This document shows, in pieces, positions 1 to 45,544 of a stretch of 45,544 nt of DNA (position 1 is the first letter of the stretch; each line of letters begins with the position of its first letter). The DNA is from Acidimicrobiia bacterium (GTDB lineage Bacteria; Actinomycetota; Acidimicrobiia; Spongiisociales; SHLN01): the NCBI GenBank assembly GCA_041619515.1, contig JBFKDW010000014.1, positions 1 through 45,544 on the forward strand, in the 5' to 3' direction. The position numbers were made by a program, and so were the translations under genes. A model generated the notes under the pieces. It saw only the letters and a program-made list of their open reading frames with translations. It was not told the DNA's origin and ran no database searches.

Positions 1-1
1 C

Positions 2-184
2 CGCGCCAGGGTCACCGGCGTCGCTCCGGTCCGCCTGGCGTTTGCCGCCATCGTGCTGGCGGCGACGCCGCTGGTCTCCGAAGTGGACGCAGCGGTGACC
101 CTGTGGGCGCTGGCGGCGCTCACCGTGGGTCTGATCGCCGTAGAGCGGCGCCGCCTCGAGCCCGCTGCCACCTCGGGCGTGTGA
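2..184 (+). CDS. 3' end of a membrane protein, truncated by the window edge (possibly LtrA-like)
   Basis: Frame 2 reads RARVTGVAPVRLAFAAIVLAATPLVSEVDAAVTLWALAALTVGLIAVERRRLEPAATSGV*, with two hydrophobic helices and GC3-rich codons. Confidence 0.5.
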   Translation, partial: RARVTGVAPVRLAFAAIVLAATPLVSEVDAAVTLWALAALTVGLIAVERRRLEPAATSGV

Positions 185-248
185 CGGCACCCTTCCTGGG
201 GTGCCGGTGGCCCGCCGGTAGCATTGGTCACCCGCCGCAAAGGGACGC

Positions 249-1433
249 ATGACCGTCGACAACGAGCTGCACGACCTTGGTGACGCCGCATCGATGATCG
301 TCGAAAGGCTCGTGGAGCCGGTCGAGGGCATGCATCGCATCATCTCCGGCCGTGCCTTTCGGTATGTCGGGCCTCCCGGTGCGCCGGTGCGGGCCGTTCA
401 CGACACCGTCGTCGGCGGGGTCTACGAGTCCATTCGCCGCGCCGCCGGCTGGCTCGGGACCGGGGTGGGAGCGATGCTCGCCGCCCGGCTCCCGGCCGTG
501 GATCCGGTTTCGAGCACCTCCCCCGGAGCCGGGCTCCAGGCCGCCCTCAACGCAGTGTGGGGAGATGAGCTGGAGGCTCGGGGCAACACGCTGGCAGTGT
601 CGCTGTCGGTTCGAGCCGAAGGCCGGGCGGTCGCGCTCGATGCGGCCTCGTTGGCGGCGGCCTTCCCCAGCCCCACCGATCACATCGTGGTGCTGCTGCA
701 TGGTCTCGGACAGACCGAGCAGTGCTGGCTGTCACCGCTCACCGATGGCGCTCCCGGGCTGCATGAGCGGATGGTGGGGAGCTCTCGGCTCAGCCCGGTG
801 GGTGTCCGGTACAACTCGGGATTGCCGGTCGCCCAGACCGGGGCCGAATTGGCCGGGCTCGTGGAGTCGCTGTCGGAGAGCTGGCCGGTCACCCGCCCCC
901 GTATCTCGTTCGTCGGCTACTCCATGGGCGGCCTGGTTGCCCGCAGCGCCCATGCGGCCGGCATCGCGGCCGGGCACGAGTGGGTGAGGGACGCGCTCGA
1001 CCTGGTGACCGTGGGCGCCCCCCATCATGGATCTCCGGTGGCTCGCGGGCTGCGGATCGGCTCGCAGGCACTGGGAATCGCCAGGACGAGCCGGCCCTTG
1101 CGGGACTTCCTCGAAACGGCGTCGGCCGGTATCAAGGATATGGAAGACGGCGCCGGGGTGGCGACGGCCTGGGAGGAAGCGGCCGCGCTGCCGCCGGGTG
1201 AGGCGGGGGCGATCCGCCAGCACTTCGTGGCCGCCGTGGTCACCGGCGACCCGGCGCACCCGTTCGGGGTTCTCGCCGGCGATCTCATCGTGCGGGTGAG
1301 CAGCGCCGCCGGCCACCGGCTGGCACCCGAGAACGTGCGGGTGCTCGCCAGCCGCCGTCACTTCTCACTGCTGGCCGACCCTGAGGTGGCCGGCCAGGTC
1401 ATCGACTGGCTCGAAACCGACTCCATCTCCTAG
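249..1433 (+). CDS. Alpha/beta hydrolase, lipase/PGAP1-like
   Basis: Oxyanion motif LLHGLG, nucleophile elbow GYSMGG, GAPHHGS, C-terminal GDLIV and HFSLL; TAGCAT -10-like element upstream. Confidence 0.85.
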   Translation: MTVDNELHDLGDAASMIVERLVEPVEGMHRIISGRAFRYVGPPGAPVRAVHDTVVGGVYESIRRAAGWLGTGVGAMLAARLPAVDPVSSTSPGAGLQAALNAVWGDELEARGNTLAVSLSVRAEGRAVALDAASLAAAFPSPTDHIVVLLHGLGQTEQCWLSPLTDGAPGLHERMVGSSRLSPVGVRYNSGLPVAQTGAELAGLVESLSESWPVTRPRISFVGYSMGGLVARSAHAAGIAAGHEWVRDALDLVTVGAPHHGSPVARGLRIGSQALGIARTSRPLRDFLETASAGIKDMEDGAGVATAWEEAAALPPGEAGAIRQHFVAAVVTGDPAHPFGVLAGDLIVRVSSAAGHRLAPENVRVLASRRHFSLLADPEVAGQVIDWLETDSIS

Positions 1434-1439
1434 CGCCGA

Positions 1440-1597
1440 TCACTCTTGTTCGTCTCGCAAGCTGCGCGACGTCAGATCCAGCACCACGTCCCGGGGCGCC
1501 TTTCCACCCCGAGCCGCTTCGAAAGCGGAAGAGCGGCCTCGGCGGTGCGGACGCCCTCGGCCACCGAGGCGGTCGTCTGCAAGATGTCGTCGAGCTG
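1440..1597 (-). pseudogene. Remnant of the C-terminus of NAD(P)H-dependent glycerol-3-phosphate dehydrogenase (GpsA-like)
   Basis: Minus strand reads (TAA)QLDDILQTTASVAEGVRTAEAALPLSKRLGVE, then in another frame GKAPRDVVLDLTSRSLRDEQE*; this matches the GpsA tail pattern with the MPI..V..VL segment missing. Confidence 0.55.
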
Positions 1598-1776
1598 TTA
1601 CAGCAGGCTCTGGACGAAACGAGCGGGGGCAGGTCGGGAGAGGCGCCACTCCTGGCTGGGGACCTCCCGAGCCTGAGCCGGCCACGCCGGCATTCCGGAA
1701 CCCACCCGGCGAGCAGCCGCTGAGGGGTTCTATACGCCCGACGAGCTCGCCATCCTTCTCGCCGACGGCCGCCCGT

Positions 1777-1802
1777 GTTTACGGGGCCGCGCGAACGGGT
1801 AC
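1777..1802 (+). promoter_or_regulatory. SigB/SigF-type general stress promoter
   Basis: GTTT-N16-GGGTAC, about 30 nt upstream of the PA2169-family gene; RBS AAGGAG follows. Confidence 0.6.
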
Positions 1803-1832
1803 TAGGGAGGACAGCTACCAAGGAGTTGAACC

Positions 1833-2315
1833 ATGGCCAACGTCTCACCCATCCAGGCGCCGATCCCCGACGCCGATCGCACGACCGTCGATCCCCGTAT
1901 CGAAGACACGCTCGGGCGCCTCATCAACCTGTGCGCCGACGGAGTGGAGGGGCACAAGCGCTCTGCGGCTCTCGTCGAGGACCAGGTTGCCAAGCAGTTG
2001 TTCGAGGGCTGGGCCCGGGAGCGCGCCGAGTTCCTGTCCGGCCTGCAAGAGCTCGGCGCCCGCCACGCTGTCGGCGAGGAGGAACCGGGCACAACCGCCG
2101 GCGCCGTCCATCGGGCCTGGACCACCGTTATCGAGACCATCTCCGGCGACAGCGCCGTGATCGACGCAGCCGCCACCGGCGAGGGCGTCGCCATGGAGGC
2201 CTACGAGGAGGCGCTCGAAATCGGTCTGCCCGCCGAGGTTCGCAAGGTCGTTCAGCACCAGTACGAGCAGATCAGCGAGATTCGCCAGCGCCTCATCAAC
2301 TGGGAGACCACCTAG
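1833..2315 (+). CDS. PA2169-family (DUF2383) ferritin-like four-helix-bundle protein
   Basis: LINLCADGVEGH...GAVHRAW...GE..AMEAYEEAL...LPAEVRKVVQHQY pattern; good RBS. Confidence 0.85.
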   Translation: MANVSPIQAPIPDADRTTVDPRIEDTLGRLINLCADGVEGHKRSAALVEDQVAKQLFEGWARERAEFLSGLQELGARHAVGEEEPGTTAGAVHRAWTTVIETISGDSAVIDAAATGEGVAMEAYEEALEIGLPAEVRKVVQHQYEQISEIRQRLINWETT

Positions 2316-2350
2316 CAACCACACACCCTGCGCCATCGTTCCCAGGGGGG

Positions 2351-2406
2351 CCCGGGCGCTGCAGCCTCATGCCGGCGAAGGTCGGCAGAGTCCTTCAGCG
2401 CCCGGG
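2351..2406. repeat. Long intergenic stem-loop
   Basis: cccgggcgctg (2351-2361) pairs with cagcgcccggg (2396-2406); inner stem tgccggc/gtcggca closes a GAAG loop. Confidence 0.6.
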
Positions 2407-2492
2407 GTGGGGGGCCTCGCCATACGGCTATGCCGGGACCTCCCGCGGCGCGGTTGCTAGGTTGTGCCTCGGACTAGCGAGAGAGGGTTGAC

Positions 2493-2804
2493 GTGGCTAC
2501 GAATTATGTGCTCCTGTACAAGGGAGGCATGGGACCGGAAGGGCGCAGCGAGGAAGAAGTCGCCCAGGTCATGGAGGCATGGGGCAAGTGGTATGCCTCG
2601 GTGGGGTCCGGGATAGTCGACGGTGGCAACCCGTTCGGGGCATCGATGGCGGTCACGAGTGACGGCAACACCGAGCCGTCCGGGATCACCGGCTACACGG
2701 TGATCAGCGCAGACGACATGTCGAGCGCCATGGCCCTCGTCAAGGGCCACCCCCATCTCGATGAGGGCGGCACCGTAGAGGTGTACGAGACCTTCGAGAT
2801 GTAG
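2493..2804 (+). CDS. YciI-like protein
   Basis: AWGKW...IVDGGNPFG...TGYTVISADD..A..LVKGHPH..GGTVEVYE pattern; GTG start with RBS GAGAGGG. Confidence 0.75.
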   Translation: MATNYVLLYKGGMGPEGRSEEEVAQVMEAWGKWYASVGSGIVDGGNPFGASMAVTSDGNTEPSGITGYTVISADDMSSAMALVKGHPHLDEGGTVEVYETFEM

Positions 2805-2810
2805 AGCTTC

Positions 2811-2858
2811 CCAGGGGCAACCCTGGGCGGCCTCACTAACGAGCCCTGCTGGTAGGGC
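2811..2858. terminator. Tandem hairpins between convergent genes, probable bidirectional terminator
   Basis: ccaggg-gcaa-ccctgg (GNRA loop) and gccct-gctggt-agggc. Confidence 0.45.
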
Positions 2859-2862
2859 CTGT

Positions 2863-3546
2863 TCAGTTGATCGTAAAACCGGGGTGGGTGGCGAAGGCGT
2901 TGTCGATCACGAAATTGGCCCGCTGGCGGGCCGACTGGCGGAGCGCCCACGTCGTGCGCCGCCCATCGGCATAGAACCACCACAGGTACAGCGCTCCGTA
3001 CATCCAAGCGCCGTGATACCCCCAGCTGGAGTCGGCGCCGCTCTTGCCGGAACCGTACGCCGAGCCGGATGGGAATTTGGCGTTGTGGGGCTTGCCGCCG
3101 ATATGACGGGACTCATGAACAAGCGTCTCTGCCCTGCTGGCTACGTTGATGCTGTAGAAGAAACCCAGATAGAGCTCCACCCGATCGTCAACCCAGAAGC
3201 CGCTCCAGGCGGTGGCGATGGCAGATCCGTCTCCACACTTGGACCGCAGGTCGTCCAGCTGGTTCCTCACATAGCGCCGCCCCCAGTGGAGGATGTTGTT
3301 GCTCCACTGCTCGTTCCAGTAGTCGTCGGCGGAATAGTTCAAGAGCCAGATGGCATTCAGCGTGCGCGCCAGAGCCTTGTTGGTGTTGCACACGTCGTAG
3401 TAGCCGAAGCCGTCATCCCAGTACTTCTTTCGGAAACCGTGGGCAGTCCAGGCCCAATCGATGAACGGCTGCCAACAGATCCGTGGACCGTAGAGGTTGT
3501 CGCCGCTGGTGTTCTTGTCCGGAACCGAATAGGTGCACGATGCCAT
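2863..3546 (-). CDS. Putative zinc metallopeptidase, Trp/Tyr-rich, no signal peptide
   Basis: SRAETLVHESRHIGGKPH fits HExxHxxGxxH; downstream AWMY could be a Met-turn; RBS GGGGAG. Confidence 0.7.
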   Translation of the reverse strand: MASCTYSVPDKNTSGDNLYGPRICWQPFIDWAWTAHGFRKKYWDDGFGYYDVCNTNKALARTLNAIWLLNYSADDYWNEQWSNNILHWGRRYVRNQLDDLRSKCGDGSAIATAWSGFWVDDRVELYLGFFYSINVASRAETLVHESRHIGGKPHNAKFPSGSAYGSGKSGADSSWGYHGAWMYGALYLWWFYADGRRTTWALRQSARQRANFVIDNAFATHPGFTIN

Positions 3547-3561
3547 GTGAGAATCTCCCCC

Positions 3562-4332
3562 TTACTCTTCGTCGACCGGTCCGGCCTTCGGGCTCTTGCG
3601 CTTCTTTTCGGGCCGGCGCACCGCATCGAAACGGGGCGGCTCCGCCTTGTCGGCGGCCCGGCCCGCCTCGCTGAGATGCTGCTGAGGCTCCGGAATCTGC
3701 TCGACCTCGCGGACGTCGGCCGGCCGGATCTCCAGCAGATAATGCTGCTCCTTCGGCAGGCAGTCGGCGATGCGACCCCGCAGATCGTCGGCCTGCGGCG
3801 ACTGCAGAAGCGCCTGAACTGCCGCCCGCCGCACCGAGATCGAGGGCACGTTCAAGAAGTCGAACATCGTCTCGATGACCTCTTCATCGCCTTCCCGCGT
3901 CAGTGCGGCGAGGCCGTCGATAGCGGTCGTTCGCAGAATCGTCTCCTCACCCACCGTCGTAAACGAGTGTGGATCCGGTGACCGCTCGGGTGGGATTGGG
4001 GTCAGGACAAGCGTGCGGAGCAACGGGAGGGCCGCCCGGTCGTGGAGCTCCGCAGCCGCGTGCACCAGCGACCATCTGAGCTCGTAGTCATCCTCCGGAC
4101 AGGTGCCGAGGCCTCTGGCGATCTCCACGGCGACTTCCGCCGCGTTCTTTCGAAGCCGGTCGCGAGACTCTTCCAAGGCCTCCTGAGAGTCCTCGTCGCT
4201 CGAGTGCATGTCCTCCAGGAATGCTTGCAGAAGCAGGCCGGCCGGCGAATCCGAGATCCGCTGGTGCGGTGCTGCCCCCTGTTCAACCGAATCGTCCTGG
4301 TTCACCTCTGGCCTGTCGTCGTCAGCTGCCAT
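3562..4332 (-). CDS. Acidic HEAT/ARM-repeat-like helical protein
   Basis: LRWSLVHAAAELHDRAALPLL, LRTTAIDGLAAL, VRRAAVQALL; RBS GGAGG before ATG 4332. Confidence 0.7.
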   Translation of the reverse strand: MAADDDRPEVNQDDSVEQGAAPHQRISDSPAGLLLQAFLEDMHSSDEDSQEALEESRDRLRKNAAEVAVEIARGLGTCPEDDYELRWSLVHAAAELHDRAALPLLRTLVLTPIPPERSPDPHSFTTVGEETILRTTAIDGLAALTREGDEEVIETMFDFLNVPSISVRRAAVQALLQSPQADDLRGRIADCLPKEQHYLLEIRPADVREVEQIPEPQQHLSEAGRAADKAEPPRFDAVRRPEKKRKSPKAGPVDEE

Positions 4333-4390
4333 CGCCCCCTCCTGTCGATCGCCTCGACTAACCATACGCTGCCCCCATACTCGGCTATCG

Positions 4391-4412
4391 GTGTCTCACA
4401 TGTGTCTCAGAT
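4391..4412. promoter_or_regulatory. 11-bp-period direct repeat, candidate transcription-factor operator
   Basis: GTGTCTCACAT GTGTCTCAGAT, about 60-80 nt upstream of the HEAT gene start. Confidence 0.45.
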
Positions 4413-4452
4413 CTGGTGACAGCCCGCCGGGTGTGCGCTCAATGCCCTGGCA

Positions 4453-4908
4453 CTAGCTGCCGAGGGCCAGGGGGAGCTTCAGGCCGCGGCGTGGCACGGC
4501 TGAGGAGGTCACGATGTTGGTGACCGTCTGGCCGTACTCGCCCAGCTTGGTGAGCACCTCCTCGAGGTGAGCGGTCGACGCCACCCGGGCGCGAATGACG
4601 TGGCTCTCTGCGCCGGTGACGCGATGGCATTCGAGGACCTCGGGGATGTCTCCGACCGCTGCGTCCAGTTCCCGGCCTGCCTCGCCGGTGGTATTCATGC
4701 GGATCACCGCTGTGATCGGAAGGCCGAGCTTCTCGGGATTGAGGCGGACCTCGAAACCGTCGATGACGCCGGCCTTCTCCAGCTTGCGAATCCGGTCGGC
4801 GATCGCCGGCGGCGTGAGCCCGACCCGTTCTGCCAACTCCTTGTAGCTGATCCGGGCATCCTGTTGCAGGGCCCCGAGGATCAGCCAGGTGATGTCGTCA
4901 AATCTCAC
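4453..4908 (-). CDS. Lrp/AsnC-family transcriptional regulator
   Basis: ILGALQQDARISYKELAERVGLTPPAIADRIRKLEKAGVI (HTH) and PEVLECHRVTG (RAM domain); GTG start at 4908 chosen. Confidence 0.92.
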   Translation of the reverse strand: MRFDDITWLILGALQQDARISYKELAERVGLTPPAIADRIRKLEKAGVIDGFEVRLNPEKLGLPITAVIRMNTTGEAGRELDAAVGDIPEVLECHRVTGAESHVIRARVASTAHLEEVLTKLGEYGQTVTNIVTSSAVPRRGLKLPLALGS

Positions 4909-5103
4909 AAGAAGCCATCCCCCGAAAGGACCCGGGTTGTTGCGCCCTCGCGTCTTTTGTAATAGAAAGTAATCATGCCACTTCGGATTATAAAGCAAGA
5001 AGCTTTCTGCTAGTCACCCGTCACAACGAAACGTGGAGCGCTCAAGCTGCAGTACCTTGAGACGAAGAACCAACTCAGGATCAAGAACCAAAGGTGAAGT
5101 GAC

Positions 5104-5265
5104 ATGAAGAGCAAGTTCGACCAGGCGTTCAACGAGCTGCTCGCCAGCTGGCGGCACCACGAAATGCTGCGGGCGAGCCACGCCCCGATCTCGGACCTCG
5201 TCGAGTCGCGTATGCAGTTGCAGCGAGCGCGTGTCGAGGTGTCCCAGGCGCGCCGCACGTTCTAG
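5104..5265 (+). CDS. Small 53-aa helical protein, divergent from the Lrp gene (not in the ORF track)
   Basis: MKSKFDQAFNELLASWRHHEMLRASHAPISDLVESRMQLQRARVEVSQARRTF*; RBS AAGGTGA; GC3-rich codons. Confidence 0.65.
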   Translation: MKSKFDQAFNELLASWRHHEMLRASHAPISDLVESRMQLQRARVEVSQARRTF

Positions 5266-5392
5266 CCGAAGCGTACGGGTTCAGCTGGTGTGACGGGGTC
5301 GTCCCCGGGTCGGGGCGCCAAAGGATTCAACCTATTGCGCGAACTGGTCGATAGGGCGCCAGACCGGCTGCGGCCGGTTTGGAGGTACCCAC

Positions 5393-5947
5393 ATGAACGA
5401 CCAGCGCGATCCTGCACTCATCGAACAACCCGTTGTCGATCCCTACCGCGAGCTGGCGGCACTGCCGCCACCGCCCATGCTGACCGCGGACATGCTGCCG
5501 ACCCCCGGCCCGGACCGGACTGAAATCAACCGGCGCCTCGGCCAAGGCGTCGGTCAACTCATGCTGCTGGGAATCGGCATCATGCTGCTGGTATTCGGCG
5601 GGCTCAGCCTCTCCCAGACCGGCTTCGAGTTCGGAGCGGATGCGGTGTCCGCCTCGGTGGCAGGCCTCCATCACACGGCCCTCATGGCCGTCATCGACCT
5701 CGGATTGGGTTTCACGCTCGTCTCGGCCGGCGCCCGCAGCCGGCTGGACTGGGGCTCGGTCCGCCTCGTCGGCGGCGTCGGCCTCGCCTTCGGCGTCATC
5801 CTCCTGGCAGAGACGGATGTGTTGCGCGACTGGCTGGGCGCAGGCACCGCCAGTGGCTGGCTCTTCGTGGTCATCGGGGCGGTGCTGCTGGTCACCGCCA
5901 TCGTGCATCCGATGGTGCTCGGCGACGACGGCGAACGCCTCTTCTAG
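5393..5947 (+). CDS. Hypothetical membrane protein, about 4 TM helices
   Basis: RBS GGAGG; four hydrophobic segments after a Pro-rich N-terminus. Confidence 0.7.
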   Translation: MNDQRDPALIEQPVVDPYRELAALPPPPMLTADMLPTPGPDRTEINRRLGQGVGQLMLLGIGIMLLVFGGLSLSQTGFEFGADAVSASVAGLHHTALMAVIDLGLGFTLVSAGARSRLDWGSVRLVGGVGLAFGVILLAETDVLRDWLGAGTASGWLFVVIGAVLLVTAIVHPMVLGDDGERLF

Positions 5948-5975
5948 CCCACCGCTCGCCGAGCGCGACCGTGGG

Positions 5976-6503
5976 TCAGGAGCATTCCCGCTCGAAGAAG
6001 GCCGCGATGTTGTCGGCCGCCTGCTGCACCTCATCGGTGTCGAGCAGAGCGGCGGCGGCTTCCAGCTCTGCGATGGTCGCCTGGTCCATCGACGCCATGC
6101 TTTGGGGGTCGGTGTAGTCGAAGCCGAGGTCTTCGAGCGTCTCCCAGAATTCGCCGAAAGCATCGGCGAACAGCTGCATGTCGGACCGTATCTCGGCTGG
6201 GGCCCGGTCGGCGAACTCTTGGAAGTAGTCGGCGGTGAACTCGACACCTCCGGCGCTCGAGCCGCCCGAGAAGGCGGCGCTGGCGGCGGAGACCGAGTCC
6301 ATGGCCCAATTCAGGAGCTCGGGGCAATTGAGTGGGGACATGTCCGAACCATCGTCGAAGTCGATGGACGAGCCGGTAGTTGATGGGCCGACGGTGCCCG
6401 CCGGTGTGGTTGTGGCAGGGGCGGGCGAGTCGGCGTCGCCGTCCGAGCCTCCGCATCCTTGGAGGGCGAGCACGAGTGCGATGAAGACCGTGATGGAGCG
6501 CAT
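5976..6503 (-). CDS. Acidic lipoprotein
   Basis: MRSITVFIALVLALQGC lipobox, Thr/Pro linker, helical domain with a probable Cys pair; RBS AAGGA. Confidence 0.75.
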   Translation of the reverse strand: MRSITVFIALVLALQGCGGSDGDADSPAPATTTPAGTVGPSTTGSSIDFDDGSDMSPLNCPELLNWAMDSVSAASAAFSGGSSAGGVEFTADYFQEFADRAPAEIRSDMQLFADAFGEFWETLEDLGFDYTDPQSMASMDQATIAELEAAAALLDTDEVQQAADNIAAFFERECS

Positions 6504-6629
6504 AGCTAAATCCTTTCCTTTCACGCCATTGCACCACGACCGGGGTGAGGCGACTATGGGAGAAAGTCCGGTCTTTCCCGCCGCCGACCCACGCGCATGC
6601 AACAATTCCCTTCCCAGAGGAGACGAGGC

Positions 6630-9173
6630 ATGACCAATCGCGACGGCATCGGGTCGCCGGAAGAGAACGGAGGAGCCACCGGGACCCTCGGCACCTTCGC
6701 CGGGGTCTTCACGCCGTCGATCCTCACCATCCTCGGCATCATCCTGTTCCTGCGCCTCGGGTTCGTCGTCGGGAATGCCGGGCTGGCAGGAACCCTCATC
6801 ATCATCGGCGTCGCTACTGCCGTTTCCGTCCTGACCAGCGTTTCGCTGGCGGCGATCGCCACCAACATCGACGTCAAAGCCGGCGGCGACTATTACATGA
6901 TCTCCCGTACCCTCGGCATCGAGTTCGGGGGCGCCATCGGGCTGGTGCTGTTCCTTGCCCAATCGGTTTCGATCGCCTTCTACGCCATCGGGTTCGGTGA
7001 GGCGGTAGCCGGAATTCTCGGCGTGGGAGGGGGGCTGCTGCCCCGGGTGTTGGGGGCCATCGCCATCGGCTCCCTGTTCTTCCTCGCCTGGAAAGGCGCC
7101 GATGTCGCCGCCAAGTTCCAGTTCGTCGTCATGGGACTGCTCATCCTGGCGCTGACCTCGTTCTACCTCGGTGCCATTCCCGGCTTCGACTCCGGCCTGG
7201 CCGGAGACAACATGTCGGCACCGTCCGGCGCTCTCGGATTCTGGGTGGTGTTCGCCATTTTCTTCCCGGCAGTCACCGGCTTCACACAGGGCGTGAGCCT
7301 CTCGGGTGACCTGAAGGACCCCGGCAAGAGCCTGCCATTGGGCACCTTCGCAGCCGTTGCCGTCTCCACCCTCGTGTATTTCAGCATCGCAGTCCTATTC
7401 GCCGGCAACGCCGGCAGCCGCACCCTGATCGACGACACCGGAGCGATGGGATCGATTTCCGCCTTCAGCCCGCTCATCGACGCCGGAGTCCTGGCCGCCA
7501 CGCTGTCGTCGGCGATGGCATCGTTCCTGGGGGCACCCCGCATCCTCCAATCACTGGCGGCCGACCGTGTCTTCCCGCTGCTGGGTTTCTTTGCCAAAGG
7601 GCACGGCCCAACCGACAATCCCCGGCGGGGCGTGCTGCTGGCGGGCGGAATCGCCCTCGTGACCGTCGGCCTCGGCGACCTCAACGTCATCGCCCCGGTC
7701 GTGTCGATGTTCTTTCTCATTTCGTACGGGCTCCTCAACTACGCCACCTACTACGAGGCGCGGGCGAGCAGTCCGGCCTTTCGTCCCCGGTTCCGTTATT
7801 TCAACAAGCGGCTCAGCCTCGTAGGAGCGGTTGCCTGCCTCGGCGTGATGCTGGCCATCAACCCCATCGCCGGCGGGGCAGCCACCCTCCTGATGTTCGG
7901 CATCTACCGATACCTCGCCACCCGGGATCGGCCCGATCGGTGGGTCGACTCCTCCCACGCCCATCATTTCCAGCGGGCCAAGGAGAGCATCTCGGCCATG
8001 ACCGACGAGCCCGAGCACGCCCGCAGCTGGCGGCCTCAGATCCTGGCCTTCTCGGCCGACCCGGAACGCCGCCGCCGGCTGCTCGAGTTCGCATCGTGGC
8101 TCGAAGGGGAAAGCGGACTCACTGCCACGGTCCATATCGTCGTCGGCTCGGGAGCCCTCAAGCGTCGGGAACGGGAGGAGGCCCAGGCTGCCCTCGCCGC
8201 CCAGATTGATGCCCTCGGGCTCTCGGTCCACGGGCGGGCCATCCTGGCTTCCCACGCCGGTGACGCCCTGCCGGTCATCATCCAGTCATTCGGGCTGGGA
8301 CCGATGGAGGCCAATACCGTCCTCTTCGGCTGGCCCGAGCATCCCCGACCGGAGCAGCTCGAGAGTTTCTTCGACGTCGTGCGTGACGTGATGCGCCTCG
8401 GCGTCAACACCGTCGTGCTGTCGAGCGGTGAGAAGGCGTGGCGCGAAATCGAGGCGGTGCGTGCCAAGCACCGGCGCATCGACGTGTGGTTCGAGGTCGG
8501 CGACGACGCCTCCCGCCTGGCGCTCCTCAGCGCCTACCTCTTCACCCGCACCAACCACTGGGGACGCGCCACGATCCGCGTCCTCGGCACGGTGGGGCCA
8601 GACGGTGTGGCGGCGTCCGAGGCCGCGCTTCAGGAGATGGTCGACGAGGCCCGCATCCCGGCCGAGGTCAAGGCGATACCCGTCCTCGACGCCCGGACCA
8701 TCACCACGGCCTCGGCCGAATCCGCCGTGGTGTTCCTGCCGATGAAGCTGCGGCGCCACGGGCAGGTCGGCCCGTTCGAGACCGATCACGCCCGCCTCGT
8801 CGAGGACCTGGCCCTCACCGCCTCGATTTTGGCAGCCCAGACCTTTGATCTGAACGCCGCCCCCGAATCGGGCTCACCCGCCCTGCTGGCGGCAGCCGAG
8901 GAGCGGGTCTCCCGCACTTCTGACCGGTTGCGGTCGCTGGAGGGCGACCTGGGCGAGGCGGAAGCGGCTCTCGAGCGGCTGGAAGCAGCCGCCGAGGACG
9001 ATCTCACTCCAGAAGCCGACGCCCGGCGCGACGAAGCGGAGGAACGCGTCGAGCGACTCCGGCGCCGGGTGCTCTCGGCCCGGGCCCGCCTGGTCGAAGC
9101 CGAGGCGGAGGTGGCCGGCCTCATCGAGGCCGGCGGCGGGCCTCCGGTCGACGACGCCCCGGCGGTCGGTTGA
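6630..9173 (+). CDS. Cation-chloride cotransporter (SLC12/CCC family, APC superfamily)
   Basis: LGTFAGVFTPSILTILGIILFLRL, GGDYYMISRTLGIEFGGAIG, FFPAVTG, SGDLKDP, APRILQ, WRPQIL; coiled-coil tail. Confidence 0.9.
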   Translation: MTNRDGIGSPEENGGATGTLGTFAGVFTPSILTILGIILFLRLGFVVGNAGLAGTLIIIGVATAVSVLTSVSLAAIATNIDVKAGGDYYMISRTLGIEFGGAIGLVLFLAQSVSIAFYAIGFGEAVAGILGVGGGLLPRVLGAIAIGSLFFLAWKGADVAAKFQFVVMGLLILALTSFYLGAIPGFDSGLAGDNMSAPSGALGFWVVFAIFFPAVTGFTQGVSLSGDLKDPGKSLPLGTFAAVAVSTLVYFSIAVLFAGNAGSRTLIDDTGAMGSISAFSPLIDAGVLAATLSSAMASFLGAPRILQSLAADRVFPLLGFFAKGHGPTDNPRRGVLLAGGIALVTVGLGDLNVIAPVVSMFFLISYGLLNYATYYEARASSPAFRPRFRYFNKRLSLVGAVACLGVMLAINPIAGGAATLLMFGIYRYLATRDRPDRWVDSSHAHHFQRAKESISAMTDEPEHARSWRPQILAFSADPERRRRLLEFASWLEGESGLTATVHIVVGSGALKRREREEAQAALAAQIDALGLSVHGRAILASHAGDALPVIIQSFGLGPMEANTVLFGWPEHPRPEQLESFFDVVRDVMRLGVNTVVLSSGEKAWREIEAVRAKHRRIDVWFEVGDDASRLALLSAYLFTRTNHWGRATIRVLGTVGPDGVAASEAALQEMVDEARIPAEVKAIPVLDARTITTASAESAVVFLPMKLRRHGQVGPFETDHARLVEDLALTASILAAQTFDLNAAPESGSPALLAAAEERVSRTSDRLRSLEGDLGEAEAALERLEAAAEDDLTPEADARRDEAEERVERLRRRVLSARARLVEAEAEVAGLIEAGGGPPVDDAPAVG

Positions 9174-10574
9174 TCAGAGCAGAATCGACTCGCCCTGCCC
9201 GGGAGTGAGGACGGTGCGGCCGAGCCGCTCGGACGCGGCCTCCTCGAACGAGTCCATTGCCTCGGGATCGCCATGGACCGCGATCACCTGCTCGGGCTGG
9301 GTGGAAGCCGACGACAGCCAGTCGAGCAATTCTGAACGATCGGCGTGGACCGAGAAGGCAGGCACCGAGGCGATCTCGGCTCGCACCGGCCACCATTCCC
9401 CGTGGATCTTGATCTCCTCCTCCCCGGCCAGCAGCCGAGAACCTCGCGTGCCGCCCGCCTGATATCCGACCAGAGCCACCGCCGACGCCGGATTGGGGAG
9501 CTCGCGTTTGAGATGGTGCAGGACCCGGCCGCCGGTTGCCATACCCGAGGCTGAGATCACGATATAGGGCGGCTTCGCACGGTTGATCGCCTTGGAGTCG
9601 GCGACCGACTCGGTGATGGTGAGATCGCCGGGGTCGAGAACTTCCGGATGGCCGGCGATGTCATCGCGGATCTCATAGTGTGATTCCGCGATAGCCCGCA
9701 CGTAGAAGCCGAGCGCCGATCGGGCCATGGGCGAGTCGAGAAACACGGGCATCTTCGGGATCGTGCCGGCCTGAACCAGCGTGCGAAGGGCATAGAGGAT
9801 GACCTCGGTCCGGTCGATGGCGAATGCCGGGATGACAACCGCGCCGCCGCGATCGACGGCGCGGGCGATCGTGCTTCCCAGGGCTTCGGTTCCATCCTGC
9901 TCCACCTGCTCGGTGTCGCCGTAGGTCGTCTCCATCACCACCGTTCCCGCGGCCGGTGGCGGGTCGGGGGGGTCGAGCACCGGATGAAACGGCCGGCCCA
10001 GGTCGCCGGAGAAGTGCACGGGGGCGGTTCCGTCGTCGAACTCCAGCATGATCGAGGCCGAGCCCAGGATGTGGCCTGCCCGGGTGAGGTGAAGCGAGAT
10101 CCCGTCGGCCACCGGCGTCGCAGACCGCCACGGGGCCACCCGGAACCGGGCGGCCGCCGCCATCGCGTCGCGTTCGGTGTAGAGGGGGAGGGCCGGGGTG
10201 TGTTTCGTGTAGCCCTTCTTGTTGGCACGCCGGGCGTCCTCCACCTGGATGCGACCCGAGTCGGCCATGACGACCCCGGCCAGCCTTCCGGTCGACTCAG
10301 ACGCCCAGACGCTCCGTTCAAACCCGTTGCGCACCAGCGCCGGGAGATACCCGACGTGGTCGAGGTGGGCATGGGATACCACAACGGCGTCGATAGAAGC
10401 CGGGTCCACCGGGAACTCTTCCCAGTTGCGCTCACGCAGCTGCTTGGCACCCTGGAACATCCCGCAGTCGACGAGGACCCGGGCGCGCGGGGTGTCGACG
10501 AGAAACTTGGACCCGGTCACCGTCCGGGCGGCACCCAGGAACGTGATGAGGGGTCGAGGCGGGTGGGTCGCCAT
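9174..10574 (-). CDS. MBL-fold beta-CASP ribonuclease-like hydrolase
   Basis: GAARTVTGS, DCGMFQG, SHAHLDHVG, AGHILGS, SGDLG, ETTYG, SASGMATGGR, FSVHAD, VHGD. Confidence 0.92.
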   Translation of the reverse strand: MATHPPRPLITFLGAARTVTGSKFLVDTPRARVLVDCGMFQGAKQLRERNWEEFPVDPASIDAVVVSHAHLDHVGYLPALVRNGFERSVWASESTGRLAGVVMADSGRIQVEDARRANKKGYTKHTPALPLYTERDAMAAAARFRVAPWRSATPVADGISLHLTRAGHILGSASIMLEFDDGTAPVHFSGDLGRPFHPVLDPPDPPPAAGTVVMETTYGDTEQVEQDGTEALGSTIARAVDRGGAVVIPAFAIDRTEVILYALRTLVQAGTIPKMPVFLDSPMARSALGFYVRAIAESHYEIRDDIAGHPEVLDPGDLTITESVADSKAINRAKPPYIVISASGMATGGRVLHHLKRELPNPASAVALVGYQAGGTRGSRLLAGEEEIKIHGEWWPVRAEIASVPAFSVHADRSELLDWLSSASTQPEQVIAVHGDPEAMDSFEEAASERLGRTVLTPGQGESILL

Positions 10575-10608
10575 CAACCCAGACTAGGGCCGACCATTCT
10601 CCGCTCGC

Positions 10609-10770
10609 TCACGTGAGCAGGGCCAGGATCGCCGAAACCAGCAAGAACACCGCCACCGCCGTCAGCACTGCCACCGGCGCCGCCCGCTTGAGCGCCACCC
10701 GCTTGGCATACGCCCCGGCGGCGGACCCCAGGCCCGCCCCGAGCAGCCCGGCCCAGAAGGTGTTGTCCAT
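10609..10770 (-). CDS. Small 53-aa membrane protein, leaderless (not in the ORF track)
   Basis: MDNTFWAGLLGAGLGSAAGAYAKRVALKRAAPVAVLTAVAVFLLVSAILALLT*; TAGGCT lies 6 nt upstream of the ATG. Confidence 0.6.
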   Translation of the reverse strand: MDNTFWAGLLGAGLGSAAGAYAKRVALKRAAPVAVLTAVAVFLLVSAILALLT

Positions 10771-10815
10771 CAACTCAGCCTAGGAACGAGCAGGTGTGGC
10801 AAGGAGAACATTGGT

Positions 10816-10842
10816 GGAACGAAAGGCTGCGAGGAAGCGTCT
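10816..10842 (+). promoter_or_regulatory. ECF sigma-type promoter
   Basis: GGAAC-N17-CGTCT upstream of the GerMN gene. Confidence 0.5.
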
Positions 10843-10962
10843 TAGTGGTCTGAGGAGTGATATCGCAACGCCCGGGGAGATGGTCTCAAGTCCGGGGCAC
10901 CGATAGCGCTCACGAGATGTCCGACCACCTGTGCGCCAGCGCACCGAGTTCCGGGAGGAACC

Positions 10963-12651
10963 TTGACCACCTTCAAGACCGATGAGACCACTGAGACCCC
11001 GGGTCGTCGCCGCCGGTCCGTATGGACCTGGATCGCGGTCGGCGCCGCAATCATTGTTGTCCCGATCATCATCGCCATCCTTGCCCTCATGCTGGGGCGG
11101 AGCAGTGGAGAGGGCCCGAGCGGTTCGGTGCCGCCCCCAACGTCCTCGGTGCCACCCACACCGGCCACCCCCGTCGATGTGACCCTGTACTTTCTCGCCG
11201 ACTACGTCGAGGGGAGCAACACGGCCGGACCGCATCTCATCCCCGTGACCCGCCGGGTAGAAGTCGTCGGGGAGGCCGATACCAGCACGCTCCTCGGGGC
11301 CTCGATCGTGGCTTTGCTCGAAGGACCGACTGCCGATGAGCTGGCGCGGGTGCCGGGCCTGGCTTCCAGCCTGCCCGCAGGCACGGAGCTGCTCGGGCTC
11401 ACCATCGACAACACAGCCGATCCCGGAGTTGCCACCATCGACCTCAACTCGGTTGTGGCCTCGGGAGGAGGCACCTTCTCGATGACCTCTCGTCTTGCCC
11501 AGCTGATCTACACCGCGACCTGGCTCACCGGGATCGATCAGGTGGAGCTCTCCATCGACGGCGAGCCGGTGACCGTGTTCTCATCCGAGGGCATCGTGCT
11601 CGACGGGCCGCAGGCTCGTGGAGACTACCGCGACCTGCTGCCGTTGATTTTCGTCGAATCGCCGGTCTTTGGCGCCACGGTGACCTCACCCATCGAGATC
11701 ACCGGTGTCAGCAATACCTTCGAAGCCACGATGCAATACCGGATCGAGACAGAGGATGGCACGGTGCTGGCCGAGGGATTCACGACTGCCACCTGCGGCA
11801 CCGGCTGCTGGGGGGACTTCGACATCGTCGCCGACTACACCCTGGCCGAGCAATCGGATGGGTTCGTCGTCGTGTTCGAGAGCTCGGCCCGCGACGGCAG
11901 CCCGGTGAACGTGGTGCGGATCCCGGTGACACTCGAGGCGGCCGAGGGGGTGGCCCCGGTCGACCTCGACCTTGTCGCCGACCTTCCCGGCGGGATTCCG
12001 GTCGACGGCGCCGTCGTCGTGGAGCCCACCCTCACGCTGACCGGCAGCATGACCGGCGCCCCCGAACTGCTGGTCAACGGATCGGTCGTGCCGGTGACCG
12101 ATGGCCGATTCGAAGTGACGGTGCAGCTCGCCCCCGGGGACAACGACATCGTCGTGCAAGCCGGCTCGGCAGGCGCCACCTACTCGGTGACCTATCTGCC
12201 CGATGGTGAGGTTCAGTTCGGCTTCGTCGACGGTTTTGTGCCGGCCGATGGCGCCGGGACGGTCACGGGACCGGACGGAACCGCCTACGAGAGCCCCGCA
12301 CTGCTGTCGGTCGACTACGCCCAATGGCTCACCGGTGACGAGGCAGCCCAGGCGGCGTTCGAGGACGGCGTCATCGACTCGGTCGACGAGGGCGTTCCCA
12401 ACGGTTACTACATCAGGAACCAGAACGATCAGCTCCGCAGCATTCCGGTGCGTGAAGGCGCCACCGTCTTCCTCGTCGACGCGTCGCCGGTGGTGGCGCC
12501 GGTGCCGGTCGAGCTCACCGCCTGGCTGGATCTGGTCGAGGTGGGGGGCGATGGGTCGTATTTCAACGCCGGGTCCCCGTTCACACCGTACTGGCTGGTG
12601 CTCGACGCCGACGGCTACCTGGTGCAGATCATTCAGCAATATGTCCCCTAG
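10963..12651 (+). CDS. Membrane-anchored GerMN + Gmad2 (Ig-like) domain protein
   Basis: TM anchor; GerMN motifs ALLEGPT..E...GLASSLPAGTELLG, RLAQLIYTAT; Gmad2 motifs ITGVSNTFEA, TATCGTGCWGDF, VFESSARDGS; TTG start after GGAGG. Confidence 0.85.
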   Translation: MTTFKTDETTETPGRRRRSVWTWIAVGAAIIVVPIIIAILALMLGRSSGEGPSGSVPPPTSSVPPTPATPVDVTLYFLADYVEGSNTAGPHLIPVTRRVEVVGEADTSTLLGASIVALLEGPTADELARVPGLASSLPAGTELLGLTIDNTADPGVATIDLNSVVASGGGTFSMTSRLAQLIYTATWLTGIDQVELSIDGEPVTVFSSEGIVLDGPQARGDYRDLLPLIFVESPVFGATVTSPIEITGVSNTFEATMQYRIETEDGTVLAEGFTTATCGTGCWGDFDIVADYTLAEQSDGFVVVFESSARDGSPVNVVRIPVTLEAAEGVAPVDLDLVADLPGGIPVDGAVVVEPTLTLTGSMTGAPELLVNGSVVPVTDGRFEVTVQLAPGDNDIVVQAGSAGATYSVTYLPDGEVQFGFVDGFVPADGAGTVTGPDGTAYESPALLSVDYAQWLTGDEAAQAAFEDGVIDSVDEGVPNGYYIRNQNDQLRSIPVREGATVFLVDASPVVAPVPVELTAWLDLVEVGGDGSYFNAGSPFTPYWLVLDADGYLVQIIQQYVP

Positions 12652-12705
12652 GCCGTCGGACACCGAATCGCCGACCCACGGTCGACCGACGTCCACCAGC
12701 GTCAG

Positions 12706-12737
12706 AGGGGCCGGGCTCTCGAGCCCGGCCCCTTCGT
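12706..12737 (+). terminator. Intrinsic terminator-like hairpin
   Basis: aggggccgggct-ctcg-agcccggcccct, a 12-bp stem about 55 nt after the GerMN gene stop. Confidence 0.6.
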
Positions 12738-12846
12738 TGGGCGCGGTCCCTCCCGATACCGTCGTTGGGCTCTGGTGGCACGCTGCGGTGATGCGATCAT
12801 GGACTCGGAGACCCATCGTCGCCGCCGAGTGATTGCGAGGGTGCCG

Positions 12847-13932
12847 ATGCCCACTCGATGGGCGGCCGTGATCGTGGCAGCCGTGCTGGCCGGGTCGTGT
12901 GGCGACGCGACCCCGGCAGATCCGACCACCACAACCGTCCGGCCGACGACCAGCCGGCCCGCCGAAACCACTCCGCCTCCTACCACCAGTGCACCATCGT
13001 CGACCACCACCGCGCAGCCGGCGGCCGATCTGCCCGACCTCCTCGTTGCGCACAGCCGCGGCATCGACCAGGTCGGCCCCGGCATCAGCTGGTTCGACGA
13101 TGCCGCGGTGGGGGTCGCCTACCCGGACCTCCAGGGTGGTGTCATCTTTCAGCGGGCGGCCGACTCGGTGGGGCCGATCGAGCACCTGACGGCCCCGGGG
13201 ACCGATCCCTCCACTCTCATCGCAGTCGAGAACGCAGACCGGCTCGGGATTGTCGGCGTCTTCCTGTTGGACGGCGCTCCGACCCTCGCCTACACCCACG
13301 CCACTCGGCTGCCAAATGAATGCTCGGCCGATGACGACGAGTGCCTCTGGGGCTTCGACGTCAGGTACCTGCTCCTTTACAACCTGACGAGCGGCACCTC
13401 GCTCAACCTGGGTACGGTCGGGTCGTTCGAATCCGACTGGCACGGGTACTGGTTTGGAGCTGATCGGTACGCATCGGTGTGGGGCCCCTATGGCGACTTC
13501 GAGTCGTGCGTCGGCTTCGGCCCGGTTGCCGATCTCCTCGAGGGAGCAACCCCGGACCGATGGCTGTCGGCCCAGCAATGGTGCCGGATCGGCCCACCGG
13601 ACGTGTGCCCGGATGAGGCGCTGTGCTCGGGGAACGTCGCCGTGGCGGTTGCTCCCGATGGTTCCACGTTCGCCTACATCGATGCCGGCTCGCCCGACCC
13701 GAGCCTGATAGTCGCGGACGCCACGACCGGCGCCGAACTTCGGCGGATCGCAGTGGGCCGTGATCACACCATGTGGGCTCTCGAGATCGACTTCGACGGC
13801 TCCTCGGTCCTCCTCAACCGCCGGTCTGAGACCAACGAACGGCTCCAGCCGCTGGTGGTCCGCCCCGATGGCGTGGTCGAAGAGCTGGAGTTCACAGGCC
13901 GGGCGACCTTCTGGAGCCGTCGCAGCTCGTGA
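12847..13932 (+). CDS. Lipoprotein with Thr-rich linker and Cys-containing, probably beta-propeller-like domain (start uncertain, could be 12799)
   Basis: AAVIVAAVLAGSC lipobox; PTTT linker; AVAPDGSTFAY and IDFDGSSVLL propeller-blade-like motifs. Confidence 0.7.
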   Translation: MPTRWAAVIVAAVLAGSCGDATPADPTTTTVRPTTSRPAETTPPPTTSAPSSTTTAQPAADLPDLLVAHSRGIDQVGPGISWFDDAAVGVAYPDLQGGVIFQRAADSVGPIEHLTAPGTDPSTLIAVENADRLGIVGVFLLDGAPTLAYTHATRLPNECSADDDECLWGFDVRYLLLYNLTSGTSLNLGTVGSFESDWHGYWFGADRYASVWGPYGDFESCVGFGPVADLLEGATPDRWLSAQQWCRIGPPDVCPDEALCSGNVAVAVAPDGSTFAYIDAGSPDPSLIVADATTGAELRRIAVGRDHTMWALEIDFDGSSVLLNRRSETNERLQPLVVRPDGVVEELEFTGRATFWSRRSS

Positions 13933-14008
13933 GCGGGCGGCGGTCCCAATCCGATCAAGGCGCTGCGCCGGTTCTCGTCACCTAGGCTGCCCTCGAAAAG
14001 GAGCCCTG

Positions 14009-14203
14009 ATGATGCGAGCACTCGTCGGCGCAGCCGGCGTGTTCCTGACCGCTACGTTCCCGGCTACCTGGCTGATGATGCTGTTTCTCGGGAACGTCGG
14101 TCTGGCGGTGTCCTATTGGGGCACGCTGCCGATCGGCATCCTCGTCTCGGCGCTGCTGGCGGGCGCCACCTCGCCCACGCAGGTCATCTCAGTTCAGCGG
14201 TAG
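14009..14203 (+). CDS. Small 64-aa membrane protein
   Basis: TAGGCT -10 plus RBS AAAGGAG before ATG 14009; hydrophobic product. Confidence 0.7.
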   Translation: MMRALVGAAGVFLTATFPATWLMMLFLGNVGLAVSYWGTLPIGILVSALLAGATSPTQVISVQR

Positions 14204-14524
14204 GGCCGTCGCCCGATGAGAGATGTCGGGGCGACGCCGCGCCCACCACGATCCGGGCCGGGGGCGCTGGGTAGCCCCCGCCACCGTAACGATGGTCAGC
14301 GGCACCACCACGTACAGGAAGAGGAACGCCATCGCCAGGTCCTCGAAACTGGCCGAGTCTGCGGTCCACGAGGACACCATGACGGTCACCGCCAACATGG
14401 AGGCGATAACCCCCACGATGCCCCATGCCCGCTTGCCCTTGAGCCAGCAGACGGCGGTGGCGGCAATGGCAGCCAGGCTGCCGGCGGGCGCCAACACCCA
14501 AACGAACAAGTCCCAACGGTCCAT
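14189..14524 (-). CDS. Small membrane protein, 3 TM helices
   Basis: MDRWDLFVWVLAP...; CWLKGK and RPGSWWARRR motifs; purine-rich RBS. Confidence 0.65.
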   Translation of the reverse strand: MDRWDLFVWVLAPAGSLAAIAATAVCWLKGKRAWGIVGVIASMLAVTVMVSSWTADSASFEDLAMAFLFLYVVVPLTIVTVAGATQRPRPGSWWARRRPDISHRATALPLN

Positions 14525-14568
14525 CAGTCTTTCTTTCCGACGGCGCTTGGTCGAAGCCGTCTGGCGAA

Positions 14569-14597
14569 TAGACGCCGGCGGGCGCCCGCAAGTTGCA
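14569..14597 (-). promoter_or_regulatory. ECF sigma-type promoter
   Basis: TGCAAC-N17-CGTCTA on the minus strand, about 45 nt upstream of ATG 14524. Confidence 0.6.
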
Positions 14598-14688
14598 GCT
14601 ATTTCGCACGACACGGCCCGGCACCGGCGCCGGCCGGCGATGGGCTACCTATCCTGAGCCGCGGCCATCGTCGTCAAAGGGAACCAGC

Positions 14689-16383
14689 ATGATCCTCTTC
14701 CACCCCCAGCGCCGCGACCGCCACTATCCGGACGAACGGTCCCGGGTGGTGATGGAAAAGACGATCGACTTCTTCGAATCGAAGGGAAAGGGGAAGCTGA
14801 AGGCCGACGACCATGCGGCCACCTGGTATCAGGATTTCGTCGACTTCGTCGGACGGGAGCGCATCTTCGCCACCATGTGCACGCCTTCGGGCTACGGCGC
14901 CCCCGAAGCCCGCTGGGATACCTGGCGCATCTGTGAGTTTGCCGAGATCCTCGGCTTCTACGGCCTGCCCTATTGGTACGTGTGGCAAGTGACGGTCCTG
15001 GGCCTGGGCCCCATCTGGATGAGCGACAACGAAGACATCAAACACCGCACCGCCACCCTGCTGGAGGAGGGTGCCATCTTCGGGTTCGGGCTCTCCGAGA
15101 AGGATCACGGAGCCGACCTGTACTCCACCGAGATGTCCTTGCAGCCGGCCGATGGGGCTCATGTGGCGAACGGCCGCAAGTACTACATCGGAAACGGTAA
15201 CCAGGCCGCTCTGGTCTCGACCTTCGGCAAGTTCGCCGACAGCGGGGACTACGTCTTCTTCGCTGCCGACTCCCAGCACCCTGCCTACCGCTGCATCCAG
15301 AACGTCGTCCACAGCCAGAACTTCGTGTCCGAATTCGAGCTGGCCGGCTACCCGGTGACCGACGCCGACATCCTCTCCCGGGGTGACGACGCCTGGAACG
15401 CCGCCCTCAACACGGTCAACATCGGGAAATTCAATCTGGGATGGGCCTCGATAGGGATCTGCACCCACGCCTTCTACGAGGGGCTCCACCACGCCGCCCA
15501 CCGGCACCTGTACGGCATGGCGGTGACCGATTTCCCCCACGCCCGCCGGCTCTTCACCGACGCCTATGCCCGGCTGGTGGCCATGAAGCTGGTGGCGCTG
15601 CGGGCGGCCGATTACATGCGCTCCGCCTCGCCCGAAGACCGGCGCTACCTGCTGTACAACCCGGTCGTGAAGATGAAGGTCACCACTCAGGGCGAAGACG
15701 TGATCAACCACGTATGGGACGTGATCGCCGCCAAAGGATTCGAGAAGGACACCTACTTCGAGATGGCCGCGCGCGACATCAGAGCCCTTCCCAAGCTGGA
15801 GGGCACCGTCCACGTCAATATCGCTCTCATCGTCAAATTCATGGAGAGCTATTTCTTCCGGCCGGCCGACCTGCCCGCCGTGCCCCGGCGTGACGACGGC
15901 GCCAACGACGATTTCCTCTTCCGGCAGGGACCGGCCAAGGGCCTCTCACAGATTCGCTTCCACGACTACGTGCCCGTGTTCGAGCGCTCGCCGGCGCCGA
16001 ATGTGGCCATCTTCCTGGAACAGGCAGGGGCGTTCAAGGAGATGCTGGCCCAGGCGCCGCCGGACGAGGCACAGTCGCGGGACACCGACTTCCTGCTGGC
16101 GGTGGGTGAGCTGTTCACCCTGGTGGTGTACGCCCAGCTGCTGCTCGAGAACGTCGAGATCTACGACCTCGAGACCGATGTCGTCGATCAGATCTTCGAC
16201 GTCATCGTGCGCGATTTCTCGCGGTTCGCCGTCGAGCTGCATGGCAAGCCGGGTGCCACCCCCGAGCAGATGAAGCAATGCCTGGCGATGATCCGCACGC
16301 CGGCCACCGACGAGGCACGATCCGACCGGGTGTGGCGCGAGCACGTGTATTCGCTGCGCGACGCCTATGAGATGTCTCCTTGA
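14689..16383 (+). CDS. Acyl-CoA dehydrogenase (actinobacterial FadE-like)
   Basis: FGLSEKDHGADL, ANGRKYYIGNG, DIRALPKLEGTVHVN. Confidence 0.9.
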   Translation: MILFHPQRRDRHYPDERSRVVMEKTIDFFESKGKGKLKADDHAATWYQDFVDFVGRERIFATMCTPSGYGAPEARWDTWRICEFAEILGFYGLPYWYVWQVTVLGLGPIWMSDNEDIKHRTATLLEEGAIFGFGLSEKDHGADLYSTEMSLQPADGAHVANGRKYYIGNGNQAALVSTFGKFADSGDYVFFAADSQHPAYRCIQNVVHSQNFVSEFELAGYPVTDADILSRGDDAWNAALNTVNIGKFNLGWASIGICTHAFYEGLHHAAHRHLYGMAVTDFPHARRLFTDAYARLVAMKLVALRAADYMRSASPEDRRYLLYNPVVKMKVTTQGEDVINHVWDVIAAKGFEKDTYFEMAARDIRALPKLEGTVHVNIALIVKFMESYFFRPADLPAVPRRDDGANDDFLFRQGPAKGLSQIRFHDYVPVFERSPAPNVAIFLEQAGAFKEMLAQAPPDEAQSRDTDFLLAVGELFTLVVYAQLLLENVEIYDLETDVVDQIFDVIVRDFSRFAVELHGKPGATPEQMKQCLAMIRTPATDEARSDRVWREHVYSLRDAYEMSP

Positions 16384-16403
16384 GCCAGTCGGATCGAACC
16401 GCG

Positions 16404-17045
16404 TCAGGAGACCAGAAAGCGCAAGAACCATTCGCCTGCCAGGTGCGAAACGCGTTCCAGGGTTCTGGGTTCGGAGAACAGGTGGGTGGCACCGGCAACA
16501 ACGGTTAGCTCGGTCGGGCACGCCATCTGGGAGCGTGCCAGGCGGTTGAGGCCAAGCACCTGCTCATCGCGACTTCCCACGATGAGCAGTGTGGGGGACG
16601 AGACCGACGCCAGGTACCGGCCGGCCAGGTCGGGCCGTCCGCCCCTCGAGACCACGGCGGAAATGCCCACACCGATGCGGGCGGAGGCTACGAGAGCGGC
16701 GGCCGCTCCGGTGCTGGCGCCGAACAGGCCGAGCGGGACCTCTGTGTCTGTCTCGTCGGCCAGCCAACCGGTGGCGGTCTCCAGGCGCCCGGCCAGGAGC
16801 TCGATATCGAACACATTCCGACGCTCGTGGGCTTCTTCGGGGGTCAGCAGGTCGAACAGAAGGGTGGTGAGCCCGGCCCGGTTGAGATGGGCGGCGACCG
16901 CCTGATTACGCGGGCTGAGACGGCTCGAGTCGCTCCCGTGGGCAAACACCACGGCTCCGGTCGCACCGGGTGGGGAGGCCAGCAAGCCGGGCAGGGCTGG
17001 TGAGGTGCCGACGACCACCGAGCGGGGAGCACCCGGACCGGTCAT
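16404..17045 (-). CDS. Dienelactone hydrolase-like alpha/beta hydrolase
   Basis: VFAHGSDSSRLSPRN, LFGASTGAAAA, VSRGGRPDLA, GATHLFSEP; 4-nt overlap with the upstream gene. Confidence 0.85.
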   Translation of the reverse strand: MTGPGAPRSVVVGTSPALPGLLASPPGATGAVVFAHGSDSSRLSPRNQAVAAHLNRAGLTTLLFDLLTPEEAHERRNVFDIELLAGRLETATGWLADETDTEVPLGLFGASTGAAAALVASARIGVGISAVVSRGGRPDLAGRYLASVSSPTLLIVGSRDEQVLGLNRLARSQMACPTELTVVAGATHLFSEPRTLERVSHLAGEWFLRFLVS

Positions 17046-17866
17046 GTCCCCGGGTCATCGGGCGCCAGGACACGGATTTCGGCGGCACCGGTGTTTCCGC
17101 CGGTGGAGCTGTCTATGTCGAATCGGAGAATCCGCCCGGTTGCCGGTACCGCCTGAAATCGGGGGTCGGCCGGGTTTCCGGCCGGGAACGGCCCCAGCAC
17201 GTCACCTCCGTCGACGGTCACCGTGTAGGTGGTGGTGATGGCGCTGCCGTCGGCCATCGATCGGGTGATGTACTCGAACCCACCGATCTCTGTGGCTGCC
17301 CCCAGGTCGATCGTGATGAACCCGTCGTCGCCGTCACCTCGCGTCGACCATTCGGTGGCAAGGTCGCCGTCGATGGCGCGGGCAGCTGCGAATGAGTCGT
17401 TGAACTCGGAGCTGACGCCGGTCACGGTGGCGCTGAGAGCCAGGTTGGTGCGCAGATCGGCCGGATCGCCGGCGCCGCTGGGCAGGGGGGAGTCCGGGAG
17501 GGTGAAGGTGGCCATCTCGCTGCGAAAGAGTCGGCCATCGGCGGTAGCGCCCTGCACGGTGAAAAAGTAGGTTTCACCGGCCGCCGCCCCCGGGAGGAAA
17601 ACGTCGTGCTGGATGATGCCGCTGCCGTTCATGCTGAGGGAGTTGTTCTGGTTGCCGAGCGCCTCGGTCGCTCCCCAGGTGATCGAGCAGATGCTCGGCT
17701 CGGTGGTCGTCACCCGGAAGATGGCCCGCCCGGGATCGAGCGGATCGAGCTCGAAGGTGAACTCGCTTGCCTGGATCTCGGAGAAGGGCAGCACCTCGGC
17801 ATCGCCGTTCGACCCGCAGCCGGCGCCCACCAGGGCGATGAGGAGGGTAAGGAGGGCGGTTCTCAT
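17042..17866 (-). CDS. Lipoprotein with an FN3-like domain and a discoidin (F5/8 type C, CBM32-like) domain
   Basis: LVGAGC lipobox; NLALSATV..SSEF..FAAARAIDGDLATEWS, ITIDLG, AEIRV. Confidence 0.8.
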   Translation of the reverse strand: MRTALLTLLIALVGAGCGSNGDAEVLPFSEIQASEFTFELDPLDPGRAIFRVTTTEPSICSITWGATEALGNQNNSLSMNGSGIIQHDVFLPGAAAGETYFFTVQGATADGRLFRSEMATFTLPDSPLPSGAGDPADLRTNLALSATVTGVSSEFNDSFAAARAIDGDLATEWSTRGDGDDGFITIDLGAATEIGGFEYITRSMADGSAITTTYTVTVDGGDVLGPFPAGNPADPRFQAVPATGRILRFDIDSSTGGNTGAAEIRVLAPDDPGT

Positions 17867-17900
17867 GACCCGGTTATACCGCTTGCCGTGGGCTACCGCA

Positions 17901-18719
17901 TCAGCGCGGCTTGTCTGCGATCAGGGTGTACATGAGCGGAACCTGGTCACGCAGCTCTGCGGGGAACTGGAACCACCCCTCCTGGATCTCGTCCATCCAC
18001 TCGTGCATCCGCCAGCACACCCGGTCGTGCTCGACGAACTGTCTGATACCGAAGCCTCGGTCGAGGAGAGAGGTGAAGATCTCACCGAGGCCGTGGTTCC
18101 ACTCGTGGGCGATGGTTTTGGTGAGCCGGGCGTCCCCCGCGTACGAAGCGTCCATGTCCCACGTCTGTCTGCGGCCCTCGAAATAGGGAAACCCCAGCAC
18201 GAGCAGGCGATCATCCCTGTCCTGGTCGAGCGCCCACGCCACCGGATGCCCCTCGGTGATGAACAGGCGGCCGCCCCGCCGGGTGAAGTGGTCGACGACG
18301 CCGGCCCACCCGTCGATGTCGGGGAGCCAGTTGAGGGCGCCGACACCGGTGTACACCATGTCGAACTGCTCGTCGAGTGCGGCGGGAGCGTCGTAGAGCT
18401 CCGACACGAAGAAGCGCCCCGGAGTATCGGTCTTCGCGAACAAGTCCCGGGCAGCTTCGATGGCCTTCGGAGAGAAGTCGATGCCGGTCACCGTCGCTCC
18501 CAGCCGGGCGAGCGACAGCGTGTCGGTGCCGATGTGGCATTGCAGGTGGAGCACATCCTGGCCTGTGATGTCGCCGAGCCGATCGCGGTCGAACTCGATG
18601 ACGTTTGACAGGTGGCCGGGATCCACCAGGTACCGGTCCACCCGGTAGCCGGTGATGTGACCGGCCACCCGATCGTCCCAATTGGCCCGGTTGTCTTCGC
18701 GAAACTCGTCCACCGGCAT
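17901..18719 (-). CDS. Class I SAM-dependent methyltransferase
   Basis: NRANWD, VLHLQCHIGTDTLSLARLGATVTGIDFS, FDMVYTGVGALNWLPD. Confidence 0.9.
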   Translation of the reverse strand: MPVDEFREDNRANWDDRVAGHITGYRVDRYLVDPGHLSNVIEFDRDRLGDITGQDVLHLQCHIGTDTLSLARLGATVTGIDFSPKAIEAARDLFAKTDTPGRFFVSELYDAPAALDEQFDMVYTGVGALNWLPDIDGWAGVVDHFTRRGGRLFITEGHPVAWALDQDRDDRLLVLGFPYFEGRRQTWDMDASYAGDARLTKTIAHEWNHGLGEIFTSLLDRGFGIRQFVEHDRVCWRMHEWMDEIQEGWFQFPAELRDQVPLMYTLIADKPR

Positions 18720-18802
18720 GGCGGCAGCCTAGGGATCTCGCCCTCACACCTCCGGGGCCGGCGCGGGCCGGGTAGGTTGCGAGACACACGAAAGGAGCGC
18801 CG

Positions 18803-19174
18803 ATGCCGCGCCCGGTGCATTTCGAACTACCCGCCGAGGACCCCGCCCGGGCCGCCACCTTCTACGAGAAGGTATTCGGGTGGGACATCCAGCGATGGGA
18901 AGGGGCACCCTACTGGCTGGTCACCTCCGGTCCCGATTCGGAGCCGGGCATCAACGGGGCCCTGGTCCAGAAGTCGGAGCGCTTCTCGCTGCCCGTGTTC
19001 GTGATCGAGGTGGCCGATATCGACGCGGCTGTGGCGGCGGTGGTGGAAGCCGGGGCGGTGATGGTCGTGGAGAAGAACCCGATTCCGGGGGTCGGCTATT
19101 CGGCGTACTTCGACGACCCGGAGGGAAACCGGATGGGTCTGTTCGAAACCGACGCATCGGTCACTCCCTCTTAG
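18803..19174 (+). CDS. VOC family (glyoxalase/bleomycin resistance) protein
   Basis: VHFELPAEDPARAATFY..VFGW, GINGAL, AYFDDPEGNRMGL. Confidence 0.9.
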   Translation: MPRPVHFELPAEDPARAATFYEKVFGWDIQRWEGAPYWLVTSGPDSEPGINGALVQKSERFSLPVFVIEVADIDAAVAAVVEAGAVMVVEKNPIPGVGYSAYFDDPEGNRMGLFETDASVTPS

Positions 19175-19183
19175 GCGGCCGCC

Positions 19184-19795
19184 ATGGAGTTGCGGACGGC
19201 CGAGGTTCGCTGGTTCGAGGCCGGCCCGTGTCCTGCGGAGGTCGCCGACTGGTTTCATCGGGGGGAGCCGGCGGGCGAGCCCGAGCGGCGCACCGATGTG
19301 TATCTGAAGCTCCCCGACCGCGATGACCTGGGGGTGAAGTTGCGTGGCGCCGGCCAGCTCGATCTCAAGATGCGTACGGGAACCCTGGCCGGCCTCGTCT
19401 TGCCGGATGGATTTGCGGGCCGGGGCGAGACCTGGGCGAAGTGGAGCTTTCCGCTGGCGCCCGGGCGCGGCTTGCCCGGAGGTGAGGCGTGGATCGCGGT
19501 AGAGAAGGTTCGCTGGGCCCGCTGGTATCGGGTGGCCGGCGACCGGACCGTGACGGCCGTTGCCACGGGCTCGGGCCTGGCCGATGGCGGGGCCGCAGAG
19601 CTCGTGGAGATCGGCGTTGGGAGGCACCGGGGGTGGGGCTTCGGATTCGAGGCCTTCGGCTCGGCCCTGAGGGCGGAGACGGTTCTCGAGGCCACGGTGA
19701 GGGCGTTCGCACGCGACGCGCCTTCAGGCGGGTTCCCGGCCGTCAACAGCCACAGCTACCCGTCCTGGCTGCGGATGTGGCCTTCCCCGGAGTAG
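19184..19795 (+). CDS. CYTH-like hypothetical protein
   Basis: ExRWF, RTDVYL, GVKLRG, LDLKMR, VEKVRW, FGFEA tunnel-like strand pattern. Confidence 0.55.
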   Translation: MELRTAEVRWFEAGPCPAEVADWFHRGEPAGEPERRTDVYLKLPDRDDLGVKLRGAGQLDLKMRTGTLAGLVLPDGFAGRGETWAKWSFPLAPGRGLPGGEAWIAVEKVRWARWYRVAGDRTVTAVATGSGLADGGAAELVEIGVGRHRGWGFGFEAFGSALRAETVLEATVRAFARDAPSGGFPAVNSHSYPSWLRMWPSPE

Positions 19796-19811
19796 CTGCC
19801 GGCGCCTGCTC

Positions 19812-20255
19812 CTACTCGACCATGCGCTTGACGTTGGCGACCGTCTTGTCCATGGCAGCCTGGGCGCGGGAGCGCATCATGACCGGCCACAACAGCGCGC
19901 TCACCGGCACCAGGTACCAGCGAGGATTGAGCTCGAGCGTCTGTGTGAGGCGGGTGCCCTGCTCGATCGGATCGAGGCGAATCTCCAGGTTGAACTTCAT
20001 CTGACCGTCGTCGCCCACATGCACCTGCCGGGTCATCGGTTCGAAATCCGTCACCATCCACTCGCTTTCGCTCTTGAATGGTGGAATGCCTCCGTACTCC
20101 TTGTAGGTGTACCCGAGGCCGAACTCACCCTCAGGGACACTGATCATCCGGTCGGTGGGATCTGCCAACTCCGGATATGTTGTCGGGTCGCACATGAGCT
20201 TCCAAATGGCCTCTGGGTGGGCCGAGATGTCGATGCTTGAAACCACTCGTGGCAT
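19812..20255 (-). CDS. SRPBCC (START/polyketide cyclase-like) protein
   Basis: SSIDISAHPEAIWKLMCDP, VTDFEP, GTRLTQ, C-terminal helix; RBS GGAGG. Confidence 0.85.
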   Translation of the reverse strand: MPRVVSSIDISAHPEAIWKLMCDPTTYPELADPTDRMISVPEGEFGLGYTYKEYGGIPPFKSESEWMVTDFEPMTRQVHVGDDGQMKFNLEIRLDPIEQGTRLTQTLELNPRWYLVPVSALLWPVMMRSRAQAAMDKTVANVKRMVE

Positions 20256-20372
20256 GCTTGTCCTCCCTCCGTGAGCCTGATCCAACCTACCGAACTCACA
20301 TCGACTGTGTGTCGCCCCTTCCCAACCATCGATGGCGGGGGAGTCAACCCCGGGCCGGCTGTGGTTCGACGG

Positions 20373-21380
20373 CTATTCGCTGAATACGTCGATCATGAAC
20401 CTGACGTCGGGGCCGAGCGGGTAGAGAATCGGGCTGGTGCAGCCCTTTGCGACGTACTCGGCGACCTTGGCGCGGCATTCCTCAGGGGTCCCGGAGGCGG
20501 TGATGAGCTGGACGATCTCGTCCGGCACCAGCTTGGACGCCGCTTTTACCTCTTCGTGGGTAGCGGGCCAGCTCAGGGCGGCCCCGACATCGTCGAGCAC
20601 GCTCTGGGGGACACCAGACGCCTTCATGATGTGCGGCTGCTGGCCGAGGTACTGGGTGACGAGCATGCGGGCCCCGTCGAGGGCGGCTCGGCGGTCCTCC
20701 GACACCGAACAGACCACCAGCTGGGGCCGGTCGATATCGTCGACCGTCCTCCCCGCCTTCTCCACTCCCCGGCCGAGCGCCTCCATGGCCCGCTCGTTAT
20801 ACGAGGGGGATACGAGATAATTGAGGAGGACCCCGTCGGCGATCTCGCCGGTCAGCTCCATCATCTTCATGCCGGTGGCGCCGATGTAGATCGGCACATC
20901 CTTGGGCCGGCGCTCCTGGTGCACATAGTCGAGGGCGACCCCGTCGAGGTGCACGAACTGCCCGTGGTAGGTGACGGTCTCGTCGTTGAGGAGTGCCCGC
21001 ACCGCCTCAACGGTTTCCCGCATGGCGGTGAGCGGCTTGGATCGGCTGATTCCGACCTGGGCGGCCAGCGGATCCCACCAGGCGCCGATGCCGAGTATCA
21101 CGCGGCCGGGCGCGAGGTCGTCGAGCGTGGAGAACGTCGACGCCAGCAGCGCGGCGTTGCGGGTCCAGTTGTTGACGACGCCCGAGCCGACCTTGATGCG
21201 ATCAGTATGGGTGAGGAAGACGGCCATCGGCACGGTCGCTTCCCGCGCCAGCCGGCTCTCAGCCTGCCACACCGACGTGAAACCCCGCTCCTCCGCGTAG
21301 CGGACCATCTCCATTGCCTCACGGATGGGACGGGAGTCCTGCACATACATGCCGTATCCCGCGCTCGGATTCCCGGCCAT
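20373..21380 (-). CDS. LLM-class flavin/F420-dependent oxidoreductase
   Basis: [60 protein letters not shown]. Confidence 0.9.
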
Positions 21381-21429
21381 AGTTCCTCCCGCCCTGCCGG
21401 TGCGTCCCACCGATCATACGCGGGTCGGG

Positions 21430-21462
21430 CCGTCCGGGGGCGGCGGTGCCGCCCCCGGACGG
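21430..21462. repeat. Perfect 15-bp inverted repeat
   Basis: ccgtccgggggcggc-ggt-gccgcccccggacgg. Confidence 0.8.
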
Positions 21463-21480
21463 GGAGCGTGCTGTTCGCGG

Positions 21481-21788
21481 TGCCGTCCTGAGTTGGAGCA
21501 TGTCGTTCGCGGTGGGGGAGGGGGTGCCGTCCGAGTTGCGAAGCAACTCGTAACTCGTACCCAGCGCGGAGGGGGTGCCGTCTGAGTTGCGAAGCAACTC
21601 GTGAGCAGCGCCGATGCCGTCCTGAGTTGGAGCATGTCGTTCGCGGTGGGGGAGGGGGTGCCGTCCGAGTTGCGAAGCAACTCGTAAGCAGCGCCGAAGG
21701 CGGTGCCGTCTGCGCTGGAGCGTGTCGTTCGCGGAGGGGGTGCCGTCTGAGTTGCGAAGCAACTCGTAAGCAGCGCCGAAGGCGCTGC
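21481..21788. repeat. REP/BIME-like mosaic cluster of palindromic repeats
   Basis: Four copies of ggagggggtgccgtcYgagttgcgaagcaactcgt at 21517, 21568, 21651 and 21733; exact 73-bp duplication 21481-21553 = 21615-21687; terminal hairpin gcagcgcc-gaa-ggcgctgc. Confidence 0.85.
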
Positions 21789-21804
21789 CGTTAACCTGGC
21801 GGTG

Positions 21805-22197
21805 ATGCCCCGCAGAGTTCTCATCGCCAAGCCCGGCCTCGATGGCCACGATCGCGGCGCCAAGGTGATCGCCCGGGCGCTTCGCGACGGGGGAGTCGAA
21901 GTCATCTATTCGGGGTTGCACCAGACCGCCGAGCAAATCGTCGAGACCGCCATCCAGGAAGACGTCGGCGGTGTCGGGTTGTCGGTGCTCTCGGGGGCGC
22001 ACATGACGCTGTTCCCCAAGGTGGTCGAGGGTCTGCGAGCTCGCGGGGCCGAGGACATCATCGTGTTCGGGGGTGGGATCATCCCCGACGAGGACATCGA
22101 GCCGCTGACGGCAGCCGGCCTCGCCGCTATCTTCACTCCTGGCGCTCCGCTTTCGGCGATCGTGGAGTGGGTCAACCAACATATCCCGGAAAGCTGA
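21805..22197 (+). CDS. Stand-alone B12-binding subunit of an acyl-CoA mutase (methylmalonyl-CoA mutase C-domain / IcmB-like)
   Basis: [13 protein letters not shown] (DxHxxG), [17 protein letters not shown]. Confidence 0.92.
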
Positions 22198-22200
22198 GCA

Positions 22201-23346
22201 GTGGACCTCTTCGAATACCAGGGCAAGTCCCTCTTCGCGCGAGCCGGAGTCCCGGTACCCGACGGACGGCTCGCCAACTCTCCGACCGAAGCCCGCACCG
22301 CCGCCCAGACGCTGGGAGGAACGGTGGTCGTCAAGGCCCAGGTGCAGGTCGGAGGCCGGGGCAAGGCCGGCGGCATCAAGGTCGCCGACAACCCGGTCGC
22401 AGCGGAGAAAGCAGCTACCGAGATCCTCGGCATGGACATCAAGGGGCATACGGTCCACTCCGTCTGGGTGGAGCAGGCCTCCGACATCGCCGCCGAGTAC
22501 TACGCCAGCTTCACGCTCGACCGATCCGCCAAGAAGCACCTGGCGATGGTGAGCGCCCAGGGCGGCGTAGACATCGAAGGTGTGGCTGAAGCCGATCCGG
22601 AGGCGGTCGTGCGGTTGCACATCGACCCGATCATCGGGCTGACAGACTGGCAGGCGCGCGAGCTCGTCTATCGGGCCAAGCTGGAGCCGACGGCGGCGCG
22701 CAAAGCCGCCGCCGCTCTCAAGAAGCTGTACGAAGCCTTCGTGTCCCTCGACTGCGACCTGGTCGAGGTCAACCCGCTCATCCTCACCGGCTCCGGTGAG
22801 GTGGTGGCACTCGACGCCAAGGTCACGCTCGACGCCAACGCCTTCTTCCGGCATCCCGACTTCGGAGAGTTCGAGACCGCTTTCCGCTGGGATCCGATCG
22901 AGGCAATGGCCAAGGAGCGTGATCTCAACTTCATCAAGCTGGACGGCAGCGTCGGCATCATCGGCAACGGCGCAGGGCTCGTCATGAGCACGCTCGACGT
23001 CGTCGACCTGGTGGGGGGCCGGGCCTCCAACTTCCTCGATGTCGGCGGCGGCGCCGGCGCCGACACCATCACAAACGCCCTCGAGGTCTTGACCCAGGAC
23101 GACAGCGTCAAGTCGGTGCTCATAAACATCTTCGGAGGCATCACCCGCTGCGACCTCGTCGCCGAAGGCATCATCGAGGCGCTCGGTCGGCTCGAGCTGC
23201 CCTGGCCGATCGTGGTGCGACTCGACGGCACCAACGCCGAGGAGGGGCGGGCGATTCTGGCGGCCTCACCCCACGAGAAGATGATCGCCGCCGCCACCAT
23301 GCGGCAGGCGGCCGAGAAGGCCGTCGAGCTGGCGGAGCAGGGCTGA
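22201..23346 (+). CDS. sucC: Succinyl-CoA synthetase beta subunit
   Basis: [56 protein letters not shown]. Confidence 0.97.
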
Positions 23347-24218
23347 TGGCCATTCTCATCGACGAGACAACCAAGCTCGTGGTCCAGGGCCTCACCGGGC
23401 GCGAAGGCCAGTTTCACGGGTTCCGCAATCGCGACTACGGCACAAACCTGGTGGCCGGCGTCACCCCGGGCAAGGGCGGAACCAGCCTCGACGGGGTACC
23501 GATCTTCGACACCGTCTCGGAGGCAGTCGAAGCCACCGGGGCCAACACCGCCATGACCTTCGTCCCACCGCCGTTTGCCGCCGACGCCATCATGGAGGCC
23601 GCCGCCGCCGGCATCGGCCTCATCGTGGCAATCACCGAAGGTATTCCGGCCCACGACGAGGCTCGCGTCTACAACTACATCACCAGGACCTCAGGCGCCC
23701 GCCTGCTCGGGCCCAACTGCCCCGGCCTCCTTTCTCCCGGGAAATCCAACGTCGGGATCATGCCGCCCGAGATCGCCCTTCCCGGCCGGGTGGGCGTGGT
23801 GTCGCGGTCTGGCACGCTGACCTACCAGGCCGTGCACGAGCTGACCGTGCTCGGCATCGGCCAGTCCAGCTGTATCGGTATCGGCGGTGACCCGGTGCCC
23901 GGCACCTCGTTCGTCGATGTCCTCGAACTGTTTCAGGCCGACGACGAGACCGACGCCGTGGTCATGATCGGTGAGATCGGCGGCACCGCCGAAGAGGAGG
24001 CAGCCGATTTCATCGCCGCCAACGTGACCAAGCCGGTCGTCACCTACATCGCCGGGGTGACGGCGCCGCCCGGCAAGAAGATGGGCCATGCCGGTGCCAT
24101 CATCTCCGGGGGCAAGGGCACCGCCGCCGCCAAGATGGAAGCACTGCGCTCAGTCGGCGCCACCGTCCTCGACGACCCCACCGAGATCGGCACCGCCATC
24201 AAGAGTCTGCTCGGCTAG
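23346..24218 (+). CDS. sucD: Succinyl-CoA synthetase alpha subunit
   Basis: [41 protein letters not shown] (phospho-His). Confidence 0.97.
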
Positions 24219-24286
24219 GTGTCCTTCCCACAGAGGCGGCGGGTCGGGTGTCTGGAGACACTCGGGTTGCGTCCTAGGCTGGACTC

Positions 24287-25138
24287 GTGACCACGTTGCT
24301 GACCGGAAAAGAGCCGGCTGGGGCCATCAAGGACGAAGTCGCCGAGCGGATCATCAAGCTGGGTAAACGGGTTGGCCTCGCCACCGTGCTGGTGGGTGAG
24401 GATCCTGCCAGCGAGGTGTATGTCCGCATGAAGCACAAGGCCGCCGCCAAGGTGGGCATGTACACCTACGACCACAAGATCCCGGCGGATACGCCCCAGG
24501 CCGAGGTGGAGGATCTGGTTCGCAACCTCAACGCCGACCCGGCGGTCGATGGAATCCTGGTGCAGCTTCCCCTCCCCGCCGGGCTCGACCCCGACGCAGT
24601 GATCGACATCATCGACCCGGGGAAGGACGCCGACGGTCTCCATCCCCATAGCCTCGGGCTGGTGGTGCTGGAGCGGTCGGGTGGCGCCGTGCCGGCCACC
24701 CCGCAAGGAATCATGCGGATGCTCGACTTCTACGAGATCGACACCGAAGGCAAGCTGGCGGTCGTCATCGGGCGATCTCGGCTGGTGGGGCGGCCGATGG
24801 GCTTGCTCCTCAACCACAAGTCGGCCAACGCCACCGTCGTGCTTGCCCACTCCCGTACCAAGGATCTCCCCTCCATCACCGCCATGGCCGACATCTTGAT
24901 CGTGGCGGCCGGCCGCCCGGGTCTCGTCTCGGCCGACGGGGTGAAGCCGGGGGCAGTGGTCATCGACGTCGGCATCAACCGGGTAGACGGCGAGCTGGTG
25001 GGCGACGTCGATTTCGATTCGATCTCCGAGGTGGCATCGGCTATCACCCCCGTCCCGGGAGGGGTTGGCCCCATGACCATCGCCAGCCTCCTGCTCAACA
25101 CGGTCTCGCTGGCCGAGGCCCGAGCCGAGGCCGGCTGA
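24287..25138 (+). CDS. folD: Bifunctional methylene-THF dehydrogenase/cyclohydrolase
   Basis: VGEDPASEVYV, GILVQLPLP, KDADGLH, VIGRSRLVG.P, DVGINR, TPVPGGVGPMT. Confidence 0.97.
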   Translation: MTTLLTGKEPAGAIKDEVAERIIKLGKRVGLATVLVGEDPASEVYVRMKHKAAAKVGMYTYDHKIPADTPQAEVEDLVRNLNADPAVDGILVQLPLPAGLDPDAVIDIIDPGKDADGLHPHSLGLVVLERSGGAVPATPQGIMRMLDFYEIDTEGKLAVVIGRSRLVGRPMGLLLNHKSANATVVLAHSRTKDLPSITAMADILIVAAGRPGLVSADGVKPGAVVIDVGINRVDGELVGDVDFDSISEVASAITPVPGGVGPMTIASLLLNTVSLAEARAEAG

Positions 25139-25171
25139 CCAGCAACGACGGACGACAACGAGGAGCACCCA

Positions 25172-26374
25172 ATGGCGACCACTATCACAATGGGCCCAGA
25201 CGGCCTGCAGGTACCAGACGACCCCGTCATCCCCTTCATCGACGGCGATGGAATCGGCCCCGACATTTGGCACGCGTCGGTGCGCGTCTTCGATGCTGCA
25301 GTAGATAAGGCGTACGGAGGGTCTCGCCGGGTCGCCTGGAAGCAGGTCAAGGCGGGGCAGGCTGCCTTCGACGAGACCGGTGAATGGCTTCCCGAGGAAA
25401 CGGTCGACTTGTTCCGGCAGCATCTCGTCGGCATCAAGGGCCCGCTCACCACCCCGGTGGGTGGAGGCATCCGCAGCCTCAACGTCGCTCTGCGTCAGAT
25501 TCTCGACTTGTACGCCTGCGTGCGGCCGGTGCGCTGGTTCACCGGAGTTCCCTCGCCGGTCAAGCATCCCGAGCTCATCGACATGGTGATCTATCGGGAG
25601 AACACCGAAGACGTCTATGCCGGCATGGAGCTGGAGTCCGGGACTCCCGAGGCCAAAGCAATGCTGGACTTCGTGCAGAAGGAATACGGCTGGACCCCGC
25701 GGCCCGACGCCGGCATCGGCCTGAAGCCGGTGTCGGTCACCGGATCGAAGCGTCTCATCCGGGCCGCCCTCGAGTACGCCCTGGCCAACAATCGCAGATC
25801 GGTGACGCTGGTCCACAAAGGCAACATCATGAAGTTCACCGAAGGCGCCTTCCGGGAATGGGGCTACGAGCTGGTGCGGGACGAATTCTCCGACCGGGCC
25901 GTCGGATGGGACGACTGTGGAGGTGACCCCGGTGACAGGATGCTGGTGAAGGATGTCATCGCGGACGCTTTTCTCCAGCAGATCCTCACCCGCCCGGCCG
26001 AGTATGACGTCATCGCCACCACCAACCTGAACGGTGACTACATCTCGGATGCTCTTGCCGCCCAGGTGGGCGGCATCGGCATCGCTCCCGGCGCCAACAT
26101 CAACTACGAGACCGGCGTGGCGATCTTCGAGGCCACCCACGGAACCGCTCCCAAATACGCCGGCCAGGACAAAGTCAACCCGGGGTCGGTCATCCTCTCC
26201 GGGGCCCTCATGTTCAACTACCTCGGCTGGCCGGAGGTGGAGGCTGCCATCGTGCGAGGGCTGGAGGCGGCCGTGGCCGACAAGATCGTCACCTACGATT
26301 TCGAGCGTCTGATGGAGGGTGCCACCAAGGTCAAGACGTCGGAGTTCGCCGACGCCATGATCGAGCGCATGTAG
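25172..26374 (+). CDS. icd: Isocitrate dehydrogenase, probably NADP-dependent (E. coli-type dimeric)
   Basis: [71 protein letters not shown]. Confidence 0.97.
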
Positions 26375-26548
26375 CCGGCCGATGCCCCCGTGGGCCGGGG
26401 CCTGGACCGTTCCCACCGGTGCTGGGAAAACCATCCATACCACCAAGGGCGGGCTTAACTAGTCACGCTCTGGTTCCGAAGAACAATGGGTGATATCGCT
26501 CGTTGCCGTCGACCGAATCGCGCCGGCTGAACAGAACTCGGGACTCCA

Positions 26549-29500
26549 GTGAAACGGGGTCCCCTTTCTCAGTTTGTGGCGCTGGCGTTGCTCGCCACCG
26601 TCCTGGTGCAGGCCGGGTCGGTTCCTCCGGCTCTCGCCGGAGTCTCGGTGTCGGGCCGGGTGTTCGTCGACACCGCCGGCAACCTGCTGGCCGGGGCCGA
26701 GGCCATCGGCGACGCCGCCAATCCGGTCGAGGCGGGCGTGACGACTCAACTGTGGTTCGACGCCAACGGCAACAGTGTCCTGGACGCAGGCGATACGCAG
26801 GAAGACTTCGTAGACACCGACGCGTCCGGCGCCTACAACCTGTCCAGCATCGAGAACGGCGATCACTGGGTGGTGGTCGACAGCGGTGATATCAATACGG
26901 CCGGGGCCGTGGCCGAGCAGACGTACGGACCGATCGGGGCCGTGTGCACCAACGGTGACGGACCGGAGACCCAGACGATTCGTGGCACGGCCGGCGCCTG
27001 CTACGGGGGCCGGCGCGGAGACACCGCCGACAACTTCGACATCACCGGCAACGCCGAGCACATCGCCTACCTGGCGAACGGGGCGGTGGCATCGAACGTC
27101 GACTTCGGCTTCAGCTACAACGTCGTGACCCGGGTCAGCTATGCGGCCAGCGGAGGCGGGCAGGGTACCTTCACCGCGTTCATCGAGAATGCCAACAAGC
27201 TGGCGGGAGCGAACACGATGCGCTTCGTCCCGGCCGTTCCCACCAACGCCGCCGGCTCGGGCCGCAACTGGTGGCGAGTGACGGCGACGAACGGGGCCCC
27301 CCTCGACAACGCCTTTCCGATGGTCACCGACCCGTTCACAACCGTTGACGGAACCGCCCACAGCTTGCTCGACGGGACCATCCTGGAAGGAACGGCGGGC
27401 GATCCCAACCCCGGGGTGACCGGATACGTCGGACCGGTGGGGACCGGTGCCGACGGCCGGGCCGGGACGGGAGACGAGCCGCTGCTCGATGGCCTGGAGC
27501 GGCCTGAGCTCGAGATCAAGAACGACCGGTCGGTCCAGGCCAAGACCGGGCTCGATTTCCGGGCCGACGACTCGACCGTCCGGCGTATCGCCATCTACGG
27601 CTTCGGCGGCGTCTATCCGGCCGATCAGCTCTTCGGGGATGTGGTATTCGGGCAGTGGGGCGCGGGTGTGAACCGCGTCGTGTTCGAGGACAGCATCGTC
27701 GGAACCAGCGCCGAGGACTTTGCCGCCCCGCCGGCCGCGGAGCGCAGCTCGATCTCGGGGGTGCTGTCATTCGACAGCAGCGGCCGGGTACAGGGCAACC
27801 TCATGGGGTGGACGGACACCTCGGCCCTTCGTCTTCGCAATGCGGTGTCGCCCGGTGGGGGGGCCCCCTCGTTCCTCGTCGCAGACAACGAAGTCCGCAG
27901 CGCCGGTCTGGCATCGGACGTCTCCGACGGCATGGACAGCACCTCGTCCCAGGACATGGACATCCTGCGCAACCTCGTGACCGGCAGCGGCGCCTCCGGC
28001 ATGGACTTCTACACCGGCGCCGGAGGCAACCTCATCGAGGACAACACGATCACCGGCAACGGCGTCGGCACGGTTGGCAACCCGTGGGGCGTGCCGAGCG
28101 AGCCGAACGGAATCACCGTGTACGGAAGCGGAGATGTGATCCGCCACAACGTCATCAGCGGCAACTACTCGGCGGGGATTCTGGTCACCGACGGCGCTAC
28201 CAACGTGACCATCACCGAGAACTCGATGTTCGACAACGGCGAGGACGCCATCCCGGCCAAGAACCCGCCCACCTCCCCTCCCTCGGACCCGAGTGGGCAG
28301 GTCGGGATCGATCTGGTTGCCACCGGCGGCAACAACGGGTTCGGTGACCCGCCGTACTACACGCTCAACGACTCCGGCGACGGGGACGGCGGTGGCAATG
28401 GTCTGCTCAACTTCCCGATCATCGACACGGTCGCGATCGTCGGCTCCGATCTCGAGCTGACCGGATGGGCGCGGCCCGGATCGTCGATCGAGTTCTTCAT
28501 CGCCGACACGGACCCAGCCGGGTTCGGAGAGGGTGAGACCTTTCTCGCCACCAGAGTGGAGGGATCCGGATCTGACCTGGACGGCGGCGCGAGCGCCTAC
28601 TCGGGGGCAATCAACGGGATCGATCAGGGCAGCGACAACACCAACCGGTACCGCTTCCTCATCCCGCTGGCCTCGCTGCCGCCCGTGTCGGGGGGCATGG
28701 AGTTCACCGCCACCGCCACCGTCGGCACGCGCACTTCTGAGTTCAGCGGAGTGGCACCCCTCGACCTCGCCGTGGCCGGCCAGGTGTTCGAGGATGTGGC
28801 AGGCGACGGCGTCAAGGACGGCGGGGACCCCGGGCGCGACGGCGTCGACGTGTCGCTCTACGCCGACGATGGAGACGGGGTGCCCGACGGCGGGGACGCG
28901 CTGGTCGACTCCACGGTGACGGCCGGCGGAGGGAACTACACGCTGGCGGGAGGCATCGGCCTTCACTGGGTGCTGGTCGACTCGAGCGACGTCACTCCAT
29001 CGGCGGGCGGCAGTGGCGTCGCCGAACAAACCTACGGCCCGATCGGTGGCATCTGCACGAACGGCGACGGCCCCGAAACTCAGCGGACGCTCGCCGCCAA
29101 CGGCGCCTGCTTCGGTGGCCGGCGGGGAGATACGGCCGACAACTTCATCATCGGGACCGACGCCGAGCACGTGGCCGGCGTCACGCTCGATGCGTCGACG
29201 CTCGACTTCGGGTTCAGCTTCAACGTGGTGACCCGCACCGCCTACCTCAACGAACAGGGAACGCTCGAGCGATTCGTGCGGAACGCCAACAGCGTCACCG
29301 GGCCAAACGACATGCGGTTCGTGCCGGCCGTTCCCACCAACCAGAGCGGTGGCGGCGGAGATTGGTGGCGGATCACCGTCGGCAACGGTGCGCCGGTGAG
29401 CGAGGCCTTCCCGCCCATCACGGCCAACTCCACCTCCATCGACGGCACGGCTCACAGCCTCCTCGACGGCACGGTTCTGGAGGGCACCGCCGGCGACCCC

Positions 29501-32500
29501 AATCCCGGCTCGACCGGATACGCCGGCCCGGTCGGAACCGGAGCCGACGGCGTCTCGGGCACCGGTGACGAGCCAACACTCGACGGGGTCCTCAAGCCGG
29601 AGCTGGAGATCGTCAACGACCGCGCCGTCCAGGCCACTCGCGGGTTCTACATCCAGGCCGACGACGTCACCGTCCGGCGCCTCGCCATCTACGGCTTCGG
29701 TCAGACCGACCTGAACGACCAGCTGGGCGAGGCCTTTCGGGTTGGCCAATTCGGAAACGGCAACACCGGTTTCCTGTTCGAGGACAACATCATCGGAGCC
29801 GGCGCCGGCGGCTTCACCGACCCTGGTGCCGGGAATCGGCTCTCCAGCTCGGCGTTCCAGATGTCCGAGTCGACCGGGACCATCCGGGGCAACCTGATCG
29901 GATTCACCCGCAAGTCGGCAGTCCGAACCTGGGACTTTGCCGCCCCCGGCCCGGGCATTCCTTCGGTGGTGATCACCGGCAACGAGATCCGGCAGGCCGG
30001 CATCACGAGCGATGTCTACGACGGTGTCGATGCGGTCCGCAGCGTCGGGATCCACCTCATCGGCAACCTGGTGACCGAGAGCGGCGGAGATGGGTTCGAC
30101 ACCTGGACCGATAGCGTGACGCCGGGTGACAATCTGGTCGAAGACAACACGATCTCGTTCAACGGCCGCAACTACTTCGACGACACCGCCGGCGCCCCCG
30201 AGCCGCACGGCATGCGCCTGTTCGGCGTCGACCACGTCGTTCGTCACAACGTCATCCACGACAACTACGGCTCCGCCATCATGGTCGACGACAACGCCGG
30301 GGGGATCATCATCACCGAGAACTCCATGTTCGGGAACGGTGACCTGGTGAGCGGAGCCGCCCCTCCCGGCCCACCGACCCAGAAGCCGGGTATCGACCTG
30401 ATCGCCACCGGAGGAGACACCGAGTGGGGCGAAGACCACCTCGGCCCCATCTACCCGACCCTCAACGATGACGGTGACGCCGACACCGGCGGCAACGACC
30501 TCACCAACTATCCCGTCATCGACACCGCCGAGATCGCCGGCGCCAACCTGGTGCTGACCGGCTGGTCGGCGACCGGGGCGGACATCGAGTTCTTCGTCGC
30601 CGATCCCGACCCGTTCGGCCTGGGTGAGGGTGAAACGTTCCTGACCCGCCAGACCGAAGGCGTCGCCGACGGCGACGGCGGCCTTGGCAGCTACACGTCG
30701 CCGGTCAACGGAATCGACCAGGGCGACGAGACCAACGTGGCCCGTTTCTCGTTCACGGTGCCGCTCGCCTCGCTGGCGTCTCCGGTCGTGGGCGGTGAGC
30801 AACTGACGGCCACCGGAGCAGTCGGCGGTCAAACATCGGAATTCGGGGGCCTCGTGACCGTCACCTCCAGCTCATTCAGCGGCACCGTTTTCGAAGACAT
30901 TGCCGGCGATGCCGTCAAGGACGGCGGCGACCCGGGGCGCGGGTCGGTGGATGTCCGCCTCTACCTGGACGACGGAGACGGCGTTCCCGACGGTGGAGAC
31001 ACGCTGGTCGACAGCGATACCACCGCAGCCGACGGAAGCTATGCCCTTGTTGCGGGTGCCGGGAACCACTGGATAGTGGTCGACTCCGGCGACGTAACAC
31101 CCTCCGCCGGCGGGGGCGGCGTTGCCGAGCAGACGTTTGGCCCGATCGGAGCGGTGTGCACGAACGGCGATTCGCCGGAGACCCAAACGAGCCGCGCAAC
31201 GGCCGGGCCCTGTTACGGCGGCCGGCGAGGCGACGTGGTGGACAATTTCGACATCAGCTCGAACGCCGAGCACGTGGCCCTGGTGGCCGGCGTCGCCGCC
31301 GGCCTCGACTTTGGATTCAGCTTCAACGTGGTCACCCGAACGAGCGACGCCGACAGCCAGGGCACTCTTCGCCGCTTCGTCAATAACTCCATCGCCGGGA
31401 CCGGTGCCAACGCCATGCGATTCGTTCCCGCCGTCCCGGTCACCGTCGACCTCGATGCCGTCCCGGGCACCGGTGACGAATGGTGGACGATCGTGCTCTC
31501 AGCGCCGCTCCCCGCCCTGACGGCGTCCGATACCACGATCGACGGCACCGCCTACGACCTTGCGGATGGCTCGACCGTGCGCGATACCAACCTCGGCACC
31601 GGCGGCAATCCGGAGCTGGCGGGCGCCGGCGTGGGTACCGGAGCGGATGGTGTCGCCGGAACCGGCGACGATCCCTCGCTGCCCCCGTACCCGCGTCCCG
31701 AGCTGGAGATCGACGCCGACAATACGAGCGATCCGCTCACGATCTCATCCAGCAATACGACGATCCGGCGCCTCGCCCTCTTCGATGCCGATGCGTTCCA
31801 GGCCGCCGTCGTCGTGAGCGGGGGAACCGGCAGCCTCATCGAGAGCAACTTCCTCGGTCCGAGGGCCGACGGCACGGATCCGGGAGCGGGAGACCGCATC
31901 CAGCACGGGATCGATGTCAACGGCGGCGAGGCGGATGTGTTCGACAACTTCATCGCATACGGTGAGGACGGGGGCGTGCTCGCGCGGGACTCGGCCGCCA
32001 TTCGCGGCAACGACATCTACCGGATGGCGCTGAGCGACCCGAACGGTGACGGCATCAGCGTCGAAGGATCGGTGGTGGCCGACTCCATCGACGTGCGCGA
32101 AAACCGCGTCCATCGCGTTGGCGGGTACACATTCGAGTCGTGGCAGGCCGCCGGCGGGTACACCGTGGAGGACAACACGTTCATGAACGCGGGCGAGGGC
32201 GGCGGAGTAGAAGACGGAGGAGTGCGCGTGTTCGGGTCGGACTCCATCTTCCGTCACAACATCGTCTCCAACAACGCAGGCCACGGACTGGTGCTCGCCG
32301 AATGGACCTCGCCGGGTGACAACGCTCGCAACTTGATTTCTCAGAACTCGTTCTCCGGCAACGGCGGGGTCGCGATCGACCAGGACCACACGAACATCGG
32401 CGGGGCCCCGCCGAACGGAGACGGAATCACCCTCAACTCAGGAGCGCCCGCAACCTGCGGGTACGACGCCTCCCGCACCAACGAGGGCATCGACTACCCG

Positions 32501-35500
32501 GTCATCACGAGCGCGCTCGACGGCGGCGCCACGACCACAGTGGTCGGAACCGCCTGCCCGGGAGCCACCGTCGAGGTCTACCGCGCCCTCGCTAACGGCT
32601 TCACCGACAACACCGATCCGGTCGGTGGAACCGGTACCGACCACGGCGAGGGCCAGGTCTACGTCGGGTCCGCGGTGGCCGACGGGTCGGGCAATTGGAG
32701 CTTCGTCGATGCGGGACTCAATTCGACCGATGTGATCACCGCCCTCGCCCTGGATGCCACCGCCAACACGTCGGAGTTCGGAGCCAACGCCATCGTGACG
32801 GCTGCAGCTACCAGCAGCGTTTCCGGCACCGTCTTCGAGGACATCGCCGGTGATGCGCTCCCCGGCATCGAGGCGGTCGGTGATGCCACCAACCCCGGAG
32901 TGGGCGGCGTCAACGTCTACCTGTTCAACGACGACGGTGGTGTCGCCGGCCAGCCCGACCCGACCGACACCCTCGCCGCCGGCCCCATCGCCAGCGCCGG
33001 CGACGGCAGCTACAGCTTCCCGGCGCTGGCCGACGGCACCTACTTCGTCGCCGTCGAGTCGCTGACCGTCGCGCCTTCCCAGCCTCTCCAGGCCGCCGGC
33101 TACGCGGGCGTGGCGTGGGCGGAGCAGACCTGGGCGGCGGACGGGGCCTATTGCGCCGACGGCGCCGGGGGCACCATCCAGCTGGCCGCAGCCGGACCGT
33201 GCTACGGCGGGGCCGGGGGAGCCACTCCCGACGCGGCCAATCCTGCGGACGCAACCACCTTCGAGCACATCACCCGGGCCGTCGTGTCGGGCGCCAGCGT
33301 GGGGGCAGTCGATTTCGGCTTCTCGTTCAACGTGTTCGTGTCGGACAGCGGCTTCACCAACTGGCCGGTCTACACCTCACCGCACGAGCAGGGATCACTC
33401 GATCAGGCGCTGCTCAACGCCTTCGTGCTCGACGGCCCCAACTCGCTGCGGTTCGTCCCGGCGGTTCCGCCGACGGTGACCACCGGAAGCGGTGATTGGT
33501 GGAGCATCGACTTCATTGCCGGCGGAGATGATGCCCCCATCGACATCGAGGACGAGGACACCGTCGTCGACGGGACCGCCTTCTCATTCACCGACGGGAT
33601 CACGGTCCGTGACACCAACCCCGGTTTCATGGGGGCCAACGCCGCCGGGGGCATGACCGTCGGCGTGGACGGGCTGCCCCTCCCGCAGGTCGAGAAGCCG
33701 GAACTGGAGATCATCGGCCGACTCGACGTGTCAGATCAGCGCCCTGAGCCCGACGTGGCCGATCGTTCGGTCATCCGCGATCTCGCCATCTGGGGGTCGG
33801 TGGCCAACGGAAACCTCAACCTGAACGGCTTCAACGCCGGTGTCACCAGCGACCTGGTCTTCGAGCGCCTGGTGATCGGAAGCCGGCCGGACGCTTTTGC
33901 CGACGCCGGAGCGGGCAGCCTGGCCGCCATCCGGGCGGGCAACGGCAACTGGCCGAACGTCACGGTAAGGGACAGCTTGATCGGCTGGGCCGGGTTGCAC
34001 GGCATGATCACCGACCCCGGATGGACCATCACCGGCAACGAGATCCGGGCTTTGAGCAACTACGGGGTGTATTCGGTGGCCGGGACGGCGGTTGTCTCCG
34101 GCAATCTGCTGGCCGAGAACCTCGGCAACAAGTCGGACAATGCCGTCGGCGACCTGTGGGAGAACAACTCGATCGTCGACAGCACCAGCTACGGACTGGC
34201 GCTGGAGTCGGGTGGTCACACGGCCCGGCGCAACATCATCACCGGCAACGGTGCCGACGGGATCGAGGTGTGGAGCGACCAGGGCAGCGCTCACACGCCC
34301 TCGATCGGCAACATCATCAGCGAGAACCTGTTCGGCGGCAACGGCGGCATCGCCATCGACCTGTGGGATTCGGGGGCGGGCAGCGATGGCATCACCGTCA
34401 ACGACGGTGCCACCGATCCACTCTCAGGCAACGAAGGCCTGGATCAGCCCGTCGTCACGAGCACCAGCTATGTGGGTGGCACCGCCACCATCAACGGCAC
34501 GGCCTGCAGCGGGTGCCTGATCGAGATCTATCGCGGGGTGGCAGACCCGGACGCATCCGACACCCGCAGCCTGGGCGACGCCGACGACGGGAATTACGGC
34601 GAAGGCGTGCAGCTCCTCACGCCGCTCGGCTCGCCGGTGGTGGCCGCCGGCGGCTCGTTCGCGTTCGTCACCGGCGCCCTGGCAGCCGGCGAGTACGTGA
34701 CGATGACGGCTCGCGATCCCGGCACCGGCAATACCTCGGAGTTCTCCAGGAACGCCCGGGTCGGCTGGGAGGTCGCAGGCACGGTGTTCGAAGACGTCGA
34801 CGGCAACGTGCTCGACGGGGGCGAGCTGATCGGCGACGCCGGGAACCCGGTGGTAGACGGCGTGGACGTGTGGATCTATCTCGACGACGGGGACAACATC
34901 CCCGACGGCGGCGACACGCTGGAGGCCGGGCCGGTCGCCACTGCCGGTGGCGGAGCCTTCGCCTTCCCGAACCTGCCCGACGGCGTGTTCTGGGTGGTCG
35001 CAGACTCGCGGGACATGTCACCGGCGGCGGGCATCGACGCCTCCTATTCGGCTACCACGCCTCAGTCGGACCAGACCTACGGACCGGGCGGCGGCTGGTG
35101 TGCCGACGGGCTGGGGGGAACGGTCGAGCGGGCCGGCGGCGGGCCGTGCTTCGGAGGCAAGGACGGGTCGGCCGCCGACAATCCTGCCACCCTGGCCGGC
35201 GCCGAGCACCTCGCCCGCATCGTCGTGTCCGGGTCTGATGTGGCCAACGTCGACTTCGGGTTCAGCTACAACGTCGTGACCAACCTGCAAGCTGCGTTCG
35301 GAGCTTCGCTCGACGTCGCCTCCTACCAGGGCTCACTCGACCAATTCCTTCGTAACGCCAACGCAATCACAGGGCCGAACGCAATGCGATTCGTTCCGGC
35401 TGTCCCCACCAACGGGGCCGGGGGCGGTGGCACCTGGTGGCGGATCGACTACTCGGGCATGGCTGCCGGCCAGACCCCGGTCATGAGCCACGACGCCGGC

Positions 35501-38500
35501 ACAACCGTCGACGGAACCGCCTTCAGCCTGGCAGACGGGACCACGGTGCTCGACACCAACCCGGGCTTCCTCGGCGCCAATGCCGGGGGCGGCATGACGG
35601 TGGGAGTCGACGGGATCGCCTTGCCGCAGGTCGAAAGGCCCGAGCTGGAGTTGATGCGGTCGGATTCGGGCATCGGCGACGCCTTTGCGGTCGACTACAA
35701 CGCAGCCACCGGGCAGGTCCCCGACGGCTTCACCCTGAACGACCTGAGCACCTGGGGCTTCGCCAACGGAGTCCGCATGGTGGGTGGAGCGCTGCGTCCG
35801 AGCGGAATCACTATTCAGCGCAACGTCATCGGCGCCGCCCCCGACGGTCTTGTCGACCCGTTGGTGCCGGGCACGCTGTGGGCGCTCTATCTCCGGGCAG
35901 TCGACGACGGGTTCATCACGGACAATCTGCTGGGATTCGTCGACCGCGATGGAGTCGTTATCGCCGACACCACCGGTTGGACGGTTACGGGCAACGAGAT
36001 TCGTGAAGCCGCCCAGGTCGTTGCCGGCGCCGATGGCCTCAACGACGGAGCCGGCAGCAGCGGGAACGCCATCATCGGCAACCTCATCGTCGACTCGGGT
36101 GGCATGGGCATCGACGGCACCAGCACCGGCTCGGTGATTCAGAACAACTCGGTCAGCGGATCCGGGGTGCTGGGCCTCCAGACCGCAGGCATTCGCAAGA
36201 CCGACGGGCCCAACACCATCTCCCGCAACGTCCTCACCGCCAACGCCGGCCCGGGCGTGCTCATCCCCGACTCGGACAGCGGCAATCACATCAGCGAGAA
36301 CGACTTCTCGGCCAACGGCAGCATCGCCATCGACCTGGTTGTAGCGGGAGGAAGCACCGACGGCGGGGACGGGATCTCCGTCAACGACGGCGCAACCGTC
36401 GGGACCACCGGCAACCTGGGCTTCGACTATCCGATCATCGACAGTGCCACCATCTCCGGAGGCAACCTCACCGTTACCGGCTGGGCGCGACCGGGCGCAC
36501 AAATCGAGTTCTACGAGGCAGCCGGGCTGTTGGACGACGAGAACACCGGCGGCACTGCTCACGGGGAGGGCATCGATTGGCTGTTCACCGCCACCGAAGG
36601 CTCCGGCTCCGACGCCGACGGATCCTCCGGCGGGTACGCCGACCCCGATTACGGTTCTGACGCCGCCGCCGAGCGCTTCAGCTTCACCGTGGTTGCACCG
36701 GCCGGGCTGGCAGCCGGCGACGAGATTTCGGCGACGGGCACCGATGGCGGTTCGAACACTTCCGAGTTCGGGCCGAACGCAGTCGTCGGCTTCGGAATCG
36801 CCGGGACCATCTTCGTCGACACGGCGGGTGACGGTCTGGCGGACGGGCCGATCGGCCCGGCTCCCAATCCGTTCGAGGCCGGCACCCGCGTCGAGCTGTT
36901 CCTCGACGGCGGTGATGGCCTGCCCGACGGTACAGATGATGTCTACCAAGGCTTCACCGTTTCGTCCCTGGCCGACGGCAGCTATGCCTTCACGGGCCTG
37001 GCGGCCGGTGTCTATTGGGTGACCGTCGACTCGCAGGGTGTGGTGGAGGGCCCGTACAACGCCGGTTACTCGGGGGCCGACACCTGGCCCGAGCAAACCT
37101 ACGGGCCGGCCGGGGCGGCCAGCTTTGACGGGGCCGCCTGGTCGTTCGCCGCGGCGGCAGGGCCTTTCTACGGGGGCGCCGAATGGGACGTGTCCGATGA
37201 CTTCCCCCTCACCACCTCGTTGGCGACTGCCGAGCACATCGCCAGGGTCGACACCACCGGGGGATCGGCCGGCACCATGGATTTCGGCTTCAGCTTCAAC
37301 GTGGTTACGAACACCCGGGGCGGGAGCGCCGCACAGGATCCGGGGGCAGGCGCAGGCCAGCGATCCGTTCAGGGCTCGCTGCGCCAGTTCCTCACCAACG
37401 CCAACGCCATCGACGGTCCACACACCCTGCGGTTCGTGCCGGCGGGTCCCACCAACGCAACCGACGGGGCCGGGCACGACTGGTGGAGTGTCGTGGTCAC
37501 CGCCGGGCTGCCTGCCATCACCGATGAGGACACCTCGATCGACGGACGGGCGTACAGCTCGGCCGACGGCACCACCATTCGGGACGACAACGGCGGCGTT
37601 CTCGGCGCCGGTGGAACGGTGGGAGTGGCGGCCGTCGGGCTTTCCCCGGTCGCCCGGCCCGAGCTGGAGATCGTCAACGACCGGGTGACGAATCCGGTGC
37701 CGATCGGGCTGGATGTTGCGGCCGGCGACGTCACGATCGAGCGAATCGGCATCTACGGGTTCGGTGATGTGTTGGGTGGCAACATCCGGGTGGGCTCCGG
37801 CGCCGCCTCCAACTTCACAGGCACCCAGATCCGCAACAGCGTCATCGGAAGTGGCGCCGCCGCCTTCGCCGACCCGGGCGCGGTCGCCCGCAGCTCGCAT
37901 TTCAACGTGATCGTGCGCGGCGCCGACGCCGGCACCGTGGCCGACAATCTCATCGGCTTCGGTGGCAACTCCGGGATCCTGTTGCTGGATCAGGCAGACG
38001 TCTGGACCATCACCGGAAACGAGGTGCGAGGAAACGCCATCAGCTCCACCAACTCAGACGGCATCGGCACCCAGGGAGGCGGCAGCGACGGGCACACCGT
38101 GAGCGGCAACCTGATCGTTGGCCAGCAGGGGTTCGGTCTCGAGCTCAACGGCTCGCTCGGCTCTCACACCGTCACCGACAACACGATCACCGGAAACGGG
38201 TTTGGCGGCACCGAGACCGGCGGCATCGATTTGTACGGAACCGGTAGCACCATTCAGGGCAACATCATCTCCTCGAACGCGGGCCCCGGCGTGCTGGTGC
38301 AAGCGTTCGAGGCAGCCCGTCCCGGTACCCCCGCCGTCAACAATCGCATTTCCGCCAACCATTTCACGCTCAACGGTGGTCCCAGCATCGACCTGAATGC
38401 GTTCGGGTCAGACCGCCAGCTGGGCGACGGCATCACCCTCAACGACGGCGGGCCCGCCAACCTGTGCGGCTACAACAACACGGCCGGTGCCGAGCACGGG

Positions 38501-41500
38501 AACGAAGGCCTCGACTACCCGACGATCACGAGTGCGCTGTGGGACGGCGCTTCCGTCACCGTCGACGGCACCGGCTGTGAGAACGCCACAATCGAGATCT
38601 ATCGGGCGGTGGCCGGAGCCGGCGATACCGACGGCAATGGTGACGACCACGGCGAAGGCGTCGAGTTCATCGGCAGCACCGTGTCGTCGCCGGCCGGTGC
38701 CTTCACCTTCGTCACCGCCGGGTTTGCGCTGGGGGACGAGGTGTCGGCCATCGCCATCGACGGTGCCGGCAACACCTCGGAGTTTGCGTTGAACCTGACG
38801 GTGATCGACGCCGAGAGCATCGCCGGGACCGTGTTTGAGGACGTGGCGGGCGACGTCCTCAACGACGGTGTGGTGGGCGATGCCAACAACCCCGGCGCGG
38901 CAAACGCCACGGTCCGGCTGTACCTGGATACCGGCAACGGAGTGCCCGACGGCGGTGACGTGCTCATCTCGACACTGGCCACCGACGCGGCCGGTGGCTA
39001 CTCGTTCACCGGGCTGGCTCCCGGCACCTATTACGTGGCGGTCGACTCCCAGACCGTCGACACCGCTGCCGGATACCACCCGGTGGCGACGCCGGAGAAC
39101 GTGGTGTGGGCCGAGCAGACCTACGGACCGGCCGGCTCGTACGACGGCTCCGGCTTCACTGGAGCGGCAGGCGCCCACTACGGAGGCGCAGGAGGGTCGA
39201 TTGCCGACGACTTCACCACGCTGGCGGGCTCCGAGCACGTCGCCAGGGTGATAATCGCCGGGGCCGGAGTGACCGGCGTCGACTTCGGGTTCTCGTTCAA
39301 CGTCGTGACCAACCTCGACGCATCGGTCGACGCCATCTGGTCCAATCAGACTCATCAGGGCTCACTGGACCAGTTCCTTCGCAATGCCAAGCTCATCGTC
39401 GGGCCCAACGCCATGCGCTTCGTGCCGGCAGTTCCCGCCTCCCAGGACCCCGATGCCACCCCGGGAAGCGGCGACGAGTGGTGGCGCATCGACCTGTCGG
39501 CAGCTCCCACCGCCCTGGCCTGGATAACCGACCCATTCACGACCGTGGACGGAACCGCGTTCGACTCCGCCGACGGGGCCACCGTGCTGGACACCAACAG
39601 CGGATACCTCGGCGCCAACGCAGGCGGGGGAGTGACGGTAGGGACTGCGGCCGTCCCGCTGCCTCAGGTCGCCCGGCCGGAGTTGGAGTTGTACGGTCCC
39701 GGCGGCATCAACTTCGGGCTGGTGCTCAACGTATTTCCACCGGCCGGCACCGCCGGGGATGACGCCACGATCACCGACATCGCCATCGACCGGTTCAGTG
39801 TTGCCGTGCGGGGAACCAGCATCGACGACCTCACCGTGAGCCGGTCGGTGATCGGATCGGGGCCGCGCACGTTCGCCGATCCGGGAGGCCAGTCGGCAGG
39901 AGTCAGCGTCGACCTGTCGAGCCGGCTCGTGGTGAGCGACAGCCTCGTCGGGTTCAACTCGAGTGCCAACGTCCAGGCCGTCACCGGAACCGACATCACC
40001 GTGACCGGCAGCGAGCTCCGGGGCGGCACCACGGGCAGCGGATCGGTCGCTCTCTCCGACGCCGGCCAGGACAGTCTCATCCAGGGCAACCTCATCGCCG
40101 GGTCCGGCAATGACGGCATCTATGTGAGCGGAAGCGTCGCCCCCGCCGGCATCGTCGACAACGACGTGACGGGTCACGGTGGGACCGGCATCCGGCTGGC
40201 CGAGTCGACCGGAGGCCACACCGTCGCCCGCAACGTCGTGTCTGGAAACGGTGGGGACGGCGTGGCGGTGGCCGCCAACAGCCCCAACAACCTCATCACC
40301 GAGAATGCGTTCGGTGGCAATGGTGAGTCGGCGATCGATCTGGGCACCGGGGGAACGGCCGGAGACGGGATCACCGTCAACTCGGGTGTGGCGCCCGCGT
40401 GCGGATACGAGGCGGGCGCCCGCGCCAACGACGGCATCGACTACCCCACCATCGTCTCGGCAGTCGACACCGGCCCGAGCTCGACGGTGACCGGCACCGC
40501 CTGCGCCAACGCCCGGATCGAGATCTACCGGGCCGTGGCCGGATCCGGCGACACCCTGGCCGGCACCGACTACGGCGAGGGGACGGTGTTCCTCGGCTTC
40601 ACCACCGCGGACGCCCTCGGGGTCTGGACCTACGTCGATGCCGCCGTATCGCTCGGAGACGAGCTGTCGACGATCGCCATCGACGCAGCCGGCAACACCT
40701 CAGAGTTCTCACCAAATGCCTCCGTGGTGGCATTCCAGATCGCCGGAAAAGTGTTCGAAGACATCGTCGGGGATGTCCTCAACGATGGCGTCATCAACGA
40801 CGCCGGCAATCCGGGCTCCGGCAACGTCACGCTCCACCTGTATCAGGATGGCGGCGATGGTGTGCCGGACGGGGTGGACGACGGAGCTGCCATCGCCACG
40901 ACAACGACGGATGCAACGCCGGGAGCAACCCTCGGCGACTACTCATTCGGTGCCCTCCCGAGCGGCACCTACTGGGTGGTCGCAGACTCCAAGACCGTCA
41001 CGCCCTCCGCCGGCGTCAACAGCTCGCCCAGCGACGACGATGACGTGTGGGCCGAACAGACCTACGCCGCCGCCGGCGGGTACGACGGGGCGGGATTCCT
41101 GGCGGCCGCCGGACCGCTCTACGGCGGCAGAAGCGGGGCGGGGGCCGACGACGCCTCCGGGCTGGCGACCTCCGAGCACGTCACCCGCGTCGTGGTGGGA
41201 GGGTCCGACGTTGCCGGGGTCGATTTCGGCTTCTCCTTCGATGTAGTCACCAACCTGGAGGCGGGAGACGGCACAGATGCCGATCCTTCCGCCGACCGGG
41301 TCTTCCAGGGGTCGCTGCGCCAGTTCATCCTCAACGCCAACGCCGTGGCGGGTGCCAACACGATGCGGTTCACGCCGGCCGTTGCGGTCAACGGCTCAGA
41401 CGGCGCCGGCAACGACTGGTGGCGGGTCGATGTGGCCACCGTCCTTCCCGTCATCGATGATGCCTTCACTTCGATCGACGGGACCGCCCGTGACGTGGCA

Positions 41501-44500
41501 GACGGAATATCGGTGCTGGACTCCAACGCGGCGGCCGTGGGGGCCAACCTCACCGTTGGGGTGGGTGGGTTGTTCACGACCCCGGTGCTCGATCCCGAGC
41601 TGGAGGTCAAAGGTGACGACGTGATCTTGAAGGGCCTCGAGTTCGCAAGCACCGCCGACGACAGCACAGTGCGCGAGCTCGCCATCAACCGGTTCCAGTG
41701 GTGGTCCATCGACCTCGACGGCGTGGCACCGGACACCCTCGACTCGATCGTCGTCGAGAACACGGTGCTGGGCGGAACGAGCCCCGCCGACTTCTCGCTG
41801 GATGCCGCCAGCGTCATGAGCAGCGGGGTGGCCGGCGACGACCTGACCAACTCGACCATCCGCAACAACATCATCGGGTATCTGTCGGGCCACGGCATCC
41901 ATCTCGACGACGGGTCGGCCGACAACCTGGTCGAGGCCAACGAGGTGCGGGCCGTCAACACCGGCATCTATCTCAAAGGGTCCGGGGCCGGACAGCCGGC
42001 CAGGATGACGCTGCGGGGCAACGCCTTCCTGGAGGGAAGCTTCTGGGGCATCCGCACCTGGAACAGCGCCGGCGATCATGTCATCACCGAGAACACGGTT
42101 CGGCTGGGCGGGGCTTGGGGCATCGACCTCGATGGCCCCAACTTCACCGTCACCGGCAACATCATCACCGACAACGGTGACGACGGCATCTACGTTCGAC
42201 CTTCGGTCAGCGATGCCCTCATCTCCCAGAACCGGTTCGGGAACAATGCCGAGCTGGCCATCGACCTCTTCGGAGTCAACGACATCGACCTCAACGACGA
42301 CGGCGATGCCGACCTCGGAGCGAACGGTCTGCTCAACTTCCCCGTGATCGAATCCGCCTTCGTGGTTGCCGGCAACCTGACGGTGACGGGTTTTGCCGGG
42401 CCGGGAGTCGGCATCGAGTTCTACGAAGCAGTCGGGGCGGCAAATGATCAGAATGGCGGCGGTACCCCCCACGGGGAGGGCATCGCCTATCTGTTCGGGG
42501 ACACCGAGGGCTCAGCCAGTGACGCCGACCCCACGGCGGGCTCGTACTCGTCGCCCGACTTCGGAGCCGACTCCTCGGCGCAACGATTCAGCTTCACCGT
42601 GCCGCTCCCGGCGGGTCTGGCCGTCGGCGAGCAGATCTCGGCGCTGGCCATCGACGCCACCGGCAACACCTCCGAGTTCGGTCCCAATGCGACCGTGGTG
42701 GCGGGTCAGAACATCTCAGGGGTCATCTTCGAAGACATCGCCGGGGATCTGCTCGCCGACGGGGCCATCGGCGGCCCCCTCAACCCGGGAGCTGCCAACG
42801 CCACGGTCCGGTTGTATCGGGACACAGGAAACGGCATACCCGGCGGCAGCGATGTCCTCGTTGCCACGGCGACGTCCAGCCCGGCCGGTGCATACGCCTT
42901 CACCGGCCTCGGCCCGGGAACCTATTTCGTCGCCGTGGACTCGAGAACCGTATCGCCGGCCGCCGGTGTGAATGCATCTCCCGCCGATGACGACGATGTG
43001 TGGGCCGAGCAGACCTACGGGCCCGCCGGCGCCTACGACGGCGGGTTCGCGGGAGCCGCCGGTGCCTTCTTCGGCGGGAAGACCGCCAACCTTGCCGACG
43101 ACGCTGCCTCGCTGGCCTCGGCCGAACATATTGCCCGGGCCATCATCGCCGGTGGAGCTGTTGCCAACCTCGATTTCGGGTTCAGCTTCAACGTCGTGAC
43201 CAACCTCGAAGCCGGTGATGCGACGGACGCCGATCCCGCTGCCGACCGGGTGTTCCAGGGGTCGCTGCGCCAGTTCGTCCTCAATGCCAACGCGCTGGCA
43301 GGCGCCAACCGGCTCCGCTTCACCCCGGCGGTTGCGACCAACGCCACCGACGGCGGCGGCAACGACTGGTGGCGGATAGATGTGACCAGCCCGTTGCCGG
43401 TCATCGACGACGCCTTCACCACCATCGACGGGACCGCCCACGACGCGGCCGACGGGGCCACCGTCGTCGATTCCAACCCGCAGATTCTCGGCTATGTCGG
43501 CCCGGTGGGCACCGGCCCCGACGGCGTCGCCGGCACGGGGGACGAGCCGGCCCTCTCCGGAGTGGCGGCACCCGAGCTGGAGATAACCGGTCCCCAGTCG
43601 TTCGACGGGCTGCAGCTGGCGGCCGGGGCCGACGACTTCGTGCTGGAGAACATCAGCATGTGGGGCTTCGACAGCATCCTCAGAGAAACCGGCGTCGGCC
43701 GTTCGATCGTTCGCACCAGCATCCTCGGCTCCGGGCCGGGCGCCATCGCCGACCCGGGTGCCGGTCTGCGCACGTGGACCTCGGCGGTCGTGCCGGACGC
43801 CTCCCCGGATGGGCTGGTCGAGGGCAGCTTCATCGGCTTCACGGGCGGTTCGGCGCTCTCCCTCGATCCGGTTTCCCCGCTCGGCTCGGACTGGACGGTG
43901 CGCCGCAACGAGATCCGCGACGGGGCGACGATCCGGGCGGTTGCGACCGTGTGGGACGGCGTCCAGATCGGTGACAGCGCGCTCGTCGAGGAGAACTACA
44001 TCACCAATAGCGGGGGCCACGGCATCGACGGGTGGCGCTCGGACGGGCCGGCAGTCATTCGCGAGAACACCATCACCGGCAATGGGCATGGAAACGGAAC
44101 GCCCCGCCAAACCGCCGGCATTCGCCTGTATGGATCGGGCCACGTGATCGAACACAACCTCATCACCGGCAACGTCGGGCCCGGCATCAGCCTCACCGGT
44201 GACGTCCCGGCCTGGCCGGACGGCTCACCCGCCATACAGAACCGGGTGAGCATGAACCAGTTTGGCGGAAATGGTGGCATCTCGATCGACCTGGTGGCGA
44301 CCGGCGGCGGCGACGGTGAACAGGGTGACGGGATCACACCCAACGACGGGTCCACCGATCCCACCCACGGAAACATCGCCATCGACTATCCGGTGATCGC
44401 CAGCGCCACCATCGGCGGCGGCACGACCACCGTGGTGGGAACCGGTTGTGCCGCCTGTGAAGTCGAGGTCTACCGGGCGGCGCCCGACGCCGACTTCTCC

Positions 44501-45544
44501 GACAACACCGACCCGGTTGGTGGAACCGGGTCAGACCACGGTGAGGGGCTCGAATACCTGGGTACCACCTTTGCCGACGGGACGGGCAACTGGTCCCTGG
44601 TCACGACAGCGCTCGTGACCGGCGATGCGGTGAGCTCCATCGCCATCGACGCCGCCGGCAACACATCGGAGTTCGGTGCCAACCTCGTCGTCGGAACACC
44701 CGACCTGTCCGTGACCAAGGTGGATTCACTGGTCGGCGACGGAAACGGAAACGGCAAGGTCGACCCGGGCGACACGGTGCGTTATCTCATCACGATCTCC
44801 AACACCGGCGACGGCTTCCTGACAGGGATAACCCTCTCCGACCCGCTCGTCGATCCCGAGATCACGCTCTACGACGGCACCGTCGTCGCCAGCCAGGGGA
44901 GTGTTGTCACCGGCAACAGCCCCGGAGACACCTCGGTTATCGTCGACGTCGGCGCGCTGGCCCCGGCCGCCAGCGCCACAGTCCAGTTCAACGTCCAGGC
45001 ATCGAGCGGCGCCTCGCCGTATGTGGCTTCAGTCTCCAACCAGGGCATCGTGGCCAGCGACCAGCTGGCGGACAGGCTCACCGACGACCCCGACGATGCC
45101 ACCTCGAACAGCGATCCGACTGCCGTGACGCTCAATCACATTCCGAGCCTGGCCGACGACGCCTTGACTGTCTCCGAGGACAGCGGGACCAGCGCAGTGG
45201 CGGCCCCAGGGGTGCTGGGCAACGACACGGTGCACGACGGGGTGAGCACACTCGCCATCGCGAGCGGGCCGGCCAACGGAGCCGCCAACATCGCTCTCGA
45301 CGGATCCTACGACTACACCCCCGACCCCCACTACTTCGGTCTCGACTCGTTCGACTACGAGGTGTGCGACCTCGACGGCGACTGCCGCACCGCCACGGTG
45401 GCGATCACGGTGGATCCGGTGAACGATGAGCCGGGGTTTGTGCCGGGTGGTGATGTGGTGGTGGCCGAGGACAGCGGTGCCTATAGCGCTCCGTGGGCTT
45501 CGAGTATCTCGGTGGGTCCGGCCAACGAGTCGGCCCAGATCGGC
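26549..45544 (+). CDS. Giant secreted multi-module surface protein (>=6332 aa, 3' end beyond the window): 9 x [SdrD-B-like Ig + conserved core + right-handed beta-helix + Ig], then DUF11 and cadherin/Big_9-like domains
   Basis: GTG 26549 follows an in-frame TGA at 26528. Sec signal MKRGPLSQFVALALLATVLVQAGSVPPALA. The ORF track lists no + ORF in this frame after 26549, as expected if no stop occurs. The frame still reads as protein at the end (NDEPGFVPGGDVVVAEDSG...). Confidence 0.9.
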   Translation, partial: MKRGPLSQFVALALLATVLVQAGSVPPALAGVSVSGRVFVDTAGNLLAGAEAIGDAANPVEAGVTTQLWFDANGNSVLDAGDTQEDFVDTDASGAYNLSSIENGDHWVVVDSGDINTAGAVAEQTYGPIGAVCTNGDGPETQTIRGTAGACYGGRRGDTADNFDITGNAEHIAYLANGAVASNVDFGFSYNVVTRVSYAASGGGQGTFTAFIENANKLAGANTMRFVPAVPTNAAGSGRNWWRVTATNGAPLDNAFPMVTDPFTTVDGTAHSLLDGTILEGTAGDPNPGVTGYVGPVGTGADGRAGTGDEPLLDGLERPELEIKNDRSVQAKTGLDFRADDSTVRRIAIYGFGGVYPADQLFGDVVFGQWGAGVNRVVFEDSIVGTSAEDFAAPPAAERSSISGVLSFDSSGRVQGNLMGWTDTSALRLRNAVSPGGGAPSFLVADNEVRSAGLASDVSDGMDSTSSQDMDILRNLVTGSGASGMDFYTGAGGNLIEDNTITGNGVGTVGNPWGVPSEPNGITVYGSGDVIRHNVISGNYSAGILVTDGATNVTITENSMFDNGEDAIPAKNPPTSPPSDPSGQVGIDLVATGGNNGFGDPPYYTLNDSGDGDGGGNGLLNFPIIDTVAIVGSDLELTGWARPGSSIEFFIADTDPAGFGEGETFLATRVEGSGSDLDGGASAYSGAINGIDQGSDNTNRYRFLIPLASLPPVSGGMEFTATATVGTRTSEFSGVAPLDLAVAGQVFEDVAGDGVKDGGDPGRDGVDVSLYADDGDGVPDGGDALVDSTVTAGGGNYTLAGGIGLHWVLVDSSDVTPSAGGSGVAEQTYGPIGGICTNGDGPETQRTLAANGACFGGRRGDTADNFIIGTDAEHVAGVTLDASTLDFGFSFNVVTRTAYLNEQGTLERFVRNANSVTGPNDMRFVPAVPTNQSGGGGDWWRITVGNGAPVSEAFPPITANSTSIDGTAHSLLDGTVLEGTAGDPNPGSTGYAGPVGTGADGVSGTGDEPTLDGVLKPELEIVNDRAVQATRGFYIQADDVTVRRLAIYGFGQTDLNDQLGEAFRVGQFGNGNTGFLFEDNIIGAGAGGFTDPGAGNRLSSSAFQMSESTGTIRGNLIGFTRKSAVRTWDFAAPGPGIPSVVITGNEIRQAGITSDVYDGVDAVRSVGIHLIGNLVTESGGDGFDTWTDSVTPGDNLVEDNTISFNGRNYFDDTAGAPEPHGMRLFGVDHVVRHNVIHDNYGSAIMVDDNAGGIIITENSMFGNGDLVSGAAPPGPPTQKPGIDLIATGGDTEWGEDHLGPIYPTLNDDGDADTGGNDLTNYPVIDTAEIAGANLVLTGWSATGADIEFFVADPDPFGLGEGETFLTRQTEGVADGDGGLGSYTSPVNGIDQGDETNVARFSFTVPLASLASPVVGGEQLTATGAVGGQTSEFGGLVTVTSSSFSGTVFEDIAGDAVKDGGDPGRGSVDVRLYLDDGDGVPDGGDTLVDSDTTAADGSYALVAGAGNHWIVVDSGDVTPSAGGGGVAEQTFGPIGAVCTNGDSPETQTSRATAGPCYGGRRGDVVDNFDISSNAEHVALVAGVAAGLDFGFSFNVVTRTSDADSQGTLRRFVNNSIAGTGANAMRFVPAVPVTVDLDAVPGTGDEWWTIVLSAPLPALTASDTTIDGTAYDLADGSTVRDTNLGTGGNPELAGAGVGTGADGVAGTGDDPSLPPYPRPELEIDADNTSDPLTISSSNTTIRRLALFDADAFQAAVVVSGGTGSLIESNFLGPRADGTDPGAGDRIQHGIDVNGGEADVFDNFIAYGEDGGVLARDSAAIRGNDIYRMALSDPNGDGISVEGSVVADSIDVRENRVHRVGGYTFESWQAAGGYTVEDNTFMNAGEGGGVEDGGVRVFGSDSIFRHNIVSNNAGHGLVLAEWTSPGDNARNLISQNSFSGNGGVAIDQDHTNIGGAPPNGDGITLNSGAPATCGYDASRTNEGIDYPVITSALDGGATTTVVGTACPGATVEVYRALANGFTDNTDPVGGTGTDHGEGQVYVGSAVADGSGNWSFVDAGLNSTDVITALALDATANTSEFGANAIVTAAATSSVSGTVFEDIAGDALPGIEAVGDATNPGVGGVNVYLFNDDGGVAGQPDPTDTLAAGPIASAGDGSYSFPALADGTYFVAVESLTVAPSQPLQAAGYAGVAWAEQTWAADGAYCADGAGGTIQLAAAGPCYGGAGGATPDAANPADATTFEHITRAVVSGASVGAVDFGFSFNVFVSDSGFTNWPVYTSPHEQGSLDQALLNAFVLDGPNSLRFVPAVPPTVTTGSGDWWSIDFIAGGDDAPIDIEDEDTVVDGTAFSFTDGITVRDTNPGFMGANAAGGMTVGVDGLPLPQVEKPELEIIGRLDVSDQRPEPDVADRSVIRDLAIWGSVANGNLNLNGFNAGVTSDLVFERLVIGSRPDAFADAGAGSLAAIRAGNGNWPNVTVRDSLIGWAGLHGMITDPGWTITGNEIRALSNYGVYSVAGTAVVSGNLLAENLGNKSDNAVGDLWENNSIVDSTSYGLALESGGHTARRNIITGNGADGIEVWSDQGSAHTPSIGNIISENLFGGNGGIAIDLWDSGAGSDGITVNDGATDPLSGNEGLDQPVVTSTSYVGGTATINGTACSGCLIEIYRGVADPDASDTRSLGDADDGNYGEGVQLLTPLGSPVVAAGGSFAFVTGALAAGEYVTMTARDPGTGNTSEFSRNARVGWEVAGTVFEDVDGNVLDGGELIGDAGNPVVDGVDVWIYLDDGDNIPDGGDTLEAGPVATAGGGAFAFPNLPDGVFWVVADSRDMSPAAGIDASYSATTPQSDQTYGPGGGWCADGLGGTVERAGGGPCFGGKDGSAADNPATLAGAEHLARIVVSGSDVANVDFGFSYNVVTNLQAAFGASLDVASYQGSLDQFLRNANAITGPNAMRFVPAVPTNGAGGGGTWWRIDYSGMAAGQTPVMSHDAGTTVDGTAFSLADGTTVLDTNPGFLGANAGGGMTVGVDGIALPQVERPELELMRSDSGIGDAFAVDYNAATGQVPDGFTLNDLSTWGFANGVRMVGGALRPSGITIQRNVIGAAPDGLVDPLVPGTLWALYLRAVDDGFITDNLLGFVDRDGVVIADTTGWTVTGNEIREAAQVVAGADGLNDGAGSSGNAIIGNLIVDSGGMGIDGTSTGSVIQNNSVSGSGVLGLQTAGIRKTDGPNTISRNVLTANAGPGVLIPDSDSGNHISENDFSANGSIAIDLVVAGGSTDGGDGISVNDGATVGTTGNLGFDYPIIDSATISGGNLTVTGWARPGAQIEFYEAAGLLDDENTGGTAHGEGIDWLFTATEGSGSDADGSSGGYADPDYGSDAAAERFSFTVVAPAGLAAGDEISATGTDGGSNTSEFGPNAVVGFGIAGTIFVDTAGDGLADGPIGPAPNPFEAGTRVELFLDGGDGLPDGTDDVYQGFTVSSLADGSYAFTGLAAGVYWVTVDSQGVVEGPYNAGYSGADTWPEQTYGPAGAASFDGAAWSFAAAAGPFYGGAEWDVSDDFPLTTSLATAEHIARVDTTGGSAGTMDFGFSFNVVTNTRGGSAAQDPGAGAGQRSVQGSLRQFLTNANAIDGPHTLRFVPAGPTNATDGAGHDWWSVVVTAGLPAITDEDTSIDGRAYSSADGTTIRDDNGGVLGAGGTVGVAAVGLSPVARPELEIVNDRVTNPVPIGLDVAAGDVTIERIGIYGFGDVLGGNIRVGSGAASNFTGTQIRNSVIGSGAAAFADPGAVARSSHFNVIVRGADAGTVADNLIGFGGNSGILLLDQADVWTITGNEVRGNAISSTNSDGIGTQGGGSDGHTVSGNLIVGQQGFGLELNGSLGSHTVTDNTITGNGFGGTETGGIDLYGTGSTIQGNIISSNAGPGVLVQAFEAARPGTPAVNNRISANHFTLNGGPSIDLNAFGSDRQLGDGITLNDGGPANLCGYNNTAGAEHGNEGLDYPTITSALWDGASVTVDGTGCENATIEIYRAVAGAGDTDGNGDDHGEGVEFIGSTVSSPAGAFTFVTAGFALGDEVSAIAIDGAGNTSEFALNLTVIDAESIAGTVFEDVAGDVLNDGVVGDANNPGAANATVRLYLDTGNGVPDGGDVLISTLATDAAGGYSFTGLAPGTYYVAVDSQTVDTAAGYHPVATPENVVWAEQTYGPAGSYDGSGFTGAAGAHYGGAGGSIADDFTTLAGSEHVARVIIAGAGVTGVDFGFSFNVVTNLDASVDAIWSNQTHQGSLDQFLRNAKLIVGPNAMRFVPAVPASQDPDATPGSGDEWWRIDLSAAPTALAWITDPFTTVDGTAFDSADGATVLDTNSGYLGANAGGGVTVGTAAVPLPQVARPELELYGPGGINFGLVLNVFPPAGTAGDDATITDIAIDRFSVAVRGTSIDDLTVSRSVIGSGPRTFADPGGQSAGVSVDLSSRLVVSDSLVGFNSSANVQAVTGTDITVTGSELRGGTTGSGSVALSDAGQDSLIQGNLIAGSGNDGIYVSGSVAPAGIVDNDVTGHGGTGIRLAESTGGHTVARNVVSGNGGDGVAVAANSPNNLITENAFGGNGESAIDLGTGGTAGDGITVNSGVAPACGYEAGARANDGIDYPTIVSAVDTGPSSTVTGTACANARIEIYRAVAGSGDTLAGTDYGEGTVFLGFTTADALGVWTYVDAAVSLGDELSTIAIDAAGNTSEFSPNASVVAFQIAGKVFEDIVGDVLNDGVINDAGNPGSGNVTLHLYQDGGDGVPDGVDDGAAIATTTTDATPGATLGDYSFGALPSGTYWVVADSKTVTPSAGVNSSPSDDDDVWAEQTYAAAGGYDGAGFLAAAGPLYGGRSGAGADDASGLATSEHVTRVVVGGSDVAGVDFGFSFDVVTNLEAGDGTDADPSADRVFQGSLRQFILNANAVAGANTMRFTPAVAVNGSDGAGNDWWRVDVATVLPVIDDAFTSIDGTARDVADGISVLDSNAAAVGANLTVGVGGLFTTPVLDPELEVKGDDVILKGLEFASTADDSTVRELAINRFQWWSIDLDGVAPDTLDSIVVENTVLGGTSPADFSLDAASVMSSGVAGDDLTNSTIRNNIIGYLSGHGIHLDDGSADNLVEANEVRAVNTGIYLKGSGAGQPARMTLRGNAFLEGSFWGIRTWNSAGDHVITENTVRLGGAWGIDLDGPNFTVTGNIITDNGDDGIYVRPSVSDALISQNRFGNNAELAIDLFGVNDIDLNDDGDADLGANGLLNFPVIESAFVVAGNLTVTGFAGPGVGIEFYEAVGAANDQNGGGTPHGEGIAYLFGDTEGSASDADPTAGSYSSPDFGADSSAQRFSFTVPLPAGLAVGEQISALAIDATGNTSEFGPNATVVAGQNISGVIFEDIAGDLLADGAIGGPLNPGAANATVRLYRDTGNGIPGGSDVLVATATSSPAGAYAFTGLGPGTYFVAVDSRTVSPAAGVNASPADDDDVWAEQTYGPAGAYDGGFAGAAGAFFGGKTANLADDAASLASAEHIARAIIAGGAVANLDFGFSFNVVTNLEAGDATDADPAADRVFQGSLRQFVLNANALAGANRLRFTPAVATNATDGGGNDWWRIDVTSPLPVIDDAFTTIDGTAHDAADGATVVDSNPQILGYVGPVGTGPDGVAGTGDEPALSGVAAPELEITGPQSFDGLQLAAGADDFVLENISMWGFDSILRETGVGRSIVRTSILGSGPGAIADPGAGLRTWTSAVVPDASPDGLVEGSFIGFTGGSALSLDPVSPLGSDWTVRRNEIRDGATIRAVATVWDGVQIGDSALVEENYITNSGGHGIDGWRSDGPAVIRENTITGNGHGNGTPRQTAGIRLYGSGHVIEHNLITGNVGPGISLTGDVPAWPDGSPAIQNRVSMNQFGGNGGISIDLVATGGGDGEQGDGITPNDGSTDPTHGNIAIDYPVIASATIGGGTTTVVGTGCAACEVEVYRAAPDADFSDNTDPVGGTGSDHGEGLEYLGTTFADGTGNWSLVTTALVTGDAVSSIAIDAAGNTSEFGANLVVGTPDLSVTKVDSLVGDGNGNGKVDPGDTVRYLITISNTGDGFLTGITLSDPLVDPEITLYDGTVVASQGSVVTGNSPGDTSVIVDVGALAPAASATVQFNVQASSGASPYVASVSNQGIVASDQLADRLTDDPDDATSNSDPTAVTLNHIPSLADDALTVSEDSGTSAVAAPGVLGNDTVHDGVSTLAIASGPANGAANIALDGSYDYTPDPHYFGLDSFDYEVCDLDGDCRTATVAITVDPVNDEPGFVPGGDVVVAEDSGAYSAPWASSISVGPANESAQIG
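26648..44692 (+). repeat. Nine diverged tandem protein modules of ~1.9-2.1 kb within the giant ORF
   Basis: GxVFED-type starts near 26648, 28772, 30875, 32819, 34772, 36797, 38819, 40739, 42713; DFGFSxNVV-type motif at 27101, 29204, 31307, 33311, 35252, 37280, 39281, 41222, 43172; each module ends in (N)TSEF. Confidence 0.9.
44699..45133 (+). other. DUF11 domain within the giant ORF
   Basis: PDLSVTKVD...VDPGDTVRYLITISNTGD...LSDPL...VGALAPAASATVQFNV...VSNQG. Confidence 0.75.
45134..45544 (+). other. Cadherin-like/Big_9 (tandem-95) Ig domains within the giant ORF
   Basis: NHIPSLADDALTVSEDSG...GVLGND...GPANG...DGSYDYTPDPHYFGLDSFDYEVCD...TATVAITVDPVNDEP. Confidence 0.75.

Follow-up and report, generated by a model that had tools for sequence, protein, structure and literature searches.

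What could a bacterium do with nine different beta-helix units strung along one probably exported chain? The question is raised by the last 19 kb of the window, the 45,544-nt stretch of Acidimicrobiia DNA analyzed here, which is a complete contig (C14) of its genome assembly. An earlier note, made from the sequence alone, described a stop-free frame of more than 6,300 aa in this region, absent from the ORF track, and proposed a multivalent adhesin or a glycan-binding/depolymerase array. The frame itself is upheld: translation in frame +2 from a GTG at 26549 to 45544 yields 6,332 codons and no stops, and the remaining forward frames over 26549..45544 contain 107 and 67 stops. The ORF track missed the frame because it is open-ended, with no stop inside the window (the stop codon of the gene lies outside); it is listed only when open-ended ORFs are allowed.

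Gene support and domain layout

In the window the giant gene is preceded by folD and icd (isocitrate dehydrogenase; 25172..26374, + strand), and in relatives icd is followed directly by mdh. Codon-position GC of the giant gene is 0.65/0.53/0.85 and steady across all 2-kb blocks, and the values at codon positions 1 and 3 resemble those of icd and sucC. No sigma-70 promoter or terminator match was identified in 26300-26700, and a plasmid search gave no match. Five of the six public runs with the gene are marine metagenomes; no RNA run is among the public runs listed as carrying it.

A frame of this size could be a chimera in which the assembly fused several shorter genes, or a gene in decay, and we consider this highly improbable. 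In four public runs, drawn from three studies, all 30 of the gene's 30 bins are covered and no indels are listed, although one of these runs may be the assembly's own source and no single read-set contig spans the whole gene. The last point would fit a chimera, as would, for decay, a low-depth contig with a stop and a relic standing alone at the equivalent locus of a same-genus genome (G004, below). Against a chimera, two read-set contigs, 7.9 and 6.9 kb long, run across several borders between modules at ~99.9% identity and even depth, the modules (33-53% identical) are too divergent for mis-joining, and a similar long array occurs in a separate assembly (metagenome contig L142). The substitutions listed in the gene number 36 (28 silent, 7 residue-changing, and 1 stop). 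The stop variant, at aa 5362, lies on one contig of depth 3.2 from one run, and the other three runs have the reference base; we treat it as an error or minor allele. In-frame stops, which the earlier note named as grounds for rejecting the frame, are otherwise absent from the reference frame and from the variants listed.

The chain opens with a predicted Sec signal peptide (aa 1-30; 26549..26638, + strand), read by eye from its basic start, hydrophobic core, and Ala-x-Ala. A near-identical leader starts the gene after icd in the same-genus genome G003, in keeping with the signal proposed earlier. Nine modules follow on the + strand, each of 640-708 aa, with pairwise identities of 32.8-53.1% and nine copies each of the motifs TSEF, DFGFS, PELE, and QG[ST][LF], all in register. 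Pfam Beta_helix (PF13229) matches all nine, eight of them over the cut-off in a first scan; module 4 scored 24.2 bits in that scan (below the cut-off) and 26.0 in a second. The claim of nine divergent beta-helix modules is thus borne out. The SdrD_B family (PF17210) is over its cut-off in module 7 only and is weak in several other modules. A DxDG-type motif had been ascribed to each module, with DGDGVPDGGD as the example; the exact string is present in modules 2 and 3 only, and the other modules have variants. We identified no further copy of the module in the genome outside contig C14.

Beyond the modules, also on the + strand, are a DUF11 (CLIPPER) stalk domain (44699..45133; Pfam PF01345, E 2.3e-7, with TIGR01451 over its cut-off), a Big_9/cadherin-like domain (45134..45412; PF17963, E 9.5e-17; PF17892, E 3.5e-9), and the first 44 residues of a ~110-aa cadherin-like tandem repeat (45413..45544), inside which the assembly breaks. 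These matches agree with the order of domains first read from the sequence, and two other details of that reading need revision. DUF11/CLIPPER stalk domains are described as isopeptide-stabilized, in one studied case (bioRxiv 10.1101/2025.04.25.650565), in place of the calcium-stiffened stalk that had been assumed. The CSLREA-type cap that had been suggested was unmatched (TIGR04214) in all five segments scanned, namely modules 1, 3, 6, and 9 and the tail.

The missing 3' end and a putative wall anchor

The stop codon and anchor were to be sought by extending the contig. Contig C15 of the same assembly opens with the end of a cadherin-like repeat, inside a 1,084-aa open frame (C15:1-3252) that encodes a cadherin domain, four DUF11 domains, two SdrD_B domains, an LPQTG motif, a hydrophobic stretch, and a basic tail. 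A short unitig at C15:85-114 leads into window positions 45413-45433 in four of four runs. The depth of the terminal repeat is ~4x single-copy, which is consistent with a tandem array between C14 and C15. A second exit from the repeat, at 1.5-2.5x single depth and absent from the assembly, may be another repeat unit of the giant gene or part of another locus.

Synteny points the same way. On C15 the ORF is followed by mdh. Among seven same-genus genomes, mdh comes directly after icd in four, G003 has a related giant after icd, and two are uninformative; in G004 a relic between icd and mdh is 61-72% identical to C15 residues 896-1076. Based on the read-graph links and the icd-mdh synteny, C15 is likely the 3' end of the giant gene, and the full-length protein would then be ~7,400-8,300 aa. 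The genome encodes one sortase (PF04203, E 3.5e-30), and we infer covalent anchoring via the LPQTG on C15. The extension thus supplied an anchor motif, and the C14-C15 join that assigns it to this gene stays conditional because the repeat has a second exit outside the assembly. An open-ended ORF on another contig (C19), with cadherin-like repeats and two lamin-tail domains, was considered as the 3' end and rejected: the loose end of the reads matches C15 only, and synteny favors C15. Actinobacteriota are known to encode giant secreted proteins and proteins of the LPXTG type (bioRxiv 10.1101/2023.11.21.568195).

Module fold and nearest solved structures

To describe the fold we rely on a model of module 3 (aa 1441-2088; 30869..32812) built with 88 sequences, which replaced an earlier model of module 9 (aa 5387-6050; 42707..44698) built with 9 sequences (pLDDT 70.1). 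The module 3 model (pLDDT 94.3, pTM 0.94) consists of an SdrD-B-like sandwich, a helix cap, a right-handed beta-helix, and a C-terminal Ig domain. The sandwich covers approximately aa 1-150 of the module and carries a conserved insertion. We predict that every module folds as such a single unit of SdrD-B-like Ig, capped beta-helix, and Ig. The beta-helices expected of predicted structures are thus present in the models and in their fold matches, but the strongly conserved core is not a domain of its own: in the module 3 model it spans the SdrD-B-like insertion and last strand, the helix cap, and the first rungs. The Ig parts of the models match the folds of the SdrD B-domain, SiiE, and Bap. 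SdrD B-type domains have a CnaB-type fold with an acidic, Ca-binding loop. In the SdrD-B-like domain Asp10, Asp39, and Asp49 are conserved; this domain has fold matches to SdrD entries, and its PF17210 matches are mostly weak. Another fold match, at Z 21.5, is the beta-helix adhesin PfbA.

Foldseek ranks 8WM1, a 3-dehydroshikimate (DHS) dehydratase, first for each of the two models, at E 1.5e-9 and 3.3e-10 (runners-up at 2e-3 and 7e-5). Compared with the module 3 model, 8WM1 gives Z 27.3 and an rmsd of 2.6 over 367 aligned residues at 20% identity (19-20% across models), and its chain 21-484 superposes on model residues 150-644, that is, the cap, the helix, and the C-terminal Ig. The next structural entry has Z 24.3, and no entry besides 8WM1 aligns over more than 303 residues. 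Three profiles of the modules themselves miss 8WM1 by sequence at E up to 1 or 10, as does a search from a single CSLREA protein; the enzyme is recovered only with a profile built from 22 distant relatives, at E 1.4e-32, at the cap and C-terminal Ig. From the fold and the distant-relative profile match together, we describe the module as a QuiC-like unit with a fused SdrD-B-like domain. Residue 363 of 8WM1 is Arg; an R363A variant is described for ApAroZ (PMC13412374), which is an enzyme of Acinetobacter pittii (PMC11837758). By this residue, 8WM1 is likely A. pittii AroZ, of the QuiC type. Membrane-associated DHS dehydratases are reported to have a structure unlike that of the TIM-barrel classes (PMC9324987; PMC7442255), and the QuiC enzyme of Acinetobacter is reported to reside in the periplasm and to act in quinate catabolism (PMC4213383). 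A search of main texts, mainly in non-subscription journals, gave no paper that reports the structure of 8WM1 or its catalytic residues.

This match raises the possibility that the modules are true DHS dehydratases, like periplasmic Acinetobacter QuiC/AroZ. The layout of cap, right-handed beta-helix, and C-terminal Ig is the same, and 8WM1 leads the fold matches of both models, yet we regard this reading as very unlikely. Identity is 19-20%, the profiles of the modules miss the enzyme, its groove residues differ from those of the modules in a rung comparison by eye, and it has a single domain set without the SdrD-B-like domain. The enzyme type serves quinate catabolism, and the surroundings of the giant gene show no such context: the gene stands after icd and likely before mdh, protocatechuate 3,4-dioxygenase (PF00775) was not found in the 95.65% complete genome, and no recurring quinate-pathway neighbors were seen among the flanking ORFs of relatives.

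The next group of structures, at Z 20-25, shares the fold and comprises AlgG/AlgE epimerases, PL6, PL9, GH87, and phage tailspikes. Like the modules, beta-helix polysaccharide enzymes have acidic residues on the same groove sheet. Unlike 8WM1 they align with the module over the helix alone, for no more than 303 residues, their entries have one helix per chain, and their catalytic motifs are incomplete in the modules. CSLREA and parallel beta-helix repeat proteins (TIGR04214, TIGR03804, PF13229, PF05048) have a related cap and C-terminal Ig and appear as distant matches; unlike them, the modules lack a TIGR04214 match and have a fused SdrD-B-like domain with its conserved insertion. As a side observation that would count against an array made only for binding, the top match, by structure as well as by profile, is an enzyme and most of the other fold matches are polysaccharide enzymes. 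The nearest solved structure is that of a small-molecule enzyme, so the idea of glycan-binding or depolymerase heads becomes one reading among several.

The groove, the family, and the role of the nine units

Positions on the groove were compared over 217 modules (the nine own modules and 208 dereplicated others; module 9 numbering). The helix is the least conserved part of the module, its Asn ladder excepted, and conservation is strongest at the Ig-cap junction and in that ladder. On the groove, an acid occurs at 417 in 69% of the modules and at 441 in 75%, Glu or Gln at 468 in 64%, and a base at 473 in 67%; aromatic residues occupy 443 and 475 in about half. At the comparison positions 431, 433, 455, 457, 485, 487, 495, and 497, acids reach at most 17% and bases at most 11%. 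Two positions that do not belong to the groove set, 402 and 404, show conservation as well (81% acid and 53% base). The set of Asp, Asp/Glu, Glu/Gln, and Arg is complete in 98 of the 217. Column 441 aligns with AlgG Asp317, and the D317A entry has Ala there, which places 441 in the groove; from the rung register and the alignments, the four groove residues would cluster in space. We note that such a conserved acid-acid-Arg set resembles catalytic grooves, which would also count against pure binding.

Along the giant chain the set is present in graded form. It is intact in module 2 (aa 740-1440; 28766..30868), where it was read by hand and the Glu is one column off, as well as in module 3, module 5 (aa 2740-3414; 34766..36790), and module 9. 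It is partial in module 1 (aa 32-739; 26642..28765), with its SdrD-B-like Ig, capped beta-helix, and Ig, and in module 6 (aa 3415-4088; 36791..38812), both without the Arg, which is replaced by Thr and Asp, respectively. In module 4 (aa 2089-2739; 32813..34765) the set is lost and loops are shortened, in module 7 (aa 4089-4728; 38813..40732) it is lost, and in module 8 (aa 4729-5386; 40733..42706) the groove is recharged, with Lys and Arg in place of the Asp residues of the family.

We favor, in a judgment that is about evenly balanced, an exported, sortase-anchored nine-unit surface protein that would grip acidic polymers or surfaces with several specificities. After export by the Sec route, a stalk of DUF11 and cadherin-like repeats would hold the nine grooves away from the wall. 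In each site, the two acids on successive rungs, the Glu/Gln, and the Arg would hold a carboxylate ligand, probably with a metal. Separate module subtypes would take separate ligands, and subtypes would be acquired and rearranged as complete units; modules 2, 3, 5, and 9, which keep the family site, could also be catalytic, and modules 4, 7, and 8 have theirs lost or recharged. Sortase-anchored fibrillar adhesins with DUF11/CLIPPER, SdrD-B, and cadherin-like stalks are similar in their leader, Ig-type stalk, LPxTG (here conditional on the C14-C15 join), and sortase. They differ in that adhesins present one tip on a long stalk, whereas nine beta-helix units form most of this chain. Of the original proposal of a multivalent adhesin or a glycan-binding or depolymerase array, the giant secreted nine-head layout stands, with Ig domains on both sides of each helix, and its function is a prediction that competes with others.

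Alternatively, and possible though clearly less probable, the protein could be a tethered multi-enzyme array, in which modules with an intact groove would be lyases, epimerases, or dehydratases that use a metal and act beside a carboxylate, with a different substrate for each subtype, and degenerate modules would be binders or spacers. The nearest solved relative, over cap, helix, and Ig (Z 27.3; profile E 1.4e-32), is a dehydratase, and the acids at 417 and 441 and the base at 473 are far above the comparison positions. The acid-acid-base order on successive rungs recalls PL9, and 441 corresponds to AlgG Asp317. In PL9 the residues named are Asp209, Asp233, Asp237, and Lys273 (PMC10992409; PMC6627557); the rung order of Asp209, Asp237, and Lys273 resembles the groove of the modules by an inferred register match. 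The existence of one-module proteins also fits enzymes. However, no known catalytic motif is complete. The Ca/catalytic set of PL9 is incomplete, with the middle Asp (438) in 6% of modules and Arg instead of Lys. Of the DPHD motif of AlgG-type epimerases only the first Asp aligns, and there is no His or second Asp. In GH87 an Asp-Asp pair on the groove is catalytic; that pair (in 7c7d) aligns with non-acidic profile positions. Five of the nine modules also lack part of the groove set. Binding is favored over catalysis because the gene stands among housekeeping genes, no conserved catabolic neighbors recur among the 321 flanking ORFs of 74 genome loci of relatives, and KduI, UxaC, and PF00775 were not found in the 95.65% complete genome. 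Genes of the KDPG-aldolase and LigB families are present in the genome and one-module proteins exist in the family, which are further observations against a binding array.

Searches of 1.84 billion proteins returned 2,069 cluster representatives of the module family at E up to 1e-30 and 13,304 at 1e-10. The family spans many phyla and is usually single-module; proteins of about one module include P0062 (670 aa) and an Atlas cluster of 674 aa with 68 members. The earlier note called for counts across taxa and set the nine-headed chain apart from the usual long stalk with a single tip. Conserved segments per protein in the best 150 representatives number 0 in 19, 1 in 92, 2 in 25, 3 in 10, 4 in 2, and 5 in 2. 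Similarly, 76 ORFs from 74 genome loci have one module in 58 cases, two in 10, three in 5, four in 2 (Woeseiaceae), and five in 1 (WOR-3), and 64 ORFs from 67 metagenome loci have at most 3 per ORF. These counts are lower bounds, as many loci end at contig edges. On the 10.8-kb contig L142, a frameshift interrupts a contig-filling array of five complete and two partial modules, for a probable total of 7. Arrays of two to five modules occur in several phyla, and the nine of this chain, not unique in kind, are the largest number seen and mark the upper end of a continuous range. Among 60 related genomes, 16 have a module match, 14 of them strong and often in tandem, and the nearest relatives are Acidimicrobiia records. 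Our literature search, of main texts and mainly in non-subscription journals, found no paper on the module family or the array, so that within this scope the possibility of an already characterized family did not materialize.

The divergence of the nine units is concentrated in their helices: mean identity within the protein is 54% for the cap region versus 32% for the helix region. In trees (FastTree on 88 rows), modules 1 and 2 pair as sisters (53% identity), as do modules 7 and 9. Module 3 groups with locus L040 (66% identity). Module 5, of a subtype common to Woeseiaceae modules (59% identity), clusters with modules from Acidimicrobiia and Woeseiaceae (support 99, 59-60% identity), and the subtype of module 8 is also present in P0001 and P0006. 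A single clade of the nine modules is rejected (p-AU 5e-77) in a test on 24 of the 88 rows, picked after the first tree had been seen. The nearest helix relatives of modules 3, 5, and 8, some of them in other phyla, share their groove signature. The description of nine distinct heads is supported by these comparisons, which fit subtypes with distinct ligands that may have moved as whole units.

These patterns also bear on a mainly structural role, in which the modules are stiff spacers or a coat, the groove is a leftover or a stabilizing metal site, and adhesion comes from other domains. Conservation that peaks at the Ig-cap junction and Asn ladder, three modules that have lost the groove set, and a gene that is absent at the locus in three same-genus genomes and a relic in a fourth would all suit such a role. 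We nevertheless think it unlikely: groove signatures are kept within subtypes across phyla, a spacer needs no nine distinct subtypes, module 1 is at the tip with no other head, and silent variants outnumber residue-changing ones (28 versus 7).

New here, alongside the multi-specific grip that we favor, are a connection to an enzyme of solved structure, the groove site with its graded loss, and the recovered anchor, given the putative join. A large uncharacterized family tied to one solved enzyme and a conserved groove opens a direct test of the so-called beta-helix repeat proteins, and intact, altered, and lost sites on one chain form a natural panel for binding versus catalysis. More speculatively, and we offer this only tentatively, the cap-beta-helix-Ig superfamily that includes QuiC could be a large unrecognized enzyme family. 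The giant would then be a wall-tethered line of nine exchangeable subtypes, four with intact sites, working on a range of carboxylate substrates in marine sediment. It would resemble a cellulosome condensed into a single polypeptide, and Actinomycetota and Gammaproteobacteria would have exchanged subtypes. If binding is all that the modules do, the protein is a large multi-head adhesin, noteworthy rather than transformative. In relatives, the neighbors that do recur are two-component signaling proteins (19 loci) and DUF11/OmpA-type secreted proteins (12 loci).

Variation at the icd-mdh locus

At the giant-gene locus of G003, a genome of the same genus, the gene (L022, G003:C90:1-7293) has the same leader as the giant gene. 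It encodes an additional 500-aa N-terminal region containing FG-GAP-like repeats, followed by at least three modules. Given this extra region despite the shared leader, the predicted heads differ between genomes at the icd locus. In a second congeneric genome, G004, only a remnant of the 3' part is left of the giant gene, placed between icd and mdh (L113, G004:C35, 787-1336). It comprises the anchor region and the last DUF11 domain, spread over two frames, and shows that this close relative has lost the giant gene through a deletion. Four genomes of the same family (L125, L126, L128, and L129) encode a malate dehydrogenase of a different type at the position after icd, with ~25% identity to the source-genome enzyme.

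Possible exchange within the module

The SdrD-like domain, cap, and C-terminal Ig domain are retained in the module relatives P0024, P0016, P0120, L101, and L102, but the helix profile of one does not match that of another. The preserved ends and unmatched helix profiles suggest that the helix middle is exchangeable.

Other secreted, repeat-bearing, and surface proteins of the source genome

The contig that putatively continues the giant gene carries a tandem of three secreted paralogues (G000:C15:20838-26913; 760, 766, and 530 aa, stop to stop). Their C-terminal beta-helices closely resemble one another and have no relation to the giant-gene module; two of the three have N-terminal DxDGDG-type repeats, and one has a Thr-rich linker.

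A 5'-open ORF of 589 aa (L035; last 1.8 kb of G000:C19, minus strand), whose 5' part lies on another contig, encodes related cadherin-like repeats and then two terminal lamin-tail domains, with no anchor. An ORF open at its 3' end (first 3.2 kb of G000:C8, minus strand) appears, when read by eye, to encode membrane helices and an HD-GYP-like domain fused with a long stalk of Big_9-type repeats. Within the window lie genes for two ordinary surface proteins: 10963-12651 encodes a GerMN/Gmad2 Ig-domain protein, and the product of 17042-17866 resembles a lipoprotein and carries an F5/8 type C (discoidin) domain.
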